Positions 1 to 64,000 of a stretch of DNA of 64,000 nt are shown here, piece after piece. How positions within the stretch are numbered: position 1 is the first letter of the stretch; each line of letters opens with the position of its first letter. Origin of the DNA: Bacteroidota bacterium (GTDB lineage: Bacteria; Bacteroidota; Bacteroidia; UKL13-3); assembly GCA_947485745.1 (NCBI GenBank), contig CANKQY010000003.1:13747-77746 (forward strand). The letters run 5' to 3'. Made by a program: the position numbers and the translations under genes. A model generated the notes under the pieces. The model had not been told where the DNA came from. It searched no databases and saw nothing but the letters and a program-made list of their open reading frames with translations.

Positions 1-1
1 T

Positions 2-145
2 GTTTATGATTTGCAAGGGAAGCAGCAGTTGAGCTCGATAAATAGTTTGGAAGTTGATATTTCTAATTTACCATCAGCTTTTTATTTGGTTAAAATAAGA
101 ACCAACAGAGGTATTTTGGTGAAGAAGATTGTTAAAAATTTATAA
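2..145 (+). CDS. 3' end of a secreted protein carrying a type IX secretion (T9SS) C-terminal sorting domain; partial, continues upstream of the window
   Basis: Frame 2 reads VYDLQGKQQLSSINSLEVDISNLPSAFYLVKIRTNRGILVKKIVKNL then stop at 143-145. It is the same kind of tail as the C-terminus of the 38023..39759 protein. Confidence 0.55.
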   Translation, partial: VYDLQGKQQLSSINSLEVDISNLPSAFYLVKIRTNRGILVKKIVKNL

Positions 146-165
146 ATATTGAAAAACCACAATAA

Positions 166-197
166 ATGACTAATTTTGTCAAGAATAAATTAGTCAT
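166..197. promoter_or_regulatory. Perfect 11-bp inverted repeat ATGACTAATTT(N10)AAATTAGTCAT just upstream of the HTH-Fic start codon; candidate operator
   Basis: Arms at 166-176 and 187-197 are exact reverse complements. The left arm overlaps a TAATTTTG -7 box and the right arm ends 3 nt before the ATG at 200. Confidence 0.45.
171..178 (+). promoter_or_regulatory. Candidate Bacteroidota -7 promoter box (TAnnTTTG) for the HTH-Fic gene
   Basis: TAATTTTG lies 22 nt upstream of the ATG at 200. The motif is short and can occur by chance in AT-rich DNA. Confidence 0.35.
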
Positions 198-199
198 CT

Positions 200-1252
200 A
201 TGAAAATACTTATTAAAAATGCTCGTCAAAAAAAGGGTTTAATGCTTAGGGAGCTTGCTCAATCTTTGGGTATTGATCAAGCATTGGTTAGCAAATTTGA
301 AAGTGGCACAAGAAAGCCAACAGAAGACCAGCTGGTTAAAATTGGGCAAATTTTAGATATAGATCTCAAAGAACTAAAGGTACAGTGGTTAAAAGAGAAG
401 ATTTTATATCAATTGGAAGATGAAGAATTTGCCATTGAAGCACTCATGATTGCGGAGCAGGAACTTAAAACAAGAGCTAAATCATTGGCTCCAATTAAAA
501 TTCCTAAAGCAATTAAACCCATCATAAACTCCATTGATAAATTACAAAAAGAGCTCAACAATTTGCGTCAATTTGATAGTTATCGAATTGCTCAAGCGTT
601 AGAGTTAGAATACACCTTTGAAAGTAACAGAATAGAAGGCAATACCTTAACTTTAAAAGAAACCGATTTGGTTATCAATGAGGGGTTAACCATTAGCGGA
701 AAGTCAATGAGGGAGCATTTGGAGGCAATTAACCACAAAGATGCAATTGTTTATATGAAACAATTGGCCGAAAAAAACGCCTTAATTCTTTCAAATGATA
801 TTTTGGGAATTCATCAATTGGTGCTCAGAGGTATAGATGAGGCAAATGCTGGTAAATATAGAGGGGTTCAAGTTTTGATTAAAGGTAGCCGGCATACGCC
901 ACCTCCGCCTTATTTGGTTGCAAAGCAAATGGAAGATTATTTTTTATGGTATCAATCTAATCGCAAGCAACTACACCCGGTTGTATTGGCTGCAGAAATG
1001 CATGAACGTTTGGTTACAATTCATCCATTCATAGATGGAAATGGTCGTACATCAAGGTTAATTATGAATTTAATTTTATTGCAAAGTGGTTTAGTAATTG
1101 CCAATATTAAAGGTGATGGTAAAAGCAGGATGGCCTATTATAATGCTCTTGAAGAAGCTCAAGTTACAGGTAACAAAGAGGCCTTTATTATATTGGTTGC
1201 CAATTATGAATTGTTTGCTTTGGAGCGTTACCTAAAAATTCTTGGAGGGTAA
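200..1252 (+). CDS. Fic/Fido-domain protein with N-terminal XRE-type helix-turn-helix (predicted AMPylase-type enzyme, class II auto-inhibited architecture)
   Basis: The N-terminus RQKKGLMLRELAQSLGIDQALVSKFESGTRKPT is an XRE HTH. The Fic active-site motif HPFIDGNGRTSR is at 1022-1057. An inhibitory-helix motif S-N-R-I-E-G, matching (S/T)xxxE(G/N), is at 623-640. Confidence 0.9.
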   Translation: MKILIKNARQKKGLMLRELAQSLGIDQALVSKFESGTRKPTEDQLVKIGQILDIDLKELKVQWLKEKILYQLEDEEFAIEALMIAEQELKTRAKSLAPIKIPKAIKPIINSIDKLQKELNNLRQFDSYRIAQALELEYTFESNRIEGNTLTLKETDLVINEGLTISGKSMREHLEAINHKDAIVYMKQLAEKNALILSNDILGIHQLVLRGIDEANAGKYRGVQVLIKGSRHTPPPPYLVAKQMEDYFLWYQSNRKQLHPVVLAAEMHERLVTIHPFIDGNGRTSRLIMNLILLQSGLVIANIKGDGKSRMAYYNALEEAQVTGNKEAFIILVANYELFALERYLKILGG

Positions 1253-1260
1253 TTAACTAA

Positions 1261-2493
1261 TTATAAAGCAATATCAATTTCGTTTTGCAAAAGGTCCTCA
1301 AATGTTTCTCTTTTTCTAATGATATGCGCCTGGTTATTCCAAATAAGTACTTCTGCCGGTTTGAACCTAGCGTTATAGTTACTACTCATGGTAAATCCAT
1401 AAGCTCCAGCATTTTTAAAACAAAGGATATCTCCTTCGTGCACTTCGCTTAATTTTCTATCCCAACCAAAAGTATCTGTTTCGCAGATATAGCCTACCAC
1501 GGTATAGATTCTTTGTTTTCCTTCTGGATTACTTAGGTTGATAATTGAATGGTAAGAATCGTAGAGCATTGGTCTAATCAAATGATTCATGCCGCTATCT
1601 ACTCCTACAAATACCGTTGCTGTAGTTTGTTTTAGCACGTTTACTTTTACCAAAAAGTAACCAGATTCACTAACAAGAAATTTACCTGGTTCAAACCATA
1701 ATTCTAAATCTTTGCCATACTCTTTGCAGAATTCTTGAAAACGTTGCGACAATGCGGCGGCTAGTTCTTCAATATCGGTAGTGATATCATCCTCTTTGTA
1801 ACCCACTTTAAATCCTGATCCAAAATCAACAAATTCTAAATCAAGGAAATCTTTTGCGGCATCAAATAAAATTTCTGCACCTTGTAAAAAAACACCGGGA
1901 TCAAGAATGTCGGATCCAGTATGCATATGCAAGCCGTTTACCCTGATATTGCTCGATTTTACGACGCGAGCTACATGTCTTAATTGGTATACTGAAATGC
2001 CGAATTTAGAATCGATGTGGCCTGTTGAAATTTTGGTATTTCCTCCAGCGAGAATATGCGGGTTAATGCGAATACAGCAAGGAATAGTATTGCCATATAA
2101 ATGGCCAAATTGCTCTAGGATAGAAATGTTATCTATATTAATGTGAACGCCTAATTTAACGGCCTCTTGAATCTCTTCAATGCTCACACAATTTGGGGTG
2201 AAAATAATTTCTTTGGGATCAAACCCAGCTCGCAAACCTAATAGCACTTCATTGATAGAAACGGTATCTAATCCGCTACCATGTTGTTTCAATAATTTAA
2301 GGATAGATGAATTATTTAATGCTTTGCAAGCATATTTAACCTTAATGTTTAAAGGTTTAAACGCATTGATTAAACGATTGTATTGCTCAATAATTTTATT
2401 ACCATCATAGACATATACTGGTGCGCCAAACTGATTTGAGATTTCGATTAAATTAATACCTGAAGCGGTATACTTTCCATTCACTACTTCCAT
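1261..2493 (-). CDS. lysA: Diaminopimelate decarboxylase
   Basis: Orn/DAP/Arg decarboxylase fold motifs are present: KYACKALNN (PLP lysine), HMHTGS, DFGSGFKV, GYICETDTF. I start at the internal Met MEVVNGKY (2493); the 17 extra N-terminal residues of the tracked ORF look non-native. Confidence 0.9.
   Translation of the reverse strand: MEVVNGKYTASGINLIEISNQFGAPVYVYDGNKIIEQYNRLINAFKPLNIKVKYACKALNNSSILKLLKQHGSGLDTVSINEVLLGLRAGFDPKEIIFTPNCVSIEEIQEAVKLGVHINIDNISILEQFGHLYGNTIPCCIRINPHILAGGNTKISTGHIDSKFGISVYQLRHVARVVKSSNIRVNGLHMHTGSDILDPGVFLQGAEILFDAAKDFLDLEFVDFGSGFKVGYKEDDITTDIEELAAALSQRFQEFCKEYGKDLELWFEPGKFLVSESGYFLVKVNVLKQTTATVFVGVDSGMNHLIRPMLYDSYHSIINLSNPEGKQRIYTVVGYICETDTFGWDRKLSEVHEGDILCFKNAGAYGFTMSSNYNARFKPAEVLIWNNQAHIIRKRETFEDLLQNEIDIAL
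1358..1367 (+). repeat. Iterated decamer copy GGTTTGAACC
   Basis: Exact match, followed by TA. Inside lysA, where the sense strand reads R-F-K-P. Confidence 0.95.
1688..1697 (-). repeat. Iterated decamer copy (GGTTCAAACC on the + strand)
   Basis: Exact match inside lysA; the sense strand reads tGG TTT GAA CCa (W-F-E-P). Confidence 0.95.
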
Positions 2494-2530
2494 ATCCTGC
2501 GAAAATAGGAAAAAAAATGTAATTAGCAGT

Positions 2531-2647
2531 TGGCTTCTGGCCACTAGCTTTTAATAATTTCGTAAAATAGAAAATGTATATTCTGGCTTCTCAAAATGTA
2601 AATATATTTAAATCTTGAAAAGCTAGAAGCCAGTAGCCAGAAGCCAG
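2531..2647. repeat. Cluster of CTGGCTTCT-type words in inverted arrangement in the htrA-lysA spacer
   Basis: TGGCTTCTGG is at 2531-2540 and CTGGCTTCTC at 2583-2592 on the + strand. AGAAGCCAG is at 2625-2633 and CAGAAGCCAG at 2638-2647 (reverse complement). CTAGCTTTT at 2544-2552 pairs with AAAAGCTAG at 2618-2626. Confidence 0.5.
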
Positions 2648-2657
2648 CGGTTAAAGG

Positions 2658-4106
2658 CTAAAGGCCAAATGCGTAATAGCCTTTGCTGCCGTTGGGGTTG
2701 ATGCCTTCTACTAACACACCACCTTTGTGGTTTTCGAGGTTTAGTTTAACATCGGTTATTGTGCCAATTGGTTTTTTATCAATACTTGTAAGCACAAATC
2801 CATTTGGGATACCTGCTTTTTTGAGTGGACTTTTTTCTCCTATGGATTTAATGCGCACACCATTTGGAATTTTCAATTTTAGTCTTTCTTCTCTTGGTAT
2901 ACTTTCAAATTCACAATCTAAAATTTTGTTACTTTCTATTTTTTCTACCATTGCAACATTGGCTTTGCCATCTTTATTTTTTAGCGTTGCAGTGAATTCT
3001 AATTTATTTCCTTTACGCAAAATGCCTACCAACACTTTATCGCCGGGACTTTTCTTACCTACTTTTTCTTGTAATTCATTGCTGGTATTTACATTTGCTC
3101 CATCAATGGAAATTATAACATCCCCATCTTTGATGCCTGCAGCAGCGGCAGCAGAATTTTCATTTACTTTAGCTACAAAAATTCCTTTCACATCTTTTAA
3201 TCCTTCCTTTTCTGCTAATTCGTTGTTTACATCTTGGATTTGAACGCCTAATAATCCCCTTTGAACCTCTCCATATTTCATTAAATCATCAATCACTTTT
3301 TTCATGAGGTTGGAAGGAATGGCAAATGCATATCCGGCATATTGCCCAGTTTGACTGGCAATTGCTGTATTGATGCCAATTAATTTGCCCTCGGTTGAAA
3401 CAAGTGCACCACCACTATTTCCTGGGTTAACGGCTGCATCTGTTTGAATAAATGCTTCAATGGCATACTGCGTTTCTTGATTTCGTGGGTCGCGAATTAG
3501 GTTCAAACCGCGACCTTTAGCACTAACAATACCTGCTGTTACGGTTGATGTTAGGTTAAAAGGATTACCAACTGCTAAAACCCATTGACCAATTTTTACC
3601 TCATCGGAGTTGCCTATCACAGCGAAAGGAAGGTTTTTTTCTTCAATGCGAAGGATTGCTAGATCGGTATTTCTATCTCTGCCTAATAATTCTGCATCGT
3701 ATTCTCTTTTGTCGTTTAAGATTACTTTTATTTTGTTAGCACCGTCTATCACATGATTATTGGTTACAATATAACCATCGCTTGAAATGATTACCCCAGA
3801 GCCAGAGCCTTGTCTTTCCATTTGCGGACCTTCAAAGCCGCGAAAGAAGCCTCCAAATGGGTCGTTTTCTGCACTACCTTGATTTTGATTTGGACCTATG
3901 GTAGTAATAATATGTACTACAGTTGGGGTAACCAATTCGGCAACGGCTACAAAATCTGGGTGGGAGGCATCTTGAATACTGGCATATTTTGCCAAATAAT
4001 TACTGGTGAATTTTACTTCTTCTTTGTTGCTGATTAATTTGTTTAAGCCAACGGCAATAAGTCCTCCAAGGGTTGCTATTGCGATTATTCCTAAGTACTT
4101 TTTCAT
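2658..4106 (-). CDS. htrA: Periplasmic serine endoprotease, HtrA/DegP/DegQ family, with two PDZ domains
   Basis: There is a signal/anchor sequence and the catalytic triad contexts TNNHVI (His), DLAILRI (Asp) and GNSGGALV (Ser). The C-terminal half is PDZ-like (GLLGVQIQD..., GDVIISIDG). Confidence 0.9.
   Translation of the reverse strand: MKKYLGIIAIATLGGLIAVGLNKLISNKEEVKFTSNYLAKYASIQDASHPDFVAVAELVTPTVVHIITTIGPNQNQGSAENDPFGGFFRGFEGPQMERQGSGSGVIISSDGYIVTNNHVIDGANKIKVILNDKREYDAELLGRDRNTDLAILRIEEKNLPFAVIGNSDEVKIGQWVLAVGNPFNLTSTVTAGIVSAKGRGLNLIRDPRNQETQYAIEAFIQTDAAVNPGNSGGALVSTEGKLIGINTAIASQTGQYAGYAFAIPSNLMKKVIDDLMKYGEVQRGLLGVQIQDVNNELAEKEGLKDVKGIFVAKVNENSAAAAAGIKDGDVIISIDGANVNTSNELQEKVGKKSPGDKVLVGILRKGNKLEFTATLKNKDGKANVAMVEKIESNKILDCEFESIPREERLKLKIPNGVRIKSIGEKSPLKKAGIPNGFVLTSIDKKPIGTITDVKLNLENHKGGVLVEGINPNGSKGYYAFGL
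3500..3509 (-). repeat. Iterated decamer copy (GGTTCAAACC on the + strand)
   Basis: Exact match inside htrA; the sense strand reads GGT TTG AAC CTA (G-L-N-L). Confidence 0.95.
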
Positions 4107-4174
4107 TGATATTATTTTTTTTAATTTTTATTTTCAAAAATCATTCCAAGTTCAAAATGACAGATTTTTTAAAA

Positions 4175-4182
4175 TATATTTG
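4175..4182 (+). promoter_or_regulatory. Candidate -7 promoter box (TAnnTTTG) for the 4220 ORF/dapF unit
   Basis: TATATTTG lies 38 nt upstream of the ATG at 4220, in the divergent htrA/4220 spacer. Confidence 0.3.
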
Positions 4183-4219
4183 TTAAACGAAATAGGCAAC
4201 GACAAATTTTACCAATAAA

Positions 4220-5146
4220 ATGACCAAATTTGCCGTTGCTGTAAGTTCAGTAAAAATGCAATTTTCAAACTACAAACACCAATATTATTTCGAAAAATAT
4301 CTCAGAAATGAGATGGAAGGAGAGGAGTTAGCTTCTTTTGAGGCGAAATTAGTTGATAATGAAAATTTTAAAAATAGTTTTGAATATTATAATACCAATC
4401 GTCAGAAAATAGTTGCTGAAGAATTGGCAGAATATGACGTGGAGGATATTTTAAAGCCTAAGCCACAAAAAGGAGGCTGGGTTTTTACGGCAATCTCGTT
4501 GCTTTGTTTGGTGTTGATTGTTGATTATTTTTTGTCGGCAAATTATTCTGAAATTTTGTCAGAAAAAAAAATGCGCAAACCTTTAATAGAGAAGATTAAT
4601 TTTTTTAAGCGCAAAGAAAAGACTGAGGAACCAAGTGAAACTTTAAAAGAGGTAAATAAAAAACCCACATCTGTAATAAAATTTGAAGCGTATAGAGAGG
4701 ATAGTTCATTACAAATTGAGGAAGTTGATTCTCAGTTTAACCAGTCATTAAATGGCAATAGGTTGGCCGTTCAAGGAGATTATTTTGTAGCAGATTCTTT
4801 GTTTAAAGTGCTAGAAAACCACCAAATTACTGAACGCAGAGATGCCATGCGAATAAAAACAGATAGTTTGTTAGACGATAGTACTATAAATATTTTAGTA
4901 ATGAAGGGCTTTTTTAAAAATCCATCGTTACTATCTAGGCAATTATTGGTTGAATTTTGGGCATCCCCAATTCACTTCAGGGGTTATTTATTTAATGGTA
5001 AAAAGCTATTAATTTATGGGTTTGATCCAATTGCCCCTTTATATTTAAGTTACCTAAGCGAAAATAATACCTACCATATATTTATAGGCAGCAAAGAATT
5101 TCATTTATTTCCAGACAATCAATTTCACAAGTTAGTTTTAGAATAA
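4220..5146 (+). CDS. Hypothetical single-pass membrane protein (anti-sigma-like N-terminus, no partner sigma factor nearby)
   Basis: One hydrophobic span is WVFTAISLLCLVLIVDYFL. The N-terminus YLRNEMEGEELASFEAKLVDNENF resembles anti-sigma N-terminal helices. The start could instead be the Met at 4256. The stop overlaps the dapF ATG (TAATG). Confidence 0.5.
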   Translation: MTKFAVAVSSVKMQFSNYKHQYYFEKYLRNEMEGEELASFEAKLVDNENFKNSFEYYNTNRQKIVAEELAEYDVEDILKPKPQKGGWVFTAISLLCLVLIVDYFLSANYSEILSEKKMRKPLIEKINFFKRKEKTEEPSETLKEVNKKPTSVIKFEAYREDSSLQIEEVDSQFNQSLNGNRLAVQGDYFVADSLFKVLENHQITERRDAMRIKTDSLLDDSTINILVMKGFFKNPSLLSRQLLVEFWASPIHFRGYLFNGKKLLIYGFDPIAPLYLSYLSENNTYHIFIGSKEFHLFPDNQFHKLVLE

Positions 5147-5946
5147 TGCACTTTAAAAAATACCAAGGAACAGGTAATGATTTTGTGATAATAGATGATA
5201 GGGAACGAGTTTTTCCTTTTAGTGATATTGAGTTGATTGGACAGCTGTGCAACAGAAGATTTGGCATAGGTGCAGATGGATTGATTTTGCTTCAATACAC
5301 ACCTGATGGGCAATTTTACATGCAATATTTTAATAGTGATGGCAAAGAAAGTAGCATGTGTGGCAATGGTGGCAGGTGTTTTGCGCAATTTATTTTTGAT
5401 TTAGGGTTAGCAACTGATGAAGTGATGTTTTACGCAATTGATGGAAAACACATAGCTAAAAAAGATGTTTTGTTGCATGAGGAAGCTGTAATTGCCTTGC
5501 AAATGATTTCTGTAGGTGCTGTAAAAGAATTGGGAATGGGTGCTTATGAGTTAAATACAGGGTCGCCTCATTATGTAAAATTTATGGAAGAGCCAATAGC
5601 TGAGATGGCTTTGGTTGAGGAGGCTAAAAAAATTAGGTATAATACTATTTATAAAGAAAAGGGCATCAATATTAACTATTTGAACCTAATGGGATTACAA
5701 GAGGTTAAATTAAGAACTTATGAGCGAGGTGTGGAGGATGAAACATTATCTTGTGGCACCGGAGCTACAGCTGCTGCCCTTTCTACTGCGCTATTTAATC
5801 AACTACCTGCTGGTAACCACCTGATAAATGTTGAGGTAATGGGAGGTAATTTGACTGTGAAGTTTACTTTTAACCCCAATGAAAAGCGTTTTGAGGATAT
5901 TTGGTTGGTTGGTTCAGCCAAAATGGTTTTTTCTGGGGAAATTTAG
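5146..5946 (+). CDS. dapF: Diaminopimelate epimerase
   Basis: KYQGTGNDFVIID is present, with the two catalytic Cys contexts NSDGKESSMCGNGGRC and ETLSCGTGATAAA. Confidence 0.9.
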   Translation: MHFKKYQGTGNDFVIIDDRERVFPFSDIELIGQLCNRRFGIGADGLILLQYTPDGQFYMQYFNSDGKESSMCGNGGRCFAQFIFDLGLATDEVMFYAIDGKHIAKKDVLLHEEAVIALQMISVGAVKELGMGAYELNTGSPHYVKFMEEPIAEMALVEEAKKIRYNTIYKEKGININYLNLMGLQEVKLRTYERGVEDETLSCGTGATAAALSTALFNQLPAGNHLINVEVMGGNLTVKFTFNPNEKRFEDIWLVGSAKMVFSGEI

Positions 5947-6022
5947 GTAATAAAAAACTCACTTTTTACTTGACTTCTGTTTTTCTTTTCACCTATCTTG
6001 CCTAACTTAATGTGTAGTGTAA

Positions 6023-9000
6023 TTGATAGTTGTTAATACCCAACCGTTCGCTTTAATTTATTCTTTGTTTCAGCACCCAATTTTGGGGTTGTTATTAGAG
6101 CCGCATGTGGTTCAGATGAATGGCAAAGGGGCATTTACGCTCACTCATCAGCGGGTTTTTTCAAAAACAGTTGATTATTTTTCGAAAAACATACATTCGG
6201 AGGACCTCGAGCTAATAAAGATTTTAGATGAGGTGGATGATGATTTTATTTTTAAACGATACAATAAAGAAGTAAAGCGTAAAATAAGAACGGCTGAATT
6301 TTTCTCAAAATACTGCAGTAAAGAAATGGTGGAAGATCAAATTCGTCCGTTTATTGACGAGCGGATGAATCAAGTGTTTCAAATTTTGAGAGGAAGAACT
6401 ATCTATAAAAATGGAAATGACAATAATCCTACCTCAGTTAAAATAACCATTGGGGAGGTTCAGGCAAACATTTGGTTTCATTTTAAAAATAGTCCAGAAG
6501 GAATTAGGTATTACCCAACCTTGCGTTACAAGAATCAGAAAGTAGAATTTATTTATAAAGGTGCTCAAATTGTTTCAAAAACTCCTGCTTGGTTGCTTGT
6601 TGAAAACATGCTTTATGATTTTGAAAAGAATGTAGATGGTAAAAAATTATTGCCATTTATGAGCAAACGTTATATACAAATTTCTAAAAAATCTGAGGAA
6701 ACCTATCTAAGTAAATTTGTATTGCAACTGGTTGAAAAGTATGATGTGCGATCAGATTGTTTTAAGATACATACTCAGCCATCTTTTGGCAGAGCGGTAT
6801 TGAACATGCAAAATTTATTTGAGGATGAGGTTGCATTGAGGTTGCAGTTTAATTATTCGGGAATATTGTTTGACTACAATTCTGAACAGGAGGTTCATGC
6901 TCAATTATTAAAAGTTGGAGAAGAATATGCTTTTAATAAGGTTGCACGCAATAGGAAATGGGAAGATGGCAGGATGCGAGCATTATCGAGCATGGGTTTG
7001 GTTCATTCGCATTCTTGTTATTTTGTTTTGCCATCAGCAACCATTAAAAAGAAGCAAGATGATTTTTTAGGCATAGGATCATCAGATAAATATGTTTTTT
7101 TAGATTGGTTAAATACGAATTTTGAAAATTTAAAATCACAAGAAATTGATGTGGAGCAAGACCAATCACACGCAAGATTTTACATTGGCCCACGCGAGTT
7201 AAAAATAGAGGTAAAAGAGCAAAGAGATTGGTTTGATGTTCAGGCTGTAGTTCAGTTTGGGGATTATTCTTTTCCATTTATTTCGCTCAGAGAATATATC
7301 TTAAAAGGTAAGAGGGAGTTTATTTTGCCCAATGGTTTAATTGCAATTATTCCAGAAGAGTGGTTTGGAAACTTGAGTGGCGTGCTTGAATTTAGTACCA
7401 GTGATGATGACATTAAAATTGAAAAGCATCATATAGGGTTATTGGAAGAATTATCTCAAGGGGCAGGCCGGTATCTAAAAATCAATGAGAAGCTGCAGAA
7501 GATGATGTCGTATGGGGCGCTCAGAGAAATGGAAATGCCTAAAGAATTTAAAGGCACTTTAAGGCCTTATCAAAAAGCTGGATTTGATTGGTTTTATTTT
7601 TTAAAAGACAATCAATTTGGAGGGTGTTTAGCAGATGATATGGGTTTAGGTAAAACCATTCAAACTTTGGCATTGATTCAAAAGGAAAAGGAGCTTTATT
7701 TGGCTCATGTTGCAGCACAAAAAGCTCCTGAAATAAATACACCACAAATTTTAGAACCTGCCATTTTTACTGAGCATCCAGGAGTGCAATTGAGTATTTT
7801 CGACCAGCAAACTTTGGCCAATCCTCATCAGAACAAGTTATTGTATATGCAATCTGGCGGGGTTGCCCATCATAGCTTTAGCAAATCGGCAACTTTTGCT
7901 GCTAGTAACGAAACATTCATTAAAACCTCGCTTATCATTGTTCCAAATTCATTGGTTTATAATTGGGTGAATGAAGCACGAAAATTCACCCCAGGATTAA
8001 GGGTATTGGTATATACTGGAATTAATAGGATTAAAAATGCCAAGTACTTTGCAAAATATGATTTGGTGGTAACTACCTATGGAACGGTTAGGGTTGATAT
8101 TGATATTTTTAAGGAGTTTAAATTTAACTATGTAATTTTAGATGAAAGTCAGGCCATAAAAAATGCTCAGTCTCAAGTTTCAAAAGCGGTTAAATTATTA
8201 TATTCGAGTAGGAAATTGGTGCTCACTGGAACTCCGATAGAGAATAGTGTTCAAGAGTTATGGAGTCAGCTCTCTTTTGTTAATCCTGGATTGCTAGGAA
8301 GTTTACAAACTTTTACAGAACGTTTTGTACAGCCAATTGAAAGGCAAAAGGATTTAATGAAAGTTAGGCAGCTTAGAGCCATTATTAGCCCATTTATTTT
8401 AAGAAGAACCAAGGATCAAGTGGCCACAGATTTGCCTGCAAAAATGGAGCAGGTGGTATATTGTGAAATGAGTGAAGAACAAAGTGAAGCCTACGAAAAA
8501 GTGAAGTCGTATTACCGCAATGAAATCATTAAAGTAATTCGTGATATGGGGGTGAACAGGTCGCAATTTACCTTATTGCAAGGCTTAACGAAATTAAGGC
8601 AAATAGCAAATCATCCTTTGCTCGTAAACCCCGAATACGAAGGTGAAAGTGGCAAGTTTAAAGAGGTAACTTATATGGCGCAAACGGCATTGGCAGAAGG
8701 ACATAAGGTACTTATGTTTTCTCAGTTTGTTAGTCAGCTAACAATTTACAGGAAGTGGTTCGAATCGCAACAAATTCCTTATTGTTATTTAGATGGATCA
8801 ATGACCAATGATGCGAGGCAACAAATGGTTAATAAATTTCAGGATGGTAAAACGCCATTTTTTTTAATTTCACTAAAAGCAGGTGGGTTCGGTTTGAACC
8901 TAACCACTGCAGATTATGTATTTTTACTTGATCCATGGTGGAATCCTGCAGTTGAGCGTCAGGCAATAGATAGGGCGCATAGAATTGGGCAAACGCAGAA

Positions 9001-9157
9001 TGTTTTTATCTATAAATTCATCACCAGAGACAGTGTAGAAGAAAAGATATTAGCACTTCAGGAAAAAAAGAAATTACTTGCAGATAATATTATAGAAACA
9101 GATGAATCTATTATGAAGCAAATTGATGTTGAAGAAATAATGGATTTGTTAAATTAA
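6023..9157 (+). CDS. SNF2-family DEAD/DEAH-box helicase/translocase with a large N-terminal region of unknown function
   Basis: Helicase motifs found: [59 protein letters not shown]. The tracked start is TTG and the true start is uncertain. Confidence 0.9.
8891..8900 (+). repeat. Iterated decamer copy GGTTTGAACC
   Basis: Exact match inside the SNF2 helicase motif V; GGT TTG AAC CTA (G-L-N-L). Confidence 0.95.
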
Positions 9158-9159
9158 GT

Positions 9160-10707
9160 ATGAAAGAAATGAACAAAAGAGAAAATTTATTGAAGCTCAG
9201 AGACCAAGCTCAATTAGGCGGAGGAATAGAAAGAATTGCCTCACAACATAAGAAAGGTAAATTAACTGCTCGTGAGAGAATTCATTTTTTAATGGATGAG
9301 GGCAGCTTTGAAGAAATTGGTGCCTTTGTTCAACACCGTAGCACAGACTTTGGTATGGAAAACCAAAAGTTTTTAGGTGATGGTGTGGTTACTGGTTACG
9401 GAACCATAAATGGTCGACTAACATATGTTTTCTCTCAAGATTTTACAGTTTTTGGAGGCTCTTTGTCTGAAACCCATGCCGAAAAAATTTGCAAATTATT
9501 GGATTTCGCCATGAAGAATGGAGCGCCAATAATTGGCTTAAACGACAGTGGTGGCGCTCGTATTCAAGAAGGGGTTGTAAGTTTGGGCGGTTATGCAGAT
9601 ATTTTTTATCGCAATACATTGGCATCTGGCGTAATACCGCAGCTTTCAGCTATTATGGGACCATGCGCTGGCGGTGCTGTTTACAGTCCGGCTATCACAG
9701 ATTATATCTTTATGGTTGAAAATTCTAGCTACATGTTTGTCACCGGTCCAAATGTTGTAAAGACTGTTACACATGAGGAAGTAAGTAGTGAAGATTTGGG
9801 TGGCGCATCTGTTCATTCCACTAAAAGTGGTGTGGCTCATTTTACCGGGGCAAATGAAATTGAAACCATACAGCAGCTCAAAAAGTTATTGAGTTATGTG
9901 CCGCAAAATTGTGAGGAAAAGGTGCCAATGATTCCGTTTGAGATTGGGGATGAGATGCGGCCGAAATTGATAGATATTATTCCTGAGAGTGCAAATCAGC
10001 CATATGATATTAGGGAAGTAATTGAAGAGGTGGCAGATGAGCATACTTTTTTTGAGGTTCATAAAAATTATGCAGAAAATATAGTTGTAGGATTTGCCAG
10101 ATTAGCAGGAAAAAGTATTGGAATTGTGGCTAATCAGCCTGCATTTTTAGCTGGTGTTTTAGATATTCATTCTTCGCAAAAGGCCGCAAGGTTTGTGCGT
10201 TTTTGTGATTGTTTTAATATTCCATTGTTGGTATTAGAGGATGTACCAGGCTTTTTGCCAGGAACAGATCAGGAATGGAATGCCATTATTACCAATGGGG
10301 CAAAATTGCTTTATGCATTTTGTGAGGCCACAGTACCTAGAATTACTGTTATTACAAGGAAAGCTTATGGAGGTGCATACGATGTAATGAATAGCAAGCA
10401 TATTGGTGCCGATATGAATTTTGCTTGGCCAACTGCGGAGATTGCGGTAATGGGGGCAAAAGGTGCTGCTGAGATTATTTTCAAAAGACAAATAGATGCG
10501 TCTGAAAATAAGGAAATTGCCTTGAGGGCAAAAGAGCTAGAATATTCAGATTTATTTGCAAATCCTTATAGGGCAGCAGAAAGAGGTTTTATTGATGATG
10601 TAATTTTGCCAGAAGAAACAAGGATAAAGCTAATTAAAGCTTTTGCCATGTTAGAAAATAAAGTCGCGGTTTTGCCAAAAAAGAAGCATGGCAACATTCC
10701 GTTATAA
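9160..10707 (+). CDS. Acyl-CoA carboxylase carboxyltransferase subunit (propionyl-CoA carboxylase beta / methylmalonyl-CoA decarboxylase alpha type)
   Basis: Full-length resemblance to the carboxyl_trans family: [53 protein letters not shown]. Confidence 0.9.
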
Positions 10708-10755
10708 GGTTTTAGGTGTTTTTTCGTTCCTTAAGTTGTTGTAATAATATTTAGT

Positions 10756-12351
10756 ATGAAAAAGGCTTTAATTGGTTATATTAGTATTTGGGTTTTGACC
10801 CTGTTGAATTCATCAATTGGATATGGTCAAAATAGTTTGATTTGTAACACCAAAATAACCGCAGTAAATGTGTTTTTAAATCAGGCACAAGTTACTAGAA
10901 ATGGCAAAATTGTTTTGGATGCTGGCTTACATCAAGTGGTATTTGAAAAATTTTCTCCCTTGTTGGTTCAAGGTTCTATAGAAGTTAAGGCCTCAACTGG
11001 TATAGAAATATTAGCAGTGAGCACCCAAAAAGATTTCTTAAATAATACTGAAAAGCCTCTGTTGATTAGGGTATTGGAAGATTCATTATTGGTGGTAAAC
11101 GAATTGTTAGTAGAAATAAAATCGGATAAGGATGCCTTGGCTTGGCAAAAGGAATTATTGATTGCAAACAAAAGTATTGGCGGAGCTAATCTTGGGGTAA
11201 AGGCTGAAGAGTTGGAAGACATTTTGGATATTTACCAAAAGAAACTGCACGATTTTAAGTTGGCAAATACTCAATTAAATAGGCAAGAAAGAAAGTTAAT
11301 TGAGGAAAAATCAAAAATTGAGCGGCAGCTAAAAGAATACAATGAAGGCACTTTGGCTATGAGCAATCAAGTAATTGTTCAAGTTAAAGTGAATAGTGCA
11401 AATCCCGAAGCGCAGTTTGATATTAGGTATCTTGTAGGAGGAGTAAGTTGGCAACCATTTTATGATATTAGGGTTGCAGATACAAAATCTCCGGTTCAGT
11501 TTTTATTAAAGGCAAGCATTCAACAACAAACTGGCGAGAATTGGAACAATATTAAGTTAAAGTTGGCAACCAATGATCCACTTGCCGGAGGAACCACTCC
11601 CGTGTTGATTCCGTCTGTATTATATTTTGTTCAAGCCGAAGCTTTTAAGTTGAACCAAAGGAAACTTGAGATGTATGCGGCTCCTTCAGCAATGCCTATG
11701 CAAGATGGCAACTCTGCTGAAATGAATGCTATTGCGCAACAAAATTTTTTAAATCTTGAGTTTGATGTTTTAGGGACAAACTCTATACCTTCTGATAATA
11801 AAAGTCATTTTGTAGAATTAAATAGATTTTCATTGGAAGCAGTTTATGGTTTGGCTTGTGTGCCAAAATTAAATACGGAGGTTTTTGTAACAGCAAATGT
11901 TCAGTCTAATGAGTTAATTAGTCAATTGAACGGGGAAGCAAATATTTACCTCAACGGAACTTTTACAGGAAAAACATATTTGTCTCAGCAGACCAGCGAT
12001 TCATTATTGGTTACTTTGGGCAAAGACAATAGGATAGTAGTGAAGCGAGAAAAGGTGAAGGAAATGTGCAGTAAATCATTATTTGGTTCAAACAAAAAGG
12101 ATGCAAGTACCATAGAAATTACACTAACGAATTCTAGCTCTGAACCAATAGAATTGGATGTGAAAGACCAAATTCCACTTTCAAGTAACCAAGAAATTTT
12201 AGTTAAATTGGTGGATGCTGGTGGCGCAATATATACAGTTGAATCTGGAATGTTGAATTGGTTAGTTTCTATACCTGCGAAGCAAAGTAGGAAGCTCAGA
12301 TTTGCATTTGAAATAAGTTATCCATCAGGAAAAGTAATAACCGGGTATTAA
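10756..12351 (+). CDS. Secreted DUF4139/DUF4140-type protein (mucoidy-inhibitor MuiA-like family)
   Basis: It has a signal peptide. The N-terminal pattern ITAVNVFLNQAQVTRNGKIVLDAGLHQVVFEKFSPLLVQGSIEVKA, a central coiled coil and a ~530-aa length fit this family as I remember it. Confidence 0.6.
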   Translation: MKKALIGYISIWVLTLLNSSIGYGQNSLICNTKITAVNVFLNQAQVTRNGKIVLDAGLHQVVFEKFSPLLVQGSIEVKASTGIEILAVSTQKDFLNNTEKPLLIRVLEDSLLVVNELLVEIKSDKDALAWQKELLIANKSIGGANLGVKAEELEDILDIYQKKLHDFKLANTQLNRQERKLIEEKSKIERQLKEYNEGTLAMSNQVIVQVKVNSANPEAQFDIRYLVGGVSWQPFYDIRVADTKSPVQFLLKASIQQQTGENWNNIKLKLATNDPLAGGTTPVLIPSVLYFVQAEAFKLNQRKLEMYAAPSAMPMQDGNSAEMNAIAQQNFLNLEFDVLGTNSIPSDNKSHFVELNRFSLEAVYGLACVPKLNTEVFVTANVQSNELISQLNGEANIYLNGTFTGKTYLSQQTSDSLLVTLGKDNRIVVKREKVKEMCSKSLFGSNKKDASTIEITLTNSSSEPIELDVKDQIPLSSNQEILVKLVDAGGAIYTVESGMLNWLVSIPAKQSRKLRFAFEISYPSGKVITGY

Positions 12352-12365
12352 AGTGGCCTAATATT

Positions 12366-12373
12366 TATATTTG
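12366..12373 (+). promoter_or_regulatory. Candidate -7 promoter box (TAnnTTTG) for ORF 12420
   Basis: TATATTTG lies 47 nt upstream of the ATG at 12420. Confidence 0.3.
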
Positions 12374-12419
12374 AGTTATAATTTTTTTATTTGAATATCT
12401 AAAAACCAACAATTAAAAT

Positions 12420-12851
12420 ATGAAACGTATCATTACAATGGTTGCCTTATTCGCAGCATTCGGATTTACCACCGCATTTGCTCAAATAGGAAGTGCAATG
12501 GATAAGTTGAGCAAGCAGGGATCAAAGGTAGTTGCCGATGCCCAAAAATCAACTACAGCAAGTGTTTTAGGTGAATTGGACAAACAACTTCAAAGCCAAT
12601 TCAAATTGGATGGTGTTAAGTCGCAATTAATAGGTGATGCTTTAAAAATAAAGGTTGCTGATAGCGATTTTACAAAATTATCTGCAGCTTCAAAAACCAA
12701 GCAAGGAAACGATATGTTGGGCGCTGCTTTAGGTATTTTATCGGGAAGCGGTTTGAACCTAAAAAGTTTGGGCATAAAAAATGTGATTTTGGAAATGTTT
12801 AAATCAATGAGTGTAAATGATGTGCTTTCTACAGCCAAGAAAACGCTATAG
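12420..12851 (+). CDS. Small secreted hypothetical protein
   Basis: The signal peptide is MKRIITMVALFAAFGFTTAFAQ. I recognise no motif. It is followed by a strong terminator. Confidence 0.5.
   Translation: MKRIITMVALFAAFGFTTAFAQIGSAMDKLSKQGSKVVADAQKSTTASVLGELDKQLQSQFKLDGVKSQLIGDALKIKVADSDFTKLSAASKTKQGNDMLGAALGILSGSGLNLKSLGIKNVILEMFKSMSVNDVLSTAKKTL
12750..12759 (+). repeat. Iterated decamer copy GGTTTGAACC
   Basis: Exact match inside ORF 12420; GGT TTG AAC CTA (G-L-N-L). Confidence 0.95.
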
Positions 12852-12879
12852 CTATAATTTTAAAAAGCATTATAAAAGG

Positions 12880-12907
12880 AGCGGGTTTTTTAACCCGCTT
12901 TTTTTTT
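12880..12907 (+). terminator. Rho-independent terminator
   Basis: Stem AGCGGGTT (12880-12887) pairs with AACCCGCT (12892-12899), followed by a run of T. Confidence 0.75.
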
Positions 12908-12920
12908 GCATTTTTGAGGC

Positions 12921-14405
12921 ATGGGTATCAAAGCACTATTAGCTAAACCATTTGCTAAATATATAAAGCGAAAGGTTGAAAAAGAAAGCAGGGATGCATT
13001 GTTATTGCAACAAAATTGGTTTAAACAAATTATAGGTTCAGCCCAAAATACTAGCTTTGGTAAAGACCATCATTTTTCTGAGATTGATACTTATGAGGCA
13101 TTTAAAAAGAATGTGCCAATAAGAGATTACGAAGGTTTAAAACCTTATATTGACAAAGTTGTGGCAGGCGGCTATGATATTCTATGGCCAGGCAGGCCCT
13201 TATATTTTGCCAAAACATCTGGAACAACAAGTGGGGTTAAATACATACCAATTTCAAAAGAATCTATAGGGTTTCATATCAACTCAGCGCGCAATGCTTT
13301 ATTGTTATATATAGCAGAAACGGGTAAAGTAAATTTTGTGGATGGGAAATTAATCTTTCTCTCTGGTAGCCCAATTATGGAAAAAAAGCATGGTGTTTTT
13401 GTGGGTCGTTTAAGCGGTATAGTAAACCACCACGTTCCGGCTTATTTACGCAAAAATCAAATGCCGAGTTATGCAACCAATTGCATAGAAGATTGGGAGG
13501 AAAAAATTTCAAAAATAACAGATGAAACTTTGGCAGAAGATATGACCCTCATTAGCGGCATTCCGCCTTGGGTTCAAATGTATTTTGATTTGATAAAAGT
13601 AAGAACGGGAAAGGCAATCAAAGATGTTTTTCCAAACTTTAATTTGTTTGTATATGGGGGTGTAAATTTTGAACCTTATAGGGCAAAAATAGAAGAGAGT
13701 ATTGGAAAGAAAGTCGATACCATAGAGACCTACCCTGCATCAGAAGGATTTATTGCTTACCAAGATTCGCAGCATGCAGAAGGGTTGTTATTATTGGTAA
13801 ACAATGGTATTTTTTATGAGTTTATTCCTGTAGATGAGTTTTACAATGAAATACCCACTCGCATTTCATTGTCAGAGGTGGAATTAAATGTAAACTATGC
13901 CTTAATCCTTAGCACCAATGCAGGATTATATGCTTACAATATAGGAGACACCGTAAAGTTTGTTTCCCTTAATCCTTTTAGGATTAAAGTAACGGGTCGT
14001 ATCAAGCATTATATATCTGCCTTCGGAGAGCATGTTATTGGTGAAGAAGTAGAAGCTGCCTTATTAAGTGTTGCCAATAACCAAGGCGTTTCAATCATTG
14101 AATTTACAGTAGCGCCGCAAGTAAATCCACTAGAAGGGGGATTACCATATCACGAATGGTTTATTTCGTTTGAAAAGTTACCAATTGATTTGATCCAATT
14201 TGCAAAAGAGGTAGATGAAGCATTGCAGCTAAAGAATATTTATTATAAAGATCTAATTGTAGGGAATATTTTGCAATGTTTGAAAATAAGGGTTTTGCCG
14301 ACAGATGCCTTCATCAATTTCATGAAGCTAGAAGGTAAGTTAGGAGGACAAAACAAAGTACCAAGATTAAGTAATGATAGGAAAATAGTGGAAAGGTTGG
14401 TGTAA
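12921..14405 (+). CDS. GH3 auxin-responsive-promoter family protein (acyl-adenylate-forming fold)
   Basis: The length is ~494 aa. The N-terminus ...QQNWFKQIIGSAQNTSFGKDHHFSEI..., TSGTTSGVKYIP and the YPASEG motif are typical of bacterial GH3-family proteins. Confidence 0.7.
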   Translation: MGIKALLAKPFAKYIKRKVEKESRDALLLQQNWFKQIIGSAQNTSFGKDHHFSEIDTYEAFKKNVPIRDYEGLKPYIDKVVAGGYDILWPGRPLYFAKTSGTTSGVKYIPISKESIGFHINSARNALLLYIAETGKVNFVDGKLIFLSGSPIMEKKHGVFVGRLSGIVNHHVPAYLRKNQMPSYATNCIEDWEEKISKITDETLAEDMTLISGIPPWVQMYFDLIKVRTGKAIKDVFPNFNLFVYGGVNFEPYRAKIEESIGKKVDTIETYPASEGFIAYQDSQHAEGLLLLVNNGIFYEFIPVDEFYNEIPTRISLSEVELNVNYALILSTNAGLYAYNIGDTVKFVSLNPFRIKVTGRIKHYISAFGEHVIGEEVEAALLSVANNQGVSIIEFTVAPQVNPLEGGLPYHEWFISFEKLPIDLIQFAKEVDEALQLKNIYYKDLIVGNILQCLKIRVLPTDAFINFMKLEGKLGGQNKVPRLSNDRKIVERLV

Positions 14406-14583
14406 GTATTTTAGATAATTAAGCTTAAAAACCATTATTTATTTAAATGGTGGCGAATAAGTTTTTTATGATTCGGACTTGCTTTAATTACTTTTTTGGA
14501 GTTTCAATTGAATTTGGTTCAGACAGTTGGCAAATATTTACGTTGTTTTGTTTGAAATAATATCACATTTTGCGGATGTATTC

Positions 14584-15744
14584 ATGGAACATCAAAAGAA
14601 AAAAATAGCCATCTTAGGCAGTACTGGGAGCATTGGTACACAAGCATTAGAAGTTGTAAGTGAGCAAAGTGATTTTTTGGAGGTAGAGGTGCTAACCGCC
14701 AACAGCAATGCCGATTTATTGATTGCCCAGGCTATAAAATTTAGGCCCAATCATGTGGTTATTGCCGATGAAAGTAAATACTTGCAAGTAAAAGAGGTTT
14801 TAGATCCACTAGATATTAAGGTTTTTGCCGGAAATAAGGCCATAGAGGAATTGATGGGTATTACCGAGGCTGATTTGGTGCTAACGGCAATGGTTGGTTA
14901 CAGCGGTTTAAAGCCTACCATTAGTGCAATTGAAAATAAAAAGAAAATAGCCTTGGCCAATAAGGAAACATTGGTGGTGGCAGGCCAATTGGTAACCAGT
15001 TTATGTGCCGAGCACAAAGTTGAACTGATTCCGGTAGATTCTGAACATTCGGCAATTTTTCAATGCTTGGTAGGTGAAGGTTTGAACCCAATTGAGCGTA
15101 TTATTTTAACTGCCTCTGGCGGTCCTTTTAGGGGGAAGCTAAGGTCAGATTTATTGGAAGTAACCAAAGCACAGGCCTTGAAACATCCTAATTGGTCTAT
15201 GGGAGCAAAAATAACCATAGATTCTGCAACCCTTATGAACAAAGGTTTAGAGGTAATTGAAGCCAAGTGGCTATTTGGATTAAGCAGGGAGCAAATTGAT
15301 GTAGTGGTGCACCCACAGTCTATCATTCATAGTATGGTTGAATTTAATGATGGCAGTATAAAAGCGCAAATGGGTTTGCCTGATATGAAGTTGCCAATAC
15401 ACTACGCATTCTTTTTTCCGCAAAGAGTTCAGTCCGATTTTAAGCGATTGAGTTTCCATGAAATTAAAACCTTAACCTTTGAAGAGCCAGATCCTATTAC
15501 CTTTAGAAATTTGGGTTTGGCTTATGAGGCAATGGAAAAGGGTGGCAATATGGCCTGTATACTCAATGCGGCCAATGAAGTTGCGGTGGAGGCCTTTTTG
15601 AAGGATAAGATAAAATTTCTGCAAATTGCTGAGTTAAATGAAAAATGTATGAACCAAGTAGGATTTATTCAAAAGCCTGACCTTAACGATTATGTGGAAA
15701 CGGATTCCGAAACGAGAAGAATTGCACTCGATTTATTGGCATAA
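14584..15744 (+). CDS. dxr: 1-deoxy-D-xylulose 5-phosphate reductoisomerase
   Basis: The ATG at 14584 gives MEHQKKKIAILGSTGSIGTQAL (NADPH-binding motif). LANKE, DSEHSAIFQC and HPNWSMG are also present. The upstream 19 codons of the tracked ORF are not needed. Confidence 0.92.
   Translation: MEHQKKKIAILGSTGSIGTQALEVVSEQSDFLEVEVLTANSNADLLIAQAIKFRPNHVVIADESKYLQVKEVLDPLDIKVFAGNKAIEELMGITEADLVLTAMVGYSGLKPTISAIENKKKIALANKETLVVAGQLVTSLCAEHKVELIPVDSEHSAIFQCLVGEGLNPIERIILTASGGPFRGKLRSDLLEVTKAQALKHPNWSMGAKITIDSATLMNKGLEVIEAKWLFGLSREQIDVVVHPQSIIHSMVEFNDGSIKAQMGLPDMKLPIHYAFFFPQRVQSDFKRLSFHEIKTLTFEEPDPITFRNLGLAYEAMEKGGNMACILNAANEVAVEAFLKDKIKFLQIAELNEKCMNQVGFIQKPDLNDYVETDSETRRIALDLLA
15079..15088 (+). repeat. 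Iterated decamer copy GGTTTGAACC
   Basis: Exact match inside dxr; GGT TTG AAC CCA (G-L-N-P). Confidence 0.95.
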
Positions 15745-15787
15745 AATTGTTATTATTGCAACTTATTAGAGAAGATAAAACATACAC

Positions 15788-17107
15788 ATGCAAGGATTAA
15801 TTATGGCCGCCCAACTAATATTGGGCATTTCTATACTGGTTATTTTACATGAATTTGGACATTATTTGGCTGCCCGTGCTTTTGGAATAAAAGTAGAAAA
15901 ATTCTATTTGTTTTTTGATGCTTGGGGAGTGAAATTGTTTTCGATGAAAATTGGCGATACCGAATGGGGTATTGGTTGGTTGCCTCTAGGTGGCTATGTA
16001 AAAATTGCAGGAATGATAGATGAAAGCATGGACAAAGAAGCCATGAAATTGCCTGCCCAACCTTGGGAATTTAGAAGCAAACCAGCTTGGCAACGACTCA
16101 TTGTAATGGTTGGTGGTGTAGTTGTGAATATCATCACAGGCATTGTAATTTTTGCCATGATGAGTTATTCTTATGGTGAAAAATACATTCAAAATTCATC
16201 GGTTCAAAGCGGAATAGTGCCTTCTCAAATTGCAAAAGATTGTGGCTTTATGCTAGGTGATAAATTGGTATCTGTTAATGGGTCGCCAATTTTAAGATTT
16301 GAAGAAGCGCTCAAAATAAAACATATTTTAGGTACAGAAGTTAAGTATGAGGTAGAGAGGAACGGGCAAATATTTGACGTAACCTTACCACCAGATTTTG
16401 CGAAAAAATTTAGTGATGCAAAGGCCGATTTTTTTGTGCCAAGGATGCATTTTTTTGTTGCCGAGCTAACGCCGGGATATCCAGCAGAGAAGGCAGGTTT
16501 ACAAGTAAATGATGTAATAACCAAAGTAGATAGCACAAGTTTTGAATTCTTTGATGAGTTTCAAGCATTATTGAAGGCAAACGCAGGCAAAGAGGTTGTA
16601 TTAGGCATTAACAGAAACAATGAACCTGTGTCTATAAAAGTTGCTGTTGATGAAACTGGTAGAGTAGGGTTCAAACCAGATTCAAAAGACTTTATGTTTG
16701 AGGTTGTTTCTTATTCGTTTTTCGGTTCATTTCCTGCTGGCCTCAACAAGGCAATTGAAACTATTGATGCGCAGATTAAGGGCTGGGGAAAAATATTTAA
16801 TGGTGACATTGCCGTAAATAAAGCTGTTCAAGGTCCGATAGGCATTGCCAAGTTTTATGGTGGCGAATGGATTTGGAGTAGGTTTTGGATGTTTACCGCC
16901 CTTATTTCTTTGGGTTTAGCTTTTATGAATATTCTGCCAATCCCGGCTTTAGATGGTGGTCACGTTGTTTTTTTATTAATTGAAATGATTATTGGTCGCC
17001 CATTGAGTGAGAAATTTTTGGAAGGCGCTCAATACGCTGGAATGATTATTTTACTTACCTTAATGGTGCTTATTTTTGGCAACGATATTTGGGGGCTGTT
17101 TAAGTAG
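15788..17107 (+). CDS. rseP: RIP metalloprotease RseP (site-2 protease, M50 family) with PDZ domain
   Basis: HEFGHYLAAR zinc motif, central PDZ (GLQVNDVITKVD) and C-terminal NILPIPALDGGH motif. Confidence 0.9.
   Translation: MQGLIMAAQLILGISILVILHEFGHYLAARAFGIKVEKFYLFFDAWGVKLFSMKIGDTEWGIGWLPLGGYVKIAGMIDESMDKEAMKLPAQPWEFRSKPAWQRLIVMVGGVVVNIITGIVIFAMMSYSYGEKYIQNSSVQSGIVPSQIAKDCGFMLGDKLVSVNGSPILRFEEALKIKHILGTEVKYEVERNGQIFDVTLPPDFAKKFSDAKADFFVPRMHFFVAELTPGYPAEKAGLQVNDVITKVDSTSFEFFDEFQALLKANAGKEVVLGINRNNEPVSIKVAVDETGRVGFKPDSKDFMFEVVSYSFFGSFPAGLNKAIETIDAQIKGWGKIFNGDIAVNKAVQGPIGIAKFYGGEWIWSRFWMFTALISLGLAFMNILPIPALDGGHVVFLLIEMIIGRPLSEKFLEGAQYAGMIILLTLMVLIFGNDIWGLFK
16668..16677 (-). repeat. Iterated decamer copy (GGTTCAAACC on the + strand)
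   Basis: Exact match inside rseP; gGG TTC AAA CCa (G-F-K-P). Confidence 0.95.
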
Positions 17108-17174
17108 CTAATGGCCGTTAGCTGTTAGCCTTTAGCTTTTAACTTTTTGTCATCCTGAGCCTGTCGAATGGATC
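17108..17174. repeat. Intergenic short-repeat element: GTTAGC/TTAGC-type hexamer run followed by GTCATCCTGAGCCTGTCGAATGGATC
   Basis: The run is CTAATGGCCGTTAGCTGTTAGCCTTTAGCTTTTAAC, followed by GTCATCCTGAGCCTGTCGAATGGATC at 17149-17174. From memory, the latter resembles a short repeat common in intergenic DNA of Bacteroidota; its reverse frames read RQAQDD / FDRLRMT. Confidence 0.45.
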
Positions 17175-17733
17175 ACTTTTTGTATTTGTGGCAGCTTGTT
17201 AAATGGTCGTTTACCATGCCTGCAGCTTGCATAAATGCATAGCAAATGGTTGACCCAACAAAGGTGAAGCCACGTTTTTTTAGTTCTTTACTCATGGCAT
17301 CACTTTCTTTTGTTTTTGCAGGAAGTTCTTGAATTTTTTTCCAATGGTTGATGATAGGTTTGTGGTTAACAAATTGCCATATATAGGTATCAAAGCTGCC
17401 AAATTCTTTTTGAACCAAAAGAAAGGCCTTTGCATTTTTAACGGCACCCCAAATTTTGAGTCTATTTCTAATTATTCCAGCATCTAACATCAAGGATTCC
17501 AACTTTTTTTCGTTGAATTTGGCAATTTTATTTGGGTTGAACCCAGCAAATGCTAACTCAAAATTCTTTCTTTTGTATAAAATTGTCTTCCAACTAAGTC
17601 CGGCTTGAAAAGAGTCTAAGAGTATATATTCAAATAACTTTTGGTCGCTGTGCACTGGTATTCCCCAATCTTGGTCATGATATTCATTCATCAAAGCGTC
17701 GTTTTGGGTCCAATTACATCGTATTAAATTCAT
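17173..17733 (-). CDS. tag: DNA-3-methyladenine glycosylase I
   Basis: RCNWTQNDALMNEYHDQDWGIPVHSDQKLFEYILLDSFQAGLSWKTIL is the classic Tag signature. Confidence 0.9.
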   Translation of the reverse strand: MNLIRCNWTQNDALMNEYHDQDWGIPVHSDQKLFEYILLDSFQAGLSWKTILYKRKNFELAFAGFNPNKIAKFNEKKLESLMLDAGIIRNRLKIWGAVKNAKAFLLVQKEFGSFDTYIWQFVNHKPIINHWKKIQELPAKTKESDAMSKELKKRGFTFVGSTICYAFMQAAGMVNDHLTSCHKYKK

Positions 17734-17790
17734 AAAAGCAAATTATTTCATTCTATTCAGATACACAAGTGGAGAAATAGTTTTTATTTA

Positions 17791-17800
17791 GGTTCGAACC
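17791..17800. repeat. Iterated decamer, perfect palindrome form GGTTCGAACC
   Basis: Exact match in the intergenic tag/purB spacer, 5 nt upstream of the candidate purB -7 box. Confidence 0.95.
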
Positions 17801-17804
17801 GAAT

Positions 17805-17812
17805 TATTTTTG
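17805..17812 (+). promoter_or_regulatory. Candidate -7 promoter box (TAnnTTTG) for purB
   Basis: TATTTTTG lies 16 nt upstream of the ATG at 17828. The palindromic decamer GGTTCGAACC sits just upstream at 17791-17800. Confidence 0.3.
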
Positions 17813-17827
17813 TTGAAATTTACAAGC

Positions 17828-19171
17828 ATGGAATTAGAAGCATTAACGGCAATTTCCCCAATTGATGGGCGATACAGAAAACAGACTGAAAAGTTGGGTG
17901 ATTATTTTAGCGAGTTTGCATTAATAAAATACAGGGTTTGGGTTGAAATTGAATATTTTATAGCCTTGGCGGAAATGCCCTTACCACAATTAAAGGATAA
18001 GGTTAGTAGTGATCAAAAGGCGGCCATTAGAGGCATTTATCATAACTTAAGTTTGGTTCAGGCTAAGAAAATAAAGGACATTGAAAAAACCACCAACCAT
18101 GATGTAAAGGCGGTAGAATACTTTATTAAGGATGAATTCGCAGCAATTGGTTTAAAAGAGGCATCAGAGTTTGTGCACTTTGGTTTAACCTCTCAAGATA
18201 TTAATAATACAGCTATACCCATGAGTTTAAAACATGCCATTGAGTTGGAAGTTTTGCCCCTTTTACAAAATGTATTGGCCATTATGAAGCAGCAAGCTAT
18301 AGATTGGGCAAATATTCCAATGCTTGCTAGAACTCACGGACAGCCCGCCTCACCAACTAGATTGGGAAAAGAATGGGAGGTATTTATATCAAGAATCAAT
18401 GTTCAATTGAATCAGATAAATCAGCTTACCTATCCAGCAAAATTTGGAGGTGCAACAGGAAACTACAATGCACATGTGGTGGCCTACCCTGAAATAAATT
18501 GGCTAGAATTTGGCGATAAATTTTGCGGTCATTTAGGTTTGAACCGATCGCATCCTACCACACAAATAGAGCATTATGATAACTTAGCAGCCTTGTTTGA
18601 TGGTTTTAAAAGAATCAATACAATTTTGCTTGATTTTGCAAAAGATGTATGGCAATATGTGGCCATGGATTATTTTAAGCAAAGGTTGAAAGAAGGGGAG
18701 GTTGGATCAAGCGCAATGCCTCATAAAGTTAATCCAATAGATTTTGAAAATGCGGAAGGAAATCTTGGAATTGCCAACGTTTTTTATGCGCATTTTTCAG
18801 AAAAATTGCCCATCTCTAGGTTGCAAAGAGATTTAACTGATAGCACCGTTTTAAGGAATATTGGAATGCCATTTGCACATACCACTATAGCTTTAAAATC
18901 ATTGGAAAAGGGTTTGGGAAAGTTGTTATTGAACGAACAAAAATTACACAATGATTTAGAAAATAATTGGGCAGTTGTGGCAGAGGCTATTCAAACAATT
19001 TTGAGAAGGGAAGGATTTGACAGGCCATACGAGGCTTTAAAAGCGCTCACCAGAACCAATGAAGCTATCACCCAACAATCAATTCAAGAATTTATTGTTA
19101 CCTTGCAAGTATCTGAGGAGGTAAAAGCTGAGCTAAATAATATTACACCTCACAATTATACTGGGATATGA
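17828..19171 (+). CDS. purB: Adenylosuccinate lyase
   Basis: The ATG at 17828 gives MELEALTAISPIDGRYR. The lyase_1 signature GSSAMPHKVNP is present. The tracked ORF starts 6 codons earlier at a TTG. Confidence 0.92.
   Translation: MELEALTAISPIDGRYRKQTEKLGDYFSEFALIKYRVWVEIEYFIALAEMPLPQLKDKVSSDQKAAIRGIYHNLSLVQAKKIKDIEKTTNHDVKAVEYFIKDEFAAIGLKEASEFVHFGLTSQDINNTAIPMSLKHAIELEVLPLLQNVLAIMKQQAIDWANIPMLARTHGQPASPTRLGKEWEVFISRINVQLNQINQLTYPAKFGGATGNYNAHVVAYPEINWLEFGDKFCGHLGLNRSHPTTQIEHYDNLAALFDGFKRINTILLDFAKDVWQYVAMDYFKQRLKEGEVGSSAMPHKVNPIDFENAEGNLGIANVFYAHFSEKLPISRLQRDLTDSTVLRNIGMPFAHTTIALKSLEKGLGKLLLNEQKLHNDLENNWAVVAEAIQTILRREGFDRPYEALKALTRTNEAITQQSIQEFIVTLQVSEEVKAELNNITPHNYTGI
18536..18545 (+). repeat. 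Iterated decamer copy GGTTTGAACC
   Basis: Exact match inside purB; GGT TTG AAC CGA (G-L-N-R). Confidence 0.95.
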
Positions 19172-19716
19172 AGCAAACTTTCTTTCTGTTTTTAGTTTTA
19201 AGTTTAATTGTCATTGCATGCGATGAACCTACATCCCATGTTTTATTAAATGAAGTAGATTCTATTCCAACAGTTGATACAATTATTGAGGATAATTATG
19301 ACGGACGAATATCAGCCGTTGATGAGCAAGTAATTGATTATACCACGCCAGATCCGTATCAGCATATACCGCAGTTGTTTTTAGATAGCACTCTTTCGTC
19401 AAGTTGGGATGCTGCTGGGTTTCCAAATGCAAAGGATTTTCAGGCATTTTATCAAACTTTTCAATGGGATGTAATGGACAGAAATAAGGAGAAAATTTCC
19501 GCACTTATATTATATCCATTGCCAGGATACAAGGATAATAAAGTTTTTTTGAGAAATTTTGATTCTATTTTTTCACCCGATTTTGTGGAGGCAATAGTGC
19601 AACAAAAACCTGAGGAAATATACCGCAATAAATATGGAGCCATGGCAGGTGAAGACGGACAGGTTTGGTTTAGGCTAGTGAAAGGGAGTTATAGAATTGT
19701 AAAAATAAATCCATAA
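19168..19716 (+). CDS. Hypothetical lipoprotein
   Basis: Signal peptide with lipobox-like LIVIAC. There is a 4-nt ATGA overlap with the purB stop. No recognisable domain. Confidence 0.5.
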   Translation: MKQTFFLFLVLSLIVIACDEPTSHVLLNEVDSIPTVDTIIEDNYDGRISAVDEQVIDYTTPDPYQHIPQLFLDSTLSSSWDAAGFPNAKDFQAFYQTFQWDVMDRNKEKISALILYPLPGYKDNKVFLRNFDSIFSPDFVEAIVQQKPEEIYRNKYGAMAGEDGQVWFRLVKGSYRIVKINP

Positions 19717-19718
19717 TA

Positions 19719-20180
19719 ATGGCCAATTTTATTCAATTTCCTGGTCCGGCAGTAGCAGAATTATTGCCAAAGTTACAACCAGAAACGCCTGCCCAATGGG
19801 GCATCATGACAGCTCAACACATGTTAGAACATTTGATGTTACCACTGTCTTTTTCTAGGGGGGAGTTTATGGTACCTTTGGTTACTCCAATTGAGAAGGT
19901 TGAGAAGGTAAAACGCATCATGCTATTGAGTGATGCGCCGTTAAAGCGAGATTTTGCTGCACCTTTTTTAGGAGATGGTTTGCAAGCTTTGAAGCATGCA
20001 AACTTTGAGGATGCAAAACTTGCCTTAATAGCTGAAATTGAGTTATATTTAAATTTTTGGGAGCAAGAAAATGAGGCTAGTTTTACCCATCCAATTTTCG
20101 GAAATTTGAATAAGGAAGAGTGGTATTTATTTCATCGGAAGCACTTTACACATCATTTTACCCAGTTTGGCTTGCTATAA
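19719..20180 (+). CDS. DinB-superfamily-like small protein (DUF1569-like)
   Basis: ~150 aa with histidine-rich helices (AQHMLEHLMLP ... HRKHFTHHFTQFGLL). The family name is from memory only. Confidence 0.4.
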   Translation: MANFIQFPGPAVAELLPKLQPETPAQWGIMTAQHMLEHLMLPLSFSRGEFMVPLVTPIEKVEKVKRIMLLSDAPLKRDFAAPFLGDGLQALKHANFEDAKLALIAEIELYLNFWEQENEASFTHPIFGNLNKEEWYLFHRKHFTHHFTQFGLL

Positions 20181-20280
20181 AATCTGAATAATTAGCCTGA
20201 AAGCTTTTGTTTTTCAAAAAAATAGCAGATATTTGCCACCCCGGAAAAGGAGACCCCGGGATTAAAAACAAAAATTAGAT

Positions 20281-21060
20281 ATGTCAGTAAAAATCAGATT
20301 ACAACGTCATGGACGTTCTAAATCACCTTTTTACCACGTAGTGGTGGCGGATTCGCGTGCTCCGAGAGATGGTAAGTTTATCGAGAAAATTGGTTCATAC
20401 CTTCCTCAAACACAGCCTGCAACCATTGAGTTGGATGTAGACCGCGCAACCTACTGGTTAGAAAATGGTGCTCAACCTACCGACACTTGTCGTGCAATCC
20501 TTTCATACAAAGGTGCATTGATGAAAAGCCATTTGGCTGTTGGTGTTAAAAAAGGTGCAATGACCCAAGAACAAGCAGATGAAAAATTTGCTAAATGGAT
20601 CAGCGAAAAAGAAAGCAAAGTGCAATCACATGTTGAAAGAGTTAAATCTACAGTATCTGAAAAGGTAGCTGCAAGATTAGCTGAAGAATCGAAAGTGAAT
20701 GCTTCTCGCCTAAGCAAAATTGCTGCAAAAGTTGCTGCTGCTGAAGCTGCTGCAAATCCAGTAGTTGAAGAAGAAGTTCCTACAGAAGGAATTCCTGCTG
20801 AAGATGTAGCTGCACCTGTTGAAGCTGCTGCAATTGTAGAAGAAGTTGCCGCACCTACAGAAGAGGTTGCCGCTCCAATAGAAGAAGATGCTGCACCTAC
20901 AGAAGAAGTTGCCGCTCCAATAGAAGCTGCTGCTGCACCTGCAGAGGAAGTTGCTGCTCCAATAGAAGAAGCTGCCGTACCTGCAGAAGAAGTTGCTGCT
21001 CCAATAGAAGAAGCTGCCGCACCTGCAGAAGAAGCTGCTACTGAAACTCCAGCTGAATAA
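20281..21060 (+). CDS. rpsP: 30S ribosomal protein S16 with a ~175-aa Ala/Glu/Pro-rich C-terminal extension
   Basis: The N-terminus [42 protein letters not shown] is canonical S16. The remainder is low-complexity and repeat sequence. Confidence 0.9.
20839..21039 (+). repeat. In-frame 42-nt (14-aa) tandem repeat, about 4.5 units, inside the rpsP tail
   Basis: The units are [14 protein letters not shown] / [14 protein letters not shown] / [14 protein letters not shown] / [14 protein letters not shown], with a 7-aa sub-period. The DNA units are nearly identical (gaagaagttgc[c/t]gctccaatagaag...). Confidence 0.85.
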
Positions 21061-21585
21061 TTGAGTTATAGCTTGAAAACTATCCAAAGACAAGACTTCG
21101 TTGAAGTTGGTTCTGCGGTGAAGGTTCATGGCACAAAGGGCGAATTAAAGTTTTCTTTAACTCGTTCAATAAAAATAAAGGAATGGGCTTTTCTCGAATT
21201 TCGGGGAAAGCCCGTTCCTTTTTATATACAAGCTACCAAGGCAGATTTGGAGGATGAAATTATTTTAAACCTTCAAGGTGTAAACACCATAGAACAGGCT
21301 TCTCAGCTTATTGGAAAGATTTTATTATTGCCCAAAAAGCAGGTAATGAAAGAGGATTTGGATGATGATTGGAATATTGATGGTTATTCCATGGTAGATA
21401 AAAAATATGGTGTTTTAGGAGACGTAATTGAAATAATAGAATACCCATATCAAAGTTTGGCGAAAATAAATTTCCAAGGAACAATTGTGTTAATACCACT
21501 GGTAGATGCCATTATTGTTGAAATAGATGACCAAAAGAAACTTATTCAAGTTAATTTACCAGAAGGTATATTGGCTATTAATTAG
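21061..21585 (+). CDS. rimM: 16S rRNA processing protein RimM
   Basis: It lies immediately after rpsP (conserved gene order). VEVGSAVKVHGTKGELKF matches the RimM N-terminal barrel motif. The TTG start is uncertain. Confidence 0.8.
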   Translation: MSYSLKTIQRQDFVEVGSAVKVHGTKGELKFSLTRSIKIKEWAFLEFRGKPVPFYIQATKADLEDEIILNLQGVNTIEQASQLIGKILLLPKKQVMKEDLDDDWNIDGYSMVDKKYGVLGDVIEIIEYPYQSLAKINFQGTIVLIPLVDAIIVEIDDQKKLIQVNLPEGILAIN

Positions 21586-22814
21586 TCTTTTTCAAATGTT
21601 AATTTTTTGAGAGCAACCGCTTTCCATTGGGTAAAACCTACAATTCCTAAAGTCATTACTCCGCCAAAAATAACTGCATTTGCGGCACCCAAAATTTTGG
21701 CAGCTAGGCCACTTTCAAATGCGCCTATTTCATTGGAAGAGCCAATAAAAATAGTGTTTACAGCGGATACTCTTCCTCTCATGTGATCAGGAGTATTCAG
21801 TTGTAAAATATTGGATCGGATTACTACGCTAATACTATCAAATGCACCGCTTAAAAATAATAGGATTAGAGATAGATAAAAACTCTCTGATAATCCAAAT
21901 AATAACATACAAATACCAAATGCTCCTACCGCTTGTATCAAAGTTTTTCCGGGCTGAACCAAATTTTTTCGCATAGATAAGTAGGTCATCATCAATACTG
22001 CTCCAAAAGATGGTGCAGCTCTTAATAATCCCAATCCTTCTGGACCAGTTTGTAAAATTTCATCAGCAAAAATTGGCAGTAGAGCGGTTGCTCCGCCAAA
22101 TAATACAGAAAACAAATCAAGAGATAGCGCCGATAAAATGATTTTATTTTTGTATACAAACGTAACTCCTTCTTTTAAACGAGGCAGAATTTTTTCGCCC
22201 GTATCTGCCATTTTTACGAAATCAACTTTTATTTGAAAAAGGGTTAAGAAAGCAATAATGATCAATATAATTATAATAATAAAACTTATGTTCAATCCAA
22301 AATAGGCAAAACAAAAGCCACCTAAAGCAGGTCCAATAACAGAAGCAAACTGCCATATAGTGCTATTTAAGGTGCTGGCGTAGGTGAGCAAATTTTTTGG
22401 GACCAACAATGATATGGTAGCAAAGGAAGCAGGCGAATAGAAGCCTCTAGCTAATCCATTTAAACAAATAAAACCATAAATTGATATGAGTTGTAACTTT
22501 CCATTTAAATGTCCTGCAAAGCCATAATATAGACCAATGCTGCTTAATAGTATTACAGCTAAACTAATAAGGAGAATGGTTTTTCTATTATAGATATCTG
22601 CAATGTGGCCACCATATAGTGCAATTGAAATAGCTGGTATTGCTTCTGCTAGTCCTACTAAACCCAAAGAAAGCGGATCATTGGTTAGCTCATAAATTTG
22701 CCAACCTATAATTACTGCTTGCATTTGAAGTGCAAGCGTTAAAAATAACCTTGTGGCAAGAAAGAACCTATAAGAAGGAATGCTGAATACTTGAAGAGAG
22801 ATTTTTTTACTCAT
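21582..22814 (-). CDS. MFS transporter
   Basis: ~12 predicted hydrophobic spans in 410 aa. The stop overlaps the rimM stop (convergent). Confidence 0.8.
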   Translation of the reverse strand: MSKKISLQVFSIPSYRFFLATRLFLTLALQMQAVIIGWQIYELTNDPLSLGLVGLAEAIPAISIALYGGHIADIYNRKTILLISLAVILLSSIGLYYGFAGHLNGKLQLISIYGFICLNGLARGFYSPASFATISLLVPKNLLTYASTLNSTIWQFASVIGPALGGFCFAYFGLNISFIIIIILIIIAFLTLFQIKVDFVKMADTGEKILPRLKEGVTFVYKNKIILSALSLDLFSVLFGGATALLPIFADEILQTGPEGLGLLRAAPSFGAVLMMTYLSMRKNLVQPGKTLIQAVGAFGICMLLFGLSESFYLSLILLFLSGAFDSISVVIRSNILQLNTPDHMRGRVSAVNTIFIGSSNEIGAFESGLAAKILGAANAVIFGGVMTLGIVGFTQWKAVALKKLTFEKD

Positions 22815-24118
22815 TAATTCTTACGAAATAACCACATGAATAATTCTTTGTAGGTTGGTTTTTTCCCATAAGTTAATATGCCAATTCTATAGATTCTTCC
22901 AGCGAACCAAACTGTGGCAATAAATCCAAGAATCATGCAAACCATGGAGGCAATTATTTGGTAAGTTGGAATTCCAAATGGTAATCGAACCATCATTATT
23001 ACAGGCGAGCTAAAAGGAATCATGGAGAGCCAAACAGATAATGAGCTATTAGGAGAATTTATCACCGATTGTGCAATGGCAATAGAAAAAACTAGCGGTA
23101 AAGTTATTGGCATCATAAATTGTTGGGTGTCGGTTTCGTTATCAACGGCTGAACCTACTGCTGCGAATAATGCACCGTAAAATAAGTAACCACCAATAAA
23201 ATAGAAAACAAACAATCCTAAGAGGAGTGGAATATTTAATCCACTTAAGGATGAAAGTATTTCAGAAAATCCAGCATCTTGTGAGGCACCTGCAACTTGC
23301 TTTCCATCAATCATGGCGCTAGGATCAACATGCATCATTTCCATAACTAAGATAGAAACCGGACCGCTTAATGCAGCAACCAAAACCACCCATATTACAA
23401 ATTGTGTGATACCAACCATGGCAATGCCAATAATTTTACCCATCATTAATTGAAAAGGCTTAACAGATGAAATGAGCACCTCAACAATTCTGTTTGTTTT
23501 TTCTTCAATTACCCCCTTCATTACCTGAACACCATATAGAAAAATGAAAAAATAAATGAGAAACGCCCCTAAAAATCCTATGATAGTTGTGGTGCTAGAA
23601 TTTCCTTTTTCAATACCATCATCTGTATTTTTTCTGGTTAATAGTTTTACCGAAATAGCATTGATATCGTTTACAATTTTTTTATCGATGCCATTAGCTT
23701 CGAGCTCTTTGTTTTTTAATACTTTTTCTAATTTAGATTCTATGCTAGAAAGGGTATTTAAGCCGGGCTGTTCATTGGCCAATAAATCATAGGTATAGCT
23801 GCCCTCTTTTTTTGTGATGGTTAAAACACCATAAGCTCCGCTGTTTTCTAACAATAATTTTGGTTCAGAATCCGTGAGTTTGTTATATTGAAAATTAATG
23901 ATTTTTGTGTTTTCCAGGTTGTTTTCAAAAACGCTAGATTGGTCATTAATAAGTACAATTTTTCTTTCTTCTTCCAGATCTTGGTTAAACGAAAAATAAA
24001 AAATAACACCATAAAAAAATACTATTAGTAGAGGGGAGAGGAGGGTCATGATTAAAAATGATTTTTTCTTCACTCTCGACAAATATTCTCTTTTACAAAT
24101 TAGCCAGATTTTATGCAT
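22814..24118 (-). CDS. ABC-2 type transporter permease (NatB-like)
   Basis: An N-terminal TM, a large extracytoplasmic loop, then 5 C-terminal TMs. It is adjacent to the cognate ATPase. Confidence 0.8.
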   Translation of the reverse strand: MHKIWLICKREYLSRVKKKSFLIMTLLSPLLIVFFYGVIFYFSFNQDLEEERKIVLINDQSSVFENNLENTKIINFQYNKLTDSEPKLLLENSGAYGVLTITKKEGSYTYDLLANEQPGLNTLSSIESKLEKVLKNKELEANGIDKKIVNDINAISVKLLTRKNTDDGIEKGNSSTTTIIGFLGAFLIYFFIFLYGVQVMKGVIEEKTNRIVEVLISSVKPFQLMMGKIIGIAMVGITQFVIWVVLVAALSGPVSILVMEMMHVDPSAMIDGKQVAGASQDAGFSEILSSLSGLNIPLLLGLFVFYFIGGYLFYGALFAAVGSAVDNETDTQQFMMPITLPLVFSIAIAQSVINSPNSSLSVWLSMIPFSSPVIMMVRLPFGIPTYQIIASMVCMILGFIATVWFAGRIYRIGILTYGKKPTYKELFMWLFRKN

Positions 24119-24120
24119 GA

Positions 24121-25035
24121 TTAATTGATTTGTTGTTTTTGTTGAACAGCCATGATAAATATTTCTTCCATGCTAGGAAGATTTTCTGTAAACGAAATCA
24201 ATGAAATTTGTTTTGATATCAAATATTCAATGAGGTTATTGTTGGTCATTGTTTGTTTTAATTCAATGATACAAGTATTAGCAGAATCTTTTGAGGTAGA
24301 TTTTGTTACTACTATGTAATCATCAGAAAGTAGCGGATTACCTTGGTACTTTAACTCAAATTGATTTTTCTTATACTGTTGTTGAATGGCATTTACTTCG
24401 CCATCTAATACTTTTTCTGCTTTATTGATAAGGGCAATGTGGTCACAAAGTAATTCTACCGAATCCATTCGGTGGGTAGAGAATATGATTGTTGAGCCTT
24501 TTTCTTTTAAGGAAAGAATTTCATTAACTAATAATTGCGCATTAATTGGGTCAAAACCAGAAAATGGTTCATCTAAAATTATGAGTTCTGGCTCATGAAG
24601 TACGGTTGCAACAAATTGAACTTTTTGTTGCATTCCTTTCGATAATTCCTCTACTTTTTTACCTAACCAATCCTTTATTTCAAATTTATCTACCCAATAC
24701 TTTAGTTTTTCCTTTGCCTCTTTGTTTGAAAGTCCTTTAATTTCAGCAAAATACAATAACTGGTCTTTAACAGTCATTTTTTTATACAACCCCCGTTCTT
24801 CGGGTAAATAGCCCATTTTGTAAATGTGCTTTTCATTGAGGGGTTCACCTTTAAATAAAATTTTACCTGAATCTGCTTCAGTAATATGGGTTAAAATTCT
24901 AATCAAACTCGTTTTACCCGCGCCATTTGGTCCTAGTAGGCCAAAAATGGACCCTTTTTGGATGGATAGGCTAATATCTTTAAGTGCAATATGATTTTGA
25001 TATCGCTTGTTTAAGTTTTCTATTTCAATAATCAT
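24121..25035 (-). CDS. ABC transporter ATP-binding protein (NatA-like)
   Basis: Walker A GPNGAGKTS, signature LSKGMQQK, Walker B LIILDEPFSGFD. Confidence 0.9.
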   Translation of the reverse strand: MIIEIENLNKRYQNHIALKDISLSIQKGSIFGLLGPNGAGKTSLIRILTHITEADSGKILFKGEPLNEKHIYKMGYLPEERGLYKKMTVKDQLLYFAEIKGLSNKEAKEKLKYWVDKFEIKDWLGKKVEELSKGMQQKVQFVATVLHEPELIILDEPFSGFDPINAQLLVNEILSLKEKGSTIIFSTHRMDSVELLCDHIALINKAEKVLDGEVNAIQQQYKKNQFELKYQGNPLLSDDYIVVTKSTSKDSANTCIIELKQTMTNNNLIEYLISKQISLISFTENLPSMEEIFIMAVQQKQQIN

Positions 25036-25049
25036 GATTGCAATTAAAT

Positions 25050-25057
25050 CAAATTTA
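25050..25057 (-). promoter_or_regulatory. Candidate -7 promoter box for the ABC/MFS operon (minus strand TAAATTTG)
   Basis: The + strand reads CAAATTTA 15 nt upstream of the ATG at 25035. Confidence 0.3.
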
Positions 25058-25202
25058 TGTTGGCATCAGGTTAAATATTGCTTGATGGCAGTTAATTTAT
25101 TAAAATTGCATATTATTGTGTTATAAAAGTTATAATTTTTGATCAAATTTACTTTAGTTTTATTATTTTTGATTTAAAATACTAAAATTTACAACTAATA
25201 CT

Positions 25203-25997
25203 TTGAGGAACTTATTGAATATTGTTGTGCTATTGCTTTTGGGATTTAACACTGCCATTGCCGCTGAAGAGAAGCCAATTCAATTGAATAAAATTAATTT
25301 AACGCCAATGCCATTGGATGGTTGGCGCTTTGGTTTTGGACTAGGATATGCCCTTTATGTGGGCGACCAAATGGATTATGCTTTAACAAGAAATTATGGC
25401 GATTTTAAAGAACTTCGTACAAACTTGACGATTGCTGCCTTCAAGCAAATTAACGAAGAAAAAGAGTGGGGTTTGGTTTTTAAAACAGGTTCTTTTCAAA
25501 CCTTAAAATCTAGCAATACCCAAGGATTACAGTGTAATTACCAAGAACTACAATCAATTTGGCAAAAAAGCTTAAACGACAATATTGATTTGAATGGTAA
25601 AGCGGTAACGGTTAATTTTCAATATGGTTTAGGATTTATGTATTATAAAAGCAAGTATTTTGCAGTGAATTCAAATTTTAAATCAGAAGATTATGTCATT
25701 TCTAGTGTTGGTTATGGATTTGAAAACAGAAAAGATTTTAAGGGAAATGAATATACTGATATTCCTAATAAAAAGTTTGCTGCTTTGGGCAATATCGGTT
25801 TGAACCTAGGTTTTAGAATAGCAGGTAATCTTAGTTTGTATTTTGAAAATAGTCTTCAAGTATCTGTTACCAACAAATTATCTGGGCACTTAAATAAATT
25901 AGCTAAAATTCCACCTGATATGTATTTTTATACAGGACTAAGTTTATTTTATAAATTCGGTAAGGGAGGCAGCAGGTTAGGTTGTCCAAAATTTTAA
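25203..25997 (+). CDS. Putative outer-membrane beta-barrel protein, paralog A (C-terminal LGCPKF)
   Basis: Signal peptide, alternating beta-strand-like sequence and a C-terminal Phe. ~35-40% identical by eye to the next ORF. TTG start. Confidence 0.55.
   Translation: MRNLLNIVVLLLLGFNTAIAAEEKPIQLNKINLTPMPLDGWRFGFGLGYALYVGDQMDYALTRNYGDFKELRTNLTIAAFKQINEEKEWGLVFKTGSFQTLKSSNTQGLQCNYQELQSIWQKSLNDNIDLNGKAVTVNFQYGLGFMYYKSKYFAVNSNFKSEDYVISSVGYGFENRKDFKGNEYTDIPNKKFAALGNIGLNLGFRIAGNLSLYFENSLQVSVTNKLSGHLNKLAKIPPDMYFYTGLSLFYKFGKGGSRLGCPKF
25797..25806 (+). repeat. Iterated decamer copy GGTTTGAACC
   Basis: Exact match inside OM barrel paralog A; GGT TTG AAC CTA (G-L-N-L). Confidence 0.95.
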
Positions 25998-26006
25998 TTA
26001 TACAAC

Positions 26007-26786
26007 ATGAAACGTAAGTTATTAATAATCACAATAATACTCTTGCATGCGTTCTCAGTTTTTTCAAACGAATTGAAATATGCGTTTGGTGAAAAACTCA
26101 CTGCTACCAAGCAATGGTACTTGGAAGATTTTCGTTTTGGCGGTGGTGTAGGTTATGGTTTGTATTTATCCAATCAAATGGATTACGCTATTACCAGGAA
26201 TTATGGCGATTTTAAAGAAATAATACCCTCTTATTTTGGAGGTATTTATAAAGTTGTCAATGATGATTTTGAGATTGGCATTCAATTTAAATCAGGTCAT
26301 TTACTCACTTTAAAATCTGAAAATACTCAAGGCTCTACTTGCGATTTTAATGAAGGGCAATTCATGGTAAATTACAGTTTTAACCACAATGTAGGTTTGA
26401 CTAGAGAAAAGTTCACAGTTAATGCACAAATAGGAATTGGAGCTACACAATTTAGGTCGAAATATTTTACTGTAAATACCGTTGAACAAAACATTGATGA
26501 TATTTATTCTACTGTTGGATATGGAGGCAGTTTAACCTCATCAAAGGGCCAGGCTAACAAGCAAGTTGCTGTAATAGGTAACTTTGGATTGGTATTAGGT
26601 TGTAGCCTCTCTAAAGTGGTGAGTATTTATTGGGAAAATACAATTAATATTAGCACCTCCAATAAAATGGCGGGCAACCTTTATAAAAGGTCATGGATTC
26701 CGCCCGATGGTTATTTTTTTAGTGGAATAGGTGTCTATTTTAATATCAGCAAACAAAAGGGTAAACTCGGTTGCCCTAAGTTTTAA
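26007..26786 (+). CDS. Putative outer-membrane beta-barrel protein, paralog B (C-terminal LGCPKF)
   Basis: Blocks shared with paralog A are QMDYA(L/I)[22 protein letters not shown](A/T)VN, IPPD.YF and LGCPKF-stop. Confidence 0.55.
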
Positions 26787-27940
26787 TTAAAAAACTCTTT
26801 CATCCTATCAAAGAACCCTGAGTCATTTTTGTCTGGTTTAGGATTAAAGTTTTCTGATACTTTCAATTTTTCCAAGATTACTTTTTCCTCTGGGCTAAAT
26901 TTCTTAGGAGTCCAAACATTTACTTGAACCAATTGATCGCCGTGGTAGCCAGAGTTTAGTTCTGGTAGTCCTTTGCCCCTTAATCGGAGTATTTTTCCAG
27001 CTTGGGTTCCTGCATCAATTTTTAATTTTACTTTTCCGCTTACCGTTGGAATTTCTACTTGGGTTCCAAGCGCAGCATCAGCAAAATTTAGGTATAAATC
27101 GAAGATAATATTATTGCCATCTCTTTTCAATAAAGGATCATCAATCTCTTCAATCAAAATAATTAAGTCGCCAGGTATTCCACCTCTTTCTGGTGCATTT
27201 CCTTTGCCACTCATTGATAGTTGCATGCCATCCGCAACTCCTGCAGGAATATTTACAGTTATAACTTCTTCGCCTTCCATTCTGCCTGTTCCTCTGCACG
27301 AATTACAATTTGAGGTAACTACACTTCCTTCGCCATTGCATGTTGGGCATGAAGCTGTGGTAGCCATTTGGCCTAAAAATGTTTGGGTAACTTTTCTTAC
27401 TTGTCCAGATCCAGCGCAGGTTCCACAGGTTCTAAAAGAAGATTTATCTTTAGCACCATTTCCATTACAAGTACTGCAAGCAATCTGCTTGTTTACTTTT
27501 AATTTTTTTTCTACTCCCGCTGCAATTTCTTGCAAGGTAAGTTTCACTTTAACACGAAGGTTACTTCCAACTTTTTGCCTACGTTGTCCACCGCCACCGC
27601 GTCTTTGACCACCACCTCCAAAAAAAGATTCAAATGGGTGGCCCTCACCAAAAACATCTCCAAATTGGCTAAAAATGTCATCCATGTTCATGCCACCTTG
27701 CTGTCCACCTCCTGCTCCCATAGCTTGGTGACCAAACCTATCGTATTTGGCTTTTTTATCAGCATTGCTTAGCACTTCATAGGCTTCAGCAGCTTCCTTA
27801 AATTTTTCTTCTGCGGCCTTATCTCCTTGATTTTTATCAGGATGATATTTAATAGCCATTTGGCGGTAAGCCTTTTTTATTTCATCGGCAGCGGCATTTT
27901 TGCTAACGCCCAATATTTCGTAGTAATCTCTTTTAGCCAT
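26783..27940 (-). CDS. dnaJ: Molecular chaperone DnaJ
   Basis: J-domain DYYEILGV...HPDKN, a G/F-rich linker and four CxxCxGxG zinc motifs ([32 protein letters not shown]). Confidence 0.95.
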
Positions 27941-27943
27941 TTT

Positions 27944-28528
27944 TTATTCCCCTATTACAACTTTAGCAAATCTGATTACCTTATCGTGAAGGAAATATCC
28001 TTTTTCTAAAATGGCAACAATTTTATCTTTTAATTCTTCTGATTGAGCAGGTATTTTTGTAATTGCTTCGTGAAAATCTGGGTCAAACGCCAACCCTTGC
28101 GCTTCCATTTCTTTAACACCTTTTGCGACAAGGGTATTTTTAAATTTGCTATAAATTAAATCAATACCCTCTTTGATCTTTTGATTTTCATCTGTAGAAG
28201 GCATTGCTTCCAAGGCGCGTTCAAAATCGTCCATTACAGGCAGCATTGCCAATAAAACCTCTTGGTTGGCGCTTTTAAATAAATCTGCGCGCTCTTTGGT
28301 AGTTCTTCTTTTGTAGTTCTCAAATTCAGAATATAGTCTTAAATATTTATCCTGAACCGATGCCAATTCGGCCTTTGTTTTTGCTTCTTCACTGACATTT
28401 TCCTCTAAATTGGCAGTAGGCTCGTTGTTACTTAATTCGTTGGCAATTTCCTGCAACTCCTCATCTATGTGGGTGCTGTCTGTTTTAAACTCTATTTCTT
28501 CGTTCGAATTCTCTTGTTCTTTTTGCAT
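27944..28528 (-). CDS. grpE: Nucleotide exchange factor GrpE
   Basis: The core YLRLYSEFENYKRRTTKE...LLPVMDDFERA...FDPDFHEA is present, and the gene sits upstream of dnaJ. Confidence 0.9.
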   Translation of the reverse strand: MQKEQENSNEEIEFKTDSTHIDEELQEIANELSNNEPTANLEENVSEEAKTKAELASVQDKYLRLYSEFENYKRRTTKERADLFKSANQEVLLAMLPVMDDFERALEAMPSTDENQKIKEGIDLIYSKFKNTLVAKGVKEMEAQGLAFDPDFHEAITKIPAQSEELKDKIVAILEKGYFLHDKVIRFAKVVIGE

Positions 28529-28592
28529 GTTAATACCTTTGGGAATTTATAGTCAAATTTTTTGCCATCAATATTTTGGTGACAATGTGGCA

Positions 28593-29096
28593 CTAATGCG
28601 CCCTCAGTATGTCTTCAAGCAAATCTTTTTTGATATTTTTAGCAATAACAATTCCATTTGGATCAAGCAGGTAATTAAAAGGAATGCTTTGTACACCACA
28701 TTGTCGAATTATTGGAGAACTCCAGCCTTTGAAGTCGCACAGGTGACTTTTCCAAGGCAAATTATCCTTTTTTAAGGCACTGTTATATACTTCAAAAGCC
28801 TCATCTAAGCTAATACTTAGGATATAAAATTTGCGACCTTTTTTAAATCTTTTATCTTTGTATTTGGCGTAGATATCAATAAAATCTAATTGCATTCCTC
28901 TGCTTTCCATGTTCCAGCTAGCCCAAAAATTAACGAGCACATACGAACCTTTTAGTTCCTTTAGATTATATGATTTTGAAAATTGTCCTTGGTAATAAAA
29001 ATTGGGTAAAGTATCTCCAATACTTAACTCGCGATTTTGACCAATAGCATGCCATGCTAAAAAAAGAAAACAATAAATTAGTAGATGTCTTTTCAC
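28593..29096 (-). CDS. Secreted thioredoxin-fold (TlpA/AhpC-TSA-like) protein lacking the CXXC active site
   Basis: The block YVLVNFWASWNMESRG aligns with the canonical (V/L)(V/L)(D/N)FWASWCGPC, but WCGPC is replaced by WNMES (28902-28913). The start overlaps the murA stop by 4 nt. Confidence 0.6.
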   Translation of the reverse strand: MKRHLLIYCFLFLAWHAIGQNRELSIGDTLPNFYYQGQFSKSYNLKELKGSYVLVNFWASWNMESRGMQLDFIDIYAKYKDKRFKKGRKFYILSISLDEAFEVYNSALKKDNLPWKSHLCDFKGWSSPIIRQCGVQSIPFNYLLDPNGIVIAKNIKKDLLEDILRAH

Positions 29097-30406
29097 GAAA
29101 TCCTTGTTATATCTGCACCAATGGCCCTTAGTCTTTCATCAATATTTTGATAGCCTCTGTCTATTTGTTCAATGTTATTGATGGTACTTGTACCTTGAGC
29201 AGCCATTGCCGCAATGAGCATTGAAACACCTGCTCTAATATCAGGTGAAGACATGTTAATACCTCTTAGTTTTGTTTCACGGTTTGAACCAATAACAACT
29301 GCTCGGTGTGGATCGCATAGGATGATTTTTGCTCCCATATCTATTAGGTTATCTACAAAGAATAACCTGCTTTCGAACATCCATTGATGAATTAAAACAC
29401 TGCCTTTGGCTTGGGTTGCGGTAACAAGTGCCACTGAGATTAAATCTGGGGTAAACGCAGGCCAAATGCCATCCTTAATTGTAAGTATTGAACCATCAAT
29501 GAGGGTTTCAATTTTATATGAATCTTGTTGGGGAACTCTGATATCATCGCCATTAAATTCCAGCTGAATTCCCATACGTTGAAAAACTTTTGGGATCAAA
29601 CCGAGACTTGGTATTGCACAGTTTTTGATTGTAATATCAGAGTTAGTAGCGGCAGCCAAACCAATGAAACTACCAATCTCAATCATGTCTGGCAACATGG
29701 TATGTTTGCATCCACCAAGAGATTGCACCCCTTCAATATTTAATAGGTTTGAACCAATCCCCATTATTTTTGCACCCATGCTATTGAGCATTTTGCAGAG
29801 TTGTTGAATATAGGGTTCGCTTGCAGCATTGTAAATACTTGTTTTACCATTGGCCAAACATGCTGCCATTAAAATATTTGCAGTGCCTGTAACAGACGCT
29901 TCGTCTAACAACATATTGGCACCTTTTAACTCTTTGCCATTGATTTTATAAAAGCGTTCATGGTGCATGTGTTCAAAGGTTGCTCCCAAATTTTCGAATC
30001 CTCTTAAATGAGTATCAACAGGTCTTCTACCAATTTTATCGCCACCAGGTTCTGGGATATAAGCCAGGCCAAAGCGGGCTAAAAGCGGACCAATTATCAT
30101 AATTGAACCACGCAGGCTGGCACCTTTTGTTTTAAAATCATCGCTTAATAAATAATCGAGATTTACATTTTTTGCTTTAAATATATAGGTGGTATCATTT
30201 AGTTTTTTTACCTCAACACCCATAGCTTCCAATAGCTCAATTAATTTCATTACATCCCTAATTACAGGAATGTTTGAGATTTCAACTTCTTCAGCAGTGA
30301 GTAATACAGCTGATAGAATTTGTAATGCTTCATTTTTGGCCCCTTGTGGTGTAATTTCTCCTTTTAATTGTTTTCCGCCTATTACTTTAAATGATCCCAT
30401 ATTCAT
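29093..30406 (-). CDS. murA: UDP-N-acetylglucosamine 1-carboxyvinyltransferase
   Basis: The whole length reads as an EPSP-synthase-fold MurA. The active-site loop is PEPGGDKIGRRPVDTH, with Asp at the position of E. coli Cys115. Confidence 0.93.
   Translation of the reverse strand: MNMGSFKVIGGKQLKGEITPQGAKNEALQILSAVLLTAEEVEISNIPVIRDVMKLIELLEAMGVEVKKLNDTTYIFKAKNVNLDYLLSDDFKTKGASLRGSIMIIGPLLARFGLAYIPEPGGDKIGRRPVDTHLRGFENLGATFEHMHHERFYKINGKELKGANMLLDEASVTGTANILMAACLANGKTSIYNAASEPYIQQLCKMLNSMGAKIMGIGSNLLNIEGVQSLGGCKHTMLPDMIEIGSFIGLAAATNSDITIKNCAIPSLGLIPKVFQRMGIQLEFNGDDIRVPQQDSYKIETLIDGSILTIKDGIWPAFTPDLISVALVTATQAKGSVLIHQWMFESRLFFVDNLIDMGAKIILCDPHRAVVIGSNRETKLRGINMSSPDIRAGVSMLIAAMAAQGTSTINNIEQIDRGYQNIDERLRAIGADITRIS
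29281..29290 (+). repeat. Iterated decamer copy GGTTTGAACC
   Basis: Exact match inside murA (minus strand); the sense strand reads GGT TCA AAC CGT (G-S-N-R). Confidence 0.95.
29746..29755 (+). repeat. Iterated decamer copy GGTTTGAACC
   Basis: Exact match inside murA (minus strand); the sense strand reads GGT TCA AAC CTA (G-S-N-L). Confidence 0.95.
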
Positions 30407-30412
30407 ATTTTT

Positions 30413-32086
30413 TTAGAAGGTAAAAGTTAATCCGCCCATTAGGTTGATACCATAAACTTGATAGTTATAATATCTTTGGTAGGGGTTATTTGCTATGTTA
30501 TTGAATTGAACAAAAGCAGACAGTTTTTTGTTATAGCGATAATCAATTCCAATGTTAAGGTCAACAAATGGGTTCATTTTATAGTCAGTACTAACCAAAG
30601 AGCCATCTGTTCTTTTTGCATCTGATCTACCATAGCGCAACCCCCAATAAATCATATCCAATTTAACAAGAAATTTATCGGAAATATTATAGGTGCTATT
30701 CAATTTAGTTTCAAATTGTGGTCGGGTATAAGGTTGTGCCACATTTGTAAGTTTGTAGTTTAAAATATTTGCAATAATCCCCATTCTAAACTTTTCATTC
30801 CATTGATGTTGTAGTCCAATAGAAATGGTTGATAGCTTAGATTTACCCGTATCATAAACCAGAATTTGTTCTGCCGATGCCGAATCTGTGCTGTAGAAAG
30901 TTAGGTTTTCAATTTTGGCAGCATTGAAAGAAATGAGGAAACTTGTTTGTGGTCCTAATTCACCCTTAAAGCCAAAATAAGCTTCAAGGTTATGGCTGGT
31001 ATTTCTGAGCGTCATTTGGTTTACAAAAGGATTTTCTGTCCAAACGGTTCTGTAGGTAATAGGATCAAGCCAACCAGTTAAACCACCATAAACGGTGAGT
31101 TTGTTTTTAATAATATGATAGGCACCCTCGGCTTTTGGATAAAAATGGAATGTTGAATTAGTTGAATCGCTATTAATGGTTGAATTAAACCCTGCTTTGA
31201 GGTAGAAATTTTCTGAATTCATGAATAACTGAGGGTTTAAATCAAAATAAATCCTCTGGTAATTGTAATAGTCTCCAGCGGTATTTTTAATCATATTATT
31301 GTTGAACCTAAGCCCTGTTACCAGCTCAAAAGGAAGGTCTGTATTTTGTTTAGAAATTCTGCCTTTTAATGCAAAGTCGTTTTCCTTAAATCCTACCAAA
31401 TTATTGAAATTGTAATAATTTAAATCTACCTTATACAATAAGCCTGCGCTGTCTTTAGAGTAATTTTGGTAATTGGTTTTAATGTCAACCAATTGATAAA
31501 TAAACTTTGGGTCTTTGCTCAATGTTAATGCATCATTAGGCGCACCATATAGGTTCACCCTATTTCTATGGTAATAAGCATCTGCACCTAACACACCCTT
31601 TGCCGTAAATTTTTTGACATATCCATAGGCAGTATTGTTTGAAAAGTTATTGTACTTCTCATCGCCATTACCAGAAAGATGTTTAACAAACAAACCTGCC
31701 TGATAATTTTTGTTTCTAACAGTGTTAAGGTAGGCCTCAAAAAGTGGCATATTAAAATTTCCATAGCCAATTTTTATATAGTTACCTCTCAATTTTGGTA
31801 GCAACATTGTACCTAAGCTCAAGGGTTTAATAGTATAAATGGTAGGTTGAACATTATATTGTGTGTTGGGCAATGAATAGCTAAAAATTGGTTTAACATA
31901 TTCTGGTTTTTCAGGATTTGGGTTAACGGGTATTTTTATGGCTTCGGATAAAACAGGTTTAAAGTTCTTAATTACTTCAATTTGATTGTCTTTGATTAGG
32001 CTGTCAATTCTCTGGGCCCATGCATTTGGCATTGCCATAAGCAGTATTGCTAATAATGAAAAAATATAATTTTTAACTGATTGCAT
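30413..32086 (-). CDS. Putative outer-membrane beta-barrel protein (porin-like), function unknown
   Basis: Signal peptide ...PNAWAQ, rich in Y/N/G alternating strands, and a C-terminal ...GGLTFTF beta-signal-like end. Confidence 0.5.
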   Translation of the reverse strand: MQSVKNYIFSLLAILLMAMPNAWAQRIDSLIKDNQIEVIKNFKPVLSEAIKIPVNPNPEKPEYVKPIFSYSLPNTQYNVQPTIYTIKPLSLGTMLLPKLRGNYIKIGYGNFNMPLFEAYLNTVRNKNYQAGLFVKHLSGNGDEKYNNFSNNTAYGYVKKFTAKGVLGADAYYHRNRVNLYGAPNDALTLSKDPKFIYQLVDIKTNYQNYSKDSAGLLYKVDLNYYNFNNLVGFKENDFALKGRISKQNTDLPFELVTGLRFNNNMIKNTAGDYYNYQRIYFDLNPQLFMNSENFYLKAGFNSTINSDSTNSTFHFYPKAEGAYHIIKNKLTVYGGLTGWLDPITYRTVWTENPFVNQMTLRNTSHNLEAYFGFKGELGPQTSFLISFNAAKIENLTFYSTDSASAEQILVYDTGKSKLSTISIGLQHQWNEKFRMGIIANILNYKLTNVAQPYTRPQFETKLNSTYNISDKFLVKLDMIYWGLRYGRSDAKRTDGSLVSTDYKMNPFVDLNIGIDYRYNKKLSAFVQFNNIANNPYQRYYNYQVYGINLMGGLTFTF

Positions 32087-32088
32087 GG

Positions 32089-35000
32089 TTATTTATTATC
32101 ATTTTGTTTAATCCTTAATTCAATTTGCTTTTGAGATTCGGCATTTTGCTTTTTCTCTAATTCTTCAATTTCTGACAACCTAGTTTTGCATTGAGAAATA
32201 ATTTCTAGTCCATCGTAATTATCAATTAAACTTTGCAAGGTAGCCTTCGCTTGGAAGAAATCATTTTGTTTGATATAGGTATCGGCAAGCAAAACAAATC
32301 CCTTAGCTACCCAAGCATCAAAAGCACTAAATTTATCATTCAATTCAAAAATTGTTTTTTGAGATTGTTTGTATTCTTTCTTACTAAATTGGATAAAAGC
32401 AATGCTATATTTTGCCTCTGCACCATAAATGTTTTTAGTTTCTTTGAGCACAGCATTGAACGCACTTTGAGCAGAATCGTGCTTATTATTCTTTAGGTAA
32501 AATCTACCTAAATAAGTTTGCGCCTCAATGATTCCATCTTTTTGAGAAATTCCTGAATAAAGGTAACGTTGAGATACCAAGGCTGCCGAGTCTATTTTAT
32601 TTTGGTAGGCACAAGTTCTCATTTGCCCTAGCAGCGCTACTTGTAGGTTATCTCTATTACTAGCGATGCGCTCTAATGCTGCAAAATATTCAAAGGCCTT
32701 ATCATAATTTTTTCGCATATTTAACAACACTGCGCTTTGCCTAGTGCATCTTTCCGAATATTCACTTCTTAAAGAATTGGCAACATATTCATAGCACACC
32801 AATGCCTCATCATATTTTTTTAGTTTGTAATCGCTTTCTGCTTTGTAATAATTGGCTTTTAGTATAAAATAGCCACCAGGGAAACGACTAATATATGAAC
32901 CAAAGCCTTTGCTAGATTTTTCGTAATTTTCTTTTTGATATAAGTTGAAAGCAGATTCATAACTCAATGAATCTTGGGTAGAGGCCGATACAATAACATT
33001 GGGTAATACTTTAATAAAGTTTAGGTATTCTTCACCTTTACCCTGGTTTACAAAAATGTTTTGAACCATTGGCAGTGCTTCCCTTGCCTCTTCACTATTT
33101 GGATAATTAGTTATCAATGTTTTTATTTCTTCCAATGCCTCATCATCACGCTTTATATTAAATAATGCCAATGATTTGTTTAAAATAGATTTCCTTAAAT
33201 AAATTGACCTTGGGTAATTGCTAATAAGAGATTGAAATGAGGTAATGGCCATTTCATAATTCTCAGATTTTAAATAAATATCAGCTAATTCAAAAACGGC
33301 ATCATCTATGTAAGGAGATTTAGGATAGCTTTTTTCTAATGTTTTTAAGGCAGTAATCTTCTCTTCATTTCTACCTAAAACCCCAAGTATCATTGCTTTT
33401 TGGTATAAGCCATAATCGGCGCCATTGAGTTCTTTCTGACCTAAAATTGTGTAGTATTCAATTGCTTTATTGTAGTTTTTGTCTGCAAAATAACAATCTG
33501 CTGTTCTCAAAACAGCATCTGTATAAACTTCAGGATTGGAAGGTATTTTTTCTGCATTTAAGTAAATTGAAAATGCCTCAACGGCTTTTACATATTGTTC
33601 CATTTTTAAATGAACATATCCTTCATTATAAAAGGATTGGTTATAGAATCTTGTTTCCTTAACGGCGGCATTAACTTGGAATTTATGCAAATTTTCTAAG
33701 GCCAATTTATTTTGTTGGTCTTTGTAATCTAATTCAGCCAACCAAAAATAGGAGAGGCCTTTTATTCTGCTGTCATGGTTCTCTTCTGATGATTTTAAAA
33801 AGTAATCATGTGCCTCCTTATAATTGTTGTTGAGGTATAATTCTTCAGCTCTATAATAGGTTACTCTCTGTAAATTGATTAAATCTTGCTTGCTTGGCTT
33901 TTTAATTCCCTCCAGAATTTTAATGGATTCTTTGTAGTTTTTTGCATTCAGTAACAAGTTGCCTAAATTACCTCTGGCCTCCTCTGTGTATTCACTTTCA
34001 GGATAGTATTCCAATAGTTTTACATACCTTGTCATGGCAAATCCTTGCAGGTTTAAATCGTCTGAAACCTTTGCCGAAAAAAACAAAGCCGATTCGGCTA
34101 GCACGCCGGTTGTATCGTATACGTAGCAATTTTCAAATGCAGCTCTAGCAGCAGTTTTGTTGTTAAGTTTGAGGTAAGAATTTGCTAAACCAAATTGCAC
34201 ATAAGGACTTATGGTATCTGATTTTTTTGTAACTTTTAGAAATTGACTAACGGCCTTTTCATCTTGGTTATTTTTTGCGTAACAATACCCCAACATGTAA
34301 TAGTCGTTTTGGCTGGGAACGATTGGAGCTGCGCTCATGAATTTTTCGAGGTGAGGAATTGCAGCTGGGTATTCTTTTAATTGATAATGCGATTGACCTA
34401 CCATACCTGCCACATCATTGGCCACTTCTTGGTTGGAAATGGTGTCGCTAAAACTTATTACCTCCTTATATTGTTTGCGTACAAAATAAATTTGTGCTAT
34501 ATAAACACTGGCTAAAGGACCAAAAGTTTTGTGGTATTTTATTCTAGCAAAATGTTCTAAGGCCTCATTGTAGGCGCCAGATTTATAGCATACATAGCCA
34601 TAATAATAATTTGCAGGATCATAGTATTTGCTTTTTTCATCTTTAATAGGCTTAAAGGCGTTTTTAGCGTCTTCAAACCTCTCTAATTTAAACAAGGAAT
34701 ACCCAAAGATAAAATGGAATTCTTTTAATTCTGGTCCTGTTAAATATTCGGTTTGAACCAAATCCAATTTTACAACTGCCTGTTTATTATTTTTATTTCT
34801 ATAATGTAATTTACCCAATTGAAACAGGGCTAACTTAGCGCGTGTATTGTCTGGATGTTTATTAATTATTTGGTTCAACAATGATTCTGCATCTGGATTA
34901 AACAGTTCCATTGCACAAACGGCAGCATAATACTGGGCATTAATTTGGTTGAGGGGTTGCTGTGTTAATTTTGCGTACCAATCAAAGTGCTTTTGAGCAG

Positions 35001-35211
35001 CAGCAAATTTCTCCTTATCAAAAAGCTCAAGGCCTCTATTATAATACCTTATTTCATCCGTATAGCTAAAAGTTTGTTGGGCTTTTATGCGATGATTGCA
35101 TAAAATTAAAAAAAGAATAACTACTAAAAGCCTACCCAAAATCCACAATAGATTTTGAGACCATTCCCTGTCCCTAAGGAGGTTTTTTTTATTTATTTGT
35201 AGATTTCGCAT
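32089..35211 (-). CDS. Very large tetratricopeptide-repeat (TPR) envelope protein
   Basis: 1040 aa with an N-terminal hydrophobic anchor or signal. Dozens of 34-aa TPR-like units (A..Y..A....+.Y..A...F) run throughout. Confidence 0.7.
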   Translation of the reverse strand: MRNLQINKKNLLRDREWSQNLLWILGRLLVVILFLILCNHRIKAQQTFSYTDEIRYYNRGLELFDKEKFAAAQKHFDWYAKLTQQPLNQINAQYYAAVCAMELFNPDAESLLNQIINKHPDNTRAKLALFQLGKLHYRNKNNKQAVVKLDLVQTEYLTGPELKEFHFIFGYSLFKLERFEDAKNAFKPIKDEKSKYYDPANYYYGYVCYKSGAYNEALEHFARIKYHKTFGPLASVYIAQIYFVRKQYKEVISFSDTISNQEVANDVAGMVGQSHYQLKEYPAAIPHLEKFMSAAPIVPSQNDYYMLGYCYAKNNQDEKAVSQFLKVTKKSDTISPYVQFGLANSYLKLNNKTAARAAFENCYVYDTTGVLAESALFFSAKVSDDLNLQGFAMTRYVKLLEYYPESEYTEEARGNLGNLLLNAKNYKESIKILEGIKKPSKQDLINLQRVTYYRAEELYLNNNYKEAHDYFLKSSEENHDSRIKGLSYFWLAELDYKDQQNKLALENLHKFQVNAAVKETRFYNQSFYNEGYVHLKMEQYVKAVEAFSIYLNAEKIPSNPEVYTDAVLRTADCYFADKNYNKAIEYYTILGQKELNGADYGLYQKAMILGVLGRNEEKITALKTLEKSYPKSPYIDDAVFELADIYLKSENYEMAITSFQSLISNYPRSIYLRKSILNKSLALFNIKRDDEALEEIKTLITNYPNSEEAREALPMVQNIFVNQGKGEEYLNFIKVLPNVIVSASTQDSLSYESAFNLYQKENYEKSSKGFGSYISRFPGGYFILKANYYKAESDYKLKKYDEALVCYEYVANSLRSEYSERCTRQSAVLLNMRKNYDKAFEYFAALERIASNRDNLQVALLGQMRTCAYQNKIDSAALVSQRYLYSGISQKDGIIEAQTYLGRFYLKNNKHDSAQSAFNAVLKETKNIYGAEAKYSIAFIQFSKKEYKQSQKTIFELNDKFSAFDAWVAKGFVLLADTYIKQNDFFQAKATLQSLIDNYDGLEIISQCKTRLSEIEELEKKQNAESQKQIELRIKQNDNK
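34750..34759 (+). repeat. Iterated decamer copy GGTTTGAACC
   Basis: Exact match inside the TPR gene (minus strand); the sense strand reads ttG GTT CAA ACC (L-V-Q-T). Confidence 0.95.
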
Positions 35212-35320
35212 GAACTGATTACAACTGCTAACGAATCTAGTTGTAATAGCATAGTCAATGCTTTGGGAATTATCCCCATTTGCAAGTTTTGTAAAGGGGT
35301 AATGGGTGAATGATTAGACA

Positions 35321-35701
35321 CTATTTTTGGTCTTTCGGAGCGTTTTTGGTAATGTTCAGCAGTTTTGCTTCCCATTCGGCAGCATTAAATCCAAGTAGCA
35401 GCAGGCCTTCGTCTTCTAGGATAGGTCTTTTTATCATTGATGTATATTGTTGCATCAATTTGATGCCAGAATCATCAAATAAACATGCTGACTTTTCAGA
35501 ATCGCTTAGTTTCTTGTAGGTTGTGCCTTTTGTATTAATGAGTAAATTTATCTGGTAAATTTTCAACCAAATTTTGATGGTTTTTGCCGTTATTCCTAAT
35601 TTTTTGTAATCATGAAATTCATAGTCAATGTTTTTTTCCTCAAGCCAATCAGAGGCTTTGTGCATGGTATTGCAATTTTTGATGCCATATATTTTTATCA
35701 T
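35321..35701 (-). CDS. ArsC/Spx-family protein (YffB-like)
   Basis: MIKIYGIKNCNTMHKASDWLEEKNIDYEFHDYKK has the thioredoxin-like fold with the conserved N-terminal Cys. Confidence 0.8.
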   Translation of the reverse strand: MIKIYGIKNCNTMHKASDWLEEKNIDYEFHDYKKLGITAKTIKIWLKIYQINLLINTKGTTYKKLSDSEKSACLFDDSGIKLMQQYTSMIKRPILEDEGLLLLGFNAAEWEAKLLNITKNAPKDQK

Positions 35702-35720
35702 TTTAACGTATAATTATTAT

Positions 35721-35757
35721 AAAAAAAGAGGGCAAGATGTGTTACAAATTGCCCTCT
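35721..35757 (-). terminator. Rho-independent terminator downstream of the GH97 gene
   Basis: Stem AGAGGGCAA (35727-35735) pairs with TTGCCCTCT (35749-35757). On the minus strand it is followed by T7 (the A-run 35721-35727). Confidence 0.7.
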
Positions 35758-35775
35758 TTAATTGTTTGTTTTAAA

Positions 35776-37890
35776 TTATTTTTTAGGAAATACACTAATT
35801 GCAAATCCACCACCTTTGGCAACATTTACTTTTAATTTGGTTTTATTGCTCACTGTTAATTTTTCAATAACATAAGCTTCCGGATTTTCATCCCAACTGG
35901 CATTTGGTGCATCTTTATAAATAGTAATTTCATATTTTTTCCCTTTTTCTAGGAAGCCAAAATCTACAATCATTTCTCTGGCATCTTGGTCTGTGATACC
36001 GCCAACAAACCAATTGTTGGTGCCCTTGGCTTTTCTTGCAATGGCTAGATAATCGCCAGGTTCGGCCAAAAGCACTTTGGTATCATCCCAATCAACAGCA
36101 ACATCTTTTATAAATTGAAATGCGTCTGGTTTTGCCAAATAGTTTTCGGGTAGGTCTGTTGCCATTTGAACAGGACTATAAAGTGTAACATAAAGTGCTA
36201 ACTGCTTAGTTAAAGTAGTATGAACTTGTTCTTTTGCACCAGGAACATAATAGCTTTTTTTAATTTTAAAAATACCTGGTGTATAATCCATCGGTCCTCC
36301 CATTAGTCGAGTAAAAGGCAAAATAGTTTCATGTTCAGGTGGGTTACCTTCACTCCAAAAATTAAACTCTTGTCCGCGAGCAGCCTCAGCGGCCATAAAA
36401 TTAGGGTAAGTTCTGTGCAAGCCAGTCGGACGAACGGGTTCATGTGCAACCACCATGATATTGTAATTTGCAGCTTTTGAAATGGCTCGGTTATAATGGT
36501 TCACCATCCATTGTCCATCATGGTATTCCCCTCTAGGGATAATTTTACCAACGTAGCCAGATTTAAGGGCATTGCTTCCATAAGCATTCATTTGGCGGTA
36601 GGCAGTGTCCATCCAACGTTCGTAGTTTGTAGCACTTCCGCTTGTTTCATGGTGTGTTATAATTCCTACACCTTTGCTTCTTGCATATTGGTTCAAACCT
36701 TTAACATCAAAATCTGGGTAAGGGGTTACAAAGTCGAACACATCTTCTTTCCACTTACCAAACCAATCTTCCCAACCTGTATTCCAACCCTCTACTAAAA
36801 CACCGCCAAAGCCATTGCTTGAGGCAAAATCAATGTATTTTTTTGTATTTTCATTGGTTGCACCATGTTTGGTTTTCTTGGCCATTTTTCCATCACTTCC
36901 TGCATCAGAAGCTGATTGCTGTCCGGCATAATCCCAAGTAGATATACCCAAATGCATCTCAAGCCAAATACCAACATATTTCATTGGCTTAATATAGGAA
37001 GGGTCTTTTATTTTGGAAGGTTCATTTAGGTTTAAAATCATTTTAGATGCAATAATTTCTCTGGCATCATCACTTACTACAATCGTGCGCCAAGGTGTTT
37101 GGGTTGGTGCTCTCATGTAGGCCTTGTTGCCAACGGCGTCTGGAGCCAGCGTGGCTGTTGCATTAAAAGTACCCACATCAAATTTGAGATCCATACAAGG
37201 ATAATTAATTAGTGCCGCCTCGTGAATACTCATGTATATGCCATCTGCAGATTTTGCCATTAGAGGAGTTTGAACAAAAGCACCTTGAATAGGAGTGGCT
37301 GTAAAAATTGCACCATCTCTCTTTTTGGCCATTTTTTCTATTTCTGAAATTTTAGATGTATAATAATTGTATTCATTGGTATCAAAATCACCTGGCATCC
37401 AAAATATTTTATGGTCGCCATTTAAATTGAAAGAGGTTAATTCCTCCTCAATAATAAAATGCTGCAAATTTTCTTGTTCAGGAAATTCATACCTAAAACC
37501 TAAACCATCTTCATAAATTTTGAAGACAATTTTTAGTAAATGTGGCTTAGTGGCGTTATCTTTTATAGTAATTAGTAATTGGTTGTATTTATTATCTATG
37601 TTTTTTGTTTCACCCCAAACTGGTTGCCAGGTTTCATTAAATGTGGAGTTTTCAACTGTAACAATTGAATAGCCTGAACCAAAATCTGGCATATCTTTTA
37701 TTTTAAAACCTAAGGATGATTCCTCTACCACAAGCTTTCCTTTATAACTTAATGAATAGGTAGGTTGTCCATTATTAAGGGTAAAGGTTAGTTTTACTTT
37801 TCCGCTGGGCGAACCAAGGGAGTGGGTTTGTGAATAAGCGTTTAATCCTGAAATAAGCAATGCGCAAAACAGGTAAATTAATTTTTTCAT
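35776..37890 (-). CDS. Glycoside hydrolase family 97 (SusB-like alpha-glucosidase type)
   Basis: 704 aa with a signal peptide. The blocks KYIDFASSNGFGGVLVEGWNTGWEDW, HHETSG and LKSGYVG match my memory of GH97 enzymes. Confidence 0.8.
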   Translation of the reverse strand: MKKLIYLFCALLISGLNAYSQTHSLGSPSGKVKLTFTLNNGQPTYSLSYKGKLVVEESSLGFKIKDMPDFGSGYSIVTVENSTFNETWQPVWGETKNIDNKYNQLLITIKDNATKPHLLKIVFKIYEDGLGFRYEFPEQENLQHFIIEEELTSFNLNGDHKIFWMPGDFDTNEYNYYTSKISEIEKMAKKRDGAIFTATPIQGAFVQTPLMAKSADGIYMSIHEAALINYPCMDLKFDVGTFNATATLAPDAVGNKAYMRAPTQTPWRTIVVSDDAREIIASKMILNLNEPSKIKDPSYIKPMKYVGIWLEMHLGISTWDYAGQQSASDAGSDGKMAKKTKHGATNENTKKYIDFASSNGFGGVLVEGWNTGWEDWFGKWKEDVFDFVTPYPDFDVKGLNQYARSKGVGIITHHETSGSATNYERWMDTAYRQMNAYGSNALKSGYVGKIIPRGEYHDGQWMVNHYNRAISKAANYNIMVVAHEPVRPTGLHRTYPNFMAAEAARGQEFNFWSEGNPPEHETILPFTRLMGGPMDYTPGIFKIKKSYYVPGAKEQVHTTLTKQLALYVTLYSPVQMATDLPENYLAKPDAFQFIKDVAVDWDDTKVLLAEPGDYLAIARKAKGTNNWFVGGITDQDAREMIVDFGFLEKGKKYEITIYKDAPNASWDENPEAYVIEKLTVSNKTKLKVNVAKGGGFAISVFPKK
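36690..36699 (-). repeat. Iterated decamer copy (GGTTCAAACC on the + strand)
   Basis: Exact match inside GH97 (minus strand); the sense strand reads GGT TTG AAC CAA (G-L-N-Q). Confidence 0.95.
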
Positions 37891-37971
37891 TTTTGGTTCA
37901 ATTTTAATGGTGAAATATAGTAGAATAAAATATCAAGTACAATTACTTGTAACAAACAGGTCGAAATAGTC

Positions 37972-38006
37972 AAAAAAAAAGCCCTCCGTTGCGGGAGGGC
38001 TTTTTT
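37972..38006 (-). terminator. Rho-independent terminator (A9-hairpin-T6, structurally bidirectional) downstream of the T9SS cargo gene
   Basis: Stem GCCCTCC (37981-37987) pairs with GGAGGGC (37994-38000), flanked by A9 and T6. Confidence 0.8.
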
Positions 38007-38022
38007 GCAATTGGATTATAAA

Positions 38023-39759
38023 TTAGTTAACCAATAACTTGATAGAACCAGTTTGGTTTTTATCATTGCTAACGTTTAAGAAATAAATACCAGGAGTTAA
38101 TTCATCCTTGTCTACTCTTAAAGTATTGTATTTATGGTTATCATAAGTTCTAACAATACGTCCAGCCAAATCTAATACTTGAACGTTGTGGTTAGCTGAA
38201 TTATCGTTAAATTCAATAACGGTATAAGTGCTAGTAGGATTTGGATATAACTTAAGGTTTGCGCTTAAGGCATTTTCGTTGATACCAACTGGAGCTCTAC
38301 CAATAGTACAAGTGTTGAATTTGTAATTGATGCTTATTGGAGTTGCAACTGTTCTTGTGAAAACACGGTTCCAACCACCAATACCATTTGATTCAACACA
38401 ACTGCGTTGAGTTGAGTCGCCAAATTGCTCTTCATTGTCTTTGTTAGTAGCATCGCCATTTGTGAACTTGTAGTTAAAAGTACCTGGGCATATTGAGTCA
38501 ATTTTAACCATGTATAATCCCGGTACGCCGCTAACAGCAGTTAGCTCTCTAGCGCCAGCTTGCCAGTTTGGAACTGCAAAAGTTCCCATGATGTAAATTT
38601 TAGGAGCAGGAGTTTCAGCAATCATATCAACATAAAAAGTGATAGACGAGTTTGCAGGCTTGCCAGGGCAAGGACCAACAACTCTTGAACCAAGACAAGT
38701 TAAGGCAACTGTATCATTTTTAGTTAAATTAAAAATTCTGTCTGATCCACCTTCCCAATTGGTATTACCATTTTTGTGAGCGCGGAATTTGAATTTAACT
38801 TCACCAGAATCTAAGGCATTTACGGTTACTCTGAATACTGGCAATGAAGCTTCTTTAGTCATTCTGATACCAACGCCAAAGCCTGTTAATTTTGCACCAG
38901 CACCAGCAACGGTAACGCTATCAAATCCACCATTACAATCAGATGAACTCATGTCTACTTGGAAAGTTAGATTATAAGTAGGGATTGGAGCTGAAGGGCA
39001 AGCAACACACATACTAAAGCAAATCTTAGCAAATGCTACTGAAGCAGAAGTTGCTTGGTAAAAACGGTTTGAGTTTCCTCCACCTTTTTGGCAAGCTGTA
39101 GGGATTGATTCTTCACCAGCACCCCAATTGTTGTCGTTGATGTATTTCCACTCAATACCATCAGTTGAATCAACAATAGCAATAAATTCATATACTTTGT
39201 TGTTGTTGAATAAATTGGTCATTCTTGATTCATTTGGTTTCCAATCGCCAGAAGCATTGTTGTATTTGCCTTGGAAGTTACCAGCCACATAAACGCCATT
39301 TGCGCTCACCGCAGCTACTTTTTGCATGTCTACAGCAAATCTGATAGCTGTTTTGCCCATAGGCGCAGCACCACTAAAAGTAAATGAAAGAACGGTTGTG
39401 TCGTTTCTCAATGAATCAATGTAAGCCCAACGGTTGCCATTGCTACCACCATTTGCAACACTTTCTTTCTTTGAAATACTAGGAACTGACTCTTCACCTG
39501 GACCCCAATTGTTGTCGTTAATGAATTTGAATTCAATAACTTGCATGGCATTAATGTCAACAACAGTAGAATACAACATGGTTGTTCCTTGTTTTGTTAA
39601 TGGGCTATTTGCAGGAGTCCAATTTTGGAAATTACCAGCAACAGAAACCCCATTTGGGCTAATTGTTTTGCCAGTCATGTCGACTATAAATTTAACTTTC
39701 TTTGCAAATACTCCGGAAGTCGCTACCAGAGCTGCTGTCATTAGTAATAATTTTTTCAT
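38023..39759 (-). CDS. Secreted multi-module putative glycan-binding protein with a T9SS C-terminal sorting domain
   Basis: A signal peptide is followed by four ~105-120-aa modules, each opening (F/V)xVDM. The C-terminus is LKLYPNPTSTYTVIEFND...GIYFLNVSNDKNQTGSIKLLVN (type A CTD pattern). Confidence 0.7.
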   Translation of the reverse strand: MKKLLLMTAALVATSGVFAKKVKFIVDMTGKTISPNGVSVAGNFQNWTPANSPLTKQGTTMLYSTVVDINAMQVIEFKFINDNNWGPGEESVPSISKKESVANGGSNGNRWAYIDSLRNDTTVLSFTFSGAAPMGKTAIRFAVDMQKVAAVSANGVYVAGNFQGKYNNASGDWKPNESRMTNLFNNNKVYEFIAIVDSTDGIEWKYINDNNWGAGEESIPTACQKGGGNSNRFYQATSASVAFAKICFSMCVACPSAPIPTYNLTFQVDMSSSDCNGGFDSVTVAGAGAKLTGFGVGIRMTKEASLPVFRVTVNALDSGEVKFKFRAHKNGNTNWEGGSDRIFNLTKNDTVALTCLGSRVVGPCPGKPANSSITFYVDMIAETPAPKIYIMGTFAVPNWQAGARELTAVSGVPGLYMVKIDSICPGTFNYKFTNGDATNKDNEEQFGDSTQRSCVESNGIGGWNRVFTRTVATPISINYKFNTCTIGRAPVGINENALSANLKLYPNPTSTYTVIEFNDNSANHNVQVLDLAGRIVRTYDNHKYNTLRVDKDELTPGIYFLNVSNDKNQTGSIKLLVN

Positions 39760-39937
39760 ATTGTAAAAAGTAATTGAAGGCGCAAATTATATTAAATTAA
39801 TATGAAAGTTTATATATTCCTACAAAAAATTGTGTAAAATTTTACTTTTTGTTAATTTACAAACATCAATTTAGTAATAATTTAATGATTTTTACCGCTT
39901 CATTTTTTTTATTTCATATTAATGTTATTTTGGCACC

Positions 39938-42900
39938 ATGAATATACGAATACTAAGCATTTATTTATTATTAATTATTTCCTCCGCTGCAAGTGCTCAA
40001 AATATTAAGGGAACAGTTAAGGATGTTGGGGGCGATGCCGTTATTGGAGCTACTGTTCAGGTTGAAGGTTCTTCATATGGCGCAGTTACTGATGTTTTAG
40101 GTTTTTTTGAGGTAAAGAAGCTCAGGAAGGGGAATTATAAACTTAAAATTTCTTCTGTAGGCTTGGCAACAACTTTTAAAGAGGTAACTTTAGGCGAGTC
40201 AGATATTACCGTTGCTGTGGTTATGAAAGAAGATCGCGAGCAAATGGATGAATTAGTTGTGGTTGGATATGGTGTGCAACGAAAAAGGGAAGTTACAGGA
40301 GCCATTTCTAAAATTGGGGGTAAAGAATTAAACGATTTACCCGTGCCAAGTTTTGAGGCCGCCCTTCAAGGAAAGGCGCCGGGAGTGCAAATTACGGTTG
40401 GCAGTGGTTTAGCTGGCTCAGCTTCCATTGTGCGTATAAGAGGTATATCATCTATTAGTGCGGGTGGAGATCCATTGTATGTTGTGGATGGAATACCTAT
40501 CACGCAAGATTATTTTATCAATGGTAATTCTGGAGGAATGAATAATAATCCTTTAGCAACTATTAATCCCGATGACATTGAAAGCGTGGAAGTATTGAAA
40601 GATGCCGCGGCAAATGCTATATACGGATCAAGAGGTGCAAATGGTGTAATTATTATTACCACAAAACGTGGTAAAGGCAAAGGATGGAAATTAGGTGCAC
40701 AAATGAAAGCTGGTGTTTCAGTGCCAACAGCTCGACCAAAAATGTTGAACAACAAAGAATGGATGCAAATAAACCAAGAAGCTTGGGAAAATGATGGGTT
40801 TTCTGGAATAGCACCATTGCCAGGAGGATTAACTCAAGAGCAGGCCATGGCCAATAATACCAATTGGGTGGATCAAACCATTCAAACAGGTAGCAAATAT
40901 GGTTTTAATTTTTCTGCAACTAAAGGAGGAGAAAAAGTTAATACCTATGTTAATTTTTCTCATGATTACAACGGCTCCTTTTTAGTAGGTAACTCATACA
41001 TTAGAACTGCAGGAAGGATTAACTTAGATTACAATGCCACCCAATGGTTAAAAATTGGGATTAATAGTTCAATTAGCAGAGGTATAAATAATAGAGTAAA
41101 TGCCGCATGGTCTGGCGGATTAGGAGCAGCAATGAGCACAGCCTTGCCAATTTACCCGGTTAAAAATGCCGATGGAACATGGTTTAGAAGTGGTAATAAC
41201 CCTACAAGAATGATGGAAAATATGCTCTGGCAAACCACAGAATTAAGGGCTTTAAACGGTTTGAACCTAACGCTAACACCAATCAAGGACGTTGTTATTC
41301 AGGGTCAAACTAGCTATGATTACATGGATCAAAAAGACGATCAATGGCGTTCATCTGAGATTACAGGTAATGCAAATAAAGGAGATGCCTCGAGGGGAAT
41401 GTCGTTTGTGAAAAATTTTAATTATTTTATTACAGCCTCGTACCTAAAAACAATCAATGAAAAACACAGTATTCAGGTTTTGGTTGGAAATGAATACCAA
41501 AGAGCAAATACAATCAGAAGAAGCGCCGACTCTACCAATGTTGGGGGTTTATTTAAGGATAATTACCAAGATTACCTTGAAGCAAGATACTTGTCTCAGC
41601 CAGGAGTAAACTGGGGTTTTTTAAGTTATTTTGCTAGGGCAAATTATAACTTCAAGCAAAAATATTTTGTACAAGGTGTTTTTAGAACGGATGCATCATC
41701 AAGGTTTGGTTCAAACTACCGTTGGGCAAGTTTTCCTTCATTATCTGCAAGTTGGATTTTATCTGAAGAAAATTTTATGAAAGGAAACAAAGTATTTAGT
41801 TTCTTAAAATTAAGAGCGGGTTGGGGTAAAACAGGTAATGCAAATATTCCAGATGATGCCAGGTATGCAACTTATTCTAGTAGTTCAAACAATGTAACTT
41901 ATAACGGACAAGGAACTTTATTTCCTCTAAAATTAGAGAACAGAAATGTGAGATGGGAAACTACCAACAATTATGATGCAGCAATTGAGGCTGGTTTTTT
42001 CAAGGATAGATTAACAGTTGAAGTAGATGTTTACAGAAAAGTTACCTCTGATGTATTGATGTTTTTAACTATACCTCAGTCAATTGGTTTTAGTCAATAT
42101 TGGGATAATGTGGGAGGTATCTTGAACCAAGGAATAGAATTTAGTTTTAAATCAAAAAATATTATCACTAAAGATTTTCAATGGAGTACTAATTTCAATG
42201 TTGCAAGAAATTTCAATGAAATCACCAGTATTGGTGTTTATTCTGAAGACGCTGTTAGTGGTGGAACAAACGATACAAGGGTTGTAGTTGGACAACCTGT
42301 TGGTACCAATTATTTAATTCGTTGGTCGCATGTAGATCCTGCAACTGGTAGGCCAGTATATTTAGATATCAATGGCAACCAAACATTTGATTACGATAAT
42401 AAAAACAGAACAGCTGTGGGTAAAATTATACCTGATGCAATTGGTGGTTTAACCAACACCTTCCGTTATAAGCAATGGGACATGAGTGTTTTGGTTATTT
42501 TCAGTCTTGGTTCAAACATATATGAATCTTCGCAAAAGCGCCAATCAACTTTAGTTACAGATTGGAATATGGATGAGCGTGTATATGACCGTTGGCAAAA
42601 ACCAGGCGATATTGCTAAATACCCTCGTTTAACAAGGGACTTTAGAACTTACGATTTACCAGATGAATGGAGTAATACCACGCTATGGCTAAAAGATGGA
42701 AGCTATGCGCGTTTAAGAAACTTAACCATTGGCTACAATATGGCTTCGGCTCGTTGCAAGAAAATGAGAATTTCGAGCATGCGTATTTCTGCAATTGCCA
42801 CAAATTTATTTACCTTAACTAATTTTGATGGCTTAGATCCGGAAATTGGTAGAGACTCAGAGGGTGGATCATCAGGAGATTTAAATAGTTCAAGAAATTT

Positions 42901-42976
42901 AGGTTCACAAAATATTTCTTATTTAACGCCTCCTCAAGAAAAGACATTTAGTGTTCAAGTAAGTGTTGAGTTTTAA
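39938..42976 (+). CDS. SusC/RagA-family TonB-linked outer-membrane transporter
   Basis: N-terminal carboxypeptidase-regulatory-like domain (IKGTVKDVGGDAVIGATVQV), TonB-box/plug DELVVVGYGVQRKREVTGA, ~1000 aa, followed by a SusD gene. Confidence 0.9.
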   Translation: MNIRILSIYLLLIISSAASAQNIKGTVKDVGGDAVIGATVQVEGSSYGAVTDVLGFFEVKKLRKGNYKLKISSVGLATTFKEVTLGESDITVAVVMKEDREQMDELVVVGYGVQRKREVTGAISKIGGKELNDLPVPSFEAALQGKAPGVQITVGSGLAGSASIVRIRGISSISAGGDPLYVVDGIPITQDYFINGNSGGMNNNPLATINPDDIESVEVLKDAAANAIYGSRGANGVIIITTKRGKGKGWKLGAQMKAGVSVPTARPKMLNNKEWMQINQEAWENDGFSGIAPLPGGLTQEQAMANNTNWVDQTIQTGSKYGFNFSATKGGEKVNTYVNFSHDYNGSFLVGNSYIRTAGRINLDYNATQWLKIGINSSISRGINNRVNAAWSGGLGAAMSTALPIYPVKNADGTWFRSGNNPTRMMENMLWQTTELRALNGLNLTLTPIKDVVIQGQTSYDYMDQKDDQWRSSEITGNANKGDASRGMSFVKNFNYFITASYLKTINEKHSIQVLVGNEYQRANTIRRSADSTNVGGLFKDNYQDYLEARYLSQPGVNWGFLSYFARANYNFKQKYFVQGVFRTDASSRFGSNYRWASFPSLSASWILSEENFMKGNKVFSFLKLRAGWGKTGNANIPDDARYATYSSSSNNVTYNGQGTLFPLKLENRNVRWETTNNYDAAIEAGFFKDRLTVEVDVYRKVTSDVLMFLTIPQSIGFSQYWDNVGGILNQGIEFSFKSKNIITKDFQWSTNFNVARNFNEITSIGVYSEDAVSGGTNDTRVVVGQPVGTNYLIRWSHVDPATGRPVYLDINGNQTFDYDNKNRTAVGKIIPDAIGGLTNTFRYKQWDMSVLVIFSLGSNIYESSQKRQSTLVTDWNMDERVYDRWQKPGDIAKYPRLTRDFRTYDLPDEWSNTTLWLKDGSYARLRNLTIGYNMASARCKKMRISSMRISAIATNLFTLTNFDGLDPEIGRDSEGGSSGDLNSSRNLGSQNISYLTPPQEKTFSVQVSVEF
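41258..41267 (+). repeat. Iterated decamer copy GGTTTGAACC
   Basis: Exact match inside the SusC-like gene; GGT TTG AAC CTA (G-L-N-L). Confidence 0.95.
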
Positions 42977-42995
42977 TTGAAGAAAGAAAAAGATT

Positions 42996-44378
42996 ATGAA
43001 AAAAATATTATTTATAGGTATTGTTTTGCTAACATTGGGTTCATGTAGAAAGTGGCTTGAAATAAAGCCTGAAGGAACACAACTTGAAAGTGAAGCAGTT
43101 AAAAGCCAAGAGGATTTAGCCAAAATATTAAACTCTTGTTATGATGCATCTGCAAACCATTTTAATGGCCGTACACAGTTTTTTAATGAGTTATTAGGAG
43201 ATAACTTAGAGAAGCCGCAGAGTGGTTTTACAACTTCTATTTGGTTTAGAACAACCAATTTTTTTAACTCCGACGTAAGTGGTTTATATGGAGATTTGTA
43301 TAATGTGGTTTTTCGTTTGAATTTTATTCTTGAAAAAATGAATGATGGTACCATTGAAGTTGAGCCAGAATTTAAAACGAGGGTAACCGGCGAGGTAAAG
43401 TTTTTAAGAGCCATGATTCATTTTGAAATCGTTCGTTTATGGGCCCAACCTTATGGATTCAAATCAGATAATTCGCACTTAGGTATTGTTATCAGGGATA
43501 AAGTTTCTACTAGCCCTAAAGCTCGTGCAACTGTTGGTGAAGTTTATTCTTTTATTATTGGTGATTTAACAGAAGCCATAGACAAAATGAAAACTACTAA
43601 TGGCAATTATGCTACTAAAGATGCAGGAAAAGCACTGTTAGCCAAAGTATACTTTCAAATGAATGATTACGAAAAAGTTAAAACCATTTGCAATGAGTTA
43701 ATACCAAGTTATACAATGGATTCAACCTTAAATAGGTTTTCAAATGCATTAACTTCACCTGAAAAAATATTTAGTTTTGTTTCAACTGGAGTAGGTGATA
43801 ATAGGGCTGCAACCTATATCAATAATTATAGAATTGTTAATCCTTCTAATCCGTCACCTATCAGGTTATCTAAATCCCTTTATACTGAAGGTGTATCAGA
43901 TACCTCGGATAAAAGGTCGAAATATTACGTTATTTTTAATCCTGGTGATGCCAGTGAAACCTATGGTACCACTAAGTTTAATGCTGATTTTTTTAGTAAT
44001 CCAATCAGCTACCTTACTCAATTAAAGTTGATGAGGGCTGAAGCTTTAGGGATTTTAAACAGCGACCTAGCAACTGGTATTGATGATGTGAATGATGTTT
44101 TAGAAAGGGCCTATGGTTCAAACATTAAAAATTTACCAACTAATACTGCTGCTGGTGACCTTGTTTTTATGGCTAGAAAGCAAAGTCGGTTAGAATTTCC
44201 TTGTGAAGGAAATAGGGTGCAAGATTTAAAAAGAATAGGGGTTAAGGATGATCCCAATGGAACAGGAACAGTTTTAATTAGAGGTTCAAAATGGAATTGT
44301 GCAGGCTTAGCTTTGCAATTTCCAGTAAGCGAAAACACAGATGTTTTTATTTTTAATACTGAAGGAGGTTGCGAATAA
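42996..44378 (+). CDS. SusD/RagB-family nutrient-binding outer-membrane lipoprotein
   Basis: Lipoprotein signal LLTLGSC, TPR-like helical N-terminal half (RAMIHFEIVRLWAQPYG) and position directly after SusC. Confidence 0.85.
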   Translation: MKKILFIGIVLLTLGSCRKWLEIKPEGTQLESEAVKSQEDLAKILNSCYDASANHFNGRTQFFNELLGDNLEKPQSGFTTSIWFRTTNFFNSDVSGLYGDLYNVVFRLNFILEKMNDGTIEVEPEFKTRVTGEVKFLRAMIHFEIVRLWAQPYGFKSDNSHLGIVIRDKVSTSPKARATVGEVYSFIIGDLTEAIDKMKTTNGNYATKDAGKALLAKVYFQMNDYEKVKTICNELIPSYTMDSTLNRFSNALTSPEKIFSFVSTGVGDNRAATYINNYRIVNPSNPSPIRLSKSLYTEGVSDTSDKRSKYYVIFNPGDASETYGTTKFNADFFSNPISYLTQLKLMRAEALGILNSDLATGIDDVNDVLERAYGSNIKNLPTNTAAGDLVFMARKQSRLEFPCEGNRVQDLKRIGVKDDPNGTGTVLIRGSKWNCAGLALQFPVSENTDVFIFNTEGGCE

Positions 44379-44383
44379 TGAAT

Positions 44384-44866
44384 ATGAAAAATTATATAAT
44401 ACTAATGCTTTCAGCCACTCTGGTTTTAGCAGCTTGTAAAAAAGATTTGAAAGAAATTGGTGCACCTGCAAGTAAGGTGGAAGGCATTAAGGCCGATTGG
44501 GATTTGTTAAAAGCCACTCAGGTAGATGAATTATCTTTAACCAAAGAATCTGCAAATATTTATAGCTTTTTAGCTGGTTCTGGTAAATTGCCCAATATTA
44601 GTTTTAGCGACTCAACTTATAGTGTAGATACGGTTGGTTTAAAATTTAATTTTTTTGGTGGACCTTCAGGAAAATGGCATTTTGATAATCCTGCCTATCC
44701 TGCTAAGATTGTATTTATGCCTGATGCTGCAGCTGAGTTTACCTTGAAATTAAATGGGCCAATTCGCCCTCAAGATAATCTTCGTTTGTCCAAAGAAGTT
44801 GTTTTAAATTGTAAAGCTAAAGATAATTTGGTAATGAGTTATGTGTTAGAATTTAAAAGAAAGTAA
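44384..44866 (+). CDS. Small PUL-associated lipoprotein (SusE/F-position, unknown family)
   Basis: The ATG at 44384 gives MKNYIILMLSATLVLAAC (lipobox). The tracked ORF starts 5 codons earlier, overlapping the susD-like gene. Confidence 0.55.
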   Translation: MKNYIILMLSATLVLAACKKDLKEIGAPASKVEGIKADWDLLKATQVDELSLTKESANIYSFLAGSGKLPNISFSDSTYSVDTVGLKFNFFGGPSGKWHFDNPAYPAKIVFMPDAAAEFTLKLNGPIRPQDNLRLSKEVVLNCKAKDNLVMSYVLEFKRK

Positions 44867-44871
44867 GTAAC

Positions 44872-45726
44872 ATGAAAAAATTAATATATACTTTGGCATT
44901 AAGCGTAATAGGCACCCTATCTTTTGGTCAGGCTGCATGGGTATTGCCAGAAACGCCAGATGTGACTCAACCAGTTAGGATTTATGTTGACTTGGACAAA
45001 ACAACCAATACTTCATGCAAAGAACTAGCAGGACCTTTTTATATCTGGACTTGGAGTCCTAAGGAAATGCCCGCGGGAAGTGGCAAAGAAAATGGAACGG
45101 GCGATAAAGCATGGAAGAATTCAAATGAGGCTTTAAAAATGACCAGGGATTCTGACAAAGGACCTAAAGTTTGGTATTTTGAAATGACGCCTACAGAATT
45201 TTATGAAGTTACTGCATCTGATGTTTATAGTAAAGGAATCTCCTTTTTGGTAAAGCCTAAAGATGGCGGTGGATATGGTGATCCAGATTTAAAAACGGAA
45301 GATTTAAAAATTTCAATTACCCCACCTAAATTAACAAGAGGTTATATTTACCAGGTGCCGGCAACCATTTTACCTCAAGAAATTGTTAATATTTATTACG
45401 ACAATGCTATAGATACAAATGTGGCAATGAAAAACTTAGCTAATGGCGATGCATATTTGTGGATTAAGTGTACTGGCTTAGATACTGTATCAGGTTCTGA
45501 ATTAGTTTACCAACCTTCTCCATTCTTTTTGGTTGGAACCAACCCTAAATTAGAAATGGAAAAAGATAATTTAACCAGTAAGTTTTTCTTGTCTTTAATA
45601 CCTAAAGATTTCTTTGGGTTTGGAGCCAATTTTGTGCCAACAAATATTGAATGTACGGTTAAGCGAAAAGATACGCCAGATAGAACTTCGGATCAGCCCA
45701 AATTGAAATTTTATAAATGCAATTAG
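44872..45726 (+). CDS. PUL-associated secreted hypothetical protein
   Basis: Signal peptide ...LSFGQA. No motif recognised. It is the last gene before a strong terminator. Confidence 0.5.
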   Translation: MKKLIYTLALSVIGTLSFGQAAWVLPETPDVTQPVRIYVDLDKTTNTSCKELAGPFYIWTWSPKEMPAGSGKENGTGDKAWKNSNEALKMTRDSDKGPKVWYFEMTPTEFYEVTASDVYSKGISFLVKPKDGGGYGDPDLKTEDLKISITPPKLTRGYIYQVPATILPQEIVNIYYDNAIDTNVAMKNLANGDAYLWIKCTGLDTVSGSELVYQPSPFFLVGTNPKLEMEKDNLTSKFFLSLIPKDFFGFGANFVPTNIECTVKRKDTPDRTSDQPKLKFYKCN

Positions 45727-45733
45727 TTTAACT

Positions 45734-45770
45734 AAAAAATGCAAACCACAAAAGGGTTTGCATTTTTTTT
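45734..45770 (+). terminator. Rho-independent terminator ending the SusC/D operon
   Basis: Stem ATGCAAACC (45739-45747) pairs with GGTTTGCAT (45755-45763), followed by T8. An A-run lies upstream. Confidence 0.8.
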
Positions 45771-45780
45771 ATTTTTGAAC

Positions 45781-46416
45781 GTGAAAGCAAATCCTTATTT
45801 ATTTCCATTAGTCCAGTTAATCGTTTTAGCGCTGCTTTTTGTTTTTCAATGGACAAATTCACAGTTAGAATTGTCGCTTATAATCAATAGCTGGCATCAG
45901 CCATGGCTAGACCAATTATGTTTATACGGCACGTTTTTAGGAGATGGCACCCTAATTGTTTTGATATGTTTCATTGTTTATTTTTATAAGCCAGAACTTG
46001 CTGTGGGCATGCTGTTTGCTTACCTAATTAGTTCTGGAATTACCCAAGGACTAAAGCATACTATTTTTGCAGAATTCCATAGGCCTTTGTGGCATATCAA
46101 TCAGTTAAATTTACAAGATTATTATCTACCTATAGGTGCTGAACATAATTTGGCAAACAGTTTTCCTTCTGGACATACCACTTCTGCCTTTGCTTATTTT
46201 TGTATTTTATCTTTGTATTTTAAGCAGCATTATTTAAAGATAGGTATGCTGATTCTTGCTTTTTTTGTTGCTTTTACAAGAGTTTATTTGCTCCAACATT
46301 TTGTGATGGACATTACGGTTGGCTCTATTATTGGTACCTCAGTAAGTTTGTGGGTATACTATGGTTTATACCAAAATGGCAAATTAAAATGGGCAATAAT
46401 TAAAACAAAGTCTTAA
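45781..46416 (+). CDS. PAP2-superfamily phosphatase (membrane lipid-phosphate / undecaprenyl-diphosphate phosphatase type)
   Basis: Motifs KHTIFAEFHRP, PSGHTTSAF and TRVYLLQHFVMD. The tracked ATG at 45739 lies inside the terminator stem, so I start at the in-frame GTG 45781 (TTG 45775 is also possible). Confidence 0.75.
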   Translation: MKANPYLFPLVQLIVLALLFVFQWTNSQLELSLIINSWHQPWLDQLCLYGTFLGDGTLIVLICFIVYFYKPELAVGMLFAYLISSGITQGLKHTIFAEFHRPLWHINQLNLQDYYLPIGAEHNLANSFPSGHTTSAFAYFCILSLYFKQHYLKIGMLILAFFVAFTRVYLLQHFVMDITVGSIIGTSVSLWVYYGLYQNGKLKWAIIKTKS

Positions 46417-46419
46417 TTC

Positions 46420-46429
46420 GGTTTGAACC
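46420..46429 (+). repeat. Iterated decamer copy GGTTTGAACC (intergenic)
   Basis: Exact match in the 22-nt spacer between the convergent PAP2 and TonB-receptor genes. Confidence 0.95.
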
Positions 46430-46438
46430 CAAAATGCA

Positions 46439-48715
46439 TTAGAAAGTATAGTTAAAACCAAGGGTAGGCATAATTGGTAATTGGTTTATTCTGGTATAAT
46501 TTAAACGATCAAACAAGAAGATATTGTCTCTGTTGTAAACGTTGGTTGCAGAAAAAATAACACTCATTGTTTGGTGTTTTTTGATATAAAATTTCTTTGA
46601 AATAGAAGCATCTAACCTGTGGAAATAGGGAAGTCTGCCAGTATTTATATCTGTATAGTAAATGCCTAATTCTCCATTTTGATTTTGCGTGTTTGAGCTT
46701 ACACCTCCATTGAAATTGAGGTTTTCATAGAAACCTTGTGTTTGGCTAAATGGAAATCCTGATCCAAAATTCCATCTCGTATTAAAGCTCCAACTTTTTA
46801 AATCTCCAAATGTGTAGGTGAAAACCAAATTGATATTATGCCTTCTGTCAAAATGTGGCGTATAATCTCTTCTTCCATCATTGCGGGTTACAAATGTTAA
46901 AGAGTATACCGCCCAAACATACATGTTTTTATGCTCGTACTTTAACCTAGCATCAGCTCCATAAGCTTTGCCAGTTTCTTTGATAACATCTCCCCTCAAA
47001 TAGTATGGTTTATTTGAATGCTGTGCATCATCATCGTACACTTTATCTCTATTTATATTGGTAATTTGACTAAAGTTTTTGATAAAGCCTTCAAAGTTTA
47101 ATTCAATATCACGACCTAAATCCACCTCAAGACCTAATATAAGGTGTTGCGCTTTTTGCCTGCGAATATCGCTGTTTACCGTGTTTGGACTGGATAGAAA
47201 TCCATAAAATAAATTTACCACATCTTGATCGCTCACTGCGGCCATTAAATTTTGGGAGTAAGTTCCCGCGGCAAGTTTTAACCTCACATTACTTGTAACA
47301 TTGTATTTGGCGCCTAACCTAGGTTCTAAGCTGCCTTCGCCTAATGAGGAGTAATAAATCACCCTAATTCCAGGCTCAATTACAAATCGCTTATATACTT
47401 TTCGGTATTTAAAAAAGCTATGTATTTCCGATGAATAATCGCTTTGAGATAATTTTCTGCCAACCCCATTTACATAATTAAAATTGGTTGAAAATCCTAT
47501 TGCTTCAAAACCGTATTTAACATCGTCTTTCCCAATAAAATTTGTAAAATTTATGGCAGCATTGAAACTGTTTATGCTACTCTCTCTGGGCAAGTTATCT
47601 GAACTTATTTGATTGGTTTTGTAATTTGAATAGCCCATATTCAATCCTATCAAAGTGTTTGAACCATCTGGAATAATTAACAAATTTCCGCCGGCACCAT
47701 TCGATTTCCAATTGTATTTATTGCTTGGGTAATCTACTTTATCGTCGAAATGAAAGCCAAAAACATTTAACCTGCTACCGTTTCCAGATATATTGGATAT
47801 TTTACCATAAAAATCATTGAATGAATAGGGTAGCCCATTAACGGGGTCGGCATAAGTATAAAAATACCTTGAGGTTTTATCCATGTAGGAGGTTTTATAA
47901 GAAAGCACATAAGACGAGCTTCCTTCATCTTCAGTAAATTTTCTAAGGGGACCTTCTAGCAAAATTTTAGCAGTCATTGGGTTTGCTGCCACTTTCCCTG
48001 AGAATCTTTTTTTGTCGCCTTCTCTGGTATTTACATCAATTACTCCGCTAATTCTTCCGCCATATTGGGCATTAAATCCGCCGGAACTAACATCTGCACT
48101 GCGGATAATATCTGCATCAAAAACAGAAAAAAGGCCAATGCTGTGGAAAGGGTTGTAAATAATCATACCATCTAGCATTACTTTATTCATAACTGGAGGC
48201 CCTCCTCTGATATAAAGTTGGCCACCTTGGTCGCCACTAAAATTTACACCTGGAAGTACCTGTAAGTATTGCACCAAATCTGGTTCACCGCCAAAAGTTG
48301 GCAGTTGTTTGAGTTCTTTTTGGGTGATGGTATTGGTTGAAATGGTTACATTTTCTTTAACCTTTTGTTTATCAGCCTTAATTTCAACCGTATTGAGTTC
48401 AAACTTTTTGGATTTCAGGTATAGGTTTTGTGTAACAATTCTGCCTTCACCAACAGAAATTTTAGCAAAACTGGTATCATAACCTAGGCTAAAGCACAAG
48501 AGGGTATATAATCCCGGCTTAACTTTTGAAATGGTATAAAAACCATTGGCATCGGTGGTTTTACCTATCATCAATTCCTTGATAATGACATTATTGAAGA
48601 TGATGGGTTCGCCCGTTTCTTTGTCGTATACAAAGCCTCTAATTTCGCCCGTTTGGGCAAAAGTTAGCAGACATAAAATAGAAAATAGTATAGTAAAACC
48701 AGATTTTTTGATCAT
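46439..48715 (-). CDS. TonB-dependent receptor with N-terminal carboxypeptidase-regulatory-like domain
   Basis: Signal peptide, GEIRGFVYDKETGEPI...GLYTLLCFSLGYDT, a plug region and a C-terminal ...LGFNYTF. Confidence 0.85.
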   Translation of the reverse strand: MIKKSGFTILFSILCLLTFAQTGEIRGFVYDKETGEPIIFNNVIIKELMIGKTTDANGFYTISKVKPGLYTLLCFSLGYDTSFAKISVGEGRIVTQNLYLKSKKFELNTVEIKADKQKVKENVTISTNTITQKELKQLPTFGGEPDLVQYLQVLPGVNFSGDQGGQLYIRGGPPVMNKVMLDGMIIYNPFHSIGLFSVFDADIIRSADVSSGGFNAQYGGRISGVIDVNTREGDKKRFSGKVAANPMTAKILLEGPLRKFTEDEGSSSYVLSYKTSYMDKTSRYFYTYADPVNGLPYSFNDFYGKISNISGNGSRLNVFGFHFDDKVDYPSNKYNWKSNGAGGNLLIIPDGSNTLIGLNMGYSNYKTNQISSDNLPRESSINSFNAAINFTNFIGKDDVKYGFEAIGFSTNFNYVNGVGRKLSQSDYSSEIHSFFKYRKVYKRFVIEPGIRVIYYSSLGEGSLEPRLGAKYNVTSNVRLKLAAGTYSQNLMAAVSDQDVVNLFYGFLSSPNTVNSDIRRQKAQHLILGLEVDLGRDIELNFEGFIKNFSQITNINRDKVYDDDAQHSNKPYYLRGDVIKETGKAYGADARLKYEHKNMYVWAVYSLTFVTRNDGRRDYTPHFDRRHNINLVFTYTFGDLKSWSFNTRWNFGSGFPFSQTQGFYENLNFNGGVSSNTQNQNGELGIYYTDINTGRLPYFHRLDASISKKFYIKKHQTMSVIFSATNVYNRDNIFLFDRLNYTRINQLPIMPTLGFNYTF

Positions 48716-48740
48716 TATTTTAGTTGAAAAACTAGGTTTT

Positions 48741-48750
48741 GGTTCAAACC
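48741..48750 (-). repeat. Iterated decamer copy (GGTTCAAACC on the + strand, intergenic)
   Basis: Exact match 26 nt upstream of the TonB-receptor start codon, in inverted orientation relative to the 46420 copy. Confidence 0.95.
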
Positions 48751-48885
48751 GAGCCTTATTTTTTAGCGGTACGAATATAATGGAAGTGCTTTAAAATTGC
48801 AGAAAAGTTGTATGAATGCGAATTTTATGAGGAAAAATTGACTGAAATGGCTAATTTGCAACTCTCTCACCAAAAATTAAGCTGA

Positions 48886-51366
48886 ATGAATATTGGAATT
48901 TGGAAGGATATAAATTGGAAATTGGATAAAAAATTGGCAGTATTAATGCTTTTATTTTTTATTCTTTTTTATTCAAATTTTTCAATGGCTCAAACTACTT
49001 TGGGCAAATCTCAAAATTTATCCACTTTAAAGGTTGATGAATTGAGTGATGAACAATTGTTGAATTTTAACAAGCAATATTTAGGAAGTGGCTTGTCTAA
49101 AAGCCAAATGGAGGAGGAGTTGACAAAGCGAAACCTTCCAAGCAGTGAAATTGAAAAATTGCAATTGCGATTAAAAGAGTTAGAAAAAAGCGGAAAAATT
49201 AAATCAGAACCCATAGATCAGAACAGTAGGAAAAAGCAAGTTGAACGTTCTTATGAAAAAACGGAAGATGAAACGCCATTTAATAATTTAATGCCCAAGG
49301 TTTTTGGTTCAGAATTATTTAATAACCCAAGGTTAAGTTTTGAACCAAATTTGAAGATGGCAACACCATTAAATTATCAAATAGGTCCCGATGATGAGTT
49401 GTTAATTGATATTTTTGGTTTTTCTGAACAAAGCTATCAATTAAAAGTTAGTCCTGAAGGGCATGTTAGAATTCCAAATTTGGGTCCTGTTCAAGTTCTT
49501 GGATTAACAGTTGACCAAGCGCAGCAAAAAATTAGAAATCAATTGGTAAAATTATATCCAAGGATTGCCAGCGGTGAAACATCAGTTTCTGTAAACTTGG
49601 GAAGCATAAGAAATATAAAAGTAATAATTTTAGGTGAAGTTAATTTACCCGGAACTTATTCACTGCCATCTTTAGCCACCGTATTTAATGCTTTGTATTC
49701 TTCTGGTGGGCCAAATTTGAATGGCTCATTTAGAAATATTAAAGTATATAGGGGCAATAAATTATTAGTTAAAATTGACATATATGATTTTTTAATTAAT
49801 GGAAATAGTAAAGGGAATATTTCCTTAAAAGATCAAGATGTAATAAAGGTTGAACCATATGATGCACGAGTTGAATTAAAGGGATTTGTGAAACGAGAAG
49901 GTTTTTATGAAACGTTGCCCAAAGAAAACCTGAACAATTTACTTGCTTTTGCGGGTGGATTTACGCCAAATGCCTATACAAATAGAATTAAAGTAATTAG
50001 AAATACAGGAACACAAAAAAGCGTTGCAGATATAGATAAGGTGGCATTTGGGACCTTTAAACCTCAGAATGGAGATGTTTTTACAATTGATAGTACCTTG
50101 AGCAGATTTGAGAATAGAATTTCCATTGAGGGTGCTGTTTTTCGTCCTGGTTATTTTAGTTTGGAAGGGAATAGTACCTTAATGAAATTGATTCAGAATG
50201 CGGAGGGTTTAAAAGAAGATGCATTTTTGAGCAGGGCAACTATACTCAGAAAAAAAGAAGACAATACATTAGAAATACTCTCTGTTGATCTTCAATCTTT
50301 GATGAGCGAAAAAGGAGATATCGCATTAAAGCGGGAAGATAAAGTGACCATAGCTTCAAAAATTGATATGAAAGAGGCTACTTCAATTACAATTAATGGT
50401 CCTGTAATGAAACCTGGTAAGTATGATTTTGCAGAAAACATGCATATTGAAGATTTAATTATATTAGCTGGAGGGTTAAAAGAATCGGCTTCGTTGATAA
50501 ATATTCAGGTTGCCCAGCGTAGCTTTGAAATTGACAGGTTAAATGCTAATAGTGAAATCTCTAAAGTCCTTAATTTTTCAATCAATAAGGAATTGAAAAA
50601 TGATTCGAAAAGCAATTATATTCTTAATCCAAATGATGTAGTTACTATATATACACAACCAGGATACCAGGTGCAAAAGCAGGTTTTAATTAATGGAGAA
50701 GTTTTGTATCCAGGGGTATATGTTTTAGCAAAGGGAAATGAAAGAATTTCGGATTTAGTTAAGCGTTCGGGGGGAGTTACCGCGAATGGATTTGTTGAAG
50801 GAGCTGTTTTAATAAGACCTAAAGGTAATTCATTTATAGATATGATTGTAAAAGAGAATAAATGGGATGCGTTGAAGAAATTGAGCAAGGATACTTCAAA
50901 AGTAACTGAGGAAATTGAAAGTGAAATAGAAAAAAAAATAGATATTGTTGGAATTGATTTGGTAAAAATATTAAAGAAACCAGGATCTAAGGGTGATTTA
51001 TTTTTAATGGAAAATGATATATTAGAGATTCCATCCGTTCAACAAACGGTGCTTGTTTCAGGGCAGGTTCTTTATCCGGTAAGGTTGCAATTTGAAGGCG
51101 GACGAGGATTTAAAACATATGTTTCGTTAGCAGGTGGTTTTAGTTCGCAAGCAATGAAGAAGAGGGCCTACATTGTTTATGCAAATGGAACAGCAAAGGA
51201 TACCAAAAACTATTTGTTTTTTAAAAAGTATCCTAAAGTTAAGCCAGGTTCTGAAATTGTGATTCCTATTAAGGAAACGCGCAAGGCTGTTAGTGTCCTA
51301 GAAGTGGTAACCATTGCTACCAGCTTAACAAGTATGTTGTTGATTATTTCTACTTTAACAAAATAA
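48886..51366 (+). CDS. Polysaccharide export protein (Wza-like, multi-SLBB-domain long form)
   Basis: Poly_export motif YQIGPDDELLIDIFG, repeated SLBB-like units (GEVNLPGTY, GAVFRPGYF, GPVMKPGKY, GEVLYPGVY, GQVLYPVRL) and a C-terminal TM. Confidence 0.85.
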   Translation: MNIGIWKDINWKLDKKLAVLMLLFFILFYSNFSMAQTTLGKSQNLSTLKVDELSDEQLLNFNKQYLGSGLSKSQMEEELTKRNLPSSEIEKLQLRLKELEKSGKIKSEPIDQNSRKKQVERSYEKTEDETPFNNLMPKVFGSELFNNPRLSFEPNLKMATPLNYQIGPDDELLIDIFGFSEQSYQLKVSPEGHVRIPNLGPVQVLGLTVDQAQQKIRNQLVKLYPRIASGETSVSVNLGSIRNIKVIILGEVNLPGTYSLPSLATVFNALYSSGGPNLNGSFRNIKVYRGNKLLVKIDIYDFLINGNSKGNISLKDQDVIKVEPYDARVELKGFVKREGFYETLPKENLNNLLAFAGGFTPNAYTNRIKVIRNTGTQKSVADIDKVAFGTFKPQNGDVFTIDSTLSRFENRISIEGAVFRPGYFSLEGNSTLMKLIQNAEGLKEDAFLSRATILRKKEDNTLEILSVDLQSLMSEKGDIALKREDKVTIASKIDMKEATSITINGPVMKPGKYDFAENMHIEDLIILAGGLKESASLINIQVAQRSFEIDRLNANSEISKVLNFSINKELKNDSKSNYILNPNDVVTIYTQPGYQVQKQVLINGEVLYPGVYVLAKGNERISDLVKRSGGVTANGFVEGAVLIRPKGNSFIDMIVKENKWDALKKLSKDTSKVTEEIESEIEKKIDIVGIDLVKILKKPGSKGDLFLMENDILEIPSVQQTVLVSGQVLYPVRLQFEGGRGFKTYVSLAGGFSSQAMKKRAYIVYANGTAKDTKNYLFFKKYPKVKPGSEIVIPIKETRKAVSVLEVVTIATSLTSMLLIISTLTK

Positions 51367-51370
51367 TAAA

Positions 51371-52435
51371 ATGAGCAGGGGTATTAACATAGATGCACTG
51401 GGTATTTGGGTAAATAAATATTTGAGCTTTATAAAAAGTAAAGCCAAAACGATTTTATTTATTGGTGTCATTGGTTTAATACTTGGAGTATATTATTCTG
51501 TAAGTTATAAACCTTATTATGTATCTCAATTAAGCTTCATTATAAACGACGGAAAATCAGGAAATGTAAGTGCTTTAAGTGCCATTGCCGGACAATTAGG
51601 GATTGGCAGCTCTGGACCTACCGTAACAGATGATCGAATTATGTTTCTGTTATCGGCAAAGAAAATATTAGGCACTGTTCTGCTTAAGAAAATGGATGAT
51701 AAAACGGCTAGCATTGGCGACAAAATGATTGAGGCCTATAAGCTAAATGGAGTTCTTGCCTCAGATACTTTAATGAATAATTTCGAGGGCTTTACTGCCA
51801 CTAATTTTGATAAAATCAGCAAGCAAGAAAGTTTTGCCATTGATCAAATAATTAATTCCATAAAACTGTCGAATAGATTTAAGGTTGAATCTGTTAAAAG
51901 AAAAGCAAACTCTTTGTATGGTAACCAGAGTAATGGAATTATCTCTATTTCTTATGAAAGCAGAAATGAAAATTTAGCCAAAGAATTTGTGAATGGAGTG
52001 TACTTTGAGTTGTCAGAATTCTACTCAGAATCAATGCTGAGGAATTTGCAAAATAATTATGAGCTATTAAACTTCCGAGCAGATTCAATTAGTACCTTGT
52101 TAAGGTCCACAGAGAATGAAAGTGCCATTGCTTCTGATAATTCTTACAATGTGTTTAGGTACCTCGGAAAAGTAGATGAGTTAAGATTGAGAAAGGAAGT
52201 TGAAATGTTGAATGTTTTATATGTTGAGGTTCTAAAAAACAGGGAATTTGCTAAGTTTTCATTAGACCAGGAACGCCCCTTGTTTCAAGTAGTGGATGAA
52301 CCTATTTTACCCTTAGAGAAAAAGACCAAATCACTCCCTGTTTATAGCTTTTTAGGCTTTATGGCATTTATCCTTTTTGGCGTTTTTATAATTACGGTAA
52401 CCTTTCTTTCAAAAAAGGAAAATAGGGTAATTTAA
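51371..52435 (+). CDS. Chain-length-determinant (Wzz-like) protein without kinase domain
   Basis: Two terminal TM segments flank a coiled periplasmic-type region. It sits between the export and flippase genes. Confidence 0.6.
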   Translation: MSRGINIDALGIWVNKYLSFIKSKAKTILFIGVIGLILGVYYSVSYKPYYVSQLSFIINDGKSGNVSALSAIAGQLGIGSSGPTVTDDRIMFLLSAKKILGTVLLKKMDDKTASIGDKMIEAYKLNGVLASDTLMNNFEGFTATNFDKISKQESFAIDQIINSIKLSNRFKVESVKRKANSLYGNQSNGIISISYESRNENLAKEFVNGVYFELSEFYSESMLRNLQNNYELLNFRADSISTLLRSTENESAIASDNSYNVFRYLGKVDELRLRKEVEMLNVLYVEVLKNREFAKFSLDQERPLFQVVDEPILPLEKKTKSLPVYSFLGFMAFILFGVFIITVTFLSKKENRVI

Positions 52436-52466
52436 CGTTTAATTTTTAGGTAATAAAGTTAAGATT

Positions 52467-53843
52467 TTGGAAAAGCTCTTGAAGAAAATTGGTTTAAATA
52501 AAATTCCTATTTTAAATAAGCAGCATGAGCGAAGTCAGGGAGTAATTAAAAGCATTTTTTCCTCTGGATTAATTAAAATCCTAAATTTAATTTCAGGCTT
52601 ATACCTGGTTTCGGTTTCCTTAGAAATTTTGGATAGAGAGTCATATGGAATTTGGGTAACAATTTCATCAATTATTGGTTGGATGTACTTCTTTGATTTA
52701 GGTATAGCAAATGGCTTCAGAAACAAGTTTACACAAGCTATATCATTAAATGAAAAATTACTAGCTCAAAAATACCTTAGTACTACCTATGCAACAATAG
52801 GAATAATGGCTGCGGCAATTTTTGTTGTATTTTTTTTGGCTAATCCTTTTCTAAATTGGAATCGCATATTAAATGTTCCAAATTCTTCGCAATTACCTAT
52901 TGAACTTTTGGTCAAAGGGGTTTTATTTTTCTTTTGTGTAAAGCTCTTCTTATCAATTATAAATACTGCCTTAATTGCCAACCATAGGGTAGGGTTGAGT
53001 AGTTTAATCGATCTACTATCAAGTGTTTCTTTGCTTATAGTAATGTTATTTATGCGATATCTTAAACAAGACTCGCTACTATTAATTGGTCTCTTAAATA
53101 TGCTGGTTCCAACTTTAGTTTTATTAATTGCCTCTTATATTATTTTTAATACCAGCTTTAAGGAATATAAACCCTCTATTGCTTCCGTTGATTTTTCTTT
53201 ATCCAAAGGTCTATTTGCAAAAGGACTTCAGTTTTTTGTTATTCAATTGGCCTCTATTTTTATGTTTAGCTCTAATAATTTGGTAGTGGCGCAACTTTTT
53301 GGTCCAGTGGAGGTTACTACCTTTAGTTTGGTTAACAAACTTTTTAGCATCCCATTATTTGGTTTTTCAATAATTATGACTCCATTATGGGCAGGCTTCG
53401 GGGAGGCATATTTTAAAGGAGAATTTTCTTGGATTAAAAGTATTGTTAAAAAATTAATCTCCTTTTGGGGTGTTTTTAGTTTGGGAATAATTTTTTTTAT
53501 TTTTTTATTTCCATTTGTTTTGAAAGTATGGATAAAACAGCCAATAGACGCACCTTTTGTTCTTGTTGCATTTTCTGCCTTTTTTGTAATTCTAAATAAC
53601 TGGTGTTCTATTTTTGTCTTGTTTATCAATGGAATTGGCAAGATTAGAATTCAATTTTTTGGCTCAATTTTTTTATCTTTGTTAAGCATTCCATTGTCTT
53701 TGTTTTTTTGTAAATATTTAAAATTGGGTAGTGAAGGAGTTTTGTTATCCAATATTATTTGTATTTTGCCTGGAGCGTTTTTGGCTCCTTATCAGTATTA
53801 TCTATTAATAAATAATAAAGCAACCAAAATTTGGAATAAATAA
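52467..53843 (+). CDS. wzx: Oligosaccharide flippase (Wzx / polysaccharide biosynthesis protein, MATE-like)
   Basis: ~12-14 hydrophobic spans in 458 aa, within the polysaccharide locus. TTG start. Confidence 0.75.
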   Translation: MEKLLKKIGLNKIPILNKQHERSQGVIKSIFSSGLIKILNLISGLYLVSVSLEILDRESYGIWVTISSIIGWMYFFDLGIANGFRNKFTQAISLNEKLLAQKYLSTTYATIGIMAAAIFVVFFLANPFLNWNRILNVPNSSQLPIELLVKGVLFFFCVKLFLSIINTALIANHRVGLSSLIDLLSSVSLLIVMLFMRYLKQDSLLLIGLLNMLVPTLVLLIASYIIFNTSFKEYKPSIASVDFSLSKGLFAKGLQFFVIQLASIFMFSSNNLVVAQLFGPVEVTTFSLVNKLFSIPLFGFSIIMTPLWAGFGEAYFKGEFSWIKSIVKKLISFWGVFSLGIIFFIFLFPFVLKVWIKQPIDAPFVLVAFSAFFVILNNWCSIFVLFINGIGKIRIQFFGSIFLSLLSIPLSLFFCKYLKLGSEGVLLSNIICILPGAFLAPYQYYLLINNKATKIWNK

Positions 53844-53851
53844 TTTAACGT

Positions 53852-54940
53852 ATGAATATTAAAATACCTGTTTATCAACCCGCACTTAACGGAAACGAAA
53901 AGAAATATGTAAATGAGTGTTTGGATACAACTTGGATTTCTTCAAAAGGGAGGTTCATTAATGAATTTGAATCGAGCTTTGCTAATTTTATAGGCGTAAA
54001 ATATGCGGCCTCTGTTTCAAATGGAACAGTTGCTTTGCACTTGGCAATGATTGCCTTAGGTATAGGTCCGGGAGATGAAGTAATAGTTCCAAGTTTAACT
54101 TATATTTCTTCTGTAAATGCTATTGTGTATGTTGGTGCAATACCCATATTTATTGATAGTTTACCTGATACTTGGCAAATGGATCCTACAGATTTAAAGC
54201 GTAAAATTACGGCTCGAACCAAAGCAGTAATGGCCGTTCATTTGTACGGACATCCATGTGAAATTGAAACCATAGATGAAATTTGTAAGGCCAATGGCTT
54301 ATTTTTAATTGAAGATTGTGCAGAAGCATTGGGTTCAAAATTTGGTGATACACATGTTGGAACTTTTGGCGACATAAGCACCTTTAGTTTTTATGGGAAT
54401 AAAACTATTACAACAGGTGAAGGAGGAATGGTTGTAACCAACGACGAAACCTTGTTTGATAGATCAGTACACTTTAAGGGGCAAGGTTTAGCTAAACACC
54501 GCCAGTATTGGCATGATGTAATTGGTTATAATTATCGTATGACAAATATTTGTGCTGCAATTGGTTTGGCACAGCTAGAACAAATAGATGGATTCTTGGA
54601 ACGTAAAAGAGAAATAGCGAAATTCTATGAGCAAAATATTATAAACCCTAAGATAGAATTTCACAAAGAAAAAGCTGGACTTACCCATTCTTACTGGATG
54701 TGCAGTATTTTAACTCCCGATTCAAGCCTAAGAGAAGAGCTACGAGAAAATTTAGCGAAGGAAGGAGTAGAAACACGTCCACTATTTTATCCTGTTCATA
54801 CAATGCCTATGTACTCTCAGAAATACCAAAAAATCCCTGTTGCCGAAAATTTAGGATGGAGAGGAATTAATCTTCCAAGTTATCCGGGATTAAGCGACGA
54901 TGAGCTGGGTTTAATTTGTAGCATCATTAATCAATTGTAA
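53852..54940 (+). CDS. DegT/DnrJ/EryC1/StrS-family sugar aminotransferase (PLP-dependent)
   Basis: VSNGTVALHLA, DCAEALGS and the PLP-lysine context STFSFYGNKTITTGEGG. Confidence 0.9.
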   Translation: MNIKIPVYQPALNGNEKKYVNECLDTTWISSKGRFINEFESSFANFIGVKYAASVSNGTVALHLAMIALGIGPGDEVIVPSLTYISSVNAIVYVGAIPIFIDSLPDTWQMDPTDLKRKITARTKAVMAVHLYGHPCEIETIDEICKANGLFLIEDCAEALGSKFGDTHVGTFGDISTFSFYGNKTITTGEGGMVVTNDETLFDRSVHFKGQGLAKHRQYWHDVIGYNYRMTNICAAIGLAQLEQIDGFLERKREIAKFYEQNIINPKIEFHKEKAGLTHSYWMCSILTPDSSLREELRENLAKEGVETRPLFYPVHTMPMYSQKYQKIPVAENLGWRGINLPSYPGLSDDELGLICSIINQL

Positions 54941-54944
54941 ATAC

Positions 54945-55595
54945 ATGAGCGTTATTTTTGGATCAGCAGGTTTTGCGAAGGAAGTTGATTGGTTTTTACA
55001 TGAAATACATCTAGCAGGTGGTTCAAAAGAATTACTTGCGACCTGCTTTATTGGAAAAGATAATGTTGGTGAAAAAATAAATGGTAAAAGTGTTTTGTCT
55101 GAAGAGGCTTTTTTTAGCACTTTAACAAGTGTCGAATTGGTTCAGGCATTTATTGCAGTTGGTTCTCCAGCATTAAAAAAGATAATTTTCGAAAAAATTA
55201 GTAAATATACTCAAATTACTTTTCCCACCATAATATACCCAACAGTAAAGTTTGATACTAGAGAAGGAAATGTGAAAATAGGAGCAGGCTCTATAATTTG
55301 TCCTGGTTCTGTGCTTACAACTCATATCACAATTGGATCTCATGTGCTTGTTTATTTAAATTGTACAATTGGCCACGACACTCAGATTGGCGATTTTTGT
55401 ACATTATCTCCGGGAGTAAATGTATCTGGAAATGTATGCATGGGAAATAGCATATTTGTTGGCACTGGTGCTGTAATTTTAGAGCGTTTAAGTATTTGTG
55501 ATAATGCTATTATTGGAGCAGGTGCTGTAGTCACAAAATCTATTATGGAGCCGGGTGTGTATGTTGGCGTACCTGCTAAAAAGCTCAATAAATAA
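54945..55595 (+). CDS. Sugar N/O-acetyltransferase, NeuD/PglD-like (left-handed beta-helix hexapeptide repeats)
   Basis: An N-terminal Rossmann-like half is followed by hexapeptide repeats (IGSHVLVYLNCTIGHDTQIGDFCTLSPGVNVSGNVCMGNSIFVGTGAVI). Confidence 0.85.
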   Translation: MSVIFGSAGFAKEVDWFLHEIHLAGGSKELLATCFIGKDNVGEKINGKSVLSEEAFFSTLTSVELVQAFIAVGSPALKKIIFEKISKYTQITFPTIIYPTVKFDTREGNVKIGAGSIICPGSVLTTHITIGSHVLVYLNCTIGHDTQIGDFCTLSPGVNVSGNVCMGNSIFVGTGAVILERLSICDNAIIGAGAVVTKSIMEPGVYVGVPAKKLNK

Positions 55596-55600
55596 AGATT

Positions 55601-56794
55601 ATGAAGGTTGGAATTCATGCTAAATTCTTTATGGATTGGGGTGGGGGAGTTGATTTTTTAAGACTTCTAATTAGAGGGTTAAAACAAATTCAAAAAGAAG
55701 AGAGGGTAGAAATTGTCTTTCTGGTTCCAATTCCTACAATTCAATCCCAAATAAAATATTCAATAAAGAAGGTAGTGTTTCCAAAAATAAAAAAAAACTT
55801 ACTTGCCCCTAATTTAAACGTTACTAATTTAAAACAATCCTTTTCCAATGAAGGTGATTTTGAATGGATGTATTATAAAGATACAGTTTTGGCATTTAAG
55901 CAAATTTGTATTCAACATAAACTCGATATAATTATTCCTTGCTTTCAAAGTTTAGGGGCCAATTTTCCGATTCCCTGGATTGGATATATTTACGATTTCC
56001 AGCACAAATATTTACCAGATTGGTTTTCTAAGAAGGATATTCAAATGCGCAATGAACAGTTTGGAACTACTCTTTCTGATGCAACTTCTGTAGTAGTAAA
56101 TGCAAAAAGTGTTGCAAAAGATATTGCTCAATTTTATCATCATACCAAATCTGAAATTGTTGCCTTGCCGTTTACTCCACTGTTCGATTTAAACGTATAC
56201 GAATTAGGAGATTTGGTTCAGAAATATAATTTAACCAAAGATTATTTCTTGGTTTCAAACCAGTTTTGGAAACATAAAAACCATAGCACTCTTTTTGATG
56301 CTATGGCTTTGTTTATTAAAACAAATCCTGCTATTAGTCTTGTCTGCACTGGGGAAATGAAAGATTATCGTAATCCAGCATACATAGATTTACTCAATTC
56401 TCAAATTGAGAAATTGGGAATTAAAAATAACTTGATTTTTACTGGATATATTTCAAAACAAGATCAGAAAAGTCTCATGTATCATGCCAAAGCTGTTATT
56501 CAACCAACCTTGTTTGAAGGCGGACCTGGCGGGGGAGCGGTATACGAAGCTCTTGGTATGGGAATTCCTGTGGTACTTTCTGATATTCCTGTAAACAGAG
56601 AAATTGAAAGTTCATTAACTGTGTTTTTTGAGTCTTTAAATGCCCCTGATTTATGTGATAAAATGAAAGATGTATTAAATCTTTCCAGAATGTTGGCAGA
56701 GGAGTTAATTGAGTATAGATTTAATTCAGAGAAAATTTTAGGTTCAACAATTAGCCATGCAATTGCCAATTGTAAAAGTTCTTATGTTGCATAA
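55601..56794 (+). CDS. Glycosyltransferase, GT4-like (GT-B fold)
   Basis: C-terminal EX7E-type motif FEGGPGGGAVYEALGMGIPVV. Confidence 0.75.
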   Translation: MKVGIHAKFFMDWGGGVDFLRLLIRGLKQIQKEERVEIVFLVPIPTIQSQIKYSIKKVVFPKIKKNLLAPNLNVTNLKQSFSNEGDFEWMYYKDTVLAFKQICIQHKLDIIIPCFQSLGANFPIPWIGYIYDFQHKYLPDWFSKKDIQMRNEQFGTTLSDATSVVVNAKSVAKDIAQFYHHTKSEIVALPFTPLFDLNVYELGDLVQKYNLTKDYFLVSNQFWKHKNHSTLFDAMALFIKTNPAISLVCTGEMKDYRNPAYIDLLNSQIEKLGIKNNLIFTGYISKQDQKSLMYHAKAVIQPTLFEGGPGGGAVYEALGMGIPVVLSDIPVNREIESSLTVFFESLNAPDLCDKMKDVLNLSRMLAEELIEYRFNSEKILGSTISHAIANCKSSYVA

Positions 56795-57521
56795 AGAACC
56801 TAAAATATCATTGATTATTGCCACTTATCAAGCTGGTGATCTCTTGCAAGCGTGTTTGGATAGTATTCAAAAACAAAGCTACAAAAATATTGAAGTTGTT
56901 ATTGTCGATGGCGCTTCAACAGATGCTACTTTGTCGATAATTGAATCTAATAATGCCCTTATTTCTACTCATATTTCTGAACCAGATAATGGTATTTATG
57001 ATGCCATGAACAAGGGCATTCAACTAGCAACAGGTGATTTTATTTTGTTTTTAGGTGCAGATGATACATTACTTGTTGATTTGGCCCAAATTGCACCCTT
57101 ATTATGCCAAAGTAATACTATTTATTATGGTGACGTTTTGTTTAAACAAAGTGGGATAAGATACGATGGTGAATTTGGAGCCTATAAATTGGCAGTTAAA
57201 AATATTTGTCATCAGGCAATTTTTTATCCCTCAGGTGTTTTCAAAAATTATTCTTTTGAATTGTCGTATAGATTATTGGCAGATCATGCCTTAAATATAA
57301 AGTTATATGGAGATAAGAACTTTTCTTTTTCTTATTTTTCTTACATTATATCTAGGTATAATCAAACAGGTTTAAGCGCCTCAACCATTGATTCTACCTA
57401 TATTGCGGCAAGAATGAAGTTGATTTATGATAACTTTTCTAGTTTAGTGTATCTTTATGCAAAACTAAGAATGCTTTTTGCTAAATATGTATTACGAAAA
57501 AGGCAATATGCCACCCAATAA
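56784..57521 (+). CDS. Glycosyltransferase family 2
   Basis: The ATG at 56784 gives MLHKEPKISLIIATYQ. VVIVDGASTDAT, EPDNGIYDAMNKG and LGADD (DxD) are present. Confidence 0.85.
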   Translation: MLHKEPKISLIIATYQAGDLLQACLDSIQKQSYKNIEVVIVDGASTDATLSIIESNNALISTHISEPDNGIYDAMNKGIQLATGDFILFLGADDTLLVDLAQIAPLLCQSNTIYYGDVLFKQSGIRYDGEFGAYKLAVKNICHQAIFYPSGVFKNYSFELSYRLLADHALNIKLYGDKNFSFSYFSYIISRYNQTGLSASTIDSTYIAARMKLIYDNFSSLVYLYAKLRMLFAKYVLRKRQYATQ

Positions 57522-57533
57522 TGTTTAACTAGT

Positions 57534-58775
57534 TTGAATAGCCCAATTAAAATAGCGAACAAATTTGAAATGCTTGCCATGTATTCGGTTGGTTTTTCAA
57601 TGGTGTTGAACCTATATATTTTGTCTAGTTTGCTTATTCCGTCGGCTCTAATTATTGTTGCTAGCTTAGCCATTTCATTTTTCTTTTTTGTAAAGCGGTT
57701 TAATTCGACAGATTTTATAAATCAACTGATAAATTGGAACCTTTCTTTTTATATTCTCTTCTCTTTGTTTTTTTATATTATTGCCATTTTGTTAGGGGTT
57801 GCTGAACCTAATTTTAATGATTTGATGCGCGTTACAGGAGCCAGCTTTTATTTCAATTGGGTGTTTTTCACTTGTGATACAGCAGAGAAAATAAAATCTT
57901 TTTTCCTAAGATTCAGTGTGGGATTGTATTTGATTTTATTGGCTCAAGCCATAGTTGAATATTATTTTCCTGTTGAATTTGGTGTATTAGTTTCTGGTGC
58001 AATAACGAAGACTTCCATTAAGGTTTCAACAACCTTATCTGATTCAAATAATTTTGCCGATATCATTATAATTCTTTCTATTATCATCTTAAACTTTTAC
58101 CCTTATAAAAGTTCTAAGCAGTATCGGATATTCTATTTAACACTGATAGTCCTTGGTTTTGTACTTGTAAATATTTCAGGATCTAGGCAGGGATTAATTT
58201 TTTGGGCTTTATTTTTCCTGGGCTTTATTTGGGATTTTGTGAAAGGATTTAGCGTAAAAAAATTAATTCAAATTGGGGTTACAATTGCTATTATAACAAG
58301 TTTAGTGGTTCCAATTCTTATTTCATACTACGAAGAAAACCCTGGCTCTGCTGTAGCGCGTTTGTTTTTTGGTGGAGCAAATTCTGGGGAGAGCACAAAT
58401 TCTAGGTGGTCTACGCTAGAAGCTGGATTTGAATTTATAAAAAGCAATTATTTTTTACTAGGTTCTGGTTCCATAAATTTTGATAAGGCTTGGTTCGATT
58501 TTACAAGCAATGATACTCCTTTGCCACATAACAGCTTTGTTTTTCTATATTGTCAATATGGTGTCTTCACTCTGGTATTGGCTTATCTTTTTTTTAAAAG
58601 TATTCAACGTGCCTTAAAAGCAAGGCAAATTTTAATGGTTTTTGGCTTACTAATTCCCTTCTTTTTTCAACCTAATTTTCCTTACTACGCCCTTTCAATA
58701 TTTGTGCTTTCCTATATCGATGCTTTTTATCTTAGGCAAATTGCAGATAAGGATGATTTTGAATCAATTTCTTAA
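57534..58775 (+). CDS. wzy: O-antigen polymerase/ligase-like membrane protein (Wzy candidate)
   Basis: ~10 TM spans with a large loop after ...NISGSRQGLIFWALFF typical of Wzy_C-type proteins. The start is uncertain (TTG 57534 or ATG 57570). Confidence 0.6.
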   Translation: MNSPIKIANKFEMLAMYSVGFSMVLNLYILSSLLIPSALIIVASLAISFFFFVKRFNSTDFINQLINWNLSFYILFSLFFYIIAILLGVAEPNFNDLMRVTGASFYFNWVFFTCDTAEKIKSFFLRFSVGLYLILLAQAIVEYYFPVEFGVLVSGAITKTSIKVSTTLSDSNNFADIIIILSIIILNFYPYKSSKQYRIFYLTLIVLGFVLVNISGSRQGLIFWALFFLGFIWDFVKGFSVKKLIQIGVTIAIITSLVVPILISYYEENPGSAVARLFFGGANSGESTNSRWSTLEAGFEFIKSNYFLLGSGSINFDKAWFDFTSNDTPLPHNSFVFLYCQYGVFTLVLAYLFFKSIQRALKARQILMVFGLLIPFFFQPNFPYYALSIFVLSYIDAFYLRQIADKDDFESIS

Positions 58776-58841
58776 CTTGCCTTTTGGTATTTCGTTAAAA
58801 AAAATGCTCTTTTGTCTTTTATCCTAAACTAATGTGCTTCT

Positions 58842-59729
58842 ATGAGCCAAATTCAATTATCTGTAATCATACCTTTCTATGAGCAAATTGACTTTCTTTT
58901 AAGGAGTATTCGCTCAATAAAGGTTTCTTTGGATAAAGCGGGAATTTCACCTGAATTTGAACTTATTCTCATTAATGATTCCCCTGGTTTTTCCCTAATT
59001 AGTCTTCAAGAAAATCTAGAAAATAATTTTGATAAGGCCTTCGTTGATTGTATCCTTATTTTATCCAATAAAGAAAATTACGGTGTGGCCATTTCACGAA
59101 ATGTTGGTCTCGATAGTGCAAAAGGGGAGTTTATCCATGTTTTGGATCAAGATGATGAAATAAGTGAGGACTTTTATTTATTGAATATGCAGGCCTTAAA
59201 AACTTCTGATTGGGTGCTTTGTAATGGGTATTTTGCAAATATAAACTTAAACAAAAAGCATTTAATTTATTTGCTTAGGCCGAGTTTAAATATTGATAAT
59301 TTTATACTGGACGATTTTGTTCGATCTCCAGGACAAGTCGTATTTAAAAGGTCCTTGCTAAGTAATTGCCGTTTTATTGCTCCAATTAAGTATAAAGGTG
59401 CCGACGATCGTTTCTTTTGGATATTAATGTATGGTCTTTCTCCAAATATGAAAACCAAATATCTCTCCAAGCCCTTGTATATTGCACATTTACATAAAGA
59501 TAATTTTAGTAATGATAGTCAAGAATTATATCGCTCATGCAAAGAACTCTGGAACGCAATGCCTACAGATGTTTTTGCCAACAAGCAAAAATTAATTAAT
59601 CGTAATAGATTGGCCATTGATTACTTGTTAAAATTAAATAAATCTATACTAGCATTTACAGAGTACTTTCGATATAAATATAGACTCAATAGAATGTTAA
59701 GATTTATTATAAAACATACCTTTGCTTAA
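58842..59729 (+). CDS. Glycosyltransferase family 2
   Basis: LSVIIPFYEQ, LINDSP, NYGVAISRNVG and VLDQDDE (DxD). Confidence 0.8.
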   Translation: MSQIQLSVIIPFYEQIDFLLRSIRSIKVSLDKAGISPEFELILINDSPGFSLISLQENLENNFDKAFVDCILILSNKENYGVAISRNVGLDSAKGEFIHVLDQDDEISEDFYLLNMQALKTSDWVLCNGYFANINLNKKHLIYLLRPSLNIDNFILDDFVRSPGQVVFKRSLLSNCRFIAPIKYKGADDRFFWILMYGLSPNMKTKYLSKPLYIAHLHKDNFSNDSQELYRSCKELWNAMPTDVFANKQKLINRNRLAIDYLLKLNKSILAFTEYFRYKYRLNRMLRFIIKHTFA

Positions 59730-60817
59730 TGGTTAAGATTTTAATAATAAATTCAACCCTTGAGCGAAGCGGTTTAACCAATGTGTTTTATAATTTAGTG
59801 AAACACCTTGATAAAAGCCAATTCGATATTCATATTTTAACACTTTCGAAAGAGCCAATGCACTCGCGTTGGGATGATTTTGAACAATTGAATGTAAATC
59901 TACATAGGCTTCAATTAGAAGGGGTTAGGAGATTTTTTTTTAATAAAACAATCATCCAAGAAAAGATTAATTCTATCGCACCAGATATTATTCATACATT
60001 TAGCTTTAGAGGAAATGTATTTGCAAGCAGATACCTGAAGATATACCCCAGAATAGTAACAATTCAAGCAGATTTGAAAGAGAATTATGAGGTTGATTAT
60101 GGTAGATTCTTTGGCAAAATAGTTGCCGCTATTGAATTACATATAGATAAATCGGCCAATTACATTACTGTTTGTTCTAATACATTAGCCAAAAAGTATG
60201 GTTATTTTAAAAATCTCAGTTGCATACCGAATGGTGTGAGCCAGCAAAATTATTATGCTTTGTCGATTAATGAAAAAGAAAAGCTGAGGCTAAAATTTAA
60301 CCTGGATTTTGATCAGGAAGTTTTTGTTTGTGCAGGATTAATTAATGAACGAAAAGATTCCTTGACGGTTGTAAAAGCATTCTTAGAATATGCTACTCAA
60401 AAACAGGTTCTATTTATGGTTGGTTCAGGTACTTTGCTAGATGCATGTAAAGAACTCGCAAATAATAATCCTCAAATTTATTTTACAGGCATGGTTGATA
60501 CTGTGATGGATTATATTGGCATGGCTGATTTTTTTATAAGCGCATCTTTATCAGAGGGTATGCCAAACGCCGTATTAGAAGCTGGATTTGCTGGTTTAAA
60601 TTTGCTGCTAAGCAATATTCCGGCCCATCTTGAGTTAAAAGAAAACAATTGCATGGGGATGGGCTATTTTGATTCTTCCAACAAAGAAGATTTAGGGCTT
60701 TTAATTCAAAGCTTTCAAAGGTCGGAGGTCAAAATGTCTGAAATTTATTCAGCAAATTCAATGGCATCTTCCTTCCAGGATATATATATTAAATTGGTTG
60801 GGAATAAGCTTAATTAA
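59729..60817 (+). CDS. Glycosyltransferase, GT4-like (GT-B fold)
   Basis: EX7E motif SLSEGMPNAVLEAGFAG. There is a 1-nt overlap with the preceding gene. Confidence 0.8.
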   Translation: MVKILIINSTLERSGLTNVFYNLVKHLDKSQFDIHILTLSKEPMHSRWDDFEQLNVNLHRLQLEGVRRFFFNKTIIQEKINSIAPDIIHTFSFRGNVFASRYLKIYPRIVTIQADLKENYEVDYGRFFGKIVAAIELHIDKSANYITVCSNTLAKKYGYFKNLSCIPNGVSQQNYYALSINEKEKLRLKFNLDFDQEVFVCAGLINERKDSLTVVKAFLEYATQKQVLFMVGSGTLLDACKELANNNPQIYFTGMVDTVMDYIGMADFFISASLSEGMPNAVLEAGFAGLNLLLSNIPAHLELKENNCMGMGYFDSSNKEDLGLLIQSFQRSEVKMSEIYSANSMASSFQDIYIKLVGNKLN

Positions 60818-60861
60818 GGTGTTTTAAGCATTTCTATTTATATTGTGCCTGTATTATACTC

Positions 60862-61431
60862 ATGAACGATTTAAATTATTTTAATTACCTAAAAACCAGA
60901 AGCAAACTAGCATTATTTTACAGAAAAAATATTGTTTACCCAGCTTTAATGAGGGAACTTACTGGCAAAGTTTTAGATATCGGCTGTGGCATTGGCGATT
61001 TTTTAATGTGCAGGCCAAACACGGTTGGAATTGACATTAACCAATTAAATGTAAATCATTGCAAAGAACAGGGTTGGGAGGTGTATTCAATTGATAATAA
61101 TCAATTTCCATTTTCAGAAAATACTTTTGATGGAGCCATTTTAGATAATGTGTTAGAGCATTTAACTGAACCAAATATAACTTTGCTTGAAGCAAAAAGA
61201 GTTCTAAAAAACAGCGGTAAGTTAATTGTTGCAGTGCCGGGTACTAAAGGTTACACAATGGATGATGACCACAAACATTTTTATGATGAAGCAGAAATGA
61301 ATACTTTATTAGCTAGTTTTGGTTTTGTAAATATCAAGTATGTTTATCGCCCTACGTTTTTCAAATCAACTTATTTTAGCAAAAAGTTGTCACAGTATTG
61401 TATTTATGGAGTATTCGAACTCCAAAAATAA
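60862..61431 (+). CDS. Class I SAM-dependent methyltransferase
   Basis: Motif I VLDIGCGIGDF and post-I/II D..F.FSENTFDGAILDNVLEH. Confidence 0.85.
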   Translation: MNDLNYFNYLKTRSKLALFYRKNIVYPALMRELTGKVLDIGCGIGDFLMCRPNTVGIDINQLNVNHCKEQGWEVYSIDNNQFPFSENTFDGAILDNVLEHLTEPNITLLEAKRVLKNSGKLIVAVPGTKGYTMDDDHKHFYDEAEMNTLLASFGFVNIKYVYRPTFFKSTYFSKKLSQYCIYGVFELQK

Positions 61432-61437
61432 GTTACG

Positions 61438-61995
61438 TTAGGCTATTTTCTCAATGGTTTTGGTACGAGTATTATAAATATCTAAACCCTTTAAAAGCTT
61501 TAATCTGTCGGGACCTGTGGCAAAAGTTAGTTGGCCTCCTTGGTTCCTACTTTCTCTAAATTTAGATGCTACATAACCTTGCTCTGCACTTAATGCTGGA
61601 AGTTGTTTAAGTTTATCTTTTCTTACAAAATAGGCATTATTGCCTGCTCGGTTCGAACCGATAAATGCATATCCCTTTTCTTCTGCAAGATCGCAATATG
61701 AAAGCAAAGAGCAACCGCAATATAAATGACTATGGTGTTTGTTTTGCCTTACAAAATCTGCTTCATATGGAATTGTCCAGGCTTGGTTCGAGCCAAAAAT
61801 ACTATTGTATTCCATTATTACTAAGGTTGGATTTATGCAGGTAATGGCGTTCCAAATATGGTAATCATTGCCATCAATATCAATATGCAATAGGCCAAGT
61901 TTATTAGCAAAGCCAGCTTCAGAATTTTGTTTGTTTATAGCTGATAAAACTTGGCTATTTAGCAGTTTTACTGACTCTATTTGTTTAATTATCAA
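61438..61995 (-). CDS. Hypothetical protein, opposite strand to the rest of the polysaccharide locus; possibly N-terminally truncated
   Basis: It starts at TTG, with no upstream in-frame ATG before a stop ~15 codons upstream. It contains LLHIDIDGNDYHIW, which I cannot confidently assign to a family. Confidence 0.4.
   Translation of the reverse strand: MIIKQIESVKLLNSQVLSAINKQNSEAGFANKLGLLHIDIDGNDYHIWNAITCINPTLVIMEYNSIFGSNQAWTIPYEADFVRQNKHHSHLYCGCSLLSYCDLAEEKGYAFIGSNRAGNNAYFVRKDKLKQLPALSAEQGYVASKFRESRNQGGQLTFATGPDRLKLLKGLDIYNTRTKTIEKIA
61650..61659. repeat. Iterated decamer, perfect palindrome form GGTTCGAACC
   Basis: Exact match inside the reverse-strand orphan ORF; the sense strand reads GGT TCG AAC CGA (G-S-N-R). 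Confidence 0.95.
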
Positions 61996-62130
61996 GCGGT
62001 TTTGCTTTGGAATTTCCTTAAATGATTTTATGATTCTTTAAAACTTATTTAACATTTTTGTGCGTGAAATTACAAACAATTTATATAAAAAGTAATTGGT
62101 AAACCTACTTTATTTCCTTTTATTTGCTAT

Positions 62131-62949
62131 GTGGGCCAAAGAATTAAAATTAGTGCTTCTATTGTTATTTATAAGCATCGATATGCTCAAGTTGCCGAGT
62201 TAATTGAGTCTTTTCTCTTAATACCATTTGAGGTTCGTTTGCATATAATAGATAATTCACCCCAAAACAGCTTAGAGCAAGAATTACCTAAATCTGATAT
62301 TATTCAATACCATTTTTGTAATGCCAATTTGGGTTATGGTAAAGCCCATAATAAGGCAATTAGAATGGTGCTTGATTGGGCAGAATACCACATAGTTTTG
62401 AACCCAGATATTTTGTTTGAACCTAATGCTATTGAAGCTTTGGTTGATTATATGAGGGTAAAACCTAATATAGGTTTATTAATGCCTAAAGTTCTTTACG
62501 CAAATGGCGAAAATCAATTTTTATGCAAACTTTTCCCCACCCCTTTCGATTTAATTATGCGTAGATTTATTCCTGGATTCTTAAAGGCTAAATTGCAAGT
62601 TCGATTGGATCAGTATGAATTAAAACATAAGAATTACAATCAGGTTATGGAGGTGCCAAATCTTTCTGGTTGCTTTATGTTTTTGCGCATGGATGTCTTA
62701 AAAATTGTAGGATTGTTTGATGAAAGTTTCTTTATGTATTTAGAAGATACCGATTTAAGTAGGCGAATAAATTTACAGTTTCAAACCATTTATTATCCTA
62801 AAGTTTCTATCGTTCATCAGTACGAAAAGGGTTCATATAAAAGCCTCAAATTGCTTAAATACCATATTGTTTCGGCATTTAGATACTTTAATAAATATGG
62901 TTGGTTTTTTGATACAGTTCGTTATACCATTAATGGCATTCAGAAATAA
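62131..62949 (+). CDS. Glycosyltransferase family 2 (rhamnosyltransferase-like subtype)
   Basis: SIVIYKH, IIDNSPQN, GYGKAHN, LNPDI and FMYLEDTDLSRR. GTG start. Confidence 0.8.
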   Translation: MGQRIKISASIVIYKHRYAQVAELIESFLLIPFEVRLHIIDNSPQNSLEQELPKSDIIQYHFCNANLGYGKAHNKAIRMVLDWAEYHIVLNPDILFEPNAIEALVDYMRVKPNIGLLMPKVLYANGENQFLCKLFPTPFDLIMRRFIPGFLKAKLQVRLDQYELKHKNYNQVMEVPNLSGCFMFLRMDVLKIVGLFDESFFMYLEDTDLSRRINLQFQTIYYPKVSIVHQYEKGSYKSLKLLKYHIVSAFRYFNKYGWFFDTVRYTINGIQK

Positions 62950-63722
62950 TGAAAGTATCTGTTATAACTGCTGTATTCTCCAATCAAGCTATTATTCATG
63001 ATGCAATAAACTCTGTGCTTTCTCAAAAGAATGTGGAGATTGAATACATTATTGTGGATGGAGGCTCTACAGACGGAACGGTTGAGATGGTTTTATCTTA
63101 TGGAGATAGCATTTCAAAATTTATTTCAGAACCAGATGATGGTGTCTATTTTGCGCTAAATAAAGGTATTGCCATGGCTACAGGCGACATTATAGCATTG
63201 CTACATAGCGATGATTTTTATGCGCATCCCTATGTACTTTCTCAAGTTGTTGAGGCTTTTCAAGTTACCGGATGTGATGCAGTTTACTCTAACTTGTATT
63301 ATGTTAAGGGGAGTAATACAAACAAAATAGTGCGATTGTGGGATTCGGGGTTATACAAAATGAATGATTTTTATTTAGGTTGGATGCCTCCTCATCCTGC
63401 CTTTTTCGCGAAAAGAGAAGTTTATTTAAAATATGGTTCCTTTAATACCAAGTTAAAAAGCGCAGCTGATTATGAACTCATGCTAAGGCTAATATTTAAG
63501 CACAATATTAAGTTACAGTATATTCCAAAGTTTTTTGTTAAGATGCGCACCGGTGGCGCTAGTAATCGTTCTATTCTGAACCGAATAAAGGCAAATATTG
63601 AAGATAGAAGGGCGTGGCAAATCAACAATCTCTCCCCAAAATGGTATACGCTTTTATTGAAGCCATTGGTGAAATTATTTCAATACCGATTTTTTAGTTA
63701 TTTTCGACCTGATAATTCTTAA
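62949..63722 (+). CDS. Glycosyltransferase family 2 (same subtype as 56784..57521)
   Basis: VSVITAVFS, IIVDGGSTDGT, EPDDGVYFALNKG and LHSDD. Confidence 0.85.
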   Translation: MKVSVITAVFSNQAIIHDAINSVLSQKNVEIEYIIVDGGSTDGTVEMVLSYGDSISKFISEPDDGVYFALNKGIAMATGDIIALLHSDDFYAHPYVLSQVVEAFQVTGCDAVYSNLYYVKGSNTNKIVRLWDSGLYKMNDFYLGWMPPHPAFFAKREVYLKYGSFNTKLKSAADYELMLRLIFKHNIKLQYIPKFFVKMRTGGASNRSILNRIKANIEDRRAWQINNLSPKWYTLLLKPLVKLFQYRFFSYFRPDNS

Positions 63723-63726
63723 TTTT

Positions 63727-64000
63727 ATGAGCATTCATTCATCTAAAGCACCAGAGCCTGTTGGTCATTATCCGCATGCAAAAAGGGTTGGCAATTTGTT
63801 GTTTCTTTCAGGCGTTGGTCCACGAGAAAAAGGTACCAAAATAATCCCTGGTGTTGAATTAGATGAAAATAGGAATATTATTAGCTACGATATTGAAAAA
63901 CAGTGTCGCTCTGTTTTCAATAATATAAAGAATATCTTGGAAGATAGTGGTGGCAAATGGGAAAATATTGTGGATGTAACCGTTTTTTTAACCAACATGA
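63727..64000 (+). CDS. ridA: RidA/YjgF/L-PSP family protein (partial, runs off the window)
   Basis: The ATG at 63727 gives MSIHSSKAPEPVGHYPHAKRVGNLLFLSGVGPR..., a typical RidA N-terminus. Confidence 0.8.
   Translation, partial: MSIHSSKAPEPVGHYPHAKRVGNLLFLSGVGPREKGTKIIPGVELDENRNIISYDIEKQCRSVFNNIKNILEDSGGKWENIVDVTVFLTNM

Follow-up and report, generated by a model that had tools for sequence, protein, structure and literature searches.

The window, by which we mean the whole 64-kb stretch of this Bacteroidia MAG that was analysed, contains 18 exact copies of the decamer GGTTYRAACC, about one per 3.6 kb, and no other 10-mer is as common in it. Eleven copies read GGTTTGAACC, five read GGTTCAAACC and two are the perfect palindrome GGTTCGAACC. 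Two of them lie in an Orn/DAP decarboxylase gene on the minus strand (1261-2544): GGTTTGAACC at 1358..1367 (+), where the coding strand encodes FKP, and GGTTCAAACC, as read on the plus strand, at 1688..1697 (−), which encodes FEP and whose orthologous site is GGTTCGAACC in the relatives L081, L082, L084 and L085. Gly-Leu-Asn is encoded, always in one frame, by eight of the 15 copies found in CDSs. These are the copies in the genes for an HtrA-like protease (3500..3509, −), an SNF2 helicase (8891..8900, +; kept in L081 and L085), a 143-aa hypothetical protein (12750..12759, +; kept in L084), adenylosuccinate lyase (18536..18545, +; kept in L084 and L086), a 264-aa hypothetical protein (25797..25806, +; the orthologues retain G-L-N in other codons), a GH97 protein (36690..36699, −; kept in L011, L013, L014 and L017) and a SusC-like TonB-dependent receptor (41258..41267, +), together with the copy in dxr (15079..15088, +), which is lineage-specific, the orthologous positions of relatives holding unrelated sequence. 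The M50/RseP protease gene has a copy that encodes FKP (16668..16677, −), and murA, on the minus strand, has two, at 29281..29290 (+) and 29746..29755 (+). A TPR protein gene on the minus strand carries the word at 34750..34759 (+), with VQT on the coding strand; this copy is kept in L001 and has one mismatch in several relatives. A perfect palindrome in a 185-aa hypothetical gene on the minus strand (61650..61659) encodes Gly-Ser-Asn. The other palindrome lies in the intergenic stretch that separates tag from the divergent purB (17791..17800; kept in L084), and the two remaining intergenic copies occupy the 22-bp gap between convergent PAP2 and TonB receptor genes (46420..46429, +) and the interval between divergent genes for a TonB receptor and a Wza-like exporter (48741..48750, −).

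The genes concerned are unrelated, as the first-pass annotation had reported. Its 18 positions and the 14 one-mismatch copies that it listed are all present, and our recount gave the same six occurrences of the 12-mer GGTTTGAACCTA and the same preference for C at −1 (10 of the 16 TG/CA copies). The window holds no tRNA and no Rfam family, and it encodes no DNA-uptake, competence, pilus or uptake-receptor gene and no DNA methyltransferase. Its sole methyltransferase domain (60862-61431) is of the small-molecule type and lies inside a polysaccharide cluster, which has lower GC and only partial synteny in relatives. A search of ten window proteins against NCBIfam (eight without a Pfam match and two newly scanned) returned nothing relevant.

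Enrichment of the word over chance

Expected numbers were obtained in several ways. A dinucleotide shuffle of the window yields 0.25 copies (maximum 2) as against the 18 observed, and Markov models of order 0-5 predict 0.08-1.0 copies of the TG form with both strands counted. When synonymous codons are shuffled with proteins and codon usage preserved, 1.45 ± 0.92 copies are expected (maximum 5) as against the 15 found in CDSs; shuffling of codon order gives 0.25. In 61 outgroup species, 941 kb of homologous DNA contains 13 copies, a rate of 0.88 per 64 kb (Poisson P = 7e-18). Enrichment across four different nulls is thus 10- to 70-fold, in line with the strong enrichment claimed earlier, and the codon-aware ratio of observed to expected, for which the first-pass annotation had named a value near 1-2 as refuting, is about 10. 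The excess extends to degenerate copies, with 48 matches at one mismatch or fewer as against 7.1 expected in the window. TTCGAA alone is neither enriched nor avoided (24 occurrences; 23-32 expected under Markov orders 1-4).

The word uses five combinations of reading frame and orientation and also occurs in intergenic DNA, which accounts for three of the 18 copies and only 4% of the window; it is therefore a word at the DNA level. Flanking sequence is random beyond about 4 nt, with pairwise identity of 28% from −50 to −5 and 27% from +5 to +50 where 27% is expected at random, and therefore no mobile element is involved. These observations support the earlier proposal of a short word selected at the DNA level rather than a MITE, and the longer shared repeat that had been named as its other possible refutation is not seen. 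The copies are a word at the DNA level, kept or created against codon drift. Spacing of the 18 copies shows no regularity (CV 0.88) and is indistinguishable from random. The polysaccharide cluster contains none of the 18 (post-hoc p=0.02; largest-gap test p=0.28), so that depletion of the word in accessory DNA is only suggestive.

Shape, dialects and conservation of the motif

Relatives were compared over three syntenic regions, which together span about 64 kb in this genome and 20-60 kb in each relative, and many of the site counts take in orthologous, non-independent sites. In these regions the word is confined to freshwater Bacteroidia MAGs that form a single monophyletic clade. Its density in word-rich lineages is fairly even, at 1.1-3.3 per 10 kb, the L015/L087 genome and L016 are word-poor sisters, and in the same proteins of the 61 outgroup species it is 20 times rarer. 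The murA gene illustrates this distribution: of 20 clade genomes and 61 outgroup genomes, 14 and 5, respectively, carry the word at the codons of the invariant GSNR peptide (aa 373; 29281..29290), and 17 and 1 carry it at those of the invariant GSNL peptide (aa 218; 29746..29755). The codons of both peptides are fixed as the word in the clade, whereas those of the outgroup drift freely; third-position identity at fourfold-type codons is only 35-50% among most clade members. Alignments of orthologous sites show the word at in-frame positions where relatives differ by base substitutions, with sites gained and lost rapidly, lineage by lineage. No evidence for word-rich phages came from a scan of viral contigs with TCGGTTTGAACCWAA, in which none of 95 loci had more than two words. 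A metagenome scan with TCGGTTYGAACCTAA returned at least 120 contigs, mostly unrelated and of 0.3-0.63 GC, with at most two words each among the matches listed.

The full motif is a 14-bp dyad, T-c-GGTT-YR-AACC-w-A (TnGGTTYRAACCnA). T occupies −2 in 36 of 53 TG-form sites and A occupies +12 in 49 of 53; of the CG-form half-sites, 51 of 58 carry A at +12 (with T at −2). An origin of the flank asymmetry in codon usage was considered and rejected: the preference for C at −1 and for A at +12 persists where the coding orientation is reversed, and also between genes. The only central dinucleotides found are CG and its single-deamination products TG and CA, TA being present at none of about 97 sites in the per-lineage table.

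The central dinucleotide differs between sister lineages, and two dialects, CG and TG, are shown by the site counts. The difference was first seen in L003-L008, where it rested on the conserved pair of sites in MurA, and two further syntenic regions gave independent support. Counts of TG/CA to CG are 16:2 in the window, 11:0 in L011+L184 and 11:3 in L014+L085 on the TG side, and 1:6 in L003+L081+L183 and 1:6 in L006+L082 on the CG side (Fisher p=4e-5, with sites partly non-independent). The MurA sites and the site at window position 1688 were ancestrally CG and have become TG/CA in the window lineage. Codon and tripeptide usage is likewise shown to be pulled towards the word. Of 55 Gly-Leu-Asn tripeptides in TG genomes, 27 are written as GGTTTGAACC; the figures are 1/23 for CG genomes and 0/78 for the outgroup. 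The tripeptide itself is 2.4 times commoner in TG genomes than in the same region of the outgroup. In CG lineages the word is the perfect palindrome, and Gly-Leu-Asn is almost never recruited; Val-Arg-Thr is written as the CG word in 2/5 versus 0/10 cases. Interaction of uptake sequences with the host proteome has been described (PMC2817400).

Candidate origins of the word

The most likely reading, which we put forward tentatively, is that the word is a lineage-specific 'self' tag, built up by a step of DNA uptake or recombination that is sequence-specific. Such a tag would be written into the chromosome by nucleotide substitution. The recognition step would act on duplex DNA, through a protein with two-fold symmetry or through one that reads the word equally well on both strands, and would belong to the uptake or recombination of conspecific DNA, that is, to natural transformation; fragments bearing the word would be preferentially taken up or integrated, and molecular drive would then multiply the copies. 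The USS of Pasteurellaceae and the DUS of Neisseria are parallels, and a similar process has recently been proposed for methylated HIP1 in cyanobacteria. The two dialects could then reflect a change in the central base that the recogniser accepts, namely C (possibly m5C) in CG lineages and T in TG lineages. In favour of this reading are the enrichment, the occurrence in both orientations and in intergenic DNA, the random flanks, the base substitutions at orthologous sites, the dyad flanks, the restriction to one clade, the codons fixed in murA, the dialects with their imprint on codons and tripeptides, and the lack of strand polarity. Against it, known DUS and USS are asymmetric and the present motif is a dyad, and the window encodes no uptake or competence gene. 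Sequence alone fits both uptake drive and purifying selection on a cis-acting site. Elsewhere in the phylum, uptake competition with Riemerella columbina revealed a preference for self-DNA, and no DUS has been identified in that species (PMC7965970). A bolder version, possible but doubtful as a whole, holds that the word would be the first watermark of the uptake-signal/HIP type in Bacteroidota, a methylation-linked recognition of self-DNA that arose independently of HIP1, with the 14-bp dyad recognised in natural transformation of an abundant and uncultured freshwater lineage, dialects of m5C-G versus T-G in which the 5-methyl group of thymine would mimic m5C, and a species barrier between sister lineages.

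A HIP-type ratchet of methylation and repair that operates independently of uptake is an unlikely alternative. A methyltransferase for the palindrome, combined with methyl- or sequence-directed repair or nicking, would tilt mismatch correction towards the cognate sequence and so spread the palindrome by biased gene conversion, and the TG dialect would be the deaminated m5C-G centre in tolerant lineages. The restriction of centres to CG and TG/CA, without TA, and the conversion of ancestral CG at MurA and position 1688 agree with this scheme; a palindromic 14-bp consensus suits Type-II-like dimeric enzymes, and there is precedent in Elhai's ratchet model and in the association of HIPs with methyltransferases. 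However, TG sites also arise de novo at conserved Gly-Leu-Asn positions, where no passage via a CG (Ser) state is possible, and therefore the TG form is the target itself and not just a product of decay. Moreover, biases of the very-short-patch type are modest and concern one position rather than a word of 10-14 bp, and the behaviour of TTCGAA as such, neither enriched nor avoided, is not what the ratchet would lead one to expect.

Alternatively, the word might be a cis-acting chromosomal site under purifying selection, bound by a dimeric protein that needs a site every 3-4 kb for nucleoid organisation, segregation, control of replication or repair, or self-marking for a defence system. We assign this explanation a low probability. 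Dyad symmetry, conservation at orthologous synonymous positions, the fairly even density in word-rich lineages and the intergenic share of copies (three of 18 in the 4% of the window that is non-coding) are what it predicts, but the irregular spacing is not. Known sites of this kind (parS, matS, NBS and SBS) number tens per genome as against an estimated several hundred here, and the rapid gain and loss of sites, the change of dialect and the recruitment of about half of the Gly-Leu-Asn codons are more like a genome-wide drive than like selection acting site by site.

Strand polarity bears on a further candidate, a Chi-like recombination or anti-degradation signal for AddAB/RecBCD that, being palindromic, would work from either side. 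About 75% of Chi sites and more than 90% of KOPS are co-oriented with replication. In favour of the candidate, the copies are nominally split 11:5 by strand on a stretch along which cumulative GC skew climbs monotonically, and one word per 3.6 kb is close to the density of Chi in E. coli. The split is not significant, however, and it disappears among 36 independent site families from syntenic DNA of relatives (20:16 by strand, p=0.62). The word is thus without strand polarity, a point against Chi or KOPS and in agreement with the first-pass annotation, where weak polarity had been taken to favour a USS/HIP-like over a Chi/KOPS-like role. In addition, known Chi sequences are asymmetric, 5-8 nt long, several-fold enriched and not fixed at synonymous sites across species, and the symmetric flanks found here point to duplex recognition. 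A Chi-like signal is accordingly very improbable.

The two weakest explanations can be dismissed briefly. A by-product of protein sequence, of codon or codon-pair usage, or of chance, for which the eight Gly-Leu-Asn copies in one frame might speak, is refuted by the codon-preserving shuffle, the 20-fold rarity in the same outgroup proteins, the absence of the word from all 78 outgroup Gly-Leu-Asn codons and the existence of copies in other frames, in reverse complement and between genes. An origin in a dispersed mobile element (MITE/REP) or in tRNA-derived sequence, the latter suggested solely by the resemblance of GGTTCGAACC to the tRNA T-arm/B-box GGTTCGAnnCC, is refuted with equal firmness by the random flanks, by in-frame copies in conserved genes that differ from relatives by base substitutions, and by the lack of any tRNA or Rfam family in the window.

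Comparison with known systems

The searchable literature yielded no report of the word in Bacteroidota; the matches to it, in primers, tRNA or ribozyme constructs and a 23S rRNA homing site, are coincidences. Sequence-tagged self-DNA is established only in two proteobacterial families (USS and DUS) and has been proposed for cyanobacteria (HIP1). If the self-tag reading is true, Bacteroidota would provide a third independent case, which would suggest that watermarks are a recurrent solution, and natural transformation or another sequence-specific DNA transaction would be predicted in a dominant uncultured lake lineage. An exact motif is now available for uptake, pull-down and methylome work, and the word is a marker of practical use in binning, in recognising newly acquired DNA and in defining the recombination barriers that separate sister species.

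Chi, KOPS and AIMS resemble the word in being short, in occurring about once per 4 kb and in being scattered through genes. By contrast with them, the word has no polarity, is dyad-symmetric, is far more enriched and is fixed at synonymous sites across species.

The likeness to HIP1 of cyanobacteria (GCGATCGC; other HIPs include GGGATCCC and TCGATCGA) is closer. Both are short and hyper-abundant in coding and non-coding DNA, and both have spread by substitution without indels, with conserved orthologous sites and lineage-specific variants; the function of HIP1 was long a puzzle and is now linked to transformation. HIP1 proper is nevertheless a different word, from a different phylum than this Bacteroidia MAG. 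The word described here is longer (a 10-bp core in a 14-bp dyad) and, at about one per 3.6 kb, sparser than HIP1 in HIP1-rich cyanobacteria, and its main form in the window is an imperfect palindrome with a TG/CA centre, the perfect palindrome being dominant only in CG-dialect lineages.

DUS and USS differ from the word in that they are asymmetric and read by a pilin (a minor pilin for DUS), have a density of about 1 per kb rather than 1 per 3.6 kb, and, in the case of DUS, are often paired in inverted orientation in terminators, an arrangement not seen for the word. Like these 9-12-mers, the word is over-represented in both orientations, within genes (where most copies lie) and outside them, both in the 64-kb window and in the three regions of relatives, and its consensus is graded, with many one-mismatch copies. 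It also shares with them its clade specificity and its interplay with the proteome (PMC2817400). Finally, related lineages of Neisseriaceae carry DUS dialects that differ by one base (PMC3630211), and the word, on sites that are partly non-independent, is similarly restricted to a clade and divided into dialects.

Abundance of the word and the level of its constraint

The decamer GGTTYRAACC (the word) occurs 18 times in the window: 11 times as GGTTTGAACC, five times as its reverse complement GGTTCAAACC (together the TG form) and twice as the perfect palindrome GGTTCGAACC (the CG form). All 18 copies lie exactly where the first-pass annotation had placed them, and the TA-centred form is absent from the window. 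The word ranks first among the window's 10-mers, above every A/T-rich word, and 48 matches with at most one mismatch were found versus 7.1 expected, including all 14 one-mismatch near-copies recorded in the first pass. Recounting likewise returned six occurrences of GGTTTGAACCTA and a C at position −1 in 10 of the 16 TG-form copies. Gene calls and annotation placed 15 of the 18 copies inside coding sequences (CDSs) of unrelated genes, as proposed (a decarboxylase, HtrA, an SNF2 helicase, Dxr, RseP, PurB, MurA, a TPR protein, GH97, SusC and others).

Four nulls of rising severity agree on an excess of the word over chance. Dinucleotide shuffles of the window yielded 0.25 copies (maximum 2) compared with the 18 observed, and Markov models of order 0–5 on both strands predicted 0.08–1.0 TG-form copies versus 16, the higher-order expectations being already raised by the word's own copies. 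When synonymous codons were permuted among all genes, with every protein sequence and overall codon usage preserved, 1.45 ± 0.92 copies (maximum 5) resulted versus 15 in CDSs, so the claimed enrichment holds under a codon-aware null; shuffling codon order gave an expectation of 0.25. By comparison, 61 outgroup species together have 13 copies in 941 kb of homologous DNA from the MurA region, a rate of 0.88 per 64 kb (Poisson P = 7 × 10⁻¹⁸).

When copies were aligned on the word, pairwise flank identity was 28% (−50 to −5) and 27% (+5 to +50), against 27% at random; a mobile element was rejected on this ground, and the flanks are unconserved, as first reported. An RNA reading was rejected because neither tRNA genes nor matches to Rfam families were found in the window. 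The coding strand reads GGT-TTG-AAC (Gly-Leu-Asn) in eight copies and xGG-TTT-GAA-CC (Phe-Glu-Pro) in one; the reverse complement is read in three frames, as Gly-Ser-Asn, Phe-Lys-Pro and Val-Gln-Thr; and three copies are intergenic, although non-coding DNA makes up only 4% of the window. A protein motif was rejected given these several frames and orientations and the intergenic copies. Taken together with the random flanks and the lack of tRNA or Rfam families, they indicate that the constraint acts on DNA, in support of the original proposal. Simple explanations from composition, translation or mobile elements all fail.

The right half of the word is better conserved than the left (TTTGAACC, 34 occurrences in the window, versus GGTTTGAA, 20). 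Among non-identical sites pooled from the window and relatives, the TG form is flanked by T at −2 (36/53), C at −1 (30/53) and A at +12 (49/53), preferences that also hold in either coding orientation and at intergenic sites. The CG form has A at +12 (with T at −2) in 51 of 58 half-sites. With flanks of this kind in both forms, the motif is thus a 14-bp dyad, T-c-GGTT-YR-AACC-w-A. Its symmetry suggests that duplex DNA is recognised by a protein of two-fold symmetry, or else that a reader meets an identical word on each strand.

Orthologous sites and taxonomic range

The window derives from an uncultured freshwater Bacteroidia MAG with MurA relatives 98–99% identical in lake metagenomes; by MurA, 'Bacteroidetes bacterium UKL13-3' is more distantly related. 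Among 80 MurA loci (L001–L080, each GTDB species represented by one genome), enrichment of the word is confined to L001–L019, whose MurA identity is 85% or higher; L020–L080 essentially lack it. A MurA neighbour-joining tree groups the word-rich genomes in a single clade. Most of its members share only ~70–75% DNA identity with the window, and third-position identity among most of them is 35–50% at MurA fourfold-type codons. Within this clade, one genome (L015/L087, joined by a 100% overlap) has no copies in ~31 kb and another (L016) has only the two MurA copies; these word-poor sisters would be especially well suited to tracing the genes responsible by phylogenetic profiling.

The MurA peptides GSNL (residue 218) and GSNR (residue 373) hardly vary across the 80 species, the one exception being the residue that follows GSN at the first site. 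Outgroup codons at both sites drift freely (GGN, TCN/AGY, AAY), whereas the clade keeps GGT-TC[A/G]-AAC-C. The GSNL site carries the word in 17 of 20 clade genomes versus 1 of 61 outgroup genomes (Fisher p = 1.5 × 10⁻¹³), and the GSNR site in 14 of 20 versus 5 of 61 (p = 1.6 × 10⁻⁷). The remaining orthologous sites likewise mix conservation with lineage-specific gain and loss. Gains are synonymous where the peptide permits, with an occasional amino-acid change (G-A-N to G-S-N in L082).

The conserved palindromic copy at 17791 lies in the tag–purB intergenic region. The adjoining 3-methyladenine glycosylase gene (Tag, 17173–17733) is shared with L084 and missing at this position in L081–L083, L085 and L086. 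A small variable spot adjoins conserved housekeeping genes at 200–1252, where the window has an HTH-Fic gene and several of L081, L082, L084 and L085 have a HerA/DUF87-type ATPase gene, upstream of the decarboxylase gene.

Other repeats were seen in relatives. In the outgroup MAG locus L036 (OZ257140.1, 5765–7439), arrays of ~50-, 100- and 146-nt units each contain a small palindrome, CACCCTTTCAGGGT; L053 has similar words, and this family comprises local repeats unrelated to the word. Nor do the intergenic tandem arrays of L083 (377–1247 and 13033–13203), L013 (19268–19569) and L017 (19095–19439) bear any relation to it, their units being CCCAAAG-like 7-mers (~100 copies), ATGAATT (24), 22-nt (14) and 42-nt (8) repeats. 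Six short metagenome contigs of 55–63% GC (L205, L230, L253, L255, L269 and L282), from unrelated organisms outside this clade, have two 10-mer copies within a few kilobases, possibly resembling tRNA T-arms or belonging to some other repeat. Pattern scans of viral and metagenome contigs told little: none of 95 viral loci has more than two copies of the word, giving no sign of word-rich phages, and the metagenome matches listed (at least 120 contigs, mostly unrelated, of 0.3–0.63 GC) have two copies each at most.

CG and TG dialects

Loci L003–L008 at first showed only GGTTCGAACC, but those counts covered just two MurA sites, and they were extended with two further syntenic regions from relatives. 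The TG/CA:CG ratio is 16:2 in the window, 11:0 in one genome (L011 and L184), 11:3 in another (L014 and L085), 7:3 in B1(2017) (L084 and L185) and 4:0 in L086, compared with 1:6 in each of two CG groups (the L003-like lineage, comprising L003, L081 and L183; and L006 with L082); several counts pool orthologous sites, and the grouping into lineages rests partly on overlaps. The window differs from the two CG groups with a Fisher p of 4 × 10⁻⁵, some sites being orthologous.

TG genomes write 27 of 55 Gly-Leu-Asn as GGTTTGAACC (8/18 for the window by itself), compared with 1 of 23 in CG genomes and 0 of 78 in the outgroup. The palindrome accounts for 8 of 17 Gly-Ser-Asn, 4 of 12 Phe-Glu-Pro and 2 of 5 Val-Arg-Thr in CG genomes; TG genomes do not use the word for Val-Arg-Thr (0 of 10). 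Leu is conserved at many Gly-Leu-Asn sites; decay from CG copies was therefore rejected for the TG copies there, since a CG centre would encode Ser, and the TG form itself must be generated. Codon recruitment thus shows that the dialects reflect a real difference in specificity, not mutational equilibrium. Compared over the same genomic region, the peptides themselves are commoner in TG genomes than in outgroup ones (2.4 times for Gly-Leu-Asn, ~3 times for Val-Gln-Thr), so the word has shaped protein sequences as well.

Candidate mechanisms and known systems

In the material analysed (64 kb of this genome, with ~20-kb pieces of related genomes from three syntenic regions), the patterns show a clade-specific process that recognises a 10–14-bp dyad. 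It writes copies throughout genes by substitution and maintains them, and its specificity takes two forms among sister lineages. The leading candidate, favoured tentatively, is a sequence-specific step in the uptake or recombination of conspecific DNA: fragments with the word would be favoured, and the word would accumulate as a self-DNA tag. As a speculation on the CG/TG difference at the centre, the C may be 5-methylated in CG lineages, with T, which has the same 5-methyl group, as its substitute in TG lineages. The window encodes neither competence nor DNA methyltransferase genes.

Two alternatives appear unlikely, to the same degree. One is a methylation–repair ratchet with no role in uptake. 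The other is a cis-acting site of a dimeric chromosomal protein, maintained by selection. Cumulative GC skew rises over the entire window, which is thus probably on one replichore. The first-pass annotation called the 11:5 strand split weakly polar; the split exists but is not significant, and in syntenic DNA the TG sites fall into 36 independent families, which divide 20:16 by strand (p = 0.62) and 21:13 by coding strand (p = 0.23). A bidirectional Chi-like signal is improbable.

Spacing of the 18 copies is not regular (CV 0.88). None falls in the Wza-to-Wzy polysaccharide cluster at 48.9–61.4 kb (post hoc p = 0.02; largest-gap test p = 0.28), where GC is lower (0.32–0.34); relatives likewise have few copies there (2 in 29 kb). 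This region (48886–61431; Wza, Wzz, flippase, DegT, glycosyltransferase and Wzy genes) is syntenic in L183 and L185, differs in gene content in L184 and the contig carrying P0245, and is probably an exchangeable surface-polysaccharide locus.

Literature searches turned up neither this word nor an iterated palindrome or uptake sequence of any kind for Bacteroidota, in keeping with the earlier view that no described system uses it. Riemerella columbina, also of this phylum, prefers its own DNA in uptake competition, and no uptake sequence was found there (PMC7965970). By sequence and taxon the word lies outside the HIP1, USS and DUS families, yet in behaviour it is of their kind. On genome pattern it is a candidate uptake sequence; the defining features of that class would be biased uptake and a receptor. 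USS and DUS are thought to accumulate by the same kind of uptake or recombination bias as that proposed here; DUS dialects have been described (PMC3630211), uptake sequences and proteomes interact (PMC2817400), and the word's dialect structure and proteome imprint match theirs. The closest analogue is HIP1, which, like the word, is palindromic, spreads by substitution, is conserved at orthologous sites and has lineage variants.
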